A program made the position numbers and the translations under genes. A stretch of DNA of 64,000 nucleotides, from the NCBI GenBank assembly GCA_946965045.2, contig OX337236.1, positions 1,860,001-1,924,000 of the forward strand. Reading direction: 5' to 3'. The DNA comes from Epithemia pelagica (lineage: Eukaryota > Protista > Bacillariophyta). This document shows positions 1 through 64,000 of the stretch, piece after piece; position 1 is the stretch's first letter; every line of letters starts with the position of its first letter. The notes beneath the pieces are model-generated. The model saw nothing but the letters and a program-made list of their open reading frames with translations, was not told where the DNA came from and did not search any database.

Positions 1-3000
1 TATGAATCGCTGTCAATAGAAGAACGAAGCCGGAATGCCATGGTGCGAGCCGCCCGCGTCCTGTTGAATTCTATCCAAAGTAGTTCTGATAACAGAGCGA
101 CGAATCCGGAACGAGCAAACCATGGTTCTGTCGTCATTTTAGTGGATGTAGAAGTTGTTTCCGATACTACCGGTTGGGGCCAGCTTCATGTGGACGAAGG
201 TATCCAGATATTAAATTTGGACACATTCTTTCAACCCGTAATCCAATCGCTTGAATCTGCCGATCAGGAACAAGCGTCACATTTGCTGTCTATTTGTAAA
301 ACGGAATATGATCGACGTAATGCAAACAAACTTGTGCTTGAAGATCAAGCGTCCTCGGAAGACAGTGTCCAAGAGTATTGGTCCACCGAGGCCGTTTCCA
401 CTGGCATGAGGAAAGGTGAACTTTTGCGTGGCCGTCTGGATGTAACCAAGGAAAATTCCAAAGAAGCCTTTGTACGAGCGGATGGAAAGCACTGGTTCAT
501 TGATATCCGTGGAGGGAACCACAACCGAGCCATTCATGAAGATGTTGTTGTTATTCAGCCATTACCTCCAGAAAAGTGGGGTAGACCAGTCGGCAAACGG
601 CGGTTAGTTTTTAGCAAGGATAGTGACGATGATCAGGACACGTTAGTTGATAGTTTGTCCTTTCCGACGTTCCCCTCGGCCCAGATCGTGGCCATTCATT
701 CCTTGTCTCGACGGTCCTTTGTCGCCACAATGGTGGATATACCCCTTCCCGAAGAATCCGCTGTTCTTCTGGTACCAATGGATATACGAATTCCAAAAAT
801 ACGTGTACCTACGCGGTCTTGGCAGAAGCTTGTGGGTATGCGACTGTTGGTTCATGTTGATGAATGGCCAGTCGGATCCAATTACCCCCAAGGTCACGTT
901 GCGGAGGTATTGGGTCCGGTTGGGGACTTGGAAAGTGAAATCAAGTGTTTACTCTGCGAAAATGAAGTTCGTTTGGATCCCTTTAGTGTGGCTGCGTCGG
1001 CTTGTCTCCCTCAGGAAGGGGCGGCGTGGACGGTGGACTCACTGGCGCAGAACGAGTTGAACCGTCGGCGTGACCTTCGAGAAACACATCAAATTTTTAG
1101 CGTAGACCCTATCGGTTGTCAGGACATTGATGACACGATGCATGCCCGGTACTTAAGCAACGGAGATGTGGAGATTGGAGTACACATTGCAGATGTGACT
1201 TGGTTTGTGCCTTTGGATTCCGCACTGGATCGCGAAGCCAGGATTCGGGGAACAACATTTTATTTGGTAGATCGAAGGTTTGACATGTTACCGGGATTGC
1301 TCAGTTCCAATCTATGTTCACTCCATGACAATACCGATCGACTGGCAGTCTCTGTTATCTGGACACTGTCTCCTGATCTCAAAACAATCAAGTCCACCTG
1401 GTTTGGTAGGACAATCATCCATAACGTTGCGGCCATGACATACGAGCAGGCGGCGAATATTCTGGAAGGAAAGAAACCAGAAAGTGACGGTCAAAAGCCC
1501 CCTCCCCCCTTGACAGCTGGGGGACCGGTCAATCCGGCTCTGATTCCTTCACTACGGGATGATCTCGCACTTCTCACCAAGCTGGCTCGAATGCGTCGTA
1601 AGGGAAGGGAAGACGTTGGTGGAGCTGTGGATCTGTCCAGTGGTGACCTTGGTGGCGAGCTCAAATTCACACTCGTGAATGGTAAACCCGTTAGTGTGAA
1701 GCCCAAGCAAGACCTGGAAATACATCACACTATTGCTGAACTTATGATTTGGGCTAATACATCAGTCGCCACCAAAATATATGAACGATTTCCTGGCTCT
1801 TCTCTTCTCCGAATTCATCGCGAAGTGGAAGAAGACCGGTTTGATGACTTGAAAGAGATGTTGACAGCGGGAAATGTCGAATTGAGAGGGAAAACCAACA
1901 TGGAATTGGCAGATACCCTGAAGAAAGCTGGACACAAAACGGTTCCTGTGGTGGCTTCTCTCTTTCGATCTCTTGCCACAAGGGCCATGTCGGAAGCTCA
2001 ATACATTTCGTCTGGGGGTGCCATAGAAGGACAGAATCTCTCCCATTATGGGCTTGGGCTTTCGTTTTACACCCATTTCACTTGTAAGTATTCAGTACAG
2101 AGATACCTCCATGCTAAACTTGAGTCCTTGTCATCTCATTGTCTGTGTAGCTCCAATTCGTCGTTACGCCGATGTCGTCGTTCATCACCAGCTGATGGCA
2201 GCACTGACAGAACCAAAACCATTGCAGGGAAATGACACAGGTGGTGGAGAAGCGGAAAAACCTCTATCAAGCATTCCAGACTCGGCGGCAATGTCTATGC
2301 TGAATTCAAAGGCAGGGATAACGGCGTCGCCTACCAATGCAAATGGTTCCAATCAACCCATCAATGACGATGCGAATGAGTTAGTTGCCAAAATGGAGGG
2401 TCTGACAATTGAGAGTGATGAGGGCCACAGAACAACTGACAACATGGGGAACAACACCAAGCCCTTTTCGGGTGACCAAGTAACTACCATTTGCGATCGT
2501 TTGAATCTACATACTCGACTGGCAAAGCAATGTTCGTTTGAATGCCAAGGCCTCTTTCTCAGTCTCTTCTTCAAGGACCATGTAGAGGTGACAGAGGCGG
2601 TGGTTTCGAAACTCAAGGAGAACGGTTTTGAAGCCTATATACCACGGTTTGATATCCGAGCTCCAGTGTACTTGCGTGACTCGGATGGTTTTGTGCAAAT
2701 GGATCCATCCTTGTTGAATCTGCCTCCGGAATCGGGCCATGACGCCACCTTGGGCTTTGCCTGGTCCAAGGCTTGTCGGCGATTTGCTCGAGATCACGTG
2801 GAGCTTGAGTTGACCTCGGCAGGTGATGCCTTGCACGTGCGCGTCGACAAAAAGACTCGCTTGACGTTCCAACCCTTGACGGTCATGTCGGTCGAAATTT
2901 TTTGCAGCGACTGGGACCACCGAGCGCGGATTCCATCACCTCGGGTGCATCTCGTACCATCCAATCACCAAACGCAAGACCACATGTCCTCCAAGAAGGT

Positions 3001-3478
3001 GGCCCCGAAACACAATGGAACACCAGAACTGTCAAGTACAAAAAGCCTTCTGTCGACGTCTTTGACCACATGGAACACATCAACACCAACATTGTTTGAC
3101 ATTGTACGATCAGTGAGGGACGGGACGACCGAGGCATTGGTGCCATCTTCTGCAAACTTGGAGGTTACATCAAACAACAACTCTTCCGGAAGCGACAACA
3201 CTGCGAGTAGGCCTCTGTCCACACGGACTCAAGTTCTCAAGGGCCGTATCGTGTTTGGCAATTTTGTGAATCCCAATACGAAATTGGCGGAACAATTAAA
3301 GGCACAGCAAGAAGCAGCCGAAGCCTACGAGTGGTCGTCGCAGCAACAACCGAATGCAGCAGCACAGTCCTCACGCCGCGACAGTGATGCGGAAGCACGT
3401 CGTGTGGAACGGGAAGTGACGGCTCGACAACAACGATTGGCCAAGGAAAAGCGCGAATCGCGACGTCCTAGGAAATGA
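1..3478 (+). CDS. DIS3: DIS3/RRP44-family RNase II-type exoribonuclease, 5'-partial, intron 2084..2150
   Basis: Frame open from base 1. RNB catalytic motif FSVDPIGCQDIDD, plus VHIADVT and IAELMIWAN. GT..AG intron 2084-2150 joins YTHFT to SPIRRYAD, the canonical RNB C-terminal motif. Paralog identity within the DIS3 family is uncertain. Confidence 0.9.
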
Positions 3479-3610
3479 TCCATAAAGCATTCAACAGGAA
3501 CACACTTTGTTACAAACGAACTATATACAGGCTTTTAGGATACACCAGACAACCAATGTAAACTCTATTGCACCAACAGTTTTGGACAAGTGCTACAAAG
3601 ATGGGAATTG

Positions 3611-5068
3611 TCATGTCAGATCCATTTCGACATCCTGATCTTCATTGGTTGTGTTTTCTTGGCTCTTGTTGTTCGTGTCCTTTTGGGGTGGTGTCTGTTT
3701 GTTTTCGTCATCATCACGCATTGGGCTTGTCGTCGACGATTTGAGAGAGGGTGGAAGAAACAAATCGGTTCTCCCACATCCACATTGTTGTGCAATTTCT
3801 TGTTCTTCCTGAGCCGTCATGCGTTGGAGAGCGGCTCGCAAGGCCCGGTCTCTTCGATCTTGCATCGACGATGCGGGTCCCTCCATAGTAGTACTACCAC
3901 TACTACCACCCAGTCGATAGGTACCCCCTTCAAAGGCGGCCGCCGTGTCCTCCACGCCGCCCGTCGTCAGTCCGGCTCCTTGCGTCCAATCCAATTCTTG
4001 ACAGTCTCGTTCAATTTGCCGCATTAATACAAAAAAGTCTTGATTGTGTTCCGAATGGACATTGTGGGCCAATTCATGATACAAGACTTTGCGAATGGTC
4101 AAGGGTTTGCGAAACCCTTGCAAATCATCAGTTCGGATTCGTAATTTGATGCGTTGCCCCTTGTTTTCATTCAAGCCCATGACACAAATGGCCGATTCTC
4201 CCACCTTGCCCTCGGGATAAAGTTCGGCCAAGGCACCAACCTGCCATTTATGTTTGGCCATGCACGCCAAAATTCCCGGATCGTTGGCCAAGGATTCCAA
4301 AATGCGACGCGCCTCGTCTTGGTGCGGCAAATGGGGCAAGGGTTCAATCCGACCAAAGCCGTACTGCGTCTTCTGATTGGCCGTCTGCAACCGATGGGAG
4401 GCTTGGGCTGCCTGCTGCAATGCGTGACGTCCCTGTCGTTGTCGAGCGGCGTGTTGACGGATTCCCGCATCGGACAAGTCATCCCGAACCTGACGGGCCA
4501 ATTTGGCTTGTTGTTGGGCCCCCGTGGCATTGTACTGCGCCACTTGGGCCTGCGACAAGCCCGTGGCCAACAATTTCCACACCTTTTTGGGGGTCGTCGT
4601 CTTGGGAGTCGTCGACGAGGAAGGAACCAAGGTGCGATAGAGCGAGGTGGTGGATGAATCGTGGTGGTCATCCTTCGAAACCTCGTCTTGTAACACTTTG
4701 CCCTTAAACAAGAGTTTGAGTTCGTGGGGTTGCACTACGGGCAACGACTCGGTCGTTTGTTGGTTGGCTGCTTGTTGTTGTACGGCGGCAATCACATGTT
4801 CCTTGACCTGTTGCACCGTGGTAGTGGGCCACAAGTCGAGTTCGACCTTGATTCCACGATACGTAATGGACAAGACGCCCGGAGATGGACTACTACTACT
4901 TGTCGTCGTCATACTAGAACTCATATGGGTATACCAAGCAATCGGTGCTGCGTGTGTGGTAAACTGTTCCAAATACGTCTGCTTGTCAAAAATCGATCCA
5001 ACCCTGTTGTGCTGTTGAACCACAGAAGAGAAAGTTGTTTGGTTCCAATATTGTGTTTTGCGCAACAA
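3611..5068 (-). CDS. Ubiquitin-like + WLM metalloprotease (Wss1-like); probable start near 4924
   Basis: N-terminal Ubl-like segment (TTVQQVKEHV...LKLLFKGKVL). WLM motifs MGLNENKGQRIKLRIR and HELAHNVHSEH (HExxH). Confidence 0.85.
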   Translation of the reverse strand: MLRKTQYWNQTTFSSVVQQHNRVGSIFDKQTYLEQFTTHAAPIAWYTHMSSSMTTTSSSSPSPGVLSITYRGIKVELDLWPTTTVQQVKEHVIAAVQQQAANQQTTESLPVVQPHELKLLFKGKVLQDEVSKDDHHDSSTTSLYRTLVPSSSTTPKTTTPKKVWKLLATGLSQAQVAQYNATGAQQQAKLARQVRDDLSDAGIRQHAARQRQGRHALQQAAQASHRLQTANQKTQYGFGRIEPLPHLPHQDEARRILESLANDPGILACMAKHKWQVGALAELYPEGKVGESAICVMGLNENKGQRIKLRIRTDDLQGFRKPLTIRKVLYHELAHNVHSEHNQDFFVLMRQIERDCQELDWTQGAGLTTGGVEDTAAAFEGGTYRLGGSSGSTTMEGPASSMQDRRDRALRAALQRMTAQEEQEIAQQCGCGRTDLFLPPSLKSSTTSPMRDDDENKQTPPQKDTNNKSQENTTNEDQDVEMDLT

Positions 5069-5610
5069 TCAACAATATATTGTGTGAACGACAAGTCTAC
5101 CACAACGGCATCCACATCAACGTCGTCGTGGTCGTCGAACTTTTTTGAACTTTTTTTTCGCGTGGTTTCGTTCTTGGTCGCAACTTCGAATGTGTTCGAA
5201 TCTGTTCCTTGCCTTCAGGACACCTCGCCCCCTAAACCCTAAAGGGGTGTGCTCATTCATAAAAGGGTGGAAAGACCGACAGAAGGGGGAAATCGAATGT
5301 ATTTGGGGGCGATTTTCTCGCAAAATTGACACCACATTCACATTCCTCTCATTCGAACATTGCGAACGAAACTAGAGTCTGAAACGAGCTCTCCTCGTCC
5401 ATTTGCCTCTCTCTCTCTCTCTCTCTCTCCGGAGTCGACAACGCTAGCGGAACGAGCAGGAGGGAGAACCGAACCATTGTGGACATTCTCCATTCGTTCC
5501 CCATTGCGTCAAATTCGGAATTCGGAATTTTGGTGTACCACGTTTCGTTCCAGCGAGGGGAACGTGTCGAGGAAGGACGACGACTCCATTGACATCAGTG
5601 TTCCTTCACC

Positions 5611-7506
5611 ATGGTCGATATCAGAGCAGCCACAAGTCCATCGAATCCCCAAACAGAAGTGACATCTTCTTCTGCCCCCGGTCCGAGTCCCACAATAGAA
5701 ACAACAACGACTCGTGCTCATGGCTGTCCCTGTCAAGCACTCACTTCGGTTCCCAAAGGAGGAGTATTCTCTACTGGTGGAATGAACCAACCCCCAACTG
5801 TATCCAAGGACGACTCGAACGGCGCTGCCACGCAAAAAGTCGTGTGTCCAGCCTGTATTCATGCCCTGTTGCACACGGCTCGGGAGCGTCGAGCTCGTGT
5901 CCAGGCTCGACACCAAGTGTTGCGAGCCAACTGTCAAGCAACCTTGGAGGCGACACCCCCCTGGACGGAATTGCAACAAGAATTGTTGCACTTGCAACAG
6001 GAATCGGAACGATTGCGAACGACCAACAATCAACTCGCCTTGCAAACGGCCAAATTGGCCTGTCACAATCAAGAACGACACACCAAATTGCAACAACAAC
6101 AAGTACTACAAGTACAACAGCAACAACAACCACAAGGAGATGGTTCCGAAACGACCGTCGTCTCGTCGGTTCAATGGCAACGTGATTGGTTGCGTCACTT
6201 GCAGACTGTCTTGCTGTCGGAATCATCCCCAAACGACGACAACTCACACGGCCCCGGCGCCTTGCCCTGTGGAATTGCTCATGTTCGTGACAAGGTTCGT
6301 CGACTTCGATTCCAATGGGCCGTGACAGCCTTTGAGTTGCATCGATTGGATGTCTCCGCGTCCGATGTTCCAGTCGTGGTAGGGGAAGGACCAGCACGAC
6401 GACGACGACGACACTTGACCATGACACCGCGAGGCATTGGCAAAATTGCCGGATTGCCCTTGCCTCATGCCGGACCCGAACTCTACAGTGTCTTGCCACC
6501 TCAAGAATTGCAATCGGCCCTTCGACTCGTGGCTTCCTTGACGAGTTTGGTCGCAAGTTGTTTGGGGATTGCCCTGCCGCATCCCATTTTGCTGACGCCA
6601 CCCTCCCTCTCGGCTGAGGGTAGTCCACAGCAAGCCAATGCCGATTTGACCAGTCATGTCGTCAATCTCTCCTCGTCACCCATTTCGTCCTTGTCCAGCG
6701 CGGGTGCAGCATCCTCCAGTCGTCCACCCATGGAGTCTCATCATTTTGGTGCCACCACAACCACTAACAGCCAACCAGCCAAGCCTTCTTCTTCTGCTGC
6801 CTCTACATCCGCGTCCGCCTTGGCCGCGTCCACCGTGTCGGCAGCCGCTTCTTGGACATCGTCCTTGGTGGGACAAACGGCACAACGAGTTTGGACCGCG
6901 GCAGCGGCTGGGAAACATCCCACGACCAAACCAATCTCCACGAGGCCGTCTCGGACGGTATCGCCACCAGTTTCCCACACGACGGCGACACCACGTCCCA
7001 CGACGACAACAACAAGAACAACAACAACAAGATTGGAAGCCCATTCCCTCTTGCCACCCCCTCTGCTCAATGGCGCCGCCGTCCAACAACGCATTCATCA
7101 TGCGACCTGTGCCGTCTTGGCGGAAAAACCGTTTCCACCCTCCAGCCATTTTAGCAGCAGCAGCAGCAGTACTGGGACGACGACCCCGGCACTGTATAGT
7201 TTGTGTCTGGTCCAGCGCCATGCATCGTCCTCGTCGTCCTGCGGCTCGGCACACCACCAACCAAGTGGTGGTGGTAGTGCCGCAGCCGGACCCGACGGAT
7301 CAGACACTTCCCAACACGGCGACCACAACAACAACAACAAGAATGAAGAGGAATTTGCCATTGCCTTGCAATTGCTGCAAAATAATATCGTGGCCTTGTG
7401 TATCCGAGCCGGTGCTCCCGTCGATCGCTTGTTGCCCGCCCAAGCGGTACTGTTGAATTTGCATGTCTTGCATCAATTTTGTCGGCAACAAGCACATGGA
7501 CTGTAA
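5611..7506 (+). CDS. ATG14/UVRAG(Vps38)-like PI3K complex subunit
   Basis: N-terminal Cys motifs (CPCQ, CPAC), coiled coil, IAGLPLP...LVASCLGIALPHPI and C-terminal ALQLLQNNIVALC pattern typical of the ATG14/UVRAG family. Confidence 0.65.
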   Translation: MVDIRAATSPSNPQTEVTSSSAPGPSPTIETTTTRAHGCPCQALTSVPKGGVFSTGGMNQPPTVSKDDSNGAATQKVVCPACIHALLHTARERRARVQARHQVLRANCQATLEATPPWTELQQELLHLQQESERLRTTNNQLALQTAKLACHNQERHTKLQQQQVLQVQQQQQPQGDGSETTVVSSVQWQRDWLRHLQTVLLSESSPNDDNSHGPGALPCGIAHVRDKVRRLRFQWAVTAFELHRLDVSASDVPVVVGEGPARRRRRHLTMTPRGIGKIAGLPLPHAGPELYSVLPPQELQSALRLVASLTSLVASCLGIALPHPILLTPPSLSAEGSPQQANADLTSHVVNLSSSPISSLSSAGAASSSRPPMESHHFGATTTTNSQPAKPSSSAASTSASALAASTVSAAASWTSSLVGQTAQRVWTAAAAGKHPTTKPISTRPSRTVSPPVSHTTATPRPTTTTTRTTTTRLEAHSLLPPPLLNGAAVQQRIHHATCAVLAEKPFPPSSHFSSSSSSTGTTTPALYSLCLVQRHASSSSSCGSAHHQPSGGGSAAAGPDGSDTSQHGDHNNNNKNEEEFAIALQLLQNNIVALCIRAGAPVDRLLPAQAVLLNLHVLHQFCRQQAHGL

Positions 7507-7731
7507 AACATTTTGATAGAGAGCCATGTGTATTCTATAGAATCGGACGAATGCGTTAGCCTAGGTATATCTATTGTGGATATAGAGGACCAACGGTTCT
7601 GCAGCGTCCATGTCGTCTTCCTCCTCTTTCTCCAGAGACACGATGGAAAGCGAGGTACTGCCAAAAGAGAACCGGAATGCATTGGTCGAGACCAGCCACG
7701 GGATGTGGTTGTGCTTCGACTGGCTCTTGTC

Positions 7732-8844
7732 TTAGTAATACCCTTGTCGTCCTTGTCCGCCATAGCCATCATTGTAATAGTCATTGTTGTTGTTGTCGTC
7801 GTCTTGGTAATAATAGTCGTCGTCGTATCGGTTCCGATTGTCGTTGTCGTAATATCGATTGTCGTCATTGTCGAATCGATTGCGAGTTCGGTCTCGACTC
7901 TTGTTATTGTTATTGTTATTGGTGGTGAGATTGTTCAAGAGGGGACCAATGCCCGGCAGTGTCTTGGCCACGGCCAAGAGGACGGGGAACATGTTGCCAA
8001 ACAAGTTGAGCAAGCCAAAAATTTCCAGCATCATACCAAAGACGGGACTGCCCAAAAAGACGAGCACAATGCCAATGCCCAAACACAGCGTGGCCCGCAA
8101 CTTTTCGGGTTGCAAAAAAAACGAGGCCGTCCGACTCAGACCCATGGTAATGGCCACACCGGCAATAAAGAGGAGATTGCCCAAGCGCAACAAAGCCTTG
8201 TTGAAAAAGAGGGACATGCCCAACATGGTCACGACGGAACCGGCACCCACCAAGGATAAGCCAATGCGGCGATCGCCCGTTCGAATTATCGACGGCAACC
8301 TGTCCATGTTGAATGACGACGACGAAGTAGACGATGGCGACGACGAGGAACGAGGCGATGGGCCTCGATCGTCGTAGTAGTCGCCATAGTCTTGTGGATA
8401 ATGATTGTCATTTCTTCTTTCATGGTAATAGCCATAGCGATCCTCCTCATAGTAGTAATCGTCGTCGTCTCGATCTCCCCCTCCTCCTCCGCGGGGCAAG
8501 CCTTCCAACAATTGTACGAAAGATTGACATTCGTCCAAAAAGGTTCGACTCGTGACGGGCAACGGCATGGAACTGGTGGACGACATGCCCCAGGGAGGCA
8601 AAAACGATGATGAGGATGGACCATTCTTCTTGGGGAGAGGACTACGGTACGGTCGTGATGGTCGAGGTCGTGGTCCATTCCATGCGGGTCGTTGGAGGTC
8701 GTCGCTCGCGGCAGCGACGGTCGAGGCTACTCCTGTTGTTGCCGTCCAGTATGCAGTCCACACCGTCGTCCATCCAATCCTCCCCCTTCGTCCACAGGGA
8801 TTCCGGTGACACTCGTCTCCTTTCGGTGTGCGAACGCTCTTCAT
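7732..8844 (-). CDS. GOT1: GOT1/SFT2-family vesicle transport membrane protein with low-complexity D/Y/N-rich extensions
   Basis: Core RRIGLSLVGAG...LFFNKALLRLGNLLFIAG...FGLLNLFGNMFP matches Got1. Confidence 0.8.
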   Translation of the reverse strand: MKSVRTPKGDECHRNPCGRRGRIGWTTVWTAYWTATTGVASTVAAASDDLQRPAWNGPRPRPSRPYRSPLPKKNGPSSSSFLPPWGMSSTSSMPLPVTSRTFLDECQSFVQLLEGLPRGGGGGDRDDDDYYYEEDRYGYYHERRNDNHYPQDYGDYYDDRGPSPRSSSSPSSTSSSSFNMDRLPSIIRTGDRRIGLSLVGAGSVVTMLGMSLFFNKALLRLGNLLFIAGVAITMGLSRTASFFLQPEKLRATLCLGIGIVLVFLGSPVFGMMLEIFGLLNLFGNMFPVLLAVAKTLPGIGPLLNNLTTNNNNNNKSRDRTRNRFDNDDNRYYDNDNRNRYDDDYYYQDDDNNNNDYYNDGYGGQGRQGYY

Positions 8845-9243
8845 CGTAATGACTTGGGATATCTTCCAGAAACGGTGAAGAAAAATGAGAGAGCCGTGTC
8901 ACGGCGGGTGCACAGGACTTGGATCTGCAACGTGGAACTCCAAAAGCTAAGTGACGTAGAAACCAGTCCCGTTCGTGATCCAAATAGGTACTGAGCCGTT
9001 CGGAACATAATTCGTGGACCGTCCATACCCCACGTGCGCGCGCACCAAATCTTTGTGTGCGCCGCTCGACTTGATGTGTGACGGATTTTCAATGGTGTGC
9101 TTTTTGTTCTTGATGTATTTTCGACGTTCCATTCAAGCCATCCATCGTTTAGAATCTTGCTCTACGGAAAAAGAACTAGGTAGCAGTACCCACCAGCCAA
9201 AGCAACAAGAAGAAGAACAACAACAACTACATTCACAATCATC

Positions 9244-11185
<1,942 letters not shown>

Positions 11186-11476
11186 GACTACCTACATCAT
11201 ATTGCAAGTCGTCGCAACTGCCGTTTCCACTCACTCCTTTTACGATATACCATTATCATAATACTACTACATGAACCACCCGTCTAGGAAAACCTGTTAT
11301 TCTTTTGTGTCGTCTATTGTAACTGGTTCACGATGCTTGTTGTGCATAGACCGTTCCAGACTTGTAGACGATGGTGTCAACAAACACGGACGATCGAAAC
11401 ATTCAACTCGAAAGACATGTCTGTACAACCTTACAAGCGGCACGAATATACTATCTATAAATTCAATTCTATTTGG

Positions 11477-13512
11477 TTACGCTAGGAGCTCCAGCTTGTT
11501 CTCCATGATATCGGCCAGAGTCTTGAGGAACAGAGCAGCATCTGCCCCATAGATTTGGCGATGGTCACACGTCAAGGTGACGGACATTTTCTTGACCTTT
11601 TTCATTCCCAAAACGGCCTTGGAATCGGGAACAATGACTTCTTGTGTGGCACCCACTGCCAAGATTCCTCCTTGCCCTTGCGGTAGAATCGCTCCAAAGT
11701 GGGACACACCAAACATGCCCATGTTCGAAATGGTAAAGGTACCCGAAGTGTACTCGGCTGGAGAAAGCGTTCCCGATTTCGCCTTGCCCACAAGTTCCTT
11801 CCAGTTCTCGCCCAATTCCATGACGCTTCGTTCATTGGCGTACATGAGGGTGGGAGTGATGAGACCACCATCAATCGCCACGGCCATGGCAATGTTGATA
11901 TCTTTCTTGTACACAATGGTTCCACCACCTTCTTCGGAGAATCCCGAGTTGATAATGGGATGTTTCTCAATCGCCAGAGCAACAGCCTTGGCCAGCAAGG
12001 CCGAGACTGTCACACCCTTTGGTTTCAATTTGAGGTACAAGGCATCAAAGTCATCCATGAGAATATCTCTAGTCACTCGGAATTCCGGAATGGAAAGAGT
12101 GGCAACCATGTTGTTGCTGACGGCCCGTTGCATTCCCGTCATGGCCACGGGTCCCTCGGGAAGTTCGACCGCCACTGCACCGGGAGCTGCGGGGCGCGTT
12201 CGCTCCACCTTCTTTTCACCCGTGGCGATGAGGACATCGTCGGCGGTCACTCGACCAAATTCTCCCGTTCCTTGAATGGTACTCAACTCAATCTTGGCCT
12301 TTTTGGCCAATGCTCGTGCCGTCGGTGTGGCAGCAATGACACCAGGAGCCGGTGTCCAGGCCGGTTTCGCCGGGGCAGCTGCCGCAGCAGGGGAAGCTGC
12401 CTTGGCCGGAGCCGCTCCGGACGCGGCCGCTTCCACATCGGTGGCCGTGACTCGTCCACCCGGTCCCGTTCCAGCAATGGTTGCCAAGTCCAGACCGAGT
12501 TCTTCGGCCCGTTTGCGTGCCAGGGGCGATGCCACAACGCGTTCCCCATCCACAGGAGCCTTGGCCGAGGCAATGGCGGCCGCAGCCGCCGCCGGAGTCT
12601 TGGGTGCCGCCTCGGGAGCGGCGGGTGCCGCCGCCACGGGAGCAGCTCCCGACAAGGTGGAGGCATAGGCCTGCAAGGCGGGAATGTCGGCTTCCTCTTC
12701 GGCAATGAGTGCCACGGGGGCACCGACGGCACCACTTTCTCCTTCTTGCGTAATAATGGCAGCCAAGAAACCGTCTTCAAAGGCTTCCACATCCATGTCC
12801 GCCTTATCGGACTCTACCACCATAATGGCTTCACCGGCCGAGATGGCATCACCCTCGGATTTCAACCAAGAAACCACCTTTCCTTCCTTCATTGTGGACG
12901 AAAGGGCGGGCATGTCAATCTGACTAAACGCACAGTCCGGTGCTTGGGGAACAAACAAACAAGAAAACTCAAGGTGAGGGCATGGCACACCACGAGACTA
13001 CAACTGCCAACACACACACCAACCAACTATACATGGTGGGACCTACCTTCGGTGGAAGCCGCAGGGGCAGCCTCGGTCGACGCAGCCGGTGCGGCAGCAG
13101 CAGCCGCAGGCGCCGTTCCATCAAAACTGGCAATCACTTCCTGTATGTCCGCCTCATTCTCCGCAACAAGGGCGACGGCTTCACCAACGGGAGCCATGGC
13201 ACCTTCTTCGACAATAATTTTGGCCAGATAGCCATCTTCAAAGGCTTCGACATCCATATCGGCCTTGTCGGATTCCACGACCATGATGGCCTCACCGGCT
13301 TCAATCGAGTCACCTTCCGACTTGAGCCAACTAACCACACGTCCTTCTTTCATGGTGGAGGACAAGGCCGGCATGGTGATGGTACTGCCTTCGGCAAACA
13401 ATTCCGTGAGGCTTCGGCCCACAGAAGGACGCCATGGTTCTACAACACCAAAGGCATTCGAGGATCGGGCCAACAAGGCCACAAGGACACTGCAACTCAA
13501 GACGACCCTCAT
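11477..13512 (-). CDS. DLAT: Plastid pyruvate dehydrogenase E2 (dihydrolipoamide acetyltransferase), two lipoyl domains, intron about 12943..13046
   Basis: Signal peptide ending SSNAF. Two MPALSSTMKEG...ESDKADMDVE lipoyl domains, E3-binding segments ASPLARK/ATPTAR, catalytic TCDHRQIYG. Confidence 0.93.
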
Positions 13513-13904
13513 CTTTCAATTCCGAGACTCGCAATGATGATGGATGGGATGTTGGTTGTCTCACAATCAATACAAAACTTGCGAGAGATCTCTCAAACAA
13601 CTCGTCTGCCAAGTGATGTCGTCGCGTGTCTCATCAGTCGTCATCTCTCCCATCTTTCGCGAGACATCAACGTCACAAAATCAGTCCTTCTCCACTAAGG
13701 TTATCCGTACTGTACTATGGGTCGCGGTTTTTCGGGATATGGACGAGTACGTGTTCCCATCAAAACCCCAGAGTGACGAAGCAATGATAAGGCAAAATAC
13801 TGAACAAGAACTTGACACCACTCGAAGGGGAGTGATGACAGATCTTGGAGAAGATACCGATCCGACGCACCAACGGCACAATCGAAACAAAAAAGGTCCC
13901 CACC

Positions 13905-14528
13905 ATGATGAAGCTGGCCGTCGCACTTCTGATTTTCCTAAATGGAGCACATGCTTTTGTGTCTCCCATACCGAATGGAGCAACCACCACCACCACAAGA
14001 CTCCATGCCGAAGAAGAAGAAGAGGCCACAGAAGAAGCCGCAATGTTGGGTGCTCAAGCCATTTCGGCCTTGACCTCGTCCGTGTCGGCCATTTTTCCAT
14101 CGGAAGATGTGGATAACACCATCCCTCATCGATACCCCTTTGCCTTGGTGGATAAGGTTGTCGAATACGAGGCTGGTAAAAGAGCTGTTGGTATCAAGGC
14201 GGTGACCAAGAACGAAGAATTCTTCAACGGCCACTTTCCTGGACGACCCATCATGCCGGGTGTCTTGCAAGTCGAAGCCTTGGCCCAACTGGCGGGTATT
14301 GTCTGTTTGAAAATGGAAGGCAATGATGCGGGTGCCATCTTTTTCTTTGCCGGTGTGGATGGTGTCAAGTGGAAGAAACCCGTCGTGCCCGGTGATTCCC
14401 TCGTGATGGAAGTGGAAATTCTCAAGTTTAACAAAAAGTTTGGCTTGGTCAAGGCCACCGGAAAGGCCTGTGTCGATGGAGAAGTGGCCCTGGAGGTGGA
14501 AGAAATGACCTTTGCACTGGCCAAATAA
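13905..14528 (+). CDS. fabZ: Plastid beta-hydroxyacyl-ACP dehydratase
   Basis: [18 protein letters not shown] presequence. Motifs [34 protein letters not shown]. Confidence 0.95.
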
Positions 14529-14971
14529 TAGAACAACAACACAAGAGAGTTGCTACATAGACGAAACTATTAAACCGTACAATGCCACATTCTGGATGTG
14601 TAGGGGACTGTTGTATGCTTCTTTCACACAGTATTCGTATATCACAAGTTTCACCGTGCCACGAGTGTCACACGGACGCACGCAGTGTTTTCAAAATATT
14701 TAAGCCGTTTTGCATTGTGGTCTGATCTATGTGTAGACTGTAATGCCACATGTCTGCTAGAGTAGCAACAAAATCTTCCTTCCCACAGTGAGGACAATGT
14801 GGATTCTCTGTCGTAGAACAGAGTTCGAAGGGCCGTCCTCCGCCTTGTGGCTACACACACCACCGTTGGTATATGGAGTCATCTTGAACCTGTCCGTGGC
14901 ACGACAAGGATCGGACCTGGTGGCGGGTACCAATTCCAGATGGACTGAGGGGAATGTGAGGCGCGAGGTCG

Positions 14972-17011
14972 CTACAATGGGATTTCCGGATGCCGAATTT
15001 TCAAATACGCCGCCACAAGCTCCTCCACATGCAGGGGATCCCAACGTGCCGTTCCCTCCTTGTCGTGCTGTTGCTGGTGGTCCGTATCATTTTCTTGTTT
15101 GGCAACCTTGCTTTGGGGTGGCAGGGAATCATCATCACCCAAGTGCTTGTTCAATTGTTGGGCAATGGCCTGGGCGGTGGCGGCAAAGAATCGCAAGGTG
15201 GCAACTTCCGAGTCCACCACCAATGCCGCATAATAGGCACGGTCCTGATCCGGACGATCGGAATCCTTGTTTGGTTGCCTGGAATCGTGGTCGTCTTTTG
15301 CTCGCAACGACGACGACAAGACAAGGGTGCGTTGGGCTTTGGGAAAGGTATACGATTCCGCAAGTTCCAGCAATCGTTCTCGAAAGGCGGACAAGGCTTG
15401 TAATTCAGTTTGCAAGTCTTGTGGTGGTGGTGGTGGTTGATTTGGATGGGGGGAATCCATGGCACTTGGTTCCCCATACAACAATTGGTCATGATCGTCG
15501 TGGTCGTCTAGTTCAGGATCATGTTCTTCTTCTTCGTCGTCGCAGGCATTTAAAAAGGCCTCCATGTCATCTTCCATATCATCAACATCTTCTTCTTCTT
15601 CTTGTTCCTCTTTCATGCCATCATTGCCGTCGTGTTGTTCCATCCCATCTGTGGAAGCTGGCAAAGAATTCTTTCCAGTTTGGTGGTCTGGAAAAAAGGT
15701 TTCGAGTGCTTGCACAAACCCTCCATACGAATACGATTTGGGTCCTCGTCTCAGCACAATAATGCTTCGTTTTGGGTTGCTGCTTGTGGTCGTCCTCGTT
15801 GGAACAAATTCATAGATATCATTGCAAGATCCATCTGGTTCGATATTGTCCGCCAAGGCAAAGCCATAATTGAGCAAGAGTTGTCCATTGCTCTGCGCAC
15901 CGTACGTAATGGAAAGCATGGTTCCCGGTTGAAAACCATGGGTACTCTGGACAATGACTTGGTTGGCTTGAAACGTGTAGGAACACGATTTGCCAACGTT
16001 TGCGTTGCGAGGACCTCGATAATGATTGCACAAATCCAACAGGGGGACCAAGGTTGTGGTGGGACTCGCAGTGGTAGTTTCATTGGAAAAGGCGCGAGAT
16101 GAGACAATTGTCATGGCAACATCCAAGTCTTGATAGGAAAAGGTTGGAATTGTTGCCCCTATCGGCGCTCCATCCGTTCGAGTGTCGTCGTCCTCCTCCG
16201 GTCGTTGAAAAAGACTGGATCGGACGATGCGATTATAATGATGTTGCAACATTATTTTTTGAGCGTCCACATGAGCCCGAATGGGAGACCCACCCAACCA
16301 TTGATCCAATTCCTGTAACGACCAATGACGGGGCAATAGTTGGAGCAGTTCTGTGGAGGATGGCAAACTGTCCCAATAGGGTTGCCACCAAGACGACGAC
16401 GACAAGGAGGAATCCAATCGCAACAGGGCCACGTAGGCTGCCAATAAAATGTCTTGTTTGGAATAATACATCCATTCGTCGTCTTGTACGGTAGGGTTGG
16501 ATTCCTTGGAAGAAGACGACAAGACTTGATCGAGTTGCTGGATCCAAACAGCGTACTGTCTTGTCGCTGCTGATGTTGCGGTTTTGGTGGTGGTGGTTGG
16601 CTCCTTGGTGTTGTTGAGTTCCTGTTTTGGTGCCTCCTCCTTGTCATTGTCGTCGTCCTCCTCCTCCACGTGAGGAAGGGTGATCCAATGTGATTTGGAG
16701 ATTTTCATGACCACTTCTTGGACCGCCAAGGCACGTCTGGCCTCAGCCGCCCAACACAAGCCACGGATCGTACCATTTGTACCACCATCCTTGTGGACCA
16801 CTACTTCTGGCTGGAGTACGTGGCGATTCGACCAAGTATCTTCTGCTACCTCGTCCGGGGAACGACGCTTCATCCATGCCACTAAATTCTGGAACCATAC
16901 GAGCGACGATGGATTCGGCGACTCACCAAACGTGGCATTCATTTTGCGACATAGGAAACCGAAGAGACTACAACAGAGAAAGAGAGAGGGTGATGGTGAT
17001 GGTCGCAACAA
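14972..17011 (-). CDS. SET-domain lysine methyltransferase, Rubisco-LSMT/SETD3-like
   Basis: Motifs IRGLCWA, WWQPYWDSLP, LVPLLDLCNH, ITYGAQSNGQLLLNYGF. Confidence 0.85.
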   Translation of the reverse strand: MLRPSPSPSLFLCCSLFGFLCRKMNATFGESPNPSSLVWFQNLVAWMKRRSPDEVAEDTWSNRHVLQPEVVVHKDGGTNGTIRGLCWAAEARRALAVQEVVMKISKSHWITLPHVEEEDDDNDKEEAPKQELNNTKEPTTTTKTATSAATRQYAVWIQQLDQVLSSSSKESNPTVQDDEWMYYSKQDILLAAYVALLRLDSSLSSSSWWQPYWDSLPSSTELLQLLPRHWSLQELDQWLGGSPIRAHVDAQKIMLQHHYNRIVRSSLFQRPEEDDDTRTDGAPIGATIPTFSYQDLDVAMTIVSSRAFSNETTTASPTTTLVPLLDLCNHYRGPRNANVGKSCSYTFQANQVIVQSTHGFQPGTMLSITYGAQSNGQLLLNYGFALADNIEPDGSCNDIYEFVPTRTTTSSNPKRSIIVLRRGPKSYSYGGFVQALETFFPDHQTGKNSLPASTDGMEQHDGNDGMKEEQEEEEDVDDMEDDMEAFLNACDDEEEEHDPELDDHDDHDQLLYGEPSAMDSPHPNQPPPPPQDLQTELQALSAFRERLLELAESYTFPKAQRTLVLSSSLRAKDDHDSRQPNKDSDRPDQDRAYYAALVVDSEVATLRFFAATAQAIAQQLNKHLGDDDSLPPQSKVAKQENDTDHQQQHDKEGTARWDPLHVEELVAAYLKIRHPEIPL

Positions 17012-17278
17012 GGTCCATCAACACACATCCCGTCAAAAACCGATGGTTTTCAGATGCCTTAGACAGGATATGCTCCCGGTATCTTTTTTGGTGGTTTCTA
17101 GAAAGCTACCGAAAAGCGACCATATATAGAATACAAAGAAGCCCGCGCCCGCCCGGATTCAATATTACCAGCGACCAAAGACGCCCCGAAACATATGCCC
17201 CCAAATTCAGGTTAAGAAAAACATACGATAGTGTGTTAATACTGTACGATTTATCGCCGGGATCTGGGTACAATAGTA

Positions 17279-17309
17279 CGAGCTGGTTCACGTTGCGGAG
17301 TGCATGAGT
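17279..17309 (+). repeat. Left TIR CGAGCTGGTTCACGTTGCGGAGTGCATGAGT
   Basis: Reverse complement of 24219..24249 with one mismatch. Confidence 0.95.
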
Positions 17310-17476
17310 ATATTAGTGTACAAGACTGTACCCGAAAAAAACCAGTACACAAAACTCCACAGTGGATAATCCGCAGCAACCATGACAATGGGATGGATCA
17401 ATGTTTGGACAAATACGATGCCATTCCTGGCTACAAACACAACAAGTACTATTGCTAATCGACTAAGTAGGTTCTA

Positions 17477-18016
17477 TTACGCATCTGCTGTAAAGAACAG
17501 GCTCTGGGTAGGGTATTTTGTCGTCATGTAGGCAAGAGCAGTCTTGAGCTCTTCCATGTGGAAGAGGCTCATGTAGAGGGTGACGACCATTGGGTCCATG
17601 CTGCTCTTCGTATCGATCGTGCACCGTGTGTAGAATTGAATGCGGCCCTTCTTCTTGCTGGAGTCCGTGGGTGAGAGAACTTCCTTCATCACTGTCTTGA
17701 CAATGAACCCAACTGGCAGCACAAGCAGCGGGTCGGCAAACTCGGACCGCGCTTCCCTCTTGTAAAATGCCAACCGAAGATAGTCTGTGCTTGTCTCCCG
17801 TTGGAGGAGAACATGCCCACGGTCGACAACATTCCGTCCATTTTGTTCTGCGCCGTTGTCGACAATGTCTCCAACGAGAACATTGACCCTGTCCGCGTAA
17901 AAGCTCGTCCGAAAGTTACATCGACTTCGATCGTCTTCAGAGCCAAACTTGTCCTTGTTGAAAAAGAACTCGACCTCGTCCTCCATGCCGTTGTTGATTG
18001 TTGGTGTTGGTAGCAT
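17477..18016 (-). CDS. Transposon cargo ORF, 179 aa, unknown function (possible PH/RanBD-like beta fold)
   Basis: Clean ATG-started ORF inside the TIRs. Segment DRGHVLLQRE...YLRLAFYKRE loosely recalls Ran-binding/PH-like domains; weak. Confidence 0.5.
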   Translation of the reverse strand: MLPTPTINNGMEDEVEFFFNKDKFGSEDDRSRCNFRTSFYADRVNVLVGDIVDNGAEQNGRNVVDRGHVLLQRETSTDYLRLAFYKREARSEFADPLLVLPVGFIVKTVMKEVLSPTDSSKKKGRIQFYTRCTIDTKSSMDPMVVTLYMSLFHMEELKTALAYMTTKYPTQSLFFTADA

Positions 18017-18295
18017 CGTACTCCGAACTCCGCACGTTAGGTTGATTGTTCGATCGATTCAAAGCAGTGGGTTGTTTCGTGTTTGCATGTTTCGTTTCCG
18101 GATGCATCCAAAATGTGGGAGCCACACGGGTTGGTCGGATCTTTACGCGCACCTCTTTCCGTTCAGCTATCCGTTGATCTAAGTAGGTTGTTTGAGTTTG
18201 GTCTTGAGATCGCGAGCAGATACATTCCACATCCCATTACAAGACACAGCACGATGCTCTCAGTTGTGTGTTCGTCTCACAAAAAACAAAACAAG

Positions 18296-19221
18296 ATGAG
18301 CAACAACAGCCATCGTCGCTACCCAAGTCGCACCCGCACCAAAACACCAAGCTTCCTGGATGACATCCAGGAAGATACTGTTCCTCCACCAGGGAAGACG
18401 CCAGGGAAGACACCAGCGAAGACACCAGCGAAGACACCGGGCAAGAAGCTCCCTCCGAAGAAGAGCTCCACGAAGAAGAACGCAAACAAGAAGCGTCGAA
18501 CAAAGAAGACGAGTCCGGAGCTCCCCCCACCCCAGTCTCCAGATTTCGTCATTTCCAAGGTGGTTGAAGGGGAGACCCCAAGAGGAGCAAACGAGGACAT
18601 AGTGGTATTGATGCCGGTGGCCATCGACGACAAGGCGCAGAGGCTCAAGGATGCATTGAACAAAGCAACGCAGTGGCATCTCATCCTTGGTGATGAGAAT
18701 GGAGCCACGACCCTGGTGCTTGGTCGAAACCACCATCATCATTCGGGCAAAGTCTCGATTGCCGAGATTGTGGAAACGCTTAAGCAGTCTGAGCGTAGCC
18801 ACAAGCCCAGAAACAATGAAACAATCAACGAAAATGGTAAGTTGATTGTGCCTTTGTAATTGATTGGAACGATCGTAGTACTCACCTCATTTTGTTTTCA
18901 GGACAAGAGGATGGAATGCTGATGGAGACTCGCACTCCATTGAAGAAGGAGGAGTCCATTGGTGAGGCGGAGACTGTCATGAAATCCAATGTGGTGGATT
19001 GGCAGTACTTGACGCCTGGTGAGAAGCACGCCCAAAAGAGACGTGAGGCCGAGAGGGCTGTGCATTTCATGGCTGACAGTTGTGCAAGCCCGAGTCTCTT
19101 TCGTGAGGCTGCTTCAACGGCGTCGGATGATGACGCCACGTATGACTCTCACGTTGATGATGGATTTGAAGATACGCAGGAGGAAAATATGTTTAGTCAG
19201 GAGGACTACTACAAGTATTAG
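18296..19221 (+). CDS. Transposon cargo gene, basic KTP-repeat N-terminus and acidic C-terminus, intron 18837..18901
   Basis: GTAAG donor at 18837, CTCAC branch site and TTTTCAG acceptor at 18901 join two track ORFs in frame. Repeats GKTPGKTPAKTPAKTPGK and K/R-rich NLS-like stretch. Confidence 0.65.
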
Positions 19222-19285
19222 TTACGTAAAATAAACCATTCTAAATACTGAATAATTGTTGTCCTTTACTTTCATCATCGTGGCC

Positions 19286-20512
19286 TTAGTCGCTTTCTTC
19301 TTCTTCATCGTCATCTTCGTCTTCGTCGTGCGAATCCTGATCTTTCTCGTTGTTGTTGCCTTCGTCATCTATCTCGTCATCCGAATCCGAATCTGAATCC
19401 TCATCTTCATCTCCTTCATCATCCGACTTCTCGGATTCCTCGTCGTCGTTGCCATCTGAAGATTCATCTTGCTCATCCTGGCTGCCAGTCCTCATGCCCG
19501 ACGCCAGATTGTAGCACCAGAACAACTCTTGATTTTTTTTAATGTTGCGTTTGGCTGTAGCCTTGAGCTTTCCATCGACCTGGACGTTGTAGCATTTGTC
19601 GTCCGGGTCAACAGGTTGGTTGTCGTGATACTTGGCATAGTTTGGATCGTTTGCAAAGTGCAAACCCATCCAAAGGTCTGCCGCGGATGGATCAAAGAAG
19701 ACAGAAGGCCTTGTACGCAGTCGGACAGCGTAAGCAGAAGGCGGACGAGACTTGTCAAGGACCTTACCACCATAGAATCCCAGCATTTCGCCTTTTTTGT
19801 AGGGCTTTGCTGCAAAAAGCCCGAGACGAGCGTTGTCCAAGGTTGATCGCTTGATGACAAACAAGTCTTCGTCGACGTACCGAACAATGCACTCGTACTT
19901 TTGTGAATTGTCGTTTAGGTCCACCATCATTGTCCCTTCGACAAGTAGATTGTTCTTGTGTTTCTTGTTGATTCCCGACCCTTTCTTATTGTTGTATTTA
20001 CTTGGAGCATAGTGTTTGATTGCTGTGCCAACAGGTTTGCCCTTGGAGCCGTGGGCTTTCCGGACCTGTGCACCTTCGATGCTCACGATGCCCTTGATGT
20101 GGGAGGAAATGAACCGATATAATTCGGTTCTTTCCTCCAAAGTACCTGATCCATACAGGCCTTCAAGCTTGGCCATGAGATTCTCCGCCTTCACTGCCCG
20201 TGGCGTTCTCGTTGTTGCAATCTTCTTCCTCGCTCGTTGTTTCTGATTGAGCTCATCCATTTTGTATTTTCGATTTTGCTGCATGCGACGAGGCGGCTTT
20301 GCTGCTCTTGTTCGTGTTCTTGCGGAACTTGCCTGTTGCTTTGTAGCGGAACGTGTCTGTCGCTTTCCCATGGCTGTTGCAGGCTGCTGCACTTTGTCGC
20401 TGTCGAAAAATTCTGACTGCTGCACTTTTATGAACTTGGACTGCTGCACTTTTTGGAGAAGGCGCAGAAACGCCAACCCTTTTGAGCTTCCGAATGAGAG
20501 TGAAAACCGCAT
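19286..20512 (-). CDS. Transposon cargo minimal SET-domain methyltransferase (alternative start 20371)
   Basis: SET motifs RLGLFAAKPYKKGEMLGFYGG, LHFANDP and IKKNQELFWCYN. Basic N-terminus and long D/E tail. Confidence 0.8.
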   Translation of the reverse strand: MRFSLSFGSSKGLAFLRLLQKVQQSKFIKVQQSEFFDSDKVQQPATAMGKRQTRSATKQQASSARTRTRAAKPPRRMQQNRKYKMDELNQKQRARKKIATTRTPRAVKAENLMAKLEGLYGSGTLEERTELYRFISSHIKGIVSIEGAQVRKAHGSKGKPVGTAIKHYAPSKYNNKKGSGINKKHKNNLLVEGTMMVDLNDNSQKYECIVRYVDEDLFVIKRSTLDNARLGLFAAKPYKKGEMLGFYGGKVLDKSRPPSAYAVRLRTRPSVFFDPSAADLWMGLHFANDPNYAKYHDNQPVDPDDKCYNVQVDGKLKATAKRNIKKNQELFWCYNLASGMRTGSQDEQDESSDGNDDEESEKSDDEGDEDEDSDSDSDDEIDDEGNNNEKDQDSHDEDEDDDEEEESD

Positions 20513-20721
20513 TGACAGTCATCAGACTGTCGTTTGTACACTGTGGACCAGTCTATTTTTGGTGTCACCAATGAACTTCGCAGCACTTGAGAGGTACAAA
20601 AAAGATTCTCTCATAAAATTTGCTTCTGGAAAAAGTGAAACAGAGTCTCGTGCATGACAAGCCTACAAGTATGAAGATGAAGAGGAGTTCTATGGTACGT
20701 AAATGTGTTACAATATGAATT

Positions 20722-23700
20722 TCAGCGTTCTGCTTCTTGTGCCTCCTTCCAGACTTGCTGGATGAACGAGTGCTCTTGATCGAGCGTGCACCGGTGAGTC
20801 TTCATACTCACATTCACATACTTCTCGATTTCGACAAACAGGATGTCATCTGTTGCACTTTGATTCCTGCTGTCAAACAACAAATAGGTAAGCATGTACC
20901 GCCTTGCTTTCGCTGAGAACCTGCGAACGGTTCTCAGCGAAACTTTCCCCATACTGTCTCTCACCACTTGCATGAACTTCGTCTTGTTGCCTTTCTTGTT
21001 TCTTGTCAAACGTCGGAAGTATCGCTTCCCAAGACCCCATGCGTACTCGATCCCTTCACCCGCCAGTTCGCAGTGGTATTTTGGTGTGACGAGGATTTCA
21101 AGGTTGCGAGAATATCGCTGCGAGAGATCAGCCGCCAGTTGTTCGAGGGCTGATCTCTCATTCTTGAAGTCCTCGCACGATCCCATCAGGTAAGTCAAGG
21201 AATACTTCTTGTATTCCTCCATCTTGTCCTCACGGACCTGTCCTGAACCATCCAACCATGTCTTACTCATGTCCTTGCGGTATTCCTGGAGCTTGGTGGT
21301 GTCAATGAAACCACGCTCGCCCAGAACTTGGAAGAGACCCTTTGGTTGCCCGAGCCAGCCCTGCTCCATGACAACTCGGTCTACCTCGGTTGGTAGCTGC
21401 CTTGCTGTCGAAATTGCCTGGAGCTGGTCAAGGGATTTGGAATGGTAGGCTTGAAGTGCCCTGTCGCCATGTTGAGCTCCTTGTTGAATGTCATGGCGAA
21501 TGAGCTCACCAATCAATTCTTTCTTGGACAGCTTGTGTTTCTTTGTTTGATTGGTTGGGTGGTCGAACTTCATTCGTTGTCGTTGCTCCTCAGTGAGAGG
21601 AACACCCTTATAAGCAAATGGGCCAGGGTCCGCATCCGTGTATACCATGGATTGCTTCGACCCTGGCTGAAGACGATGAGGGTGTGGATATGGACCGATG
21701 CACTCAACAATTGTCTCATGCATTTTGGGTACCACTCCACCCCAATCCTTGTTCATGGTCTTCTCGTTGAGCCCATCCTTCTGTTTTCGTCCATGACCGC
21801 TACTGTTGTCAAAGAGAAAAGCGAAATCAAAGGATGGATAGAGGACCATCAAACAATCAACCAAGTCCTCAAATTGGAGGGCCATGTGATCGTAGTTCCA
21901 CCAGCCATCATTGTTGGATCCATAGTCAAAATACGTGCAGAACGCACTGGCATCCGTGATCTGCCGGATCCGCTTGCTGCTGCCACCAAGTACTTGACTG
22001 GCAGAGTCCTCGGCCAAGTACGTCTGCGCTCGACGAGATTGATTGATTGCCTCAAGCTTCTCGGGGGTGAGCAGGACAACTTCGCCTGAGTTGTCTGAAT
22101 AGAACCCCCATGCGCGACTCACGAATGCACTAAGCATTAAACCGTGCCCGTCGTCTTTGGGCAAAAGAACTCCACGCCCTTTGTGGTCCCCCCAACTCTT
22201 CTTCGAGAAGGACCATTGCTTGAAAATGGCTTCATCTTGGCCAACAAGCACAACAGGACGACGCTCAGAAGGGAAACGATGCGACAAATTTCCTCCCAGC
22301 AGCTTGTTTTCATCTCTAATGTATGATGAAAACATATCAGGAAAACAATCTACATGGTATTCTCGCATTGTTTGGTTCGTCGAAGGGTCTCGAAACTCGA
22401 AAGCCCAAACATCCTTCATGAGCTTTTCGGAGACACCCTCAATCTCCCCGTTTTCTAGTTTGATTGCTTGGTCGGATGGAATCTGAATCCATCGATGCGC
22501 AAGCTTTTCCAACTCGAAGTATTTCGAGATGAACTGCTTCCGGGCTTGAACATTGTTGGCGTCCTCGTGACGGTCCGTGTAGTATGTCTTCTTTGTTTCA
22601 GAGAATCGAAACCCAGCAAATGTGAGAATCTTCCATGCCGCACCGACTGAAACACTGGGGAGATTCACTTTTTGACGGAACTCGTCCAACGTGAGCGGCT
22701 CTGTGGATGGCTCCCCATCTTCGGTGTCCGCCTGTTGCTCTTTTTTATATATCAATGGGATCAAACTGTCTCGAATGTACATGGCTGCCATCTCGCAGGA
22801 GAGGGTCTCCAGATGTTGGCTCGCCCACTTCTGCAGCAATGGGAGTGCTTCTGGATATTGAGCCAGAAAGCATGGGCACGGCTTCTTCCCAATCTGGATG
22901 TACCAGTTTGGATGCAGGAACTTGCCGCTGACCCGGAATGCAACGTTGGCTCTTTGCACAGTCCGCCAATTCTGCAGACCGCTTTTTGAGATTCTACTCC
23001 GTTCGGTTGCATATTTGCAACACGAAGTCCACGTGGCACCATCCTCCATGGTGTGCAGGGCTCGCTCATACGCAAGCCTCAGCACCCGCATCCTCATAAG
23101 CATCTTTGGGACACAAGAGTTTGGCGGTGGCTCATCTTGGCCCTTGTTGACAAGAGTCAAAAAGCAATCAAACCGTTGTTCCGCCATTTCAAGTGACTCA
23201 ATCCACCGTTCCAGCTTCTTTCTCGTTGTCTCCCCATTCACTCTCGGACCAAAGATTTTGCTCACAACGGGCCGGTCGAAGAAATCTACGGCAGAAGAGT
23301 CACTGGAGGCATTGGAATGCTCGTTGTTGTTGTTGTTTCCATTGTCGTTTCCTGTGCCTGTGGTTGTTGTTGTTGTGGTGGTTTCCAGTGCCTCTTCCAA
23401 AATCTGCTCTGGGCTTGGTGGTGATGACGCTGCCGTTGTGGCAGTTTCATCATCCTTGATTGGTGTTGTGGGTTTCTTGCGTTTGTTCCTCCCTCCAATT
23501 CGAATCCGATTGTGGCTTATGAATTTAAGCCACTCGTCAATAGTGTGGTTGAATTGAGGTGGTGGATCGGTCTGACGAGCCGAAACATAGTAGAATATTT
23601 GTTTCCCACCTCGACGTCGCACCTCGTGGCGGTAGATACCGTTGGGATTCCACTCTTGCGATAGGAAATGGAGTCGCCATTCACTAACTGAGCGCATTAA

Positions 23701-23871
23701 AGATCGATTCATCATTGTTGCGTCGGATAATTCCGGAATCCACTGCTTCAAGAAGACGGCAATCTCAGCGTCAATAATCCACCGGTTTGTCCAGAGGAAG
23801 CGTATTGGATGGCATCTGAAGCCAAATTCGTCGCATATGGTTGTGTATGGCCCTGTATATGATTGAACCAT
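20722..23871 (-). CDS. DDE transposase, IS630/Tc1/mariner-like, about 1049 aa, long insert between second D and E
   Basis: Catalytic motifs GQDEAIF, FLFDNSSGH, PKYHCELAGEGIEYAW. Uninterrupted ORF; first ATG at 23871 (track start 23922 is GTG). Confidence 0.88.
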   Translation of the reverse strand: MVQSYTGPYTTICDEFGFRCHPIRFLWTNRWIIDAEIAVFLKQWIPELSDATMMNRSLMRSVSEWRLHFLSQEWNPNGIYRHEVRRRGGKQIFYYVSARQTDPPPQFNHTIDEWLKFISHNRIRIGGRNKRKKPTTPIKDDETATTAASSPPSPEQILEEALETTTTTTTTGTGNDNGNNNNNEHSNASSDSSAVDFFDRPVVSKIFGPRVNGETTRKKLERWIESLEMAEQRFDCFLTLVNKGQDEPPPNSCVPKMLMRMRVLRLAYERALHTMEDGATWTSCCKYATERSRISKSGLQNWRTVQRANVAFRVSGKFLHPNWYIQIGKKPCPCFLAQYPEALPLLQKWASQHLETLSCEMAAMYIRDSLIPLIYKKEQQADTEDGEPSTEPLTLDEFRQKVNLPSVSVGAAWKILTFAGFRFSETKKTYYTDRHEDANNVQARKQFISKYFELEKLAHRWIQIPSDQAIKLENGEIEGVSEKLMKDVWAFEFRDPSTNQTMREYHVDCFPDMFSSYIRDENKLLGGNLSHRFPSERRPVVLVGQDEAIFKQWSFSKKSWGDHKGRGVLLPKDDGHGLMLSAFVSRAWGFYSDNSGEVVLLTPEKLEAINQSRRAQTYLAEDSASQVLGGSSKRIRQITDASAFCTYFDYGSNNDGWWNYDHMALQFEDLVDCLMVLYPSFDFAFLFDNSSGHGRKQKDGLNEKTMNKDWGGVVPKMHETIVECIGPYPHPHRLQPGSKQSMVYTDADPGPFAYKGVPLTEEQRQRMKFDHPTNQTKKHKLSKKELIGELIRHDIQQGAQHGDRALQAYHSKSLDQLQAISTARQLPTEVDRVVMEQGWLGQPKGLFQVLGERGFIDTTKLQEYRKDMSKTWLDGSGQVREDKMEEYKKYSLTYLMGSCEDFKNERSALEQLAADLSQRYSRNLEILVTPKYHCELAGEGIEYAWGLGKRYFRRLTRNKKGNKTKFMQVVRDSMGKVSLRTVRRFSAKARRYMLTYLLFDSRNQSATDDILFVEIEKYVNVSMKTHRCTLDQEHSFIQQVWKEAQEAER

Positions 23872-24218
23872 TTTGTCTGTTCGGGCACAGGCAGAGAGAT
23901 GGAGGATGAGGGGACTGCCCACGATGTTCGACAGTAGCTACTTTCACTGCTCCTGGAGACTGAACCACAGGTCGAAATGCGCAACACCCCTATGATTTTC
24001 TACTACTTTTATATCTAACCTATCGATTAGGTTGGGTGGTGTTTCGCATTTCGACCGGCGAATGGCCATCGTCGCATGAAGCGGTCACTAGTCGTTATTG
24101 CATTTTGCATTTTTCAATATGTGCGTGACAAAATGTGAGGAACACGAAAACCGTAAGTGATCCGAAACGCTGGGGTACTGTGGGCTAAAGTGTAGTATAC
24201 AATTTCCCACTATGAAAA

Positions 24219-24249
24219 ACTCATGCACTCCGCAACGTGAACCAGCTTG
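24219..24249 (-). repeat. Right TIR of the 7-kb transposon
   Basis: ACTCATGCACTCCGCAACGTGAACCAGCTTG followed by TA. Confidence 0.95.
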
Positions 24250-24898
24250 TAGGTCGAGACTACAACGTCTGATTCTGTCTAGGTCTTTAGGTGGCAGGGC
24301 TGCTTTCTATTAGTCCTTTTGTGAGCCGGATAGGCCAGACTTGAGTTGGCATATGTGGTAATGTGGATACTGTGCTGCCATCTAAAGTCATTTTGTGGTT
24401 TCTGGGGTTCTACGTCTTTTGTGTCGGGTCAGGTCTAGATGGCTTAGTACCTACCCCTGCTAGGGCACGGTGTTTTGTTTCTTCGTTAGTCCGTTGGGCG
24501 TGATTCTGACGTGGAACGACGTGGTGCAGCAATTTTGATTTAATGAAATGCTCTGACAACCTATGACCGTTCTTTGAGCATTTTTTTCTTCGGGGCTGAA
24601 TGTTTTTGAATTGGGGTGGGCCCGGCGATTTTGTCTTTCTTGTTGGGGGTTTTGGTGTTTGGTACTGAAATTTGACTTCTGGGCTAAAACTTTTTCTTCC
24701 AGTCTTTGATGTTTTTCCACCCCCAGACCCCCTTAGCCTGCCGGCTTCCGACACGTTCATTCTGAACTCAGTCGAACTACCTAGAGCATTTAGCATCCCC
24801 ATTTCCATTTTTCATTTTTCCACAATCTTTTCTCTTTTAAGATGTTATTCTCTTGTACTTGATACAGACCATCGTCCTCTTCGTAATCGCAACGGGTT

Positions 24899-27777
24899 TC
24901 AATGTTCGCGAGCAGACAATCCACGCCATAGTTCCGGCAACCACCTTTTACCGGAAACCCCAAAGAAGCTTCGAAGCTGTGGTCTTGCAAGACAAGTCCA
25001 TCCGCGCCTCTCTGATGGATTGACAGCAGGATGCCCACGGACAAGATAGGAATTGGGCAACGTGGCAGGTTGATTTGGAATCTCTTTCCCTTCCTTTAGT
25101 TGGTATCCATAGAGATCATATGTGACAACCCCTGACTTTACATCCTTTTGCCACAAACAAACAAAAACATCGTACTCTGGAAATTTAGCAAACTTCGGGT
25201 AGTAAATAGAAACTTTGGGAAAGTTCCCCTCCCAGTGATGGTTCGAACAGATTTCACCCAGTGCCTTCTGCAATTCTTGAAGATTCTTGACCATCGATAT
25301 GGTCCGAGTGGCGGGCAATGGATAATTATAAAAGAGACTTGTCGAAATCGTCTTCATTTCGAAACTCGGAGTTGGGATGCACGAGACATCTCCAAAATTA
25401 CCAGAAACATATCGCAACCAGAGAACAAGCAAAAACAAAGACTCCCATCCATCACCGCTTTCTTCTTTGCTCGTGCTCCAACTTTTCGCATCTTGTACGA
25501 CTTGACTTTGCGATAGTCCGAAACGACCTTGGATTGAATCTGCAAGATTTCCCAACAACTCCATCAAATAGCATGGTATCCAATAGCTTTTGCCATTGCC
25601 GTTATCCAAAAGTGCGTCAATATTCGTCCCTAGTGGCTCTCCGGAGAAGAAAGATCCCAAGACTCTTTGCAGCAAGTCGAAGTCCAATGTTGTACCACTA
25701 CAAGCCCTCTCTGTACGACGGGCGATCTGCGCTTTCTCAGCGAGCCCTTCAACCGTAAGAGTTGTCACCAGCAATGCCGGAATGAGGCCGTAATAGAGAG
25801 CCATTCGCGGCGTGAGATCGGTGATATTTAGATTTTGTCTTGCACCTGATAGATCCTGAATCAGCGGTAAGGTTTTAACTTCCATGTCACGAAAGGAAAG
25901 GGACGGCAATGCTTTTTCTGGATTTGTTGAGCTCAAATGGGAAGAAAACACAAAGTATCTTCCTCGTTGGGTGAGAAAGTTCTCCTTCAAGAAGAGTACA
26001 ATGTCTTTGTCCAATACCACGTTGTTCAACTCGTCAATCAACAATACGACTTGGTTGGTCCCAAGAAAAGAAGACACCTCGTCTGCCGTGATGCTGTATT
26101 TCTTGAAGGCTTTAAAATCATCACTTATCGCACCTGTCCTTAAACTCGCTGGACGAGCATCATACGCAATCCGCCGGCAAAGCATTTCAAGACTCGAGTC
26201 TCCTCTCAAAATCTCATAATCGCAATTGGAGAAGTCGTTGAATGAGACAAAGAGAGTTGGAATACACTGTTCGCGAAGTGCCTTTGCCAACTCGTAGAGT
26301 GCCCTCGTCTTCCCTCCCCTGGAGCAGCGAGCCAGGGAAGTGATTGGGACTCGGTACGATCCATCGGCTGCATCCTCCTTCAGGCACAAATCCGTCACCC
26401 TCCCCACGATGTCATCAAGCCATCCTTCTTGGCTTACGAACGGAGGTGTGATCGGTTCAAGATGAGGAATTTCCAAGAGGTTCATCCACTGTTGAGCCGG
26501 AATGCGGATTCTTTTTGGCGGACTTGCCTCTGGCACTGTCCATTGCACGCTTCTAAGTTTTGAGTTAAAATAGTAGGTCCGCCCCTCGCCGTCTACCATT
26601 TCTTGCCATCCTTCTGGAAGGGGCGGTGAATCTGCCGGTTGAGCTGGAATGCGGATTCTTTTTGGCGGATTAGCCTCAGGCACTGTCCATTGCACGCTTC
26701 CAAGTTTTGAGTTAAAATAGTAGGTCCGCCCCTCGCCGTCTACCATTTCTTGCCATCCTTCTGGAAGGGGCGGTGAATCTGCCGGTTGCTCCTGCGATGC
26801 ACTCATTCCTAGACATACTGTATCTTGATTGTGTTGTATAGTTGTTGTCGAGGTTGTTTCGCGTTTCGCTGCGTTGATGATGTTGGGACCAGCCCCGCTC
26901 TCACGCTTACGAAGGGATTTGTTGTCAGCATAGGCCTGCAAGGCGGGAATGTCGGCTTCCTCTTCGGCAATGAGTGCCACGGGGGCACCGACGGCACCAC
27001 TTTCTCCTTCTTGCGTAATAATGGCAGCCAAGAAACCGTCTTCAAAGGCTTCCACATCCATGTCCGCCTTATCGGACTCTACCACCATAATGGCTTCACC
27101 GGCCGAGATGGCATCACCCTCGGATTTCAACCAAGAAACCACCTTTCCTTCCTTCATTGTGGACGAAAGGGCGGGCATGTCAATCTGACTAAACGCACAG
27201 TCCGGTGCTTGGGGAACAAACAAACAAGAAAACTCAAGGTGAGGGCATGGCACACCACGAGACTACAACTGCCAACACACACACCAACCAACTATACATG
27301 GTGGGACCTACCTTCGGTGGAAGCCGCAGGGGGAGCCTCGGTCGACGCAGCCGGTGCGGCAGCAGCAGCCGCAGGCGCCGTTCCATCAAAACTGGCAATC
27401 ACCTCCTGTATGTCTGCCTCATTCTCCGCGATAAGGGCGACTGCTTCACCAACGGGAGCCATGGCCCCTTCTTCGACAATAATTTTGGCCAGATAGCCAT
27501 CTTCAAAGGCTTCGACATCCATATCGGCCTTGTCGGATTCCACGACCATGATGGCCTCACCGGCTTCAATCGAGTCACCTTCCGACTTGAGCCAACTAAC
27601 CACACGTCCTTCTTTCATGGTGGAGGACAAGGCCGGCATGGTGATGGTACTGCCTTCGGCAAACAAGTCCGTGAGGCTTCGGCCCACAGAAGGACGCCAT
27701 GGTTCTACAACACCAAAGGCATTCGAGGATCGGGCCAACAAGGCCACAAGGACACTGCAACTCAAGACGACCCTCAT
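24899..27777 (-). CDS. Chimeric gene (copy A): PDH E2 presequence + 2 lipoyl domains fused in frame to WW-WW, P-loop NTPase and PD-(D/E)xK nuclease; inherited intron about 27208..27311
   Basis: 27777..26928 copies PDH E2 13512..12663. The junction reads ALQAY|ADNKSLRK. Then 2x WW ([16 protein letters not shown]...QWTVP), Walker A RCSRGGKT, Walker B VLLIDE, nuclease motifs GDGWE, FPEYD, YQLK. Internal Met at 26806. Confidence 0.8.
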
Positions 27778-27997
27778 CTTTCAATTCCGAGACTCGCAAT
27801 GATGATGGATGGGATGTTGGTTGTCTCACAATCAATACAAAACTTGCGAGAGATCTCTCAAACAACTCGTCTGCCAAGTGATGTCGTCGCGTGTCTCATC
27901 AGTCGTCATCTCTCCCATCTTTCGCGAGACATCAACGTCACAAAATCAGTCCTTCTCCACTAAAAAAAATTTGAATCTATTATAACGCTGCCGCACG

Positions 27998-28169
27998 TGT
28001 CTTATTTTGCCTGTGGAAGCAAAATCCCACTATCGTAACAACATTCTTACCGATAACAAGAATTATACTACGTTCAAAGCAGAGACAAGAAAAGTAACCA
28101 TGTAAGCGGTAACATCAGCTTCTGTGGGTCTTGGATGTTCGTGATCGAGCTATCAGCCGGAATAAGACA
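27998..28169. repeat. LTR (left)
   Basis: 172 bp; two substitutions seen relative to 33858..34029. Confidence 0.92.
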
Positions 28170-31100
28170 GTCCCCGCAAGTCGATTGCCGACTTGGAATG
28201 AAGGCTGTGGCATGCGAGAAACGAGAGCTCCACAACATAGAAGCCCATTCAAGCCACAGTTCCAACCGGGCCATGTGGAAAATCATTGTAGACTGACATG
28301 AAATCATGTCACACTCATCCATTCTTGTCACTATTTGATCTCAGTTTTGCATTCGGGGCGGTCCTCCTTTTGTCTTTCTCTCCCCATGGTACGGCAGCTT
28401 TCTAGAGAGCCTCGTTGTAAGATGCGTCCAAGACCAATGGCAAGGTGTATGTATGCATGTGGAAAATCCCGCGTCCACAAAAATGCCAGACCGACTCAGG
28501 TCTCATTGTTACCCACCACAAGTGAGGAAAACCAACCCCCCGCGGCCACTCCAGGACATGGAACTACCATGCGATCAGGTTACACAACAACAACAGCAAT
28601 GCACGACATGGCCAAGAACCACGACAACAGGAGTTGGAATGGCAACAAGATGTACTGGAATGGATTCTGGAGATCTGTTATATCGTCTTGATCCAGAATC
28701 TCTGTCTCTTCGCCTTGTTCCAGATACCTCTTTCTTTGAACCCTGCTCCTTTTGATACCTGACAAGGCACCCCATGCCCAAATGAGCGAAACATGTGGTC
28801 CTGTCTCTGTCTATTATATTTGCCCCAGCACATAGATGCATACATGATCCTGCACGATTCGCTTGTCACTTCAACTTCGTTAGCTGGATTCGAGTTAATG
28901 TTCATATAACATGCGGTTCCGTGCATCCAGAAGGTATCCTCCCCACATTGTCTGCCCAAGTGATAAATGCTATCTAATTTCATTCTTTCCGACATGCCAA
29001 GGTGGGTGTCAACCAGATACACCATTTGTTGTCATCGCACTCCCTAACTATTCTGCAGCTGTGCTGTACGGGTAATTCCTTGTTCTCTCTACCACGTACC
29101 AAACTTTTCTGAATTTCCCCTCCACATCAGCAAGGAAGGAAGTATCTCACAACCTCTGCTAGCTGCACACCTGTTCATCTTCCATTATTGCGAGCAACCA
29201 TGTTTTGATAACTTGCCCCGTGCACCAAAGATCACACCAATTCAAGAGTCAGATATGTGTCTCAATGTCCCCGTCTTTCTTGGTCGATATAAGGAATGCA
29301 CCGTCCCCGTCTTCTTGCTTTCCAAACTATGAGGTCCCCGTCTTCTTGCTGCAATTCCCATTCCCATCCCAGGCTCAGGCTGTCATCATCTATCATTTTC
29401 CGAAAAACTCTTCCCGCGTCATAAGTCACAAGGTTTCTCCAATACCCCAATCATTCCCAATTCTGTGATTCAATTCTCCCAGCGTGGTGTCACATTTTCC
29501 ACAGATCCGATTCTTCTGCCTCACATTTATAGTATCTGTTGCCACCAAATCCATATCTGACCAACCTCTACTGTCTCCATTCACTCCTTAGCCGAGCATG
29601 TCCTTAACTGGCCATGCAGATCATTTCCACTTCATTTCAGGCCTTCTCGGATGGTTCCTGACAACAACCCCTTTCATGGCAAACCAGGAGAATCCTCCTC
29701 GGCAGTCACAAACAAAAACTCTGTCTGCATGCACAGAGAGCAGCCCATACATAGTCTGCAACCCGAGGTGTACCTCTCTCCAGTTTATGTTTGTCTGGGC
29801 AACCTCATCAGGAATCATGTTGTTTCCTCCAACACAATGCTCCTGTTTGTCCCTAATGATCCAGAGACTTTCCCTCCGATTTTTAGTGCATTTGTGCTTC
29901 CTCTGGTTTGCCGGCACCTGGCCAATAGTGTCATTTCTCTTGCACTTGCATCTTTTCCGACGACAATGGTATTTTGCGTTCTCCCGTGCACTTGCACATC
30001 CTCTCCCTACCGCAAATGTCACCACCTCCAGGATGCCTGCAGCCTCCTCGACCCCTCCTTTCTTGCACTACAGCATACATCACTCGGCATTTCCTGCACA
30101 ACAGCACTTCTCTCAATTAACACACCTGGTACGAGGACCAAATACCCAAGGAAATCCCAGAATGTTCTGACTGATGTCATTCCCTCAAGGAAGCCAACCA
30201 CATCATTGTCCCAACAAACAAGGGACATCACCTTTGCTATTGCAAATTGGCATCGGGAACGCAATCATATTTGGAAAAAAAAGGTCAGGAAGAATTCCCC
30301 GATGAACGTGACTCGGCACATGGCTTTGTATGGGCTGTTTGGTGCCAATTGCCCAATACCAAGCCTGGTCTTGAGAACAATCTCACCTCCTGCAAGGCCC
30401 TGCATCCCTCCTTGTGGAACGACCAACTTAAAAGTGTCTACTATACCAGTACCTTTCAGCTGCCCGTCAAGTTTTTCTCATGGCGGAGGAGCCTACCGCG
30501 TTCGATCACGGTTTCCCTGGAAGTCCTTTGCCATGGATGTCAACCAGTATCGGGATCCCATGATTCCACCCTACCCCCAAAGTTCCAAAGACTTGAGCTT
30601 TTTGTGGGCCGAAGGACCGCTCTGGTCCAAGCAGAGATTCAAGAGCCAACCACACGATGTTGTCGACTTTAATCTGGCCTATTCCATTACTCTCAAGAAG
30701 GGTGTGCCATCCGCCATTGGGCCACCCTGGTATTGTCCCCGTCCTCTGACAATGGGAAGCCAGAGCAAGCATGGGAGGAGGAATGTAAGCAACCAGGCCT
30801 CCCCTTTTTTTTAGGAGATCGTGGGTTTTAGGAGATCGTGGGTATGCCTTTCACGTGTTTGGTTCCCCTCCCGATGTATCTGGCCCTGCCCATCTTTCCC
30901 TTCCAGGGTCCCCGCCTTGCGATCACCTTCATAAAAAACATGTCACAGCAAGTGACATCGTCTCATAGTCTTCCGCTTCCTTTTGTATTTCATCCAAATG
31001 ACTTTGAATTTTCATCTTGGTAGCAGGACGCGAATCCGATCCCCACTTCTCGCGGAACCCACTTTTCGTCCCCTTGTTCAGTGAGATGTTCCATGCCCAT

Positions 31101-33857
31101 AGCTAACAACTCCTTGTTTATTCATATGTTCCAAGCCCATAGCCAACAATCCATCACTTCTGCAATACGTATTGTCCCTTTTCAGACCATTGCGTCTCTT
31201 GATCCATGCTCCAATTTTCTCCACGCGTACCACAGTGACTCCATATCTTCCGTGGTGATGAGGGGGGCTTCGAACTCCAATTCAGTCATTGATGAACTGT
31301 CATTGGATGTACGAGACGGGAGAGTATCCCATGACCATCCTGCTCCATCCATTGTCAACCCCCCAGGAATGTACAACTTCTCTTGAGGAAGATTCCTCTC
31401 CACGATTACAGGCCCGCGGGGCAAAGACACAGTTCCCTGTTTCAAACAAATCAACCCTATGCCAGATAGGAGCAATTCGCCATCATAATCCAAGAGCACC
31501 CTGACCCGAAAAGATCCTCCGATGGTATGGCCATTTGCCATATCCTGGACAATAGATATGTCTTGTCTCAGTCATCAGGATCCCACGCCAGCAATTCTGA
31601 TTTGTGTAATCTGGCCGCAAAACTAAATTGTGATGCAGAATCGCCATTCCAATTCTCAGTACTGCAGACACGAGTGGCCTCATAAGCACATGCTTTGTCT
31701 GGATCCGCCGTCCTCATACTCATCAACTTCCGGCGTCTCTTTCATGACCACCTCTCCATATTCCTCATTTGGTGCTACGATTCATGTCTGTCCCCGCTGT
31801 TCCTCTTCTGCTTCTACATCCTCCCATTATCCTGGTCCACTTCCATTACTAGATATATCCGGTTTGGCTTTTCTCTTTCTGGTAGTTGGTCAAAAAGATC
31901 CATCGTATCCACTTCTTTTGACACTCTTTAGCGTCTTCACCTGAACCTCCGTTTATAGCACAACTCTGCACGAGACTCCGCAGAAACAGTGTGATGCCCA
32001 CAAGAAGAAACTCCGCAGAAACAGTGTGATGCCCACAAGAAGAAACTGCCTCAAAGAAGACACTGCCTCATCCGTAGCCCACAAGAAGAAACTACCTCAA
32101 AGAAGACACTGCCTCATCCATAGCAATCACTTTAGATGTCGTTGATTATCGGACTCCTCCAGTAGGCCCACTCCTCCCGTGGACCCAGAGCTGTTTGTCC
32201 CCGTCCTCCAACCATCGCTCTTGCGGAGCTATGGGAGGAGGATTCTTCTACTCCACGGGATCCTCATCGACAACCCAACAGTTAGTTCTTCGTCAATATC
32301 TTGCATACCAAATGCGGAGCAGTCTCCAGCCAATTAAGTGATGTCCCAATAACCTATTAGAATATACTTTGTCATGGCATGGAACAGCAATATTTCTGAA
32401 TATAGTCGAATGACGTGACCATTCGATGAACAGACGACGTACATTCTCGACGCGACTGTAAGGTTTCGGGACACAAAGAATACTTCCCCCTGTTTTGGTT
32501 CTGGTTGTGAAAAGAGACAACACCGTGGCTGTGCTTGGGCAGGTCATCTTCCTGTTGATGGTCTTCTCGTTGTTTGTGCCACTCCACGCCTGGTCCTTCC
32601 ACAAGCTGCTCAGTCGCATGACGGACCTCTCCGACAAGACCAACCGTTGCCAGTCTCATTGGTAAGGATACAGACGAAATTGTCACTGCCAAATCGGACA
32701 ATGACGACGACGGAATGGAATCGAGTCTTTCCACCGACACCTCAGGGGCCTTGCATGGTGCCCAATAATTCTGCGATTCCACGAGGCTGATACACGCTTG
32801 GCAGCCCCAATGCTTCATCCATGTATAACGCAACGTTCGGATTCCAATTACCAGTCCCAGTTGATACGAACATGACTCAGACTCCCTTTATCCAGTCGAT
32901 ACGAACATGACTCAGACTCCCTTTATGAAATTTCCTCGTCAGTTAACTTTCCAAGAAGGCCCATTGGTGTATTGCTCCAATGCGGGAGCATGCTCCATTG
33001 TGCCGACCACACGTCATTTTCATTATTTCCGACACTGCACTCTGGTGTTAGAGGCAAAATTTACACATCCGACTTCCTACGAATAGGTCCGTTTCACGAG
33101 AACTTCAATTCCTAACAAATGAGGTTATTCCTTTTGTCGATACATTGCTTCCTCAATGCCTGATCCGGTGACACTCGTACCTTGAGTGCCACCATCCCTC
33201 CCGGATGTATCCGTATCCGGTGACACCTGTACCTCGGGTGCCACCATCATTCCTAGATGCACCACGCGGTGCACCCATCCCAACAGCCATTCCCTCCACA
33301 ACTATAACCCGTTGCAGACCCCGTTCCGGTATCAGATGAACCTTCCGGGTGATTTTCCCCCAGTGAAACACCGGTCTCACCTCGTTGGTGATATCCAAGG
33401 CTGTGGGATCTCCGCTTCGACTCCCTCCGCTACCTGTGGGTACTAAAACTGGCAGCAGCTTCTGCTTCACGTTTGTGTTTCCACTCCTACTCCCTTTTTG
33501 GACTTCTGATTGCTCCCTCTTTCGATTTCCACTTTCACTGGGTTCCTTTCCTACTTCTGCATCCTTCATGGGTACTTGTGTCTCACCCTTGGCTTCCACA
33601 GCTTCCGCTCTCACAGCTTCTGTAACTCCATCCATTTCCACAACTCCCGTAATTCCCATTACTTCCAGTTTATATCGTCAGTCATTGGTCTCGATGACAA
33701 ATAACCATTTCTGTTTTGTCGTTTTCAACCACATCGATTGCTTTCCTTGTGCTTCGTCTCCATCAGCTAGCTCTCTCTGAAACGCTTCCCCATCGTTTAT
33801 TTCTTGTCTCTTTCTGCCTCGAAGGCCAAAATGTAGCTTCTTCTGGGTCTGATAAAC

Positions 33858-34029
33858 TGTCTTATTTTGCCTGTGGGAGCAAAATCCCACTATCGTAACA
33901 ACATTCTTACCGATAACAAGAATTATACTACGTTCAAAGCAGAGACAAGAAAAGTAACCATGTAAGCGGTAACATCAGCTTCTGCGGGTCTTGGATGTTC
34001 GTGATCGAGCTATCAGCCGGAATAAGACA
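33858..34029. repeat. LTR (right)
   Basis: 172 bp, TG...CA ends with 9-bp terminal inverted repeat. Confidence 0.92.
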
Positions 34030-34125
34030 CACGTACCCACTCAGGGGAAACGCCGACCGACGCGCCCGGCATGTGTGGCGATTACACACGCGAGGACTAA
34101 CAAAGGTAAAAGCTACTGACACTAG

Positions 34126-37100
34126 GTCAATAGCGGGAAGAGCGCACAGACTTGAGGATGACAGGTTGCCAAGTATCAATCCACGAGCGTAAGCTGGCCG
34201 AAGTCGTATGAGTAGTAAAGTGTTCCTCGGGAGTTGAGTAAAAGAGAATGCGATCACGTGGATCAACAGAATGACGCAATCTGTACAAGCACTGAATTTC
34301 ACGTTGAGCTTAGGCCAAAGCGGCGGATTCCCGGGTAGAGTTGTCGTGTCCATGTAAATCTTGGTTCCGAGATAACCAGAGACGGTAGACGTGTTCCCAG
34401 ATGATCTTGATGCAAGTTGTAACGAACATAGAGCCATGAAAATGCCCTTTCTCCGTGGGAGGACATTGTAGAAGATGAGCGTCTTGCAGTGCTATCCAAT
34501 CAGTCACGAATCGTCCGTAGAAGAGGTGTTGTATGCCCACAGTAGACTGGCGGGCGAGGAGGACAGAGTAACCAGGAGAGAGGGAAGAAATCTGAGGGGG
34601 AGTACCGGCAATCCACGATAAGAGAAGTTGTCGTAGTAGATTCTGGAGAACAGGATCAACGAAGTGAGTATTGCAATAGGTTTGGAGATCATCAAGGAGA
34701 GAACCGATCCATTTGCGGCCAGGACACCGAAGAAAATGTTCCCGTGTTTCCAAAATATCTTGTTCGCACTTAGGACATGTAGAGGGGTAATGGTCGGCGT
34801 ACAGAGAACGTTTGTTGCCTAATGGGAGCCAGTCATGAAGATACTTCGCAAAGAACTGACGACGGGGAAACTGGCCTCGAAGGGCACTGGCATGAGCCGT
34901 CCACAAAATTGAGTCAAAGGTTGATAGACTCCAGTCGTTGCGACTGCAAAGGTATTTGGTCATCTCAGGATCAGATGCAAGTTGTCGTAATACCTGCCTG
35001 TAGTTCGAATTGATGGTGCCATTCGGTCCATGAAGGATAGCCATCGCGCCAGTAACAAGGGGAGCATGTGTAGAAGAAACGTCCTCGGGATAGGTGTATT
35101 GAGAGGCTAAAAAATCGGCACAAACATTCAATTGGGCTGGGAGAGAGAGCGTTGAAACTTGTGCCTGTGAGTCTTGGTGGCCGCGAACATGTTGGCAAGT
35201 AGGGAGGCTCGGGAACCTTCGGAGTGCGGTTGTAATAGCCTGGTGTAGATCCCAGTCGGGGGACATAGTCGTATATGGAAAGTCATGCACCCAATCAAGT
35301 CTTTTGTGAATTGTTTGGATAGCGCTGTTAGAGTCAGTATAGAGGCATAGATTCGGGGGAAGCGAGATCCCATGATACTCGCAAAACCGAAAAAGGAACT
35401 GAAGTAGCGAAAGTAATCCATAACTTTCTGCACGAAAGGACGAGGTTCTAAAGCCTGGGGCAGGTCCAGCAAGAGAAAAGAGTTCAACACCGGTATCTGT
35501 AGCGCAAATACAGCCAAACGAGCCACGGAAAAGCGGGGCAGATCCATCGCTGCAGAGATGTATTGGGGTGATGGTAGCAGGGCCAGTAGATTGCAAACAT
35601 TGGAGCACAGTATCAGGAGTTGCAATAAAGGTGATACCTTTGAGCAAATCACGCTCCCATTTAGGCAATTGTTCTTGATGTTGTTGGAGAGTCGTTGGAA
35701 CGGGAGAAATAACAGGTGGACTTGCATGTGACCAGGAAAACAAAGCTCGGAGACCTAACGGTTCGACCCTTGTGAAGGCTGGAACAGAGTGAGGAGGCAA
35801 TATAGTTGTAGTCAGTCCAGTACTGATGAACCGGCGAAGCATTGTGGGGGCATAGACATGATAACTATCATTCTCCAGTACATACAGTAGAGTATGAGTC
35901 GGCGAGAAATAGGCATGCCATTGTCGGAGGGTATCGTTTCCAGTAACTGTCCACGAGCCAAGGGGTGAGGCAAGAAGTGCGTTTGATTGTGCAGCTGTCA
36001 AAGTCTTCAGAAAGCGCCGCCAGAGCTGCCATGCTCTTGGGCCTGGTCGTTCTTGGTAAGGAACAAGTCCTTTAGCAGTGGAATATGGGGATCGTTGTCC
36101 TTGCAAGCAGTGTTTATTGAGGGTTGTACCATCAGGAGTTGTGATATCACTAAGAACCGTTGCTCCAAGGTAGATTCGGCACGCATCAATCAATTTAAGT
36201 TCTCTGTCAGTAAAAGGAGATGCAGTGGTGTGATCGATAATGAACAAGTCATTTTCTCGTTGAAGTCGGGGTACAAAATCCAGGCCGACCTCAATTTGAC
36301 AATTTACCGACTGAAGAAAAATTCGCATAGCAGGTAACCATTGCATCGGGTCCATGTGTGGCAGCCGTCTCTGTAGGTCCATGAGTATTGGTTTGCTAGT
36401 CCCGGCCAAGAATTGGCCCCACGATAGCATTATGGTTGCAAGGTCTGAAGCGACTCCACAAGGTCGAATGGTTGCGAGGAACATATACACTTGAGCAATA
36501 CCGCATTCAACTGACAGATCCCGAAGAGCAAGGCCTCCATAATCCGCAGCACCATACACCACAGCATTGGGGGTGCATCGATTCATTCCAAATTTAGGGA
36601 GGAACGCAACTTTAAACTCTCTTTGTAATTTCAGACAGTGTTGTTTCGAGAGAGTGGATGACGGAAATGGGTAACAAATACTCGGGAGGTAGATCGAGTG
36701 ATAATATGCCCATGCATCCGTAGGTGAGAACGGACTGCGATGCATAATGGCAGTATGTTGTGTGTTTTTCTTCTTCAAAGATTTGAACAAGCCTTTATTG
36801 GTGGAACTGGGAGCTTTGTGAACACCCAAGGTCTTGTGACTTGAAAATGCCGAAAGTTGCTTCAATGGACGAAGGGAATCTCCAGATTCAAACTCGATTT
36901 CAATCTTTGGTCCAAACTCACCCCCTTGTAGAACTGGCAAACCGTCGATAGTAAATTTGTAGAACATGAAATGATAGGAACACTTGGTTTTCTGAAGTCC
37001 TCCGCCTGAAAGGGAGAGTACGTTGCTCCAGCGCTGAGCGTCGTGAGTAGCGCAAGTAATGTAATGGGAGGGAGGCGCTGGTTCTGGAAGCAGAAAGTCA

Positions 37101-37980
37101 TTGACGCTGCCGCTTGTATCGTCGACAAACCCGATCATGTAGATTCAAACTTTAACTTGGCCGTCGGGTGATTGAAAGTAAGCTCCGTAGGCTTTTGATT
37201 CGTAGGTATCAAACAAGACTGAACTTATAATACACCAAATGGCCCAGCTCCTTGTCCGGAGCCATAGATCGGGTGGATTGTACAGTGTTTGTACCACCGT
37301 TCAGATACCCCCAGTTGCGTCTTGAGGTAGTATTTTGCCTCCTCAAGAGTCTTTGCATTTATAAACACGATGGATTTGTGTTGTCCGAAACTCCGGGATA
37401 CCAAGCTGCCAAAGTTCATGATAATTCTATCATAACACGCAGTTGCATCGTAATCGAGGTGCACGAGCGGCCGTTTGCTCGCACGGCTAATCTCATATTG
37501 GTACTCTTCGATCATTGTGGGTATAATAGCGTCTTTCCCCGGGACTGCTCCGAATTGTGCATCGTTTATGAGGCGTTGTTTTGTGCTTTGTTGAATCAAT
37601 GTACGCCATTTCAAAGCTAAAATCAGGTTGTAGTCTTGCTCATACAAATGTATGACGCGAAGACGATGGATTTTGCGGTTACCAGTCTCTTTTGGAATCA
37701 TCACATTGACGATATGTTTCCATCGCTCAAGAGAGTAGGAGTTGCAGATGGCTAGATTGATCAAATCAACTTGCCACTGGATCAGATCTTCTCGTTGACG
37801 ATTGAGTTCTTGTCCTTCTTCGCTGGCGGGATCGAGATCATGCTCAGCGACTAGCGCTTTGCTGTGAGTAAGGTGGAAACCTGATGGTGACGTGGTAGTT
37901 GCTTCTGGCCATTTGCGTATCTTCTCGACCCATTCCTCGACTGCAATTGGTCCCTTTATGGCATCTATCGCGGTTCGCTC
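34126..37980 (-). pseudogene. Disrupted LINE ORF
   Basis: Frameshift after GSGQGAG near 37240. In-frame TGA just before YMIGFVDD. Premature TAA at 34310, after which the frame continues (AQREIQCLYRLR...SWIDTWQPVILKS) to a stop near 34126. Confidence 0.85.
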
Positions 37981-38206
37981 AATCAGTCCTTCTCCACTAA
38001 GGTTATCCGTACTGTACTATGGGTCGCGGTTTTTCGGGATATGGACGAGTACGTGTTCCCATCAAAACCCCAGAGTGACGAAGCAATGATAAGGCAAAAT
38101 ACTGAACAAGAACTTGACACCACTCGAAGGGGAGTGATGACAGATCTTGGAGAAGATACCGATCCGACGCACCAACGGCACAATCGAAACAAAAAAGGTC
38201 CCCACC

Positions 38207-38830
38207 ATGATGAAGCTGGCCGTCGCACTTCTGATTTTCCTAAATGGAGCACATGCTTTTGTGTCTCCCATACCGAATGGAGCAACCACCACCACCACAA
38301 GACTCCATGCCGAAGAAGAAGAAGAGGCCACAGAAGAAGCCGCAATGTTGGGTGCTCAAGCCATTTCGGCCTTGACCTCGTCCGTGTCGGCCATTTTTCC
38401 ATCGGAAGATGTGGATAACACCATCCCTCATCGATACCCCTTTGCCTTGGTGGATAAGGTTGTCGAATACGAGGCTGGTAAAAGAGCTGTTGGTATCAAG
38501 GCGGTGACCAAGAACGAAGAATTCTTCAACGGCCACTTTCCTGGACGACCCATCATGCCGGGTGTCTTGCAAGTCGAAGCCTTGGCCCAACTGGCGGGTA
38601 TTGTCTGTTTGAAAATGGAAGGCAATGATGCGGGTGCCATCTTTTTCTTTGCCGGTGTGGATGGTGTCAAGTGGAAGAAACCCGTCGTGCCCGGTGATTC
38701 CCTCGTGATGGAAGTGGAAATTCTCAAGTTTAACAAAAAGTTTGGCTTGGTCAAGGCCACCGGAAAGGCCTGTGTCGATGGAGAAGTGGCCCTGGAGGTG
38801 GAAGAAATGACCTTTGCACTGGCCAAATAA
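38207..38830 (+). CDS. fabZ: Second intact copy of plastid fabZ
   Basis: Translation identical to the 13905..14528 copy. Confidence 0.93.
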
Positions 38831-39276
38831 TAGAACAACAACACAAGAGAGTTGCTACATAGACGAAACTATTAAACCGTACAATGCCACATTCTGGATG
38901 TGTAGGGGACTGTTGTATGCTTCTTTCACACAGTATTCGTATATCACAAGTTTCACCGTGCCACGAGTGTCACACGGACGCACGCAGTGTTTTCAAAATA
39001 TTTAAGCCGTTTTGCATTGTGGTCTGATCTATGTGTAGACTGTAATGCCACATGTCTGCTAGAGTAGCAACAAAATCTTCCTTCCCACAGTGAGGACAAT
39101 GTGGATTCTCTGTCGTAGAACAGAGTTCGAAGGGCCGTCCTCCGCCTTGTGGCTACACACACCACCGTTGGTATATGGAGTCATCTTGAACCTGTCCGTG
39201 GCACGACAAGGATCGGACCTGGTGGCGGGTACCAATTCCAGATGGACTGAGGGGAATGTGAGGCGCGAGGTCGCTA

Positions 39277-41056
39277 CTATGGGATTTCCGGATGCCGAAT
39301 TTTCAAATACGCCGCCACAAGCTCCTCCACATGCAGGGGATCCCAACGTGCCGTTCCCTCCTTGTCGTGCTGTTGCTGGTGGTCCGTATCATTTTCTTGT
39401 TTGGCAACCTTGCTTTGGGGTGGCAGGGAATCATCATCACCCAAGTGCTTGTTCAATTGTTGGGCAATGGCCTGGGCGGTGGCGGCAAAGAATCGCAAGG
39501 TGGCAACTTCCGAGTCCACCACCAATGCCGCATAATAGGCACGGTCCTGATCCGGACGATCGGAATCCTTGTTTGGTTGCCTGGAATCGTGGTCGTCTTT
39601 TGCTCGCAACGACGACGACAAGACAAGGGTGCGTTGGGCTTTGGGAAAGGTATACGATTCCGCAAGTTCCAGCAATCGTTCTCGAAAGGCGGACAAGGCT
39701 TGTAATTCAGTTTGCAAGTCTTGTGGTGGTGGTGGTGGTTGATTTGGATGGGGGGAATCCATGGCGCTTGGTTCCCCATACAACAATTGATCATGATCGT
39801 CGTGGTCGTCTAGTTCAGGATCATGTTCTTCTTCTTCGTCGTCGCAGGCATTTAAAAAGGCCTCCATGTCATCTTCCATATCATCAACATCTTCTTCTTC
39901 TTCTTGTTCCTCTTTCATGCCATCATTGCCGTCGTGTTGTTCCATCCCATCTGTGGAAGCTGGCAAAGAATTCTTTCTAGTTTGGTGGTCTGGAAAAAAG
40001 GTTTCGAGTGCTTGCACAAACCCTCCATACGAATACGATTTGGGTCCTCGTCTCAGCACAATAATGCTTCGTTTTGGGTTGCTGCTTGTGGTCGTCCTCG
40101 TTGGAACAAATTCATAGATATCATTGCAAGATCCATCTGGTTCGATATTGTCCGCCAAGGCAAAGCCATAATTGAGCAAGAGTTGTCCATTGCTCTGCGC
40201 ACCGTACGTAATGGAAAGCATGGTTCCCGGTTGAAAACCATGGGTACTCTGGACAATGACTTGGTTGGCTTGAAACGTGTAGGAACACGATTTGCCAACG
40301 TTTGCGTTGCGAGGACCTCGATAATGATTGCACAAATCCAACAGGGGGACCAAGGTTGTGGTGGGACTCGCAGTGGTAGTTTCATTGGAAAAGGCGCGAG
40401 ATGAGACAATTGTCATGGCAACATCCAAGTCTTGATAGGAAAAGGTTGGAATTGTTGCCCCTATCGGCGCTCCATCCGTTCGAGTGTCGTCGTCCTCCTC
40501 CGGTCGTTGAAAAAGACTGGATCGGACGATGCGATTGTAATGATGTTGCAACATTATTTTTTGAGCGTCCACATGAGCCCGAATGGGAGACCCACCCAAC
40601 CATTGATCCAATTCCTGTAACGACCAATGACGGGGCAATAGTTGGAGCAGTTCTGTGGAGGATGGCAAACTGTCCCAATAGGGTTGCCACCAAGACGACG
40701 ACGACGAGGAGGAATCCAATCGCAACAGGGCCACGTAGACTGCCAATAAAATGTCTTGTTTGGAATAATACATCCATTCGTCGTCTTGTACGGTAGGGTT
40801 GGATTCCTTGGAAGAAGACGACAAGACTTGATCGAGTTGCTGGATCCAAACAGCGTACTGTCTTGTCGCTGCTGATGTTGCGGTTTTGGTGGTGGTGGTT
40901 GGCTCCTTGGTGTTGTTGAGTTCCTGTTTTGGTGCCTCCTCCTTGTCATTGTCGTCGTCATCCTCCTCCTCCTCCTCCTCCTCCTCCAGGTGAGGAAGGG
41001 TGATCCAATGTGATTTGGAGATTTTCATGACCACTTCTTGGACCGCCAAGGCACGT
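39277..41056 (-). pseudogene. 5'-truncated copy of the LSMT-type SET gene
   Basis: Homology to 14972..17011 stops at GCACGT (41056, equivalent to 16736). Start, promoter and the IRGLCWA motif are missing. Track start at 41109 is GTG in module flank. Stop is one codon early. Confidence 0.8.
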
Positions 41057-41285
41057 AAATTTGACTTCTGGGCTAAAACTTTTTCTTCCGGTCTTTGATG
41101 TTTTTCCACCCCCAGACCCCCTTAGCCTGCCGGCTTACCCGACACGTTCATTCTGAACTCAGTCGAACTAGAGCATTTAGCATCCCCATTTCCATTTTTC
41201 ATTTTTCCACAATCTTTTCTCTTTTAAGATGTTATTCTCTTGTACTTGATACAGACCATCGTCCTCTTCGTAATCGCAACGGGTG

Positions 41286-43316
41286 TCAATGTTCGCGAGC
41301 AGACAATCCACGCCATTGTTCCGGCAACCACCTTTTACCGGAAACCCCAAAGAAGCTTCGAAGCTGTGGTCTTGCAAGACAAGTCCATCCGCGCCTCTCT
41401 GATGGATTGACAGCAGGATGCCCACGGACACGATAGGAATTGGGCAACGTGGCAGGTTGATTTGGAATCTCTTTCCCTTCCTTTAGTTGGTATCCATAGA
41501 GATCATATGTGACAACCCCTGACTTTACATCCTTTTGCCACAAACAAACAAAAACATCGTACTCTGGAAATTTAGCAAACTTCGGGTAGTAAATAGAAAC
41601 TTTGGGAAAGTTCCCCTCCCAGTGATGGTTCGAACAGATTTCACCCAGTGCCTTCTGCAATTCTTGAAGATTCTTGACCATCGATATGGTCCGAGTGGCG
41701 GGCAATGGATAATTATAAAAGAGACTAGTCGAAATCGTCTTCATTTCGAAACGCGGAGTTGGGATGCACGAGACATCTCCAAAATTACCAGAAACATATC
41801 GCAACCAGAGAACAAGCAAAAACAAAGACTCCCATCCATCACCGCTTTCTTCTTTGCTCGTGCTCCAACTTTTCGCATCTTGTACGACTTGACTTTGCGA
41901 TAGTCCGAAACGACCTTGGATTGAACCTGCAAGATTTCCCAACAACTCCATCAAATAGCATGGTATCCAATAGCTTTTGCCATTGCCGTTATCCAAAAGT
42001 GCGTCAATATTCGTCCCTAGTGGCTCTCCGGAGAAGAAAGATCCCAAGACTCTTTGCAGCAAGTCGAAGTCCAATGTTGTACCACTACAAGCCCTCTCTG
42101 TACGACGGGCGATCTGCGCTTTCTCAGCGAGCCCTTCAACCGTAAGAGTTGTCACCAGCAATGCCGGAATGAGGCCGTAATAGAGAGCCATTCGCGGCGT
42201 GAGATCGGTGATATTTAGATTTTGTCTTGCACCTGATAGATCCTGAATCAGCGGTAAGGTTTTAACTTCCATGTCACGAAAGGAAAGGGACGGCAATGCT
42301 TTTTCTGGATTTGTTGAGCTCAAATGGGAAGAAAACACATAGTATCTTCCTCGTTGGGTGAGAAAGTTCTCCTTCAAGAAGAGTACAATGTCTTTGTCCA
42401 ATACCACGTTGTTCAACTCGTCAATCAACAATACGACTTGGTTGGTCCCAAGAAACGAAGACACCTCGTCTGCCGTGATGCTGTATTTCTTGATGGCTTT
42501 AAAATCATCACTTATCGCACCTGTCCTTAAACTCGCTGGACGAGCATCAAACGCAATCCGCCGGCAAAGCATTTCAAGACTCGAGTCTCCTCTCAAAATC
42601 TCATAATCGCAATTGGAGAAGTCGTTGAATGAGACAAAGAGAGTTGGAATACACTGTTCGCGAAGTGCCTTTGCCAACTCGTAGAGTGCCCTCGTCTTCC
42701 CTCCCCTGGAGCAGCGAGCCAGGGAAGTGATTGGGACTCGGTACGATCCATCGGCTGCATCCTCCTTCAGGCACAAATCCGTCACCCTCCCCACGATGTC
42801 ATCAAGCCATCCTTCTTGGCTTACGAACGGAGGTGTGATCGGTTCAAGATGAGGAATTTCCAAGAGGTTCATCCACTGTTGAGCCGGAATGCGGATTCTT
42901 TTTGGCGGACTTGCCTCTGGCACTGTCCATTGCACGCTTCTAAGTTTTGAGTTAAAATAGTAGGTCCGCCCCTCGCCGTCTACCATTTCTTGCCATCCTT
43001 CTGGAAGGGGCGGTGAATCTGCCGGTTGAGCTGGAATGCGGATTCTTTTTGGCGGATTAGCCTCAGGCACTGTCCATTGCACGCTTCCAAGTTTTGAGTT
43101 AAAATAGTAGGTCCGCCCCTCGCCGTCTACCATTTCTTGCCATCCTTCTGGAAGGGGCGGTGAATCTGCCGGTTGCTTCTGCGATGCACTCATTCCTAGA
43201 CATACTGTATCTTGATTGTGTTGTATAGTTGTTGTCGAGGTTGTTTCGCGTTTCGCTGCGTTGATGATGTTGGGACCAGCCCCGCTCTCACGCTTACGAA
43301 GGGATTTGTTGTCAGC
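41286..43316 (-). CDS. WW-WW + NTPase + nuclease module, copy B (own Met at 43193, 635 aa)
   Basis: Near-identical to copy A from 41057 to 43316 with an open frame. No credible host N-terminus is attached. Confidence 0.8.
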
Positions 43317-43436
43317 GACCAAAGAAGCCCCAAGACCGAGACACATGTGCCCCCGAAATTCAGCTTTGCCTTTTGCTGCAATGCATCCCCCCCATTTCGT
43401 CTTTTTCCCACTTTCTTCTTCGTCCATTTTCGTCGA

Positions 43437-43480
43437 ACAACAACAACAACAACAACAACAACTACAACAACAACAACAAG
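43437..43480. repeat. (CAA)n microsatellite upstream of CDC37
   Basis: Run of caa units seen directly. Confidence 0.9.
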
Positions 43481-43549
43481 TGTCATTTCTCTTCTCTTTC
43501 TTTTTGTACGCATTGGCCATTTTCCTCGTTATCCAACAACAACAGCAAA

Positions 43550-45075
43550 ATGTCAAAGCCCTTTGATTATTCGAAATGGGACAAGATTGAACTGTCCGAT
43601 GACGAAGATGATTGTCATCCCAACATTGACAAGGAAAGTTGGTTTCGCATGAAGCATCGAAGTCGAGTGGAACGAGAAGAAACGGAGGAAAAGGACAAGG
43701 TCAAACTCAAAGCTGAGGTAAGAGTTGTTGATGTTATGATGAGAGGAGCTTGTGGGCAACTAGTGAATCCATTTTCAAGCTCACTGAATTGTTCATTCTT
43801 TTATAATCAAAGATGGAAAAGGCCGAACATCGAATGAAAGTATTGCAGCACGATTTGAAAAAGATTGATTTGCAACGACAGCAAAATGACGACGGCGATG
43901 ATGATGATGATGACGATGATTTGGACGATCGGGAAGGATTGGTGGCCGAATTGGAAGAATTAAAACAGGCCAATGCTCAACGACAAGACAAACTGGAAGA
44001 ATACGAGAAGAATAAAAAATGGAATGTCGACAACATGTTTCATGTGAAGGAAGAACGAACCATTGTCAATCCTGGTGCTGGACAATTAACCTATACCGAT
44101 ACTGGATTTGTCAAACCCAAGGAAACCTTGCGAACCAATGACGAAATGGCGGCGGCTGCAGCTGCACAAGCTGAAACCAAACAACCTGCAACAACGTCGA
44201 CGACGACGGCCAGCAGCGATACTACAAAAGCAGAATCCGAAAAGGCTGCCTCTTCTTCGACCACCAAAGACGCATCCTCCTCCAAACCCGCAGCTCCCTC
44301 CTCCTCCTTATCGACGACGACCACCACCAAATCGACATCTCCTCCCAAAGCGGCAGCTGGACCGTCTCCTCCTCCACCCACCACCAAATCGTCTTCCACG
44401 GCAGCTCCTCCACGAGCTCCGGTGGAATTGGGTGCCATGGAAACCTACCACGAATTTACCGAAAAATATGCCCACGTGGTGGAAGAATTCATGGCCCTTC
44501 CCGATTTGGCGCGTTCGAAAGCCTTTTTGTTGCAGAATGCCGATATCATTTTGCAAGAAAATTCTTCCAATTACCTCTTGTTGGCGTCCTTGGAAGATGA
44601 AATGAATGGCTATCGTGATAAAATGAAACGTACTGCTCGACAAGCCCAAATTGTCTCCAACATTGCCGAATTGGCCAAGACGATGCACACGCATCCCGGC
44701 AATGTCATTCAGCCCTTTTTTGCCCGTCTCGAACAACGACAATATTTGGAAGAATTTCTGCACGGCGTCCAAGTCTTTGTCGACAAGATTATCAAACGAG
44801 CCGTGACGAAAAAAGCAGAAATGGATGCCCAACGCGGTGTCGCACAAGATGAATCCTCCCGCGACTTGGCCGACGTTCCCCGTGAAGATCGATTGGGACC
44901 GGGTGGATTAGATCCATTGGAAGTGATTGAAACCTTGCCGCAAAGTATGGTGGATGCTTTTGAATCACGAGATGTCGAGCAATTGAAACAAGCCTTGATG
45001 CAACTCGATCCAAAAGACGCCCAACGACACATGGATCGATGCATTGCGTCAGGATTGTGGGTTGCCAATGCATGA
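43550..45075 (+). CDS. CDC37: Hsp90 co-chaperone Cdc37, intron 43718..43812
   Basis: [28 protein letters not shown]-terminus. Phase-0 GT..AG intron. C-terminal [17 protein letters not shown]...CIASGLWV. Confidence 0.95.
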
Positions 45076-45449
45076 AAAGAACACAATCACTTAGAGGGGT
45101 TTTGAGGTGCTTGCCACGTGACCGCTAAAAAAGATACGCACACACAACAACGTAGAGGAGAGTGTCATCCATGGAAGTTGCGGCAAACGACGATCTAGGG
45201 ATGTGTATTATCCATACAAAAATCGGGGAAGACCAATATTTTTGGAACGTTAAGAAATTCTCGCTTCCTCATCTTCTTCTGGGTCACTGGACAGATTGCC
45301 ACGAAACGTCGTTCACTGAACCCTAATTACTCTAGAGTTGAACGTCAAGCAATCAATATCTCTCAATTATTCATATAATACACTTTTTTCTTCTCTCTCT
45401 AGATGCATTCACGTGCATCGTCGTCCTCGTTTGTATTGCAAACCTTCTT

Positions 45450-47444
45450 TCAAGATAGGGCCGAAGCGGCATCTAGGTCCAAGTCCACTGGAGTCTCTGT
45501 CAATGCTGCAGTAGTTGTTTGGGTACCTCTATCATCCTTCGCAGTATCAGAATTTTCGTCATGGTGATTACTCTTGTGTCGTTTGTTGGTTCGATTGCGT
45601 CGACGACGACGGGTCTTGCCACCCTCGGACTTGCTACCAATAGACCGATTGGACGACTTGTTGTTGTTGTCTGCCGTTCCGGCAAAGATATTCAAGGAAT
45701 CTTGCCAGAGGCAGTGCGGCGGGCGATTCAATTCCAGAGCCTTGAGAATGGAGGGTCTCCATTTGCGGGTTCGAGCATTAATGAGCCAATTGCTAATGAC
45801 AGTGGTGGACGTGTCACATTCCGAGGCCATTTGTTGCAAACCATCTTCGTCGGGATAGGGATTGATCCAATTCTCTCGCAGCCATTCCGTCATGTAGGCT
45901 GATAACTTGCGCTTGTCCTCCGATGTGGAAGAAGAAGACGATGTGGTGCATGCTTGCGGTTTGGTCGGTGCTTGGTCCAACATTGGCTGGCCCTCCCCTT
46001 GTTCGCCAGCAATGCCACTGGGTTTGGTAGTCGATTTTGTCGTTCCATGTACCGACGCGAGAAGCGTGCGCAGCTTTTGCACCGTATCTTGACACAAGAC
46101 GTTCAAATTGTACCGAGCACGCACCATGCCAGTCGTCTTGTTGGTCTGCGGCGGTGAATCCAATAACAAGGATGGCTCCCAACTTGTAGTAGTGGTTGGG
46201 CATGTCGTGTTGCTGGTACTTGGCTCGTGAAACAAGCATACAGGGTGACCGTCAACGTCCTTATTGCCGTCGTCGTGTTTGCTGTATTCTTCTTCCTCGT
46301 TTTTTTGTTGTCCTTCTCGTCCTACCATGCGTGGCACCAAAAACTTCAATCGTACTTGCAATCCTTCGTACACTTCCTGCAGCCGGGTTGGAATACTCGA
46401 AGGCTCCAAACTTTCCCATTCTTCCACCAAGGCTAGAATTTCTTGAGTATACACACTCGAAACTCCTTTGGGATTCAAGGTGTGAATCATGGTCTTATCC
46501 CATCCCGAAGTACTAGGAGTATTTGCGTCTTGTCCAGCATGTGGTTGGTCGATAGGAGCCGCATCTTTTGTTTCCATCACTTTTGGATTCTCACCATCCT
46601 GCCCACTACAAGAACCACTGCCGACACTCTGGTCGGGAGTGCATGTCTGATCTTCCTTCTCATTGACTCGGAGGGCCCAAGGTGCTGTTGGTGGAACGGG
46701 AGACGTCACACTCATAGGAATGCCATTAAGACAAAGTTTGGTACCATTCTTGCCGTCCGTCTTGGTGGTGGCAGTCTCATTGTCAGTATCGTTGGACGGT
46801 AAGAACAAGGGTACACACGACGAGTCTTGCTGCTCCTGGTCGTCCAGGTCCATGGCTTCCATTTCACGAAACAAGGACTCCACCCATTCCACCACTGGCA
46901 TTGCCGTCCATTGGACGGGTGCCTTGGTGAAGGTCCGAGTGAAGGGGGCATTGGCATGGGTACTACCACTATTACTAGCATTCTTCCAGGAAGAGGAGGC
47001 CGTGTTGTCTGCCGTCGCCAAGCCTGGGTTGTGAAGGGTCACAAGTGTTCCGGTGCGAGCATTCAATCGCAAACTTTGTTTGGAGGGAAGGACGATAACG
47101 CCAGGATTGACGGGATGTTTCAAATACCGACGATGGGAGGACAACCGACGATGGGAGGACAACCGACGGGGCGCCGTTGACGTTGCTGTCGTAGAGGGAG
47201 TGGTGGCTTGTGAGGAATGGGTGCCAGCGGTGAGGGACGACCACGACGACGAATCCTCCATGGATTCACAAGCGACTGTCATGGCAGGAGAAATGTCGTT
47301 GTGGATCCGACCCAGGTTTTCGTACTCCATGTTTCTGGTTCTTCTGCAAGTGGTGGTTGTTGACGGATACTGCCACCAAGAATAGTATTCTGATAATATT
47401 ATGAGACCACATCCTTTTGAACGTGGGATGCTTTTCTTCTTCAT
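45450..47444 (-). CDS. TALE-class (KN-type) homeodomain protein; start uncertain
   Basis: MTEWLRENWINPYPDEDG...VISNWLINARTRKWRP, with the PYP loop of TALE homeodomains. Confidence 0.85.
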   Translation of the reverse strand: MKKKSIPRSKGCGLIILSEYYSWWQYPSTTTTCRRTRNMEYENLGRIHNDISPAMTVACESMEDSSSWSSLTAGTHSSQATTPSTTATSTAPRRLSSHRRLSSHRRYLKHPVNPGVIVLPSKQSLRLNARTGTLVTLHNPGLATADNTASSSWKNASNSGSTHANAPFTRTFTKAPVQWTAMPVVEWVESLFREMEAMDLDDQEQQDSSCVPLFLPSNDTDNETATTKTDGKNGTKLCLNGIPMSVTSPVPPTAPWALRVNEKEDQTCTPDQSVGSGSCSGQDGENPKVMETKDAAPIDQPHAGQDANTPSTSGWDKTMIHTLNPKGVSSVYTQEILALVEEWESLEPSSIPTRLQEVYEGLQVRLKFLVPRMVGREGQQKNEEEEYSKHDDGNKDVDGHPVCLFHEPSTSNTTCPTTTTSWEPSLLLDSPPQTNKTTGMVRARYNLNVLCQDTVQKLRTLLASVHGTTKSTTKPSGIAGEQGEGQPMLDQAPTKPQACTTSSSSSTSEDKRKLSAYMTEWLRENWINPYPDEDGLQQMASECDTSTTVISNWLINARTRKWRPSILKALELNRPPHCLWQDSLNIFAGTADNNNKSSNRSIGSKSEGGKTRRRRRNRTNKRHKSNHHDENSDTAKDDRGTQTTTAALTETPVDLDLDAASALS

Positions 47445-49137
47445 CCAAAGAAGACGTATCTTGATGAAAATGGATTCTTGGAAGGAGGGTGTTTTGGGAA
47501 ACGGTCGTTGTCCCTCAGATCTTGCACCTCCCGTTCCATGCTTGAGATCTCATTTTCCCGATCTCGCGCCTCCACGGTCCAATCATCGGATCGACAAACA
47601 CTCTCATCCGTGAATGCCTTGGTTTCCGTCCACTGTTCCTTTTGTTGGTTGGTTCTTGTTTTGACACGAATCGGCCCATGTAGTGCATGAAGGTCTCGAG
47701 AGTGGTCTTTGGGGACTCTGTCCTCGAACGAGGAGATTCTACACATGCACGCGCGATGAGGGAACGAGATTTTATTTTTTGGTGTTCATCCCTCCACACC
47801 GTTTTGGGAAACGGTCCTTTGCGAGATAGGATCGCACCCATGCACCTCCCTTTCGAAAAAGAACTGGAGACATGCCAAAAATCTCATTTTCCCGATCTCG
47901 TGCCTCCAAGGTCCAATTCGAGGATAAACGCGTACTGGATCCCTTTAGTTCCATCCATATGTGGCTCCTGTCTTTGGCACGAATTCAACGGGTCTGTGAT
48001 ACCAGATCAGCTGTATCCGTATTCGAGTGGTCTTGTACTGGTAGGAGATTGCCATTGACAGATTATGCACGTCTCTCTTTGTCCAAGGAGCTCATTCACG
48101 AATGCAGGAGAGAGATCTCAGTGTTCTCACGCGGAGGAGAAAGGATGCATGGCCGGTGTTCGATTGGAGAGCACACCACTGCTGCTATCTGTGGTCTGGC
48201 CGAGTACAATAGTTCCTTCCACTCCAGAGATTCCATTCCGTTCCTCTTGAAGCGAAGCAGCACGAATCCCTCAGATCTCTTGGTTTCAAATACAATAACA
48301 GCCACGAAACGGTGTTGGCGACTTGTTTGGATGGATTGTTCCACGACGGGAAACAACCAAACGGACTGTTCACAGCGATCCATCATTCCTCCCACATGGA
48401 ATTTTGTGGGCCCATTATACACCCCATCTCTTTTATTCCAAACATCCATTGGGTAACATTTTATGATTTGACTTCCACGTTCCGTTGGGGAGTGCGCATC
48501 GTCCGTGTTTCACCCAGTGGTGCCGCCATCCAGGAATGGTTCGCTCGCCGGGCGCGCAATGTACCGATAGAGTTCTCCGTATAGTAGTGTAGACTGGCGC
48601 TCTCGAAATTTCGGACGAGTATCGACTGAACAGTAGACTTCCAGTCCCGTCGCAGTCCTAAAAAACCCGCGAACCAATCAACCGTAAGTGACACTCTCCG
48701 AAATAATGGGCACCCGCCGGGTCCGGGGGTCTCTCACTCTTTTTCTTTATGCCTGTGTTCCATACTCCGAAAAAGACTCTTTTTGGTTTCATCACTCATC
48801 ACCCCCACCCTTGCCACCATCAACGCGATCTTGAACACAAGAGAGAGCAAAAGAATAGCACAACAAGAGAGAAAGAGAGAACGCGAGAGACAGAGCTCTT
48901 TCTGCTATTGCCGTCGTCTGCTTGTAACGAAACAGACCTCCAGGAAAGGAAACCGCCTTGGTCGAAGAAAGGACTTTTCTATCCCGAGCATTCCAGAAGA
49001 GTCACACTTCCCTCTCGTTTTCTTTTTGAATGAATGAAGGAAGCCAGACACTGTAAAGCGCAGGTCCCATTCTAGTCCAATTTTTCGGGCCATCGCCACA
49101 GTCACAACAATCCCAATCTCTGTCGACACGAAAAGAC

Positions 49138-50739
49138 TTGTTATTAATCATCATGAATCATCCAAGTAGCAGCAGCAACCGTGAGGGTGGTGCGACTGCC
49201 CCCGGCGCCGACGATTCTCCCCAACAACCCGGTCGCCCGTCCTTGTTATCAGGTCTGCATCGACCTACCTTGTCGGGAGCCACCAGAGGCACCAGCGTTC
49301 GATCCGATTTGGAAGAAACCTTGTCGATTCCAGCCCGTCCCCGTCGATTGTGGAAAGTTTCCGATACCAATGTCCCGGTGATACCGCCCTTTTATCCCAC
49401 GCCCCTGAATCCACGGTTGTGTGCCCATGTCGCCGATGCGTCTCCTTCGGTTGTGGCGGTCCGGATTGCCGAAGCCTTGAGACGACAGTCGATTGCTGTC
49501 GAATACGATGAAGAATCCGTCACCGCCACCTGCATGACGGTCGATCACTGTCGGTTTGTCATTCACTTGTGGCAAGCCATGGCTCCCTCGCACAATGCCA
49601 CGGCCGCCGTCCGAATGCAATTGTCCTCCGACGATACATCATCCATGCCGGGTATGAAACCGATTCCGGGCTTGTTGGTGGAATTTCGTCGTGTTTCGGG
49701 CAACACCATGACCTTTCATTCCGTCGTGTCGGCGCTCAAAAAGGCGGCCAAGAGTCATGGCACGGGTCAAGATGTCCGTCCCTTGCATCATACCTCACCC
49801 TCGGAATTTCCTCGGTACATGGCAGCCTTGACAGCGCCTACACCGCCCAATCCTACCACGACTCCGGATCCAACCAGTCGGCCTCCATGGCAAGCCATTC
49901 ACGGATTGGAACACGCTCTCGCATTGTTGCGAAAAGATCGATTGGATGCCCAACTTCGTGGAATGGAAGAATTGTTGGCCTTGTCAGATGCCGTGACGAG
50001 CGGATTGGAAATTGCCCTGACGGCTAGCATGGCCATTTTGGGAGCACCCCTCGGTGACCAGGATGGAGATACTACGACTACCAATGACTTGTCCATGGTT
50101 TCGACCGCCTTGCATCAAAATTGGATTTATCGTCTCTTGGTGGATCGAGAATTGCCGGACGAAGCCGTCGGTGGTCCTCTGGTAGCCAGCTCGGACGAGC
50201 CGGACGACGACGAAGGTCGAACGACAGGCTTGGCCTTTTTGTGTGGGTTTGGGGGCGAACACGATGCATCGACACTGAATGACAAGCAAATTGAGCAAAT
50301 GCGACACGATCGAGTCCGAATGGGAGATGAATATCATGGAGGTCAAATGCGATGTATCGCGCTCCGGATTTTGGCCAATGCCCTCGTCCTCTTGTCGCGA
50401 CACAATCCCAAGGCACTCTATCAAACACTGTCCACCCATGGTGCCGCGCTCATGTCGGAAGAATTGTTTCAAGCACTGTGGCACGATGCCGGCGGGGCCA
50501 GTCGACCACCGGGTGTTGTGGCCGGCACACGGTTGGCCAGTCCCCACGAAGCCGCCATGGCCATTCGATGTATTCGATTGTTGGGACAAGCCCATCCCAA
50601 GGCCAAACAACGGTTAATCAAACACAAAAAGAGCGCCTTGCAGCAATTGGAAAAGTGTTACTTTATTGGACAAGCCGTCCATGAAATACTCGAATACGAA
50701 GCCAAACGGACCTATCGGTTCTTGACGGCGCATTCCTAG
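49138..50739 (+). CDS. Hypothetical protein, KA1-like N-terminal alpha/beta domain plus helical C-terminus; probable start 49153
   Basis: Long ORF. The pattern AVRIAEALRRQSI...FVIHLW...LLVEFRRVSGNTMTFH resembles KA1-like domains. Confidence 0.55.
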   Translation: MLLIIMNHPSSSSNREGGATAPGADDSPQQPGRPSLLSGLHRPTLSGATRGTSVRSDLEETLSIPARPRRLWKVSDTNVPVIPPFYPTPLNPRLCAHVADASPSVVAVRIAEALRRQSIAVEYDEESVTATCMTVDHCRFVIHLWQAMAPSHNATAAVRMQLSSDDTSSMPGMKPIPGLLVEFRRVSGNTMTFHSVVSALKKAAKSHGTGQDVRPLHHTSPSEFPRYMAALTAPTPPNPTTTPDPTSRPPWQAIHGLEHALALLRKDRLDAQLRGMEELLALSDAVTSGLEIALTASMAILGAPLGDQDGDTTTTNDLSMVSTALHQNWIYRLLVDRELPDEAVGGPLVASSDEPDDDEGRTTGLAFLCGFGGEHDASTLNDKQIEQMRHDRVRMGDEYHGGQMRCIALRILANALVLLSRHNPKALYQTLSTHGAALMSEELFQALWHDAGGASRPPGVVAGTRLASPHEAAMAIRCIRLLGQAHPKAKQRLIKHKKSALQQLEKCYFIGQAVHEILEYEAKRTYRFLTAHS

Positions 50740-51217
50740 TAGGAATACTACTAGTACTACTATAATCCTATACAAAACGTAGTAGGTAGACCATTTGCAA
50801 CAATACTAGACAGACACGAGACGAGACCAATCACACAGTTTTTTCTATGTGTTTTTCCACCCGGAGCCTGCCAACAAAACACTCACGGGATCCCCCCTAG
50901 CAGCAACACAAAAGAACCACGGCTGTTGGTATTCCTCGCACCAACCAAGCTCTGGGAATTCGTAATCTTTCCCACTTCCTGTTAGAAAGCTCTTGAAGGA
51001 ACGAGAGGATGCTCCCAGACGCGTTCCGTTTTCTTCTTCTTGGACGGTCACTCTGTCGTTCTTTGCCTAGAACTGCAGATTCGGTGTGCTACACCTACAA
51101 AAAACAGAGAGTTCAAGAAGAATTCTAGAGACTATTCCTTACTTTGTTTCATCCGAGAGGCGAATCCCTAACTCTTGCTAAACACAAACGCACCTATTAT
51201 TGTCATTGCTATTCGTT

Positions 51218-52579
51218 TCACTGGCTTTGGGAGGCCCGTTGTCCTGCTTCCAGTTCCAGGGGGCCATCACCATCTGTGGTGGGAGGAGGAGGTCCATCTT
51301 TGGGATCAAATCCCATATTTTGTCTCCATCGTCGAAACAATTCCAATTGATAATCTTTATTGGCTCGAACTTTACTCGGTGCTTCTCGGACAATGGCCAT
51401 GACGTTCGCCATGCGTTCCGATCGTTGTCTCATGCGACGGAAATGAGCACGGATCCGCCATCGTTTTTCCTTCTTTTTAATTTTGCGGGTCAACCAGGCA
51501 CGACGCAAATGACGTCGTCGATGACGACTTCCACGAGTACCGGTACGGACCGGAAAGTGGGATCGTGCTTCGGCCAACAAGCGTTCGGTTTCTTCGGGGG
51601 AATATTCCAAGGCGGGAATATCACCCGTCTTGGTCGTTCCCATTCGTTCCTTGCGCAATTGAATCCGAGCTCGAATGCGCCGTTGGACGGTTCGTAAGGC
51701 ACGGAAATGACGATTGCGGGTATGACCCGACACAACTTCGGTCATTTGTCCCGTTTCGAAACCATCCACCATGATGGATTTTTGAAAGTCCACCCATTGT
51801 CGATGATGCGAGGCTACGGCGTCTTCATCCTTATTATCTTGTTCCAAAGCACCGGCTTTGGAAGCACCGACTTTGGCCAAGAGTTTTTGTTTGTCCTTCA
51901 TTTTACGGCGATGTTTTTCCTTGGCCGACAATTTTCGTTTCTTGCGACCCGCCATGCCGCGGTGTTGTTGGTGATGCCACACTGGAACACGAGAAATGCT
52001 CGGAACTCCCAACAAGAGGGGATTGGAGACTGCCATGGTTTGTGAAAAAGAACCACAAATTGTGTTTGGATGGTGACGGATGGTGGACCCACCCAGGGGC
52101 GAGGAGGAGAGCAGGATGGATGATGAACAAGACGACGACAACGCCCGCACCGTGGTTCCGGCAAGACATGTTCCAAGTGTCCCAGCCGGGTTGCAGGATG
52201 CCACTATTCCAATCGTTTTGTTGGTCTTGGAATGGATCAATGGCAATGAAATCCTGTGGCGACACCAAACGCCAATCCCACGGGTGGCGGCGGCGGTGGT
52301 GGTGGCCATCATCATGGTGATGATGATGATGGTGACTGCCTTGCCAGGAACAGAGGATGTCTCGAATGGTCTGGACCGACCATCATGCCGCGCGGGTCCA
52401 ACAAAAGATACCATGGCTGCCTGTCCGCTGTCCGCCTGACTTATTCCGCGACCGAAGAATTCTCTTCCGCGACCGACTACCACTACCCACTCTACCACCA
52501 CCACGACACCCACCCACGACACTAATGTTACTACTCCTATACTCCTACTCCCATGACCCAGAAAATGTTCTTGATCCAT
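51218..52579 (-). CDS. Hypothetical basic protein, possibly mitochondrial; parent of the N-terminus fused in copies C and D
   Basis: Long ORF. S/T/R-rich, acid-poor stretch from MMMATTT to HRGMAG resembles a presequence. Highly basic helical C-terminus. Confidence 0.6.
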   Translation of the reverse strand: MDQEHFLGHGSRSIGVVTLVSWVGVVVVVEWVVVVGRGREFFGRGISQADSGQAAMVSFVGPARHDGRSRPFETSSVPGKAVTIIIITMMMATTTAAATRGIGVWCRHRISLPLIHSKTNKTIGIVASCNPAGTLGTCLAGTTVRALSSSCSSSILLSSSPLGGSTIRHHPNTICGSFSQTMAVSNPLLLGVPSISRVPVWHHQQHRGMAGRKKRKLSAKEKHRRKMKDKQKLLAKVGASKAGALEQDNKDEDAVASHHRQWVDFQKSIMVDGFETGQMTEVVSGHTRNRHFRALRTVQRRIRARIQLRKERMGTTKTGDIPALEYSPEETERLLAEARSHFPVRTGTRGSRHRRRHLRRAWLTRKIKKKEKRWRIRAHFRRMRQRSERMANVMAIVREAPSKVRANKDYQLELFRRWRQNMGFDPKDGPPPPTTDGDGPLELEAGQRASQSQ

Positions 52580-52829
52580 ACGATTGTTCTAGACAAAATA
52601 GTGGAACAAGATTTTCTAGCACAGCGATCTACTTCTCCACATTTGCTAGAGGAAATGATGGAGGACATTTCATACTACTCTGCCCAAGGGCACCGGGACA
52701 AACGAGAAACGAACATCAACGTTTGGGTGTGTCGCGGTCAACCATGGAAAACCCGCACCAGTCTAGTTCTCTCGAGTCATATCCCACAAGCCCACAAGGA
52801 ACAGGAGTGTATATGTGTGCCTGTGTGTT

Positions 52830-54756
52830 GCGCTTTTTCTTTCTACCAGTTCGGTGTGTATTCTTCGATGCGACACGCTGCGCATCATTGAGACGATGGC
52901 CTTTTTTAGCAACTGGACCACGATCGTTCTCCTGATAGACGAGGTGTTGTACGTCACCAACTCGTAGTTTGTCGTCATGGTTGTATGGGCCAAGGCAAGC
53001 TTGATCAATAATTTGTGTGTCCCGCATGCTGGGAACAGCTCCTCCCCAGTCGTTATTCATGTTCAGAGCATTTAACCCATCGGATTGTTGTTTTCCATGA
53101 CCACTGCTTTGGTCGAACAAAAAGACAAAGTCATGGGCGGGGAACATGACCACGAGGCAATCGACAATATCCTCCAACTGCAAGGCCATGTATTCATAAT
53201 TCCAATATCCCTCTTTATCTGCTCCGTATTCAAAAAAGCGAGTGAACGGTTGGGCATTGGTAATTGGAGTCTTGGCAGTGTGACCATTGAGGTTCACTGC
53301 AGCCTCGGTAGAGACGTATTTGTTGTTTGTCGCATGTAGACGGAGTTCATTAATCCGAAATAGACTCGCAGCAAGCAACGGGTTTCCGTTCATAAGGAAG
53401 CCCCATGATCGGCTTACAAAAGTGCTGATCATCATCCCATGTCCATCATCCTTTGGCAGCATTTTAGTTGCGCCATCTTTAGTGTACCATGCCTTAGACG
53501 AGAAGGAAAACTGCTTGTAGATCGATTCCACATTTGGAAGTGCCTCCACGTTGGAAATGGCCCTTTCAAGGGTTTCTATCCATCGCTCAAGATTTCGTTT
53601 TGACGATCCTGGAGAATCGCATTTGCCGGCAAAGAGCCTACGGTTCCTTGGCTCATCAAAATAGGCGCTTTCCATTTGTTGCGATAGACCTTGGATCATC
53701 TCACTCTCGAAAACTGAAAAACCAATCGGCAAACTCTGTGGATGGTCATGGCCGATTTCGTCTGTGGCCAATTCAGGATGTTGGATTGCTCCAACAAGCA
53801 CCTGATTTGTGTTGTCGTGAGGTGGTGACGTTTGCATTTCGGTAGGGCTGTCTCCAATTTGTGGCGGTTGACCATGTTGCTGCGTTGCAGTGCTCTTGAT
53901 TGCTGGTGGAGTTGAAGTGTTTCTTGCTTGCTTGGATGTATTTAGCGTGCCTTCACGCAACCCTGGTGACTCTTCGTTCCTTCGCTTCGTTGGCTTCGCT
54001 CGTCCCGACCGCCGAATCACATTCTCGGCTGCAGCCTCCAGCCATTCTTGATGATCGTCCAACATCACTGGCAGGGTTGTTGTGTCTTTAGAGATGTAAT
54101 AGAATGTGAAGCGTTCCCTTTTGATTGTATCTCTGTAGCGGTAGAAGCCATACTTGTTTGGCTTTTCAACATCATCGAAACACATTGCAATGCTTTTTTC
54201 TCTTCGGAAAGCACGGTTCATTTCCAGCACAGACAATCCTGGCAACCAAGTGTTCATATATCCTACAAGCTCGACATCTCGGAACCACTTGTTGCAGAAT
54301 CCAAACACGGTGGGTGAGCACTGCTTCCGAAACAGTTCAACAATCTCGTTCCCAGAAAAACTTCGTTCCATCCGAGACTGTGCTGCGTGAGGTGAGTCCG
54401 ATGATCGTGTCATTGTGGATGATGTCGATGCGTTGAACTGTTGCCCCATTGGGGGTGGTTCAAGTAAACCCTAAAGCATCCGGATGCAGCTCGGCAACAG
54501 TTCAACGGGTCTGGGAGGCCCTCCACCATGGTCGTTAGACAACAACCGTTTTTTCATCATTTTGGACGGAATTCCAGCGTTCGGAAGCTGTCACGCAACA
54601 CACTAAAACACATAAAAATATATCATAAGACTCTGGGAAGTCTCGAGTCGGACACTTTCATTCACTAGTAAGGCCGAACGCTATTAAGGATTATACTCTA
54701 TGGTACTAAATCTACGAGGGGTCTACGTCAGGAACATACTCCCTGAACTCAGCTTG
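52830..54756 (-). mobile_element. Defective relative of the 7-kb transposon (internally deleted, 3'-truncated transposase remnant, ORF 52716..54449)
   Basis: Shares the N-terminal NKW..D.E...W.P.LS..MNR block, LPKDDGHG, YWNYEYMALQLED and FLFDQSSGH with 20722..23871. Lacks the first D region and the HCEL..E motif. Right end TGAACTCAGCTTG|TA resembles the TIR end TGAACCAGCTTG|TA. Confidence 0.8.
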
Positions 54757-54758
54757 TA

Positions 54759-55372
54759 TATTATCGGTGGGCGGACGCAGAGATGCGGAGCATGCGCGGC
54801 GCGCGCGCTCAAAATCCTCGACCGTCACGGAAACGCGTATGGGTCGCCTTAAGTATGGAATCGAAAAGGAAGGAGAAGAGCAACTTTGGGAAGACGATGG
54901 CAAGCAAAGGGGTGGTTTCCGGACGCAATAATCATTCCCTTTATAGACTACTTATCATTTAGAGTATCCATTGGATATTTCACCTGTTGTTCTGTTGGCC
55001 CTACGAGCTCATGTGGGAAAGACACGTCAATTTCCATGCTCTATGGAAACACAACCTCCACCATGAGGATGGAAAAGACTCCTAAAGAGCAAGGCAGCAA
55101 CAGTTGGCCGACTATATGTACTTGTCTACAATACTAGTGCCTAGATAGACTCTGTCATCGCTTTTGTCCATGACAAATCCATCATCGGAAGACTTCGACT
55201 GTTCGACGCATTGAGTGTGTGGTGTGTGGGCGCGTGATGTTGCTTCCAACCATGCTCCACCCGCACTCTTCCTCCGCATGTAAATTTTGCGAAGGAAAGC
55301 TCTACATCCGGGTTGGTTTGGCCTTTCTCCGCCCATATCATGCTTCGCACATGCTCCGCGCGCCCGATAATA
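54759..55372. mobile_element. MITE-like 614-bp insert, unit 1
   Basis: Ends TATTATCGG...CCGATAATA flanked by TA on both sides, with inverted subterminal GCGGAGCATG motifs. No long ORF. Confidence 0.5.
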
Positions 55373-55553
55373 TACCCCCTTAGCCTGCCGGCTTACCCGA
55401 CACGTTCATTCTGAACTCAGTCGAACTACCTACCTAGAGCAGTTAGCATCCCCATTTCAATTTTTCATTTTTCCACAAGATCTTTTCTCTTTTAAGATGT
55501 TATTCTCTTGTACTTGATACAGACCATCGTCCTCTTCGTAATCGCAACGGGTG

Positions 55554-58268
55554 TCAATGTTCGCGAGCAGACAATTCACGCCATTGTTCCGGCAACCACC
55601 TTTTACCGGAAACCCCAAAGAAGCTTCGAAGCTGTGGTCTTGCAAGACAAGTCCATCCGCGCCTCTCTGATGGATTGACAGCAGGATGCCCACGGACAAG
55701 ATAGGAATTGGGCAACGTGGCAGGTTGATTTGGAATCTCTTTCCCTTCCTTTAGTTGGTATCCATAGAGATCATATGTGACAACCCCTGACTTTACATCC
55801 TTTTGCCACAAACAAACAAAAACATCGTACTCTGGAAATTTAGCAAACTTCGGGTAGTAAATAGAAACTTTGGGAAAGTTCCCCTCCCAGTGATGGTTCG
55901 AACAGATTTCACCCAGTGCCTTCTGCAATTCTTCAAGATTCTTGACCATCGATATGGTCCGAGTGGCGGGCAATGGATAATTATAAAAGAGACTTGTCGA
56001 AATCGTCTTCATTTCGAAACTCACAGTTGGGATGCACGAGACATCTCCAAAATTACCAGAAACATATCGCAACCAGAGAACAAGCAAAAACAAAGACTCC
56101 CATCCATCACCGCTTTCTTCTTTGCTCGTGCTCCAACTTTTCGCATCTTGTACGACTTGACTTTGCGATAGTCCGAAACGACCTTGGATTGAATCTGCAA
56201 GATTTCCCAACAACTCCATCAAATAGCATGGTATCCAATAGCTTTTGCCATTGCCGTTATCCAAAAGTGCGTCAATATTCGTCCCTAGTGGCTCTCCTGA
56301 GAAGAAAGATCCCAAGACTCTTTGCAGCAAGTCGAAGTCCAATGTTGTACCACTACAAGCCCTCTCTGTACGACGGGCGATCTGCGCTTTCTCAGCGAGC
56401 CCTTCAACCGTAAGAGTTGTCACCAGCAATGCCGGAATGAGGCCGTAATAGAGAGCCATTCGCGGCGTGAGATCGGTGATACTTAGATTTTGTCTTGCAC
56501 CTGATAGATCCTGAATCAGCGGTAAGGTTTTAACTTCCATGTCACGAAAGGAAAGGGACGGCAATGCTTTTTCTGGATTTGTTGAGCTCAAATGGGAAGA
56601 AAACACATAGTATCTTCCTCGTTGGGTGAGAAAGTTCTCCTTCAAGAAAAGTACAATGTCTTTGTCCAACTCCACGTTGTTCAACTCGTCAATCAACAAT
56701 ACGACTTGGTTGGTCCCAAGAAAAGAAGACACCTCGTCTGCCGTGATGCTGTATTTCTTGAAGGCTTTAAAATCATCACTTATCGCACCTGTCCTTAAAC
56801 TCGCTGGACGAGCATCAAACGCAATCCGCCGGCAAAGCATTTCAAGACTCGAGTCTCCTCTCAAAATCTCATAATCGCAATTGGAGAAGTCGTTGAATGA
56901 GACAAAGAGAGTTGGAATACACTGTTCGCGAAGTGCCTTTGCCAACTCGTAGAGTGCCCTCGTCTTCCCTCCCCTGGAGCAGCGAGCCAGGGAAGTGATT
57001 GGGACTCGGTACGATCCATCGGCTGCATCCTCCTTCAGGCACAAATCCGTCACCCTCCCCACGATGTCATCAAGCCATCCTTCTTGGCTTACGAACGGAG
57101 GTGTGATCGGTTCAAGATGAGGAATTTCCAAGAGGTTCATCCACTGTTGAGCCGGAATGCGGATTCTTTTTGGCGGACTTGCCTCTGGCACTGTCCATTG
57201 CACGCTTCTAAGTTTTGAGTTAAAATAGTAGGTCCGCCCCTCGCCGTCTACCATTTCTTGCCATCCTTCTGGAAGGGGCGGTGAATCTGCCGGTTGAGCT
57301 GGAATGCGGATTCTTTTTGGCGGATTAGCCTCAGGCACTGTCCATTGCACGCTTCCAAGTTTTGAGTTAAAATAGTAGGTCCGCCCCTCGCCGTCTACCA
57401 TTTCTTGCCATCCTTCTGGAAGGGGCGGTGAATCTGCCGGTTGCTCCTGCGATGCACTCATTCCTAGACATACTGTATCTTGATTGTGTTGTATAGTTGT
57501 TGTCGAGGTTGTTGTCGCTTCATGTACAATCATTTCGTCAGCTCCAACAGAAGCTGCACCCAGATCCACGTCTCCGGTCATAACGTCGATCTTCCGCCTC
57601 TTGCTAAGTCCCACATGTGATTTTCGTTTCTTGCGACCCGCCATGCCGCGGTGTTGTTGGTGATGCCACACTGGAACACGAGAAATGCTCGGAACTCCCA
57701 ACAAGAGGGGATTGGAGACTGCCATGGTTTGTGAAAAAGAACCACAAATTGTGTTTGGATGGTGACGGATGGTGGATCCACCCAGGGGCGAGGAGGAGAG
57801 CAGGATGGATGATGAACAAGACGACGACAACGCCCGCACCGTGGTTCCGGCAAGACATGTTCCAAGTGTCCCAGCCGGGTTGCAGGATGCCACTATTCCA
57901 ATCGTTTTGTTGGTCTTGGAATGGATCAATGGCAATGAAATCCTGTGGCGACACCAAACGCCAATCCCACGGGTGGCGGCGGCGGTGGTGGTGGCCATCA
58001 TCATGGTGATGATGATGATGGTGACTGCCTTGCCAGGAACAGAGGATGTCTCGAATGGTCTGGACCGACCATCATGCCGCGCGGGTCCAACAAAAGATAC
58101 CATGGCTGCCTGTCCGCTGTCCGCCTGACTTATTCCGCGACCGAAGAATTCTCTTCCGCGACCGACTACCACTACCCACTCTACCACCACCACGACACCC
58201 ACCCACGACACTAATGTTACTACTCCTATACTCCTACTCCCATGACCCAGAAAATGTTCTTGATCCAT
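55554..58268 (-). CDS. Chimeric gene (copy C): N-terminus of the 51218..52579 gene fused in frame to the WW-WW/NTPase/nuclease module
   Basis: Junction at 57620 reads RGMAGRKKRK|SHVGLSKRRK. 904-aa open frame; internal Met at 57461. Confidence 0.8.
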   Translation of the reverse strand: MDQEHFLGHGSRSIGVVTLVSWVGVVVVVEWVVVVGRGREFFGRGISQADSGQAAMVSFVGPARHDGRSRPFETSSVPGKAVTIIIITMMMATTTAAATRGIGVWCRHRISLPLIHSKTNKTIGIVASCNPAGTLGTCLAGTTVRALSSSCSSSILLSSSPLGGSTIRHHPNTICGSFSQTMAVSNPLLLGVPSISRVPVWHHQQHRGMAGRKKRKSHVGLSKRRKIDVMTGDVDLGAASVGADEMIVHEATTTSTTTIQHNQDTVCLGMSASQEQPADSPPLPEGWQEMVDGEGRTYYFNSKLGSVQWTVPEANPPKRIRIPAQPADSPPLPEGWQEMVDGEGRTYYFNSKLRSVQWTVPEASPPKRIRIPAQQWMNLLEIPHLEPITPPFVSQEGWLDDIVGRVTDLCLKEDAADGSYRVPITSLARCSRGGKTRALYELAKALREQCIPTLFVSFNDFSNCDYEILRGDSSLEMLCRRIAFDARPASLRTGAISDDFKAFKKYSITADEVSSFLGTNQVVLLIDELNNVELDKDIVLFLKENFLTQRGRYYVFSSHLSSTNPEKALPSLSFRDMEVKTLPLIQDLSGARQNLSITDLTPRMALYYGLIPALLVTTLTVEGLAEKAQIARRTERACSGTTLDFDLLQRVLGSFFSGEPLGTNIDALLDNGNGKSYWIPCYLMELLGNLADSIQGRFGLSQSQVVQDAKSWSTSKEESGDGWESLFLLVLWLRYVSGNFGDVSCIPTVSFEMKTISTSLFYNYPLPATRTISMVKNLEELQKALGEICSNHHWEGNFPKVSIYYPKFAKFPEYDVFVCLWQKDVKSGVVTYDLYGYQLKEGKEIPNQPATLPNSYLVRGHPAVNPSERRGWTCLARPQLRSFFGVSGKRWLPEQWRELSAREH

Positions 58269-58518
58269 ACGATTGTTCTAGACAAAATAGTGGAACAAGA
58301 TTTTCTAGCACAGCGATCTACTTCTCCACATTTGCTAGAGGAAATGATGGAGGACATTTCATACTACTCTGCCCAAGGGCACCGGGACAAACGAGAAACG
58401 AACATCAACGTTTGGGTGTGTCGCGGTCAACCATGGAAAACCCGCACCAGTCTAGTTCTCTCGAGTCATATCCCACAAGCCCACAAGGAACAGGAGTGTA
58501 TATGTGTGCCTGTGTGTT

Positions 58519-60445
58519 GCGCTTTGTCTTTCTACCAGTTCGGTGTGTATTCTTCGATGCGACACGCTGCGCATCATTGAGACGATGGCCTTTTTTAGCA
58601 ACTGGACCACGATCGTTCTCCTGATAGACGAGGTGTTGTACGTCACCAACTTGTAGTTTGTCGTCATGGTTGTATGGGCCAAGGCAAGCTTGATCAATAA
58701 TTTGTGTGTCCCGCATGCTGGGAACAGCTCCTCCCCAGTCGTTATTCATGTTCAGAGCATTTAACCCATCGGATTGTTGTTTTCCATGACCACTGCTTTG
58801 GTCGAACAAAAAGACAAAGTCATGGGCGGGGAACATGACCACGAGGCAATCGACAATATCCTCCAACTGCAAGGCCATGTATTCATAATTCCAATATCCC
58901 TCTTTATCTGCTCCGTATTCAAAAAAGCGAGTGAACGGTTGGGCATTGGTAATTGGAGTCTTGGCAGTGTGACCATTGAGGTTCACTGCAGCCTCGGTAG
59001 AGACGTATTTGTTGTTTGTCGCATGAAGACGGAGTTCATCAATCCGAAATAGACTCGCAGCAAGCAACGGGTTTCCGTTCATAAGGAAGCCCCATGATCG
59101 GCTTACAAAAGTGCTGATCATCATCCCATGTCCATCATCCTTTGGCAGCATTTTAGTTGCGCCATCTTTAGTGTACCATGCCTTAGACGAGAAGGAAAAC
59201 TGCTTGTAGATCGATTCCACATTCGGAAGTGCCTCCACGTTGGAAATGGCCCTTTCAAGGGTTTCTATCCATCGCTCAAGATTTCGTTTTGACGATCCTG
59301 GAGAATCGCATTTGCCGGCAAAGAGCCTACGGTTCCTTGGCTCATCAAAATAGGCGCTTTCCATTTGTTGCGATAGACCTTGGATCATCTCACTCTCGAA
59401 AACTGAAAAACCAATCGGCAAACTCTGTGGATGGTCATGGCCGATTTCGTCTGTGGCCAATTCAGGATGTTGGATTGCTCCAACAAGCACCTGATTTGTG
59501 TTGTCGTGAGGTGGTGACGTTTGCATTTCGGTAGGGCTGTCTCCAATTTGTGGCGGTTGACCATGTTGCTGCGTTGCAGTGCTCTTGATTGCTGGTGGAG
59601 TTGAAGTGTTTCTTGCTTGCTTGGATGTATTTAGCGTGCCTTCACGCAACCCTGGTGACTCTTCGTTCCTTCGCTTCGTTGGCTTCGCTCGTCCCGACCG
59701 CCGAATCACATTCTCGGCTGCAGCCTCCAGCCATTCTTGATGATCGTCCAACATCACTGGCAGGGTTGTTGTGTCTTTAGAGATGTAATAGAATGTGAAG
59801 CGTTCCCTTTTGATCGTATCTCTGTAGCGGTAGAAGCCATACTTGTTTGGCTTTTCAACATCATCGAAACACATTGCAATGCTTTTTTCTCTTCGGAAAG
59901 CACGGTTCATTTCCAGCACAGACAATCCTGGCAACCAAGTGTTCATATATCCTACAAGCTCGACATCTCGGAACCACTTGTTGCAGAATCCAAACACGGT
60001 GGGTGAGCACTGCTTCCGAAACAGTTCAACAATCTCGTTCCCAGAAAAACTTCGTTCCATCCGAGACTGTGCTGCGTGAGGTGAGTCCGATGATCGTGTC
60101 ATTGTGGATGATGTCGATGCGTTGAACTGTTGCCCCATTGGGGGTGGTTCAAGTAAACCCTAAAGCATCCGGATGCAGCTCGGCAACAGTTCAACGGGTC
60201 TGGGAGGCCCTCCACCATGGTCGTTAGACAACAACCGTTTTTTCATCATTTTGGACGGAATTCCAGCGTTCGGAAGCTGTCACGCAACACACTAAAACAC
60301 ATAAAAATATATCATAAGACTCTGGGAAGTCTCGAGTCGGACACTTTCATTCACTAGTAAGGCCGAACGCTATTAAGGATTATACTCTATGGTACTAAAT
60401 CTACGAGGGGTCTACGTCAGGAACATACTCCCTGAACTCAGCTTG
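58519..60445 (-). mobile_element. Second copy of the defective transposase remnant (ORF 58405..60138)
   Basis: Tandem-unit copy with a few substitutions (N>D, R>Q, K>T). Confidence 0.8.
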
Positions 60446-60447
60446 TA

Positions 60448-61061
60448 TATTATCGGTGGGCGGACGCAGAGATGCGGAGCATGCGCGGCGCGCGCGCTCA
60501 AAATCCTCGACCGTCACGGAAACGCGTATGGGTCGCCTTAAGTATGGAATCGAAAAGGAAGGAGAAGAGCAACTTTGGGAAGACGATGGCAAGCAAAGGG
60601 GTGGTTTCCGGACGCAATAATCATTCCCTTTATAGACTACTTATCATTTAGAGTATCCATTGGATATTTCACCTGTTGTTCTGTTGGCCCTACGAGCTCA
60701 TGTGGGAAAGACACGTCAATTTCCATGCTCTATGGAAACACAACCTCCACCATGAGGATGGAAAAGACTCCTAAAGAGCAAGGCAGCAACAGTTGGCCGA
60801 CTATATGTACTTGTCTACAATACTAGTGCCTAGATAGACTCTGTCATCGCTTTTGTCCATGACAAATCCATCATCGGAAGACTTCGACTGTTCGACGCAT
60901 TGAGTGTGTGGTGTGTGGGCGCGTGATGTTGCTTCCAACCATGCTCCACCCGCACTCTTCCTCCGCATGTAAATTTTGCGAAGGAAAGCTCTACATCCGG
61001 GTTGGTTTGGCCTTTCTCCGCCCATATCATGCTTCGCACATGCTCCGCGCGCCCGATAATA
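60448..61061. mobile_element. MITE-like insert, unit 2
   Basis: Copy of 54759..55372. Confidence 0.5.
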
Positions 61062-61242
61062 TACCCCCTTAGCCTGCCGGCTTACCCGACACGTTCATTC
61101 TGAACTCAGTCGAACTACCTACCTAGAGCAGTTAGCATCCCCATTTCAATTTTTCATTTTTCCACAAGATCTTTTCTCTTTTAAGATGTTATTCTCTTGT
61201 ACTTGATACAGACCATCGTCCACTTCGTAATCGCAACGGGTG

Positions 61243-63954
61243 TCAATGTTCGCGAGCAGACAATTCACGCCATTGTTCCGGCAACCACCTTTTACCGGAA
61301 ACCCCAAAGAAGCTTCGAAGCTGTGGTCTTGCAAGACAAGTCCATCCGCGCCTCTCTGATGGATTGACAGCAGGATGCCCACGGACAAGATAGGAATTGG
61401 GCAACGTGGCAGGTTGATTTGGAATCTCTTTCCCTTCCTTTAGTTGGTATCCATAGAGATCATATGTGACAACCCCTGACTTTACATCCTTTTGCCACAA
61501 ACAAACAAAAACATCGTACTCTGGAAATTTAGCAAACTTCGGGTAGTAAATAGAAACTTTGGGAAAGTTCCCCTCCCAGTGATGGTTCGAACAGATTTCA
61601 CCCAGTGCCTTCTGCAATTCTTCAAGATTCTTGACCATCGATATGGTCCGAGTGGCGGGCAATGGATAATTATAAAAGAGACTTGTCGAAATCGTCTTCA
61701 TTTCGAAACTCACAGTTGGGATGCACGAGACATCTCCAAAATTACCAGAAACATATCGCAACCAGAGAACAAGCAAAAACAAAGACTCCCATCCATCACC
61801 GCTTTCTTCTTTGCTCGTGCTCCAACTTTTCGCATCTTGTACGACTTGACTTTGCGATAGTCCGAAACGACCTTGGATTGAATCTGCAAGATTTCCCAAC
61901 AACTCCATCAAATAGCATGGTATCCAATAGCTTTTGCCATTGCCGTTATCCAAAAGTGCGTCAATATTCGTCCCTAGTGGCTCTCCGGAGAAGAAAGATC
62001 CCAAGACTCTTTGCAGCAAGTCGAAGTCCAATGTTGTACCACTACAAGCCCTCTCTGTACGACGGGCGATCTGCGCTTTCTCAGCGAGCCCTTCAACCGT
62101 AAGAGTTGTCACCAGCAATGCCGGAATGAGGCCGTAATAGAGAGCCATTCGCGGCGTGAGATCGGTGATACTTAGATTTTGTCTTGCACCTGATAGATCC
62201 TGAATCAGCGGTAAGGTTTTAACTTCCATGTCACGAAAGGAAAGGGACGGCAATGCTTTTTCTGGATTTGTTGAGCTCAAATGGGAAGAAAACACATAGT
62301 ATCTTCCTCGTTGGGTGAGAAAGTTCTCCTTCAAGAAAAGTACAATGTCTTTGTCCAACTCCACGTTGTTCAACTCGTCAATCAACAATACGACTTGGTT
62401 GGTCCCAAGAAAAGAAGACACCTCGTCTGCCGTGATGCTGTATTTCTTGAAGGCTTTAAAATCATCACTTATCGCACCTGTCCTTAAACTCGCTGGACGA
62501 GCATCAAACGCAATCCGCCGGCAAAGCATTTCAAGACTCGAGTCTCCTCTCAAAATCTCATAATCGCAATTGGAGAAGTCGTTGAATGAGACAAAGAGAG
62601 TTGGAATACACTGTTCGCGAAGTGCCTTTGCCAACTCGTAGAGTGCCCTCGTCTTCCCTCCCCTGGAGCAGCGAGCCAGGGAAGTGATTGGGACTCGGTA
62701 CGATCCATCGGCTGCATCCTCCTTCAGGCACAAATCCGTCACCCTCCCCACGATGTCATCAAGCCATCCTTCTTGGCTTACGAACGGAGGTGTGATCGGT
62801 TCAAGATGAGGAATTTCCAAGAGGTTCATCCACTGTTGAGCCGGAATGCGGATTCTTTTTGGCGGACTTGCCTCTGGCACTGTCCATTGCACGCTTCTAA
62901 GTTTTGAGTTAAAATAGTAGGTCCGCCCCTCGCCGTCTACCATTTCTTGCCATCCTTCTGGAAGGGGCGGTGAATCTGCCGGTTGAGCTGGAATGCGGAT
63001 TCTTTTTGGCGGATTAGCCTCAGGCACTGTCCATTGCACGCTTCCAAGTTTTGAGTTAAAATAGTAGGTCCGCCCCTCGCCGTCTACCATTTCTTGCCAT
63101 CCTTCTGGAAGGGGCGGTGAATCTGCCGGTTGCTCCTGCGATGCACTCATTCCTAGACATACTGTATCTTGATTGTGTTGTATAGTTGTTGTCGAGGTTG
63201 TTGTCGCTTCATGTACAATCATTTCGTCAGCTCCAACAGAAGCTGCACCCAGATCCACGTCTCCGGTCATAACGTCGATCTTCCGCCTCTTGCTAAGTCC
63301 CACATGTGATTTTCGTTTCTTGCGACCCGCCATGCCGCGGTGTTGTTGGTGATGCCACACTGGAACACGAGAAATGCTCGGAACTCCCAACAAGAGGGGA
63401 TTGGAGACTGCCATGGTTTGTGAAAAAGAACCACAAATTGTGTTTGGATGGTGACGGATGGTGGATCCACCCAGGGGCGAGGAGGAGAGCAGGATGGATG
63501 ATGAACAAGACGACGACAACGCCCGCACCGTGGTTCCGGCAAGACATGTTCCAAGTGTCCCAGCCGGGTTGCAGGATGCCACTATTCCAATCGTTTTGTT
63601 GGTCTTGGAATGGATCAATGGCAATGAAATCCTGTGGCGACACCAAACGCCAATCCCACGGGTGGCGGCGGCGGTGGTGGTGGCCATCATCATGGTGATG
63701 ATGATGATGGTGACTGCCTTGCCAGGAACAGAGGATGTCTCGAATGGTCTGGACCGACCATCATGCCGCGCGGAGATACCATGGCTGATGGCTGCCTGTC
63801 CGCTGTCCGCCTGACTTATTCCGCGACCGAAGAATTCTCTTCCGCGACCGACTACCACTACCCACTCTACCACCACCACGACACCCACCCACGACACTAA
63901 TGTTACTACTCCTATACTCCTACTCCCATGACCCAGAAAATGTTCTTGATCCAT
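61243..63954 (-). CDS. Chimeric gene (copy D), same fusion as copy C
   Basis: 903-aa open frame, junction at 63309, internal Met at 63150. Confidence 0.8.
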   Translation of the reverse strand: MDQEHFLGHGSRSIGVVTLVSWVGVVVVVEWVVVVGRGREFFGRGISQADSGQAAISHGISARHDGRSRPFETSSVPGKAVTIIIITMMMATTTAAATRGIGVWCRHRISLPLIHSKTNKTIGIVASCNPAGTLGTCLAGTTVRALSSSCSSSILLSSSPLGGSTIRHHPNTICGSFSQTMAVSNPLLLGVPSISRVPVWHHQQHRGMAGRKKRKSHVGLSKRRKIDVMTGDVDLGAASVGADEMIVHEATTTSTTTIQHNQDTVCLGMSASQEQPADSPPLPEGWQEMVDGEGRTYYFNSKLGSVQWTVPEANPPKRIRIPAQPADSPPLPEGWQEMVDGEGRTYYFNSKLRSVQWTVPEASPPKRIRIPAQQWMNLLEIPHLEPITPPFVSQEGWLDDIVGRVTDLCLKEDAADGSYRVPITSLARCSRGGKTRALYELAKALREQCIPTLFVSFNDFSNCDYEILRGDSSLEMLCRRIAFDARPASLRTGAISDDFKAFKKYSITADEVSSFLGTNQVVLLIDELNNVELDKDIVLFLKENFLTQRGRYYVFSSHLSSTNPEKALPSLSFRDMEVKTLPLIQDLSGARQNLSITDLTPRMALYYGLIPALLVTTLTVEGLAEKAQIARRTERACSGTTLDFDLLQRVLGSFFSGEPLGTNIDALLDNGNGKSYWIPCYLMELLGNLADSIQGRFGLSQSQVVQDAKSWSTSKEESGDGWESLFLLVLWLRYVSGNFGDVSCIPTVSFEMKTISTSLFYNYPLPATRTISMVKNLEELQKALGEICSNHHWEGNFPKVSIYYPKFAKFPEYDVFVCLWQKDVKSGVVTYDLYGYQLKEGKEIPNQPATLPNSYLVRGHPAVNPSERRGWTCLARPQLRSFFGVSGKRWLPEQWRELSAREH

Positions 63955-64000
63955 ACGATTGTTCTAGACGAAATAGTGGAACAAGATTTTCTAGCACAGC

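Follow-up and report, generated by a model that had tools for sequence, protein, structure and literature searches.

Crinkler/RHS (CR) proteins are modular effectors in which headers and toxin bodies are shuffled, and the DNA events responsible have usually been inferred from old, diverged genes. Chimeric genes form classically through tandem segmental duplication, in Drosophila and elsewhere. Within the CR class, an account in PMC5289972 attributes to Zhang et al. (2016) the description of proteins whose C-terminal architecture consists of an NTPase, an optional HTH and a REase. Oomycete CRN genes are described as diversifying by gene duplication and by recombination of fragments at the boundary between their N- and C-terminal parts (PMC3726527; PMC5289972), and the bacterial polymorphic toxins, such as Rhs and CDI, possess exchangeable toxin cassettes (PMC3482391). 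Here we set beside these systems a locus of the pennate diatom Epithemia pelagica, contained in a stretch of 64,000 nt (hereafter the window; assembly GCA_946965045.2, contig OX337236.1, positions 1,860,001-1,924,000, forward strand).

Self-BLAST and a repeat search of the window revealed one 2,145-bp segment, the module, in four copies that share 98.6-99.7% identity and all lie on the minus strand, which bears out an earlier note on this DNA that had described four near-identical open copies. The module contains an ORF that is open in all four: copy A (24727-26862) has a 635-aa ORF with its MSASQ ATG at 26806 and its stop at 24899, and the corresponding positions are 43193 and 41286 in copy B (41116-43249), 57462 and 55554 in copy C (55374-57518), and 63151 and 61243 in copy D (61063-63207). 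By self-BLAST, the A/B pair is 98.6-98.9% identical to the C/D pair, and a comparison of 1,878 coding nt of C and D showed 1 nt of difference. No intron interrupts the gene, and at the 5' end of the module are two tandem 147-bp repeats encoding one WW domain each (26491-26788, minus strand, in copy A), which recur in copies B, C and D. Upstream of the ATG, the frame of copy A remains open to 27253, across a junction and into a lipoyl domain, and that of copy C remains open to 58268, into a copied N-terminus of the ORF at 51218-52579; copy D has the same chimeric N-terminus as copy C. The upstream context of copy B is the non-duplicated state and is collinear with a second contig. The four copies are members of a young, still expanding subfamily of a diatom CR gene.

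In the encoded protein, two WW domains precede a STAND/AAA+-like P-loop NTPase, and the C-terminal domain carries a conserved motif, E..D..QxK. A profile search retrieved 108-141 homologues from diatoms, aphelids and metagenomes, and the Walker motifs GGKT and D-E-L-N were invariant or nearly so in 38 sequences. In the AF2 model (pLDDT 89.7), the linker is helical and winged-helix-like, a winged helix probably follows the NTPase, and Foldseek matched the NTPase to Apaf-1, CED-4, Avs3, ORC/Cdc6 and MuB (E 7e-6 to 1e-4). For the C-terminal domain, Foldseek against the PDB gave no significant match (best E 0.18), and a PDB sequence profile search gave no match. The best 50 matches of this domain in a wide VIA search were nearly all PD-(D/E)xK nucleases, including Can2, Card1, Hjc, NgoMIV, McrC and FokI, at Z values of at most 5.2, which lie inside the noise range of the tool. 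Its conserved residues (E22 in 36/37 sequences, D113 in 36/37, Q136 in 37/37 and K138 in 33/37) are placed on helix 1, at the start of strand 2 and on strand 3, as in the canonical PD-(D/E)xK core. Pfam searches of the whole protein and of 37 C-terminal domains returned only WW, lipoyl and unrelated accessory domains, with no Mrr_cat; the window copies themselves showed WW domains only, plus the lipoyl domain in copy A, and no Crinkler header. A homologue from Nitzschia sp. Nitz4 (P0156, profile E 3e-138) carries PF20147 (Crinkler) at 29.6 bits against a cut-off of 24.6, and the header of one E. pelagica paralogue (M709, at locus L006) is 31% identical to the Crinkler region of P0156 (pairwise E 8e-10). 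Intact NTPase motifs, PF20147 on a homologue and the homologous header of a paralogue together support the assignment of the module protein to the CR class of NTPase plus restriction-endonuclease-like proteins, as the earlier note had proposed. By analogy, it is probably an NTP-regulated nuclease acting in genetic or inter-organismal conflict.

Like described CR NTPase-REase proteins, the module protein has a P-loop NTPase followed by a putative restriction-endonuclease-like domain, joined in the model by a winged-helix-like linker, and it belongs to a lineage-specific expansion in which variable N-terminal headers, Crinkler-type in one homologue and one paralogue, precede a constant body. Unlike them, the window copies combine two WW domains with N-terminal pieces of housekeeping neighbours, the motif has Q (QxK) in place of the usual acidic residue, and the host is a free-living photosynthetic diatom. 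The nearest prokaryotic neighbours by features and structure in the ESM Atlas, which are language-model and fold leads with scores of 0.84-0.86, were AAA_22/ATPase_2 plus Mrr_cat proteins; these likewise join an AAA-type ATPase to an Mrr-like restriction-endonuclease domain, whereas the diatom module has no match to Mrr_cat at the sequence level.

The window copies would have arisen by two independent local tandem segmental duplications. The unit of the first would be 12663-26929, later reshaped by a deletion and transposon insertions. By self-BLAST, 24668-26929 matches 41057-43316 at 99.2%, 12663-13698 matches 26928-27963, and 13679-16736 matches 37981-41056. Alignment showed that copies A and B have a common sequence up to GGGATTTGTTGTCAGC and then diverge, as had been noticed before, with A entering a copy of 12663 onward. 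This junction, J1 (26928/26929), fuses the 5' flank of module A to the inside of a PDH-E2 (dihydrolipoamide acyltransferase) gene, in frame, with 2 bp of microhomology (GC) and 123 bp (41 codons) upstream of the MSASQ ATG. The parent gene lies at 11477-13512 (minus strand), and its copied 5' part in front of module A (26928-27963, minus strand) includes the lipoyl domain, an upstream lipoyl-encoding ORF and the promoter side. The duplicated unit is split by a 10-kb insertion of strongly skewed base composition with a 20-bp target duplication (27964-37980), beyond which its remainder (37981-41056, minus strand) carries a FabA-like gene and most of a 5'-truncated SET/Rubisco-LSMT-like gene. At J3 (41056/41057), a deletion of 7.9 kb relative to unit 1 has brought 16736 next to 24668; the deletion and the 10-kb insertion both lie in the second unit. 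This second junction of the first duplication is situated 231 bp past the stop codon of copy B and not at the 5' end of the module. In the first unit, a Tc1/mariner-type element with a TA duplication and perfect 18-nt terminal inverted repeats (17279-24251) separates the SET-like gene from module A. It is absent from this site in the contig ctg1259l, where J1 and J3 are both present in another order, inverted relative to the E2 gene of that contig.

The second duplication, with a unit of 5,689 bp, would have produced the array at 51931-64000 (minus strand, 99.65% identity), which continues for at least 3 kb past the window; at least one further unit lies there (L001), and the unit is present at least three times. 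Along the plus strand, each unit consists of the 5' part of the ORF at 51218-52579, a transposase-like ORF and the module. The transposase-like ORF (577 aa; 52716-54449, minus strand) shares 46% identity over 238 aa with the large ORF of the Tc1/mariner-type element, of which it is a shortened relative; a kinship with the SET-like gene beside A/B was also considered, and on comparison the two proved unrelated. The array junction (57619/57620 and again 63308/63309) joins a point 157 bp (52 codons) upstream of the module ATG to 51931, with 1 bp of microhomology (A). This junction keeps the frame and lies 8 codons past MAGRKKRK in the parent ORF with a basic N-terminus (51218-52579, minus strand), which supplies the promoter side and first codons at the head of copies C and D. 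The distances of 41 and 52 codons and the microhomologies of 2 and 1 bp agree with the earlier estimate of about 50 codons and 1-2 bp, and the proposal that duplication places a host promoter and an in-frame N-terminus before the module was borne out at both junctions, with the PDH-E2 lipoyl domain at one and the basic protein at the other.

We considered whether the repeats reflect collapsed or mis-joined reads. One contig begins inside the array, and the Logan unitigs break at repeat borders, with no listed piece bridging J1 or the whole stretch, as such an artefact would have it. However, J1 occurs in two contigs that were assembled separately and differ in the transposon insertions that surround it. 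A 60-base query restricted to junction-spanning words found both sampled J1-spanning words in 4/4 runs from three samples. Words of the module were about 2.3-2.5 times as deep as those of the duplicated E2 piece and several times as deep as those of the single-copy flanks, and loose ends of the Logan unitigs match the alternative contexts. An assembly artefact is thus largely refuted for J1, and we give this explanation almost no credence.

Five further module copies were found on other contigs of the same assembly, giving a total of about nine. These nine are at least 98.5% identical, have intact ORFs (9/9; dN/dS 0.5-1.0) and occupy five different upstream contexts; one additional paralogue is 94% identical and has A/B-type upstream sequence to -73, indicating that the C/D-type break at -56 is derived. 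Mapping of these copies and their 5' junctions, along the lines of a check suggested previously, yielded other N-termini and seven breakpoints, at different loci, between -157 and +94 of the ATG, that is, within the same 250-bp zone. The 3' ends of homology also vary among copies, from +40 to +231, so that the module ends are ragged rather than fixed. Rearrangement affects its 3' flank no less than its 5' flank; between bodies at unrelated loci, homology ends within about 250 bp on the 5' side and about 200 bp on the 3' side. At L006 and L010, one module lies between direct repeats of host DNA (1,018 bp, 100% identical, and 707 bp, 92.6% identical, respectively), a pattern that requires two novel junctions and is therefore not a simple tandem duplication. 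The L006 junction is inside the coding sequence and has removed the first WW repeat, and at this locus the same header cassette precedes two bodies, the NTPase-REase body and an HNH-like body. In our reading, a VIAMAP motif near the junction in the L006 header is reminiscent of HVLVxxP. L010 and L013 have the body and everything downstream in common, and they part 80 bp upstream of where the A-type ATG stands. Both C/D and L006 carry, beyond the module, 207 bp of the upstream region of a neighbouring gene, indicating that large DNA segments, rather than a defined cassette, were copied. A search for empty sites of L006 and L010 by exact look-up of the neighbouring genes returned only the same contigs. 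If a breakpoint is taken as uniform along each unit (5.7 and 14.3 kb), two would both fall within about 160 bp of a single start codon with a chance probability of roughly 1e-3, and the clustering of seven in 250 bp is more than ordinary random tandem duplication explains.

We propose that these copies probably reflect recurrent duplications, by end joining or template switching, in a fast-evolving CR family with breaks concentrated at its 5' edge. The two window duplications show head-to-tail units, 99.2-99.7% identity and 2-bp and 1-bp microhomology, as segmental duplications do, with the extra deletion junction J3 in A/B. One novel junction per duplication with 1-2 bp of microhomology argues for end joining or replicative template switching as the repair mechanism, and against transposition or homologous crossover. 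Each duplication would begin in a neighbouring gene and end just upstream of the module ATG, so that every non-terminal copy would gain the neighbour's promoter and in-frame first codons; the chimeras may then be expressed as fusion proteins, although the module's own ATG is kept in A-D and the upstream frames may therefore not be translated. Breaks of this kind within 250 bp of the 5' edge number at least seven, at differing loci and ages, and one of the products bears a genuine Crinkler-type header. As to why the breaks cluster, our guess is that the 5' region is fragile or often broken beside the 2 x 147-bp WW repeat and the transcription start, and that new N-termini and promoters were then retained by selection.

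This scheme resembles classical chimeric duplication, in which ends in two genes place the promoter and 5' end of one on the body of the other, and differs from it in the many recurrences at the same edge of the same family, which the random model does not predict. With oomycete CRNs, the diatom genes share modularity, tandem expansion, head-to-tail arrays and exchange of N- and C-terminal parts at a preferred boundary. In the diatom, however, exchange has taken place at non-homologous junctions with 1-2 bp of microhomology, the donor and parent genes can still be seen next to the product, the captured N-termini include those of unrelated host genes rather than other CRN headers, and no signal peptide or LxLFLAK motif was seen. 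The combination of constant and exchangeable parts in local arrays, including the L006 header before two bodies, recalls the polymorphic toxins, whereas bacterial exchange proceeds by homologous recombination with orphan cassettes and is accompanied by immunity genes; in this eukaryotic nuclear genome, no immunity partner was identified.

Movement of the module itself was also weighed. A DNA transposon with terminal inverted repeats was rejected, as such repeats are absent from the module flanks and the ends vary from -157 to +94 (5') and +40 to +231 (3'). A retrocopy was likewise rejected, since no poly(A) or A-run occurs at any module 3' boundary and C/D and L006 carry the 207 bp of upstream region. 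Helitrons end in 5'-TC and CTRR-3' with a 3' hairpin, and Helitron-associated gene capture has reportedly occurred for P. infestans CRNs; no Rep or helicase gene was present among the called genes of the fetched module loci. It is unlikely, though worth considering, that the body (about 2 kb, roughly a transcription unit) is copied to new sites by a non-homologous replicative process, either microhomology-mediated template switching or capture at staggered breaks, duplicating 1-6 kb of target and leaving the body between host direct repeats behind a local N-terminus. The repeat-module-repeat structures at L006 and L010, the near-identical bodies at unrelated loci with homology ending so close on either side, the common body and downstream sequence of L010 and L013, and the 1-2 bp junction microhomology all fit. 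The ragged ends, the shared 207 bp, the lack of an empty site for comparison and of a reason why this body should be a preferred donor speak against it, and the A/B locus is explained more simply as duplication of a unit already holding the module. We are still more doubtful of the wider proposition that CR bodies are terminus-less mobile cassettes, inserted by non-homologous replication with duplication of kilobases of target, preferentially in frame behind host promoters and N-termini, perhaps with the aid of breaks that the encoded nuclease makes.

The earlier note went further, suggesting that the module itself, or else an element of which it is part, is what drives local tandem duplication. 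To our knowledge, the CR family offers no precedent for a nuclease that acts in cis and cuts nowhere but next to the gene encoding it. That the NTPase-nuclease or its carrier cuts near its own 5' end, so producing tandem duplication and header capture as a selfish gene, could be inferred from breakpoints clustered beside the gene, from the conserved nuclease-like motif and from the resemblance of the NTPase to MuB and other ATPases of transposition, as well as to many further AAA+/STAND proteins; the description of the NTPase-REase pair as transposon-linked in prokaryotes (PMC5289972) also counts in its favour. Yet the module has neither conserved cleavage-site-like termini nor inverted repeats, poly(A) or fixed ends, its 3' flank is equally rearranged, the youngest copies, with a dN/dS near 1, do not point to strong selection for activity, and no repeats flank a broken relative that stands alone in another diatom. 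We therefore regard self-driven duplication as improbable and do not think that cutting by the module's own nuclease causes the clustering. Gene conversion, which would keep old paralogues near-identical and leave sharp homology ends as tract ends, is highly improbable: the homology ends are ragged and differ between copy pairs, and copies lie close together on one chromosome, but J1 and the C/D junction have kilobases of 99.2-99.7% identical non-module DNA on their far side, BLAST found no diverged residual homology between A/B and C/D flanks beyond the boundaries, the 94% paralogue marks the -56 break as derived, and the L006 junction within coding sequence cost a WW repeat. Aberrant transposition of the neighbouring Tc1/mariner-type elements seems to us scarcely credible as the source of the duplications. 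The shared 3' flank of module A is followed, after 437 bp, by a complete element, and every C/D unit holds a shortened relative of the large ORF of that element, but element termini are missing from both junctions, the 18-nt terminal repeat is confined to the two ends of the complete element, no such ORF lies within 10 kb of other module loci, and the second contig has J1 without the element at this site.

In recurrent end-joining or template-switch duplication, the reading that we prefer, the events are young (0-1% divergence), and parent gene, junction and product stand side by side. They indicate that header replacement is possible by tandem duplication at the level of microhomology and that recruited headers can be ordinary housekeeping N-termini, including the lipoyl domain of an organelle enzyme. 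If the terminus-less cassette reading were true, it would represent a eukaryotic counterpart of polymorphic-toxin cassette exchange, making new fusion genes genome-wide. The seven breakpoints in 250 bp make a concrete, testable case that a conflict gene of a free-living alga harbours a rearrangement hot spot, which bears on the origin of new genes in diatom genomes and on the roles of CR proteins outside pathogens.

Self-BLAST and a repeat search of the window identified a 2,145-bp segment that occurs four times on the minus strand, as modules A (24727-26862, ATG of the MSASQ start at 26806), B (41116-43249, ATG at 43193), C (55374-57518, ATG at 57462) and D (61063-63207, ATG at 63151). The reading frame is intact in each copy, and the part common to all, from MSASQ onward, is 635 amino acids long. 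A and B are 99.2% identical across 2,264 bp, the array units holding C and D are 99.65% identical to each other, and the A/B pair shares 98.6-98.9% identity with the C/D pair. The earlier note had described four open, near-identical minus-strand copies and their 5' junctions, and alignment of the 5' ends confirmed this description.

In the 5'-end alignment, A and B were homologous as far as GGGATTTGTTGTCAGC, which lies 123 bp 5' of the ATG. Beyond this junction (J1), A runs into a copy of the window from 12663 onward, with 2 bp shared at the joint. In plus-strand order, locus 1 comprises a PDH-E2 gene with lipoyl, E3-binding and catalytic domains (11477-13512), a FabA-like gene, a SET/Rubisco-LSMT-like gene (14972-17011), a Tc1/mariner-type element with 18-nt perfect terminal repeats and a TA duplication (17279-24251), module A, J1 (26929/26928), a second copy of 12663-16736 that is split by a 10-kb insertion (27964-37980) with a 20-bp target duplication, the junction J3 (41056/41057), at which 16736 is joined to 24668, module B, and unique DNA with a CDC37 gene and a homeobox gene. 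One end of the duplicated unit therefore lies within the E2 gene and the other 123 bp upstream of the module; for the second unit, either 7.9 kb was lost later or both junctions came from one template-switching event. The frame of copy A remains open past J1 and reaches the second lipoyl domain of E2, and the Pfam Biotin_lipoyl domain was found at residues 23-95 in parent E2 and chimera alike.

Several further features of locus 1 were observed. The 10-kb insertion has an A-run at its left end, a GC skew that is about -0.21 up to the vicinity of 34 kb and about +0.21 thereafter, and a 172-bp direct repeat (27998-28169 and 33858-34029); its large ORFs had no Pfam match. Between the mariner-type element and module A (24300-24700), contig depth was absent in sequencing runs X1 and X4 (samples S1 and S3) and present in X2 and X3 (sample S2), which may reflect an insertion polymorphism between samples or a filtering hole. 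On the 5' side of copy B (43330-43560), the in-frame upstream ORF crosses a microsatellite of TGY codons, giving runs of cysteine; an untranslated leader is a likelier identity for this region than a genuine header.

J1 and the same chimeric lipoyl-module gene were also present on ctg1259l, where Copia elements surround J1 in place of the 10-kb insertion and the mariner-type element. When a 60-base query consisting only of J1-spanning 31-mers was searched, both sampled words were found in all four runs, from three samples. Word depth in X2 was ~700-744 for the module, 280-330 for the duplicated E2 piece and 94 for the flank of the mariner-type element, values that fit about nine, four and one copies as in the assembly, although according to the tool they are depths, not copy numbers. 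Unitigs stop at repeat borders; among the pieces listed, none bridges J1, and the loose unitig ends at J1 match the alternative contexts, namely the parent E2 gene, the C/D type and M709, a module copy on ctg1146l. The 135-kb ctg1259l (loci L003, L004 and L005) carries J1 and J3 in another arrangement, flanking one module. Its R-proximal unit has a full-length SET-like gene. The whole block is inverted relative to an E2-to-module unit; the module of that unit, M708, has a further, different upstream context. An inversion haplotype, an unequal-crossover product or a mis-join could explain this arrangement. A Copia-type retrotransposon with identical 236-bp LTRs (L003:2914-9322) lies in the duplicated E2 piece of ctg1259l and none lies there in the window, and thus the two versions of the locus have different transposon insertions.

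The second duplication is a tandem array with a unit length of 5,689 bp; it begins at 51931, within the ORF 51218-52579, and continues beyond the window end. Upstream of the ATG, C and D each retain their own sequence for 157 bp before passing into a copy of 51931 onward, with one shared letter; both frames are open across the junction into the N-terminus of the ORF 51218-52579, 8 codons past its MAGRKKRK start. Where compared, ctg1231l was 100% identical to the window, and it holds a third array unit, with the contig starting within its module. The C/D junction is based on three units in one long-read contig. Each array unit also contains a 577-aa ORF (52716-54449 and 58405-60138) that is related to, but shorter than, the 1,066-aa ORF (20722-23922) of the mariner-type element; identity is 46% across 238 aa, and the 577-aa ORF lacks residues 248-563 and 796-1066. 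Neither ORF had a Pfam match, and ESM Atlas gave only a weak DDE_3 lead for them. No ends of the mariner-type element were found at the module junctions, and the other module loci held no relative of its ORF within 10 kb.

The window's assembly (ENA ERZ21939226) contains five further copies with at least 98.5% identity; in addition, two of its loci carry a paralogue of 94% identity. With a breakpoint taken as the end of homology between copies, positioned relative to the ATG, seven breakpoints fell within ~250 bp, involving at least five distinct upstream contexts: -157 (the C/D array junction), -123 (J1, in A and in M747 on ctg1259l), -115 (M708, with unrelated upstream DNA that encodes a presequence-like N-terminus), -80 (locus L010 versus L013, which have the 94% paralogue and everything downstream in common), -73 (where homology of that paralogue to the A/B type begins), -56 (C/D type versus A/B type) and +94 (M709, joined in frame, within the first WW repeat, to a Crinkler-type header with 1 bp of microhomology). 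In every upstream context of the near-identical copies, the frame stays open for 73 codons or more, and it is kept in all three joins to known reading frames (E2, the ORF 51218-52579 and the Crinkler header). The 3' side was as ragged as the 5' side, homology ending 40, 111, 118, 151, 172, 210 and 231 bp past the stop; these ends were caused by deletions, an 870-bp insertion, a larger insertion with the mariner-type element, and J3.

At L006 (ctg1146l), one module lies between 1,018-bp direct host repeats that are 100% identical, and the second repeat stands in front of a different, HNH-like body. This second gene (L006:13427-14848) carries the identical 1,018-bp promoter and Crinkler-type header of M709, followed by a 473-aa body with an HNH-like motif; thus one header is attached to two different bodies in tandem. 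L010 (ctg1336l) likewise holds one module between direct repeats, here of 707 bp and 92.6% identity, whose source is a chlorophyll-binding protein gene (3' part). A broken, solitary relative (88% identical) on a metagenome contig of another diatom had no flanking repeats. About 2 kb upstream of the paralogue locus, in L010:1-7801, a 1,025-aa gene lies in a tandem duplication of 4.1 kb and 99.97% identity that includes no module, and therefore young tandem duplications also arise in this genome without the module.

Pfam recognized only two WW domains in the module protein. Among 5.8 billion proteins, 108 homologues were found by sequence search and 141 by profile, all without names, from diatoms (Attheya, Fragilariopsis, Amphiprora, Nitzschia and Bacillariaceae), Amoeboaphelidium and many metagenomes. 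In their alignment R-G-G-K-T (Walker A) is invariant and D-E-L-N (Walker B) nearly so. The AlphaFold model built from this alignment was confident (pLDDT 89.7, pTM 0.88); its N-terminal two-thirds resemble the STAND and AAA+ NTPases Apaf-1, CED-4, Avs3, ORC/Cdc6 and MuB (E down to 7e-6), and model residues 277-310, which are helical with a beta hairpin, have the appearance of a winged helix. The C-terminal 200 residues, modelled alone (pLDDT 89.7), had no significant Foldseek match in the PDB. In a VIA search, which is independent of Foldseek, nearly all of the best 50 chains were PD-(D/E)xK nucleases (Can2, Cdn1, Card1, Hjc, NgoMIV, Bse634I, McrC, FokI, VRR-NUC and others), at Z 3.0-5.2, a range that VIA rates as unreliable. 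A glutamate on the first long helix and an aspartate just ahead of the second core strand are each conserved in 36 of 37 sequences, and the third strand carries Q-x-K (Q 37/37, K 33/37). These residues fit the canonical core, so FPEYD and YQLK, proposed in the earlier note as a PD-(D/E)xK site, fall where expected on the model; the evidence for the fold itself is suggestive, not decisive.

A homologue from Nitzschia sp. Nitz4 (P0156, profile E 3e-138) matched Pfam Crinkler PF20147 above the curated cut-off, the N-terminal header of M709, from the same assembly as the window, is 31% identical to the Crinkler region of P0156, and the nearest named ESM Atlas clusters were 'Crinkler family protein' clusters and prokaryotic AAA-ATPase + Mrr_cat clusters. 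Among the C-termini of Crinkler/RHS (CR) proteins, the architecture NTPase + HTH + REase is the most frequent, and CR proteins with diverse headers also occur in free-living eukaryotes (PMC5289972, summarising Zhang et al. 2016). Together, these observations support the assignment of the module to the CR class. Copies A-D in the window have no Crinkler header. In P0156 the Crinkler-type header occurs twice in tandem (residues 54-164 and 170-263), and both align to the M709 header.

The formation of chimeric genes by tandem duplication is a classical mechanism. For minus-strand genes, the junction would put the promoter and 5' part of the left gene before the right gene, and this is what the frames of A, C and D show. 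The two tandem segmental duplications are independent, have 1-2 bp of homology at their junctions and placed foreign 5' gene parts in frame before the module, and breaks at the module's 5' edge recurred at several loci of different ages (repeat identity 92.6% at L010, ~99.2% for A/B, 99.65% for C/D and 100% at L006). The junctions were probably made by end joining or replicative template switching, and the chimeras would be expressed from the captured promoters. Copying of the body into new sites along with a kilobase-scale target duplication is kept alive as a more unusual alternative by the repeat-module-repeat structures of L006 and L010, which require two novel junctions apiece.

A uniform breakpoint model assigns the two window junctions, taken by themselves, a probability of roughly 1e-3, and chance is therefore unlikely. 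The clustering could stem from fragility of the 5' region, from selection that favours new N-termini or promoters in a conflict gene family, or from something in the module itself. A fragile region would adjoin both the transcription start and the 2 x 147-bp WW repeat, itself reduced by contraction to a single unit in two paralogues. Selection would be consistent with dN/dS values of 0.5-1.0 among the copies and with the intact state of all nine ORFs. No observation spoke specifically for self-cutting by the module; no termini, inverted repeats, poly(A) or recombinase travelling with it were found, and the earlier claim of a self-amplifying module that drives the duplications goes beyond these data. 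The description as header swapping caught in the act is supported.

Oomycete CRNs are known for modular N- and C-terminal exchange and for expansion by duplication and fragment recombination (PMC3726527; PMC5289972). Our full-text search for diatoms and Crinkler returned oomycete and parasite papers, none of which, by title and abstract, concerned diatoms' own CR genes. What appears to be new is that the host is a free-living diatom, that the events are young enough for parents and products to adjoin, that housekeeping N-termini were recruited, and that non-homologous breakpoints are concentrated at one edge of the body.

Follow-up and report, generated by a model that had tools for sequence, protein, structure and literature searches.

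A tandemly amplified chimeric gene with a presequence-like head and a putative Crinkler/CR-type body in the diatom Epithemia pelagica

Introduction

A stretch of 64,000 nucleotides from the diatom Epithemia pelagica (contig OX337236.1 of assembly GCA_946965045.2, positions 1,860,001 to 1,924,000; here called the window) holds a module encoding a nuclease-like protein that is joined in frame, in two successive tandem copies, to the N-terminus of another gene. This arrangement raises the question of whether such a fusion is a means of sending the protein to an organelle or a by-product of the way in which the region duplicates. A sequence-only reading of the window had proposed that selection or mechanism favors organelle-type headers, giving plastid- and mitochondrion-addressed versions of the same nuclease. 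The anatomy of the array, the origin of each part of the fused gene, and the rival explanations are described below.

Results

Extent of the tandem array

Self-BLAST of the window gave a period of 5689 bp, with 51931-58314 matching 57620-64000 at 99.66% identity and 9 of the 5689 positions differing between units 1 and 2. The tandem amplification reported earlier is borne out, with at least four units. The array exceeds the window: with the window numbering carried on, it spans 51931-75253, equal to four units plus 896 bp, with units at 63309-68983 and 68984-74366 followed by another copy of an 896-bp cassette. The local count is four module units and six cassette copies (Table 1). Unit identity across the array is 98.8-99.8%, transposon pieces lie at the borders, and the array is flanked by the C-terminal part of the parent gene and, at the opposite end, by a truncated POP1 copy. 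The units run head to tail, are bounded by a pre-existing direct repeat, and end in a partial unit that is the repeat itself, as in tandem arrays made by unequal crossing-over.

Each unit also carries a transposon-derived block built of three pieces (T1, T2, and T3) whose genomic copies form separate sets. More than 25 copies of T1 occur at 99%, and T1 and T2 lie approximately 0.9 kb apart in fuller genomic copies. Contig depth over the block is 20-40x in DNA-like runs. A 577-aa ORF at 52716-54449(-) crosses these pieces, and a Pfam search with it returned zero families.

Table 1. Positions of the array features within the window, in order along the forward strand.
Feature	Position	Strand	Details
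Parent gene, own C-terminal coding part	51218..51930	-	conserved diatom protein
Cassette copy a, 896 bp, native downstream context	51931..52826	-	candidate starts MMM 52315, MAVSN 52036, MAGRKKRK 51955
Transposon-derived block, unit 1	52827..55383	.	T1 52827-53528, T2 53528-54758, T3 54757-55383
ORF, fused gene C	55554..58268	-	904 aa
Putative restriction-endonuclease-fold domain, copy C	55554..56153	-	motifs 56088-56111, 55815-55835, 55743-55766
Predicted STAND/ORC-Cdc6-like P-loop NTPase and helical region, copy C	56157..57125	-	Walker A 56958-56981, Walker B 56679-56705
Two WW domains, copy C	57186..57422	-	PF00397, E 5e-20, two stretches
Leader of copy C	57510..57619	-	S-HVGLSKRRKIDVMTG...VHEATT; residues 25-60 of gene Z
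Cassette copy 2, promoter and head of fused gene C	57620..58515	-	MMM 58004, MAVSN 57725, MAGRKKRK 57644
Transposon-derived block, unit 2	58516..61072	.	self-BLAST, genomic copies
ORF, fused gene D	61243..63954	-	903 aa
Fused gene copy D, body and leader	61243..63308	-	1 synonymous change vs copy C body
Cassette copy 3, head of gene D, cut by window end	63309..64000	-	self-BLAST

The captured head and its parent gene

The first 216 and 215 residues of the ORFs of genes C and D, respectively, are common with ORF 51218..52579(-), through ...HRGMAGRKKRK, which confirms the in-frame joints noted earlier after this motif at 57620 and 63309. The shared DNA is the 896-bp cassette, composed of the POP1 stop with a 3'UTR remnant, an intergenic or promoter stretch, and the coding part of the head ending in ...RGMAGRKKRK. 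The long ORF opens with MDQEHF..., a start that is very probably non-coding. Seven copies of the cassette exist genome-wide, and its native place is the parent gene, because it is continuous there with the single-copy C-terminal part (50800-51930 occurs once in the genome) and because homologues align through the R-S/G-F/M-A-basic patch. The parent family has 39 homologues, with 52% identity to an Epithemia protein, and the conserved blocks WVxFQKSIxVxGFETGQ and YSxEETxRLL; neither a Pfam search with the parent nor a search with the family profile against PDB sequences gave a match.

The head comprises 121 residues with nine K+R and no D+E, and the acid-free run of 143-147 residues is the longest in the window. 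It ends in RGM|AG, and its homologues end in RSF|A, following the family pattern R-S/G-F/M|A. The maximum hydropathy over 15 residues is 0.77 vs 2.26 for the plastid PDH-E2 signal peptide, and no signal peptide was found in the head by hydropathy; a plastid-type head was rejected for that reason. The head is thus basic and acid-free, lacks a signal peptide, and has an R-2/R-3 cleavage context, which are the features of mitochondrial matrix presequences as far as composition goes. It belongs natively to a gene conserved in diatoms, and the earlier description of it as a mitochondrial-like presequence stands as plausible on composition, with acid-poor, basic N-termini and R-S/G-F/M|A ends in the family.

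The coding part of the head varies little. Frame-breaking indels among the cassette copies are confined to the region upstream of 52359, and 51931-52315 has one synonymous change and one 3-bp indel, i.e., two events in the 385 bp coding for the presequence vs 19 in the upstream 511 bp (seven cassette copies; binomial P approximately 1e-3, by the author's own count). The head is also identical between two loci of a second gene, Z, while Z itself has a dS of 0.02. This low variation suggests either that the head is translated and constrained or that gene conversion homogenizes it.

The leader, gene Z, and the joints

After ...HRGMAGRKKRK, the fused ORFs go on with SHVGLSKRRKIDVMTG... into the module. 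The module-side leader comes from residues 25-60 of the neighboring P-loop gene Z, to which it is native, because the N-terminus of Z itself, MMSESTAEEAGFATTEKRGEDDGD|HVGL, is present at L002 4627. It differs from the leader of copies A and B of the module, and the fusion is, as proposed, separate from theirs.

Two joints were defined. The cassette-leader joint (J1) lies within a Ser codon (57619|57620 and 63308|63309) and has a 1-nt overlap and a 2-nt filler, while the leader-module joint (J2) lies in an ACAAC microhomology of 5-7 nt at about 57506-57518. Both look like end joining. An origin of the joints from splice sites was rejected, there being no GT..AG and the sequence being continuous in the native Z copy. 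J1 also stands at the head of intact Z genes, at C9:1.936 Mb and again at C9:2.143 Mb, and therefore arose for Z and not for the nuclease.

The chance of an in-frame joint had been put at 1/6 per joint; since strand is fixed in a head-to-tail duplication, it is 1/3. All four joints that have a clearly coding partner are in frame (J1, J2, the PDH-E2 joint of copy A, and the header joint of a paralogue, L003), and because this amounts to (1/3)^4, or approximately 1% if unbiased, some selection for open fusions is likely.

A motif resembling a bipartite nuclear localization signal (NLS) was also said to be created at the junction. The classical bipartite type has two basic clusters separated by 10-12 residues, and the spacer in RKKRK-SHVGLS-KRRK, at six residues, is too short, so this assignment was rejected. 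Each of the two clusters, RKKRK and KRRK, is native to the gene it came from and by itself fits the monopartite pattern K-K/R-x-K/R. In relatives of the body, the headers are likewise followed by basic patches, and this suggests a nuclear protein.

The module body

In Pfam, the module body matched only WW domains, with 71.6 bits against the PF00397 cut-off of 26.9 over two copies; the pair arose from a 147-bp internal tandem duplication (57146-57296 = 57293-57443, 96.7%). No family was matched in PADLOC. The WW pair is followed by a region modeled by AF2 with a pLDDT of 91.1, whose predicted fold matches Apaf-1, CED-4, ZAR1, Cdc6/ORC, PAB2304, TnsC, MuB, and Avs (VIA Z 11-12). Its P-loop core bears Walker A (GxxGKT) and Walker B (hhhhDE) motifs and has a helical region behind it, as in STAND/ORC-Cdc6-like AAA+ proteins, and the Walker motifs are kept in relatives (CSRGGKTR, LLIDELN).

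In the PD-(D/E)xK nuclease core, which has the order alpha-beta-beta-beta-alpha-beta, helix 1 bears an acidic residue, strand 2 opens with D, and strand 3 carries (D/E/Q)xK. In the C-terminal domain (AF2 pLDDT 91), none of 60 relatives departs from E, D, and QxK, whose positions fit the predicted helix and strands. The best Z is 4.9 (range 3-5), most of the listed rows being PD-(D/E)xK nucleases; the Atlas rows are Mrr_cat, PDDEXK_7, DUF4365, and RE_endonuc, and Foldseek with this domain alone gave no match at E <= 0.001. The restriction-endonuclease (REase) assignment is drawn from weak but consistent VIA and Atlas rows together with the motifs. In the Atlas, the body falls close to a cluster that bears the name Crinkler family protein (score 0.92). 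The body is best described as two WW domains, a predicted STAND/ORC-like NTPase, and a putative REase-fold domain, as in the C-termini of Crinkler/CR effectors.

Heads in other copies and relatives

In other copies, the body is preceded by a Crinkler-like header, by low-complexity sequence, or by no header at all, and the heads of its relatives vary among WW, SAP, UCH, and Crinkler-like types. The paralogue L003, on another contig, has a 115-aa Crinkler-like header common to two adjacent genes with different bodies. This header scored E 0.08 and 14 bits against PF20147, below the cut-off of 24.6, and 29 of its 30 nearest Atlas clusters carry PF20147. One head thus occurs with different bodies and one body with different heads, which is the modularity of CR/Crinkler proteins, and the predicted structures fit their body order, a P-loop NTPase followed by an REase-fold domain. 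No CR/Crinkler header domain, PF20147 or other, was found in copies C and D, where Pfam finds only WW.

Decay, constraint, and coverage in sequencing runs

Two of the four array copies are broken by frameshift or deletion, with 11 bp lost from copy E and 281 bp from copy F. The other two, C and D, are intact and keep a 2.4-kb open frame. The dN/dS is approximately 0.7 against the 94% copy and approximately 1 among recent copies. Among the public sequencing runs that hold the stretch, none is on record as RNA. One of them, X4, is transcriptome-like (39 Mb of contigs, with the transposon and intergenic parts uncovered), and its contigs cover the module body, the leader, and the cassette up to 52263. 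The body family is transcribed in other diatoms, as indicated by MMETSP and EukProt matches.

Discussion

Proposed history of the locus

The array is probably a young tandem amplification of a three-part chimeric gene in a duplication-prone region, the fusion being a by-product and not an organelle-addressing device. The 5.7-kb unit combines the 896-bp cassette, supplying a promoter, a mitochondrial-type presequence of approximately 120 codons, and AGRKKRK; 36 codons from the start of Z, including the KRRK patch; and the Crinkler/CR-type body with two WW domains, a predicted STAND-like NTPase, and a putative REase-fold nuclease. The parts would have been joined via end joining or template switching. 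J1 would have come first, producing a parent-headed Z gene, and J2 later, placing the nuclease body where the Z body had been; two cassette copies flanking the new gene and the transposon block would then have allowed unequal crossing-over into an array. From this we infer the relative ages J1, then J2, then the array. No order built from single tandem duplications, each making one new joint, accounts for both loci. The in-frame joints would be explained by a chance of 1/3 each plus the retention and notice of open fusions. The protein, starting from MMM or MAVSN, would have a presequence that looks competent for import and, behind it, two NLS-like clusters of basic residues. The internal Met, MTGDV at 57581, is a third candidate N-terminus.

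Alternative explanations

Two other readings are about equally unlikely. In one, the locus would be a cassette system of the CRN type, in which a constant promoter-plus-header is kept while NTPase-nuclease bodies are swapped under selection for effector or conflict diversity. The same cassette and leader do stand before two different P-loop bodies, Z and the module, a single Crinkler-like header heads two bodies in tandem at L003, and the module body has the CR-type NTPase and REase architecture. No two swap points agree, however (EATT|TSTTT; within WW1 at L003; L004 has none), and there is thus no fixed recombination site like HVLVxxP. Against this reading are also the cassette itself, borrowed from a housekeeping-type gene and without a header-domain fold, the nature of Z, a P-loop body for which a word search for homologues found just two relatives, and the weak constraint and broken copies.

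In the other, the fused ORFs would have been dead on arrival, untranslated from the captured head or unexpressed, and the array would be neutral junk with transposon pieces. The dN/dS near 1 among recent copies, the two units already broken, the half of each unit that is transposon debris, and the lack of a run on record as RNA among those holding the stretch speak for this reading, and one gene caller starts the Z fusion (P0160) at the internal Met. It is at odds with the open frame kept in C and D, the conserved head, the coverage of body, leader, and cassette in X4, and the transcription of the family in other diatoms.

Slightly less probable again is the reading from which the question arose, in which organelle-type headers are favored and a Crinkler-type NTPase-nuclease has been re-addressed via captured presequences, mitochondrial in C and D and plastid (PDH-E2) in copy A, to act on organelle DNA. 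The composition and the R-x-(F/M)|A end of the head, shared with its homologues, agree with it, as do the retention of the whole head with its cleavage-site context in the fusion, the unusual conservation of the coding part, the intactness of C and D, and a second fusion in the same window to the gene of a plastid protein. In copy A, however, the plastid signal peptide lies in an ORF (27292-27777) separate from the fusion ORF. J1 was made in Z and not in the module, the joints bear the signatures of end joining, the body has heads elsewhere that are not organellar, half of the four units are broken, with dN/dS at 0.7-1, and two NLS-like clusters follow the head, in keeping with the basic patches of relatives that are typical of nuclear proteins. 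The proposed preference for organelle-type headers was not upheld on these grounds.

Mis-assembly or over-expansion of a repeat is a scarcely credible source of the tandem units: contig depths in runs X1 and X2, which are not copy numbers, are below the assembly counts (cassette approximately 3x and module 5-6x the single-copy flank), but private substitutions and indels distinguish the units, J1 is found in contigs of an independent public sequencing run, and a separate ENA assembly has the same order, TE-fusion-TE-fusion-TE-parent.

Comparison with known systems

CR proteins have NTPase and REase C-termini, copies arranged tail to head, and nuclear targets (Zhang et al., 2016, via PMC5289972). 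The present genes resemble these Crinkler-RHS-type effectors in the predicted order of NTPase and REase-fold domains, the shuffling of heads and bodies among paralogues, the head-to-tail copies, the basic NLS-like patches after the head, and the Crinkler-like headers, at sub-threshold PF20147 scores, of the L003 paralogue and some relatives. They differ in that C and D have no header domain, their head being made up of an organelle-type presequence and part of another gene, that WW domains precede the NTPase, and that a fixed recombination motif is absent. The host is a free-living diatom, and we know of no delivery from it into another cell; the likeness to named CRN C-termini is one of architecture and predicted fold.

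As in other chimeric genes born by duplication, the joints are direct, on the same strand, and marked by microhomology or filler, and an 896-bp direct repeat flanks the amplified segment. Unlike in the usual capture of a promoter or 5' exon, a whole targeting presequence appears to have been captured and passed on twice, from the parent to Z and from Z to the module.

AACRNL, a Crinkler-like protein of free-living eukaryotes, has a degenerate header and multiplies together with the transposons beside it (PMC12957317). The array is similar in being a Crinkler-type body without a canonical header, amplified beside transposable elements in a free-living eukaryote, whereas AACRNL is an ADP-ribosyltransferase of teleosts with experimental support and the diatom protein is a predicted NTPase-nuclease. 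No sign was seen at the locus of transposon pieces moving the body. Similarity also extends to STAND/AAA+ NTPase-nuclease conflict proteins of prokaryotes (Avs; the transposon proteins TnsC/MuB with REase partners), in the predicted NTPase fold (Z 10-12) and a putative C-terminal PD-(D/E)xK-like domain with D...QxK. In contrast to these, the diatom protein is eukaryotic, has WW domains, lacks sensor repeats, and has no PADLOC match.

Significance

The locus is a near base-by-base record of the birth of a chimeric gene, in which a presequence and promoter would have been moved twice by end joining before unequal crossing-over multiplied the result. If the protein does enter mitochondria, this would be a natural re-addressing of a DNA-cutting conflict protein to an organelle, and selfish or regulatory nucleases might then take part in organelle-genome conflict, copy-number control, or uniparental inheritance. 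If it does not, the locus would still show cleanly how duplication can shuffle exons, and it would caution against taking every in-frame fusion in a region of this kind to be adaptive. Crinkler/CR-type NTPase-nuclease bodies are best known from oomycete pathogens; in this free-living diatom, they would form a young, fast-changing family with interchangeable heads.

Tandem array of the fused genes

Copies C and D of the Crinkler-type module (two WW domains, a STAND-like NTPase and a likely REase-fold domain) are fused to the 5' end of a conserved diatom gene, here called the parent, in the window (G000:C9:1860001-1924000, in a 60.5-Mb genome assembly of 23 contigs). The first 216 and 215 residues of ORFs 55554..58268(-) and 61243..63954(-), respectively, are those of the parent ORF 51218..52579(-) up to ...HRGMAGRKKRK, after which both ORFs run on as SHVGLSKRRKIDVMTG... 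into the module. Self-comparison of the window gave a tandem repeat with a period of 5689 bp (51931-58314 = 57620-64000, 99.66%), with nine differing positions between array units 1 and 2. The analysis also took in 20 kb beyond the window's right edge (L001 and L005), with the window numbering carried on (extended numbering). Two further units lie there at 63309-68983 and 68984-74366, and an extra copy of the unit's first 896 bp closes the array at 74367-75253. The joint is also seen in a contig from an independent public run, and a separate ENA assembly has the gene order TE-fusion-TE-fusion-TE-parent. The in-frame, tandemly amplified fusion described in the sequence-only reading is thus borne out by the ORF comparison and the 5689-bp repeat, and the array extends beyond the window.

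Each unit has five parts (see the table). The three transposon-derived pieces of the last part have a separate set of genomic copies each, and they are spanned by a 577-aa ORF, a read-through across an internally deleted element. Other copies of the 627-bp spacer family have inverted ends of ~64 bp nearby and are MITE-like.

Coordinates of the array unit and related features (window numbering unless a locus is named; L, genome stretches outside the window; G000:C, genome contigs; ext., extended numbering)
Feature	Coordinates	Strand	Remark
Unit part 1, cassette	57620-58515 (gene C)	(-)	896 bp
Unit part 2, leader	57510-57619	(-)	110 bp
Unit part 3, module core	ends at stop, 55554	(-)	
Unit part 4, short 3' flank			after module stop
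Unit part 5, transposon block			2.56 kb, three transposon-derived pieces
Unit spacer	52827-55426		families of 702 bp (>25 copies at 99%), 1231 bp and 627 bp
Repeat of ~53 bp	55374-55426		>25 copies
WW duplication, window copies	57146-57443; 26491-26788; 42878-43175; 62835-63132		
Z copy with acidic start	L002:4627-6457 (G000:C9:2137626-2139456)		at least 2 frameshifts
Intact Z copies	L005:3734-6175; L006:8-2164		
Truncated POP1, last ~1 kb	75254-76277 ext. (L005:1254-2277); G000:C9:2141388-2142225		adjoin cassettes
Intact POP1	L005:6676-9414		
Crinkler-like header pair	L003:2305-7182 (G000:C8:3266304-3271181)		adjacent 483-aa and 719-aa genes, identical ~115-residue header, different bodies
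PF20147 open frames	G000:C6:3199530-3201599		neighbouring, 606 and 470 aa
4-kb stretch	12663-16736		duplicated as 26928-27963 and 37981-41056
Direct repeats, 172 bp	27998-28169; 33858-34029		98.8% identity
Copy A fusion ORF and separate PDH-E2 ORF	24899-27777		fusion ORF begins within PDH-E2 lipoyl region
Separate PDH-E2 ORF	27292-27777		plastid signal peptide and first lipoyl domain

The parent gene and its head

The genome holds seven copies of the cassette, six here and one inverted 220 kb away, and a single copy of the parent's C-terminal part. Since the 39 parent homologues align throughout an N-terminal extension of 46-95 residues, which ends R-S/G-F/M-A, and the lysine-rich patch behind it, ...HQQHRGMAGRKKRK is native to the parent family. 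The homologue extensions contain 3-8 K+R and 0-2 D+E and lack a signal-peptide-like hydrophobic stretch, their top 15-residue hydropathy being 0.3-1.3 versus 2.26 for the leader of the plastid PDH-E2 encoded in the window. In this genome, the head has an acid-free run of 143-147 residues, the longest of any open frame in the window.

Because all frame-breaking indels among the seven cassette copies lie upstream of 52359, and the only differences among them in 51931-52315 are a single synonymous substitution and a 3-bp indel, the start codon is probably the MMM triplet (52315; 58004 in gene C) or MAVSN (52036; 57725 in gene C). The latter is taken as the start in two ENA gene calls, P0001 (272 aa) and P0040 (723 aa). 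The long ORF's opening stretch (MDQEHF...), upstream of these starts, is very probably untranslated. Judged by composition and comparison, the head resembles a mitochondrial presequence whose cleavage context, RGM/AG, is of the R-3 type. The mitochondrial-like presequence proposed earlier therefore stands as far as its acid-free composition, missing signal peptide and R-3-type end are concerned, but not as a product of selection for organelle addressing. The bipartite NLS proposed at the junction is not of the classical kind, as RKKRK and KRRK, after the presequence, are only 6 residues apart.

Gene Z, the leader and the two joints

The neighbouring P-loop gene Z, an 813-aa ORF at 77734-80175(-) in extended numbering, has the same cassette, joint and leader as the fused module and then continues into another P-loop protein, whose Walker A motif is GPPGVGKT. 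A second Z copy with the parent head is found at C9:2.143 Mb, and the frameshifted copy adjoining it has its own acidic N-terminus, MMSESTAEEAGFATTEKRGEDDGD, the likely native start. Intact Z copies are those with the borrowed cassette. As the acidic N-terminus runs straight into HVGLSKRRKID..., the leader corresponds to residues 25-60 of Z; it had been described as module-side, but it also heads Z, where it is native.

The cassette-leader joint (J1) reads ...CGAAAAT/CA/CATGTGGGA, with one shared T and a 2-nt filler, and the leader-module joint (J2) lies inside an ACAAC(A/C)C microhomology common to Z and the A/B-type module. Both have the appearance of end-joining or template-switch signatures, and splice-site features are absent from J1 and J2. 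The in-frame chance per joint, earlier put at about 1/6, is 1/3, since direct duplications fix the strand. J1 would have formed first, giving a parent-headed Z gene, and J2 later, placing the module body behind the parent head and the Z leader.

Module body and relation to Crinkler proteins

Pfam returned only the two WW domains for the module. A tandem duplication of 147 bp within the gene (96.7% identity) produced them; just one WW domain, with no head, is present in the 94% paralogue on contig 8 (L004:4993-6756). The 550-residue body has >170 relatives, chiefly in diatoms and marine metagenomes, that share invariant motifs such as YGYQLKEG. The genome's gene content indicates a diatom: the closest named homologues come from Epithemia, Discostella, Cyclostephanos and Nitzschia, and POP1 and a plastid-type PDH-E2 that carries a signal peptide are present. 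An AlphaFold model of the body built with 60 relatives has a pLDDT of 91, and its residues ~28-350 match STAND/ORC-Cdc6-type NTPases (ZAR1, Cdc6, CED-4, PAB2304, Avs, TnsC and MuB; VIA Z 11-12). The last 199 residues, folded alone, also reach pLDDT 91. Their structure matches are weak (best Z 4.9), and the majority of the 50 listed are PD-(D/E)xK nucleases, including Can2, Card1, Hjc, NgoMIV, Bse634I, MspJI, HamA and VRR-NUC. ESM Atlas clusters returned for this domain are Mrr_cat, PDDEXK_7, DUF4365 and RE_endonuc, and in the predicted structure the invariant E, D and QxK fall on the helix and strands where they would be expected, so that the C-terminal domain likely has a nuclease fold.

The C-terminal architecture most often seen in CR effectors is an NTPase with an REase domain behind it, and these proteins are known for swappable heads and bodies, copies arranged tail to head and action in the nucleus (PMC5289972). 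The module body has the same predicted order, and in the Atlas it lies near a cluster bearing the name Crinkler family protein (score 0.92). Contig 8 holds a 100%-identical body copy under a different 115-residue head, and the adjacent gene has the same head with another body. The 719-aa gene of this pair carries the window-type WW-NTPase-nuclease body, joined to the header inside the first WW domain. PF20147 occurs in 29/30 of the Atlas clusters nearest to this header, and the Pfam PF20147 model is sub-threshold (E 0.08 for the L003 head and 1.5e-4 for the head of the relative P0082). Other relatives have SAP or UCH heads, or heads that look ubiquitin-like, typically with a KRxK patch behind them. 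Direct PF20147 matches elsewhere in the genome are few; the two neighbouring open frames in the table match just above the cut-off and have canonical-looking Crinkler headers. The body family therefore behaves like CR proteins, whereas copies C and D lack the CR header and are not filed as members.

Expression

None of the public runs with this stretch is recorded as RNA; of the four runs from this organism, three look like genomic DNA. Run X4, of unrecorded type, gives 39 Mb of contigs versus the 60-Mb genome. Its contigs cover the POP1 3'UTR (52602-52826), the parent, the cassette at 51931-52263, the leader and the module body, and leave the transposon block and 52264-52601 uncovered. Genes are covered, transposons and intergenic DNA are not, and the module 3' end is present only as the variant of the 94% paralogue. 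Run X4 thus behaves like a transcriptome, and if it is RNA, the family and cassette are transcribed with a 5' end near 52263-52320. The contigs are not evidence for a C/D fusion transcript, as none of those listed bridges J2.

Selection and decay

In favour of selection, all joints with a clearly coding partner are in frame, and the cassette varies far less in its presequence-coding part than elsewhere (2 vs 19 events); this part is also unchanged between the two Z loci, although Z has a dS of 0.02. Against it stand the dN/dS of the module copies (~0.7 versus the 94% paralogue, ~1 among recent copies) and of Z (0.69), deletions of 11 bp and 281 bp in array copies E and F, a swap point that differs in every paralogue, and a J1 that was not made for the module. 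The proposed selection for organelle addressing is thus not borne out, and the family is read as young and under weak constraint, with open fusions persisting for a while. A plastid-addressed product of copy A would need an intron or read-through, because the signal peptide is in a separate ORF.

Another large rearrangement involving the module was observed around copies A and B, which are flanked by the two pieces of a duplicated 4-kb stretch; these overlap by 20 bp (13679-13698) and lie ~10 kb apart. Between the 172-bp direct repeats lie 5.9 kb in which GC skew is strongly negative, and 27998-34029 resembles an LTR retrotransposon that has inserted into the duplicated stretch.

Origin of the array

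The array comprises four units plus 896 bp and ends at the C-terminal part of the parent itself on one side and at a truncated POP1 copy on the other. Unequal crossing-over between 896-bp direct repeats on either side of a segment is expected to leave this pattern. The stop codon of the intact POP1 lies at the edge of the cassette. Repeated rearrangement of the neighbourhood is shown by the inverted copy at 2.14 Mb and by a second, overlapping repeat (74253-76277 = 79678-81688) that contains the leader, the cassette and 1012 bp from the end of POP1. No unique order of events was derived: J1 is found in every unit and at two loci, the transposon block is shared by all four units, and J2 is confined to the array. 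Most likely, exon shuffling driven by duplication brought a borrowed mitochondrial-type head in front of a CR-type NTPase-nuclease; the shuffling would have passed through an intermediate fusion and been followed by unequal-crossover amplification and the onset of decay.
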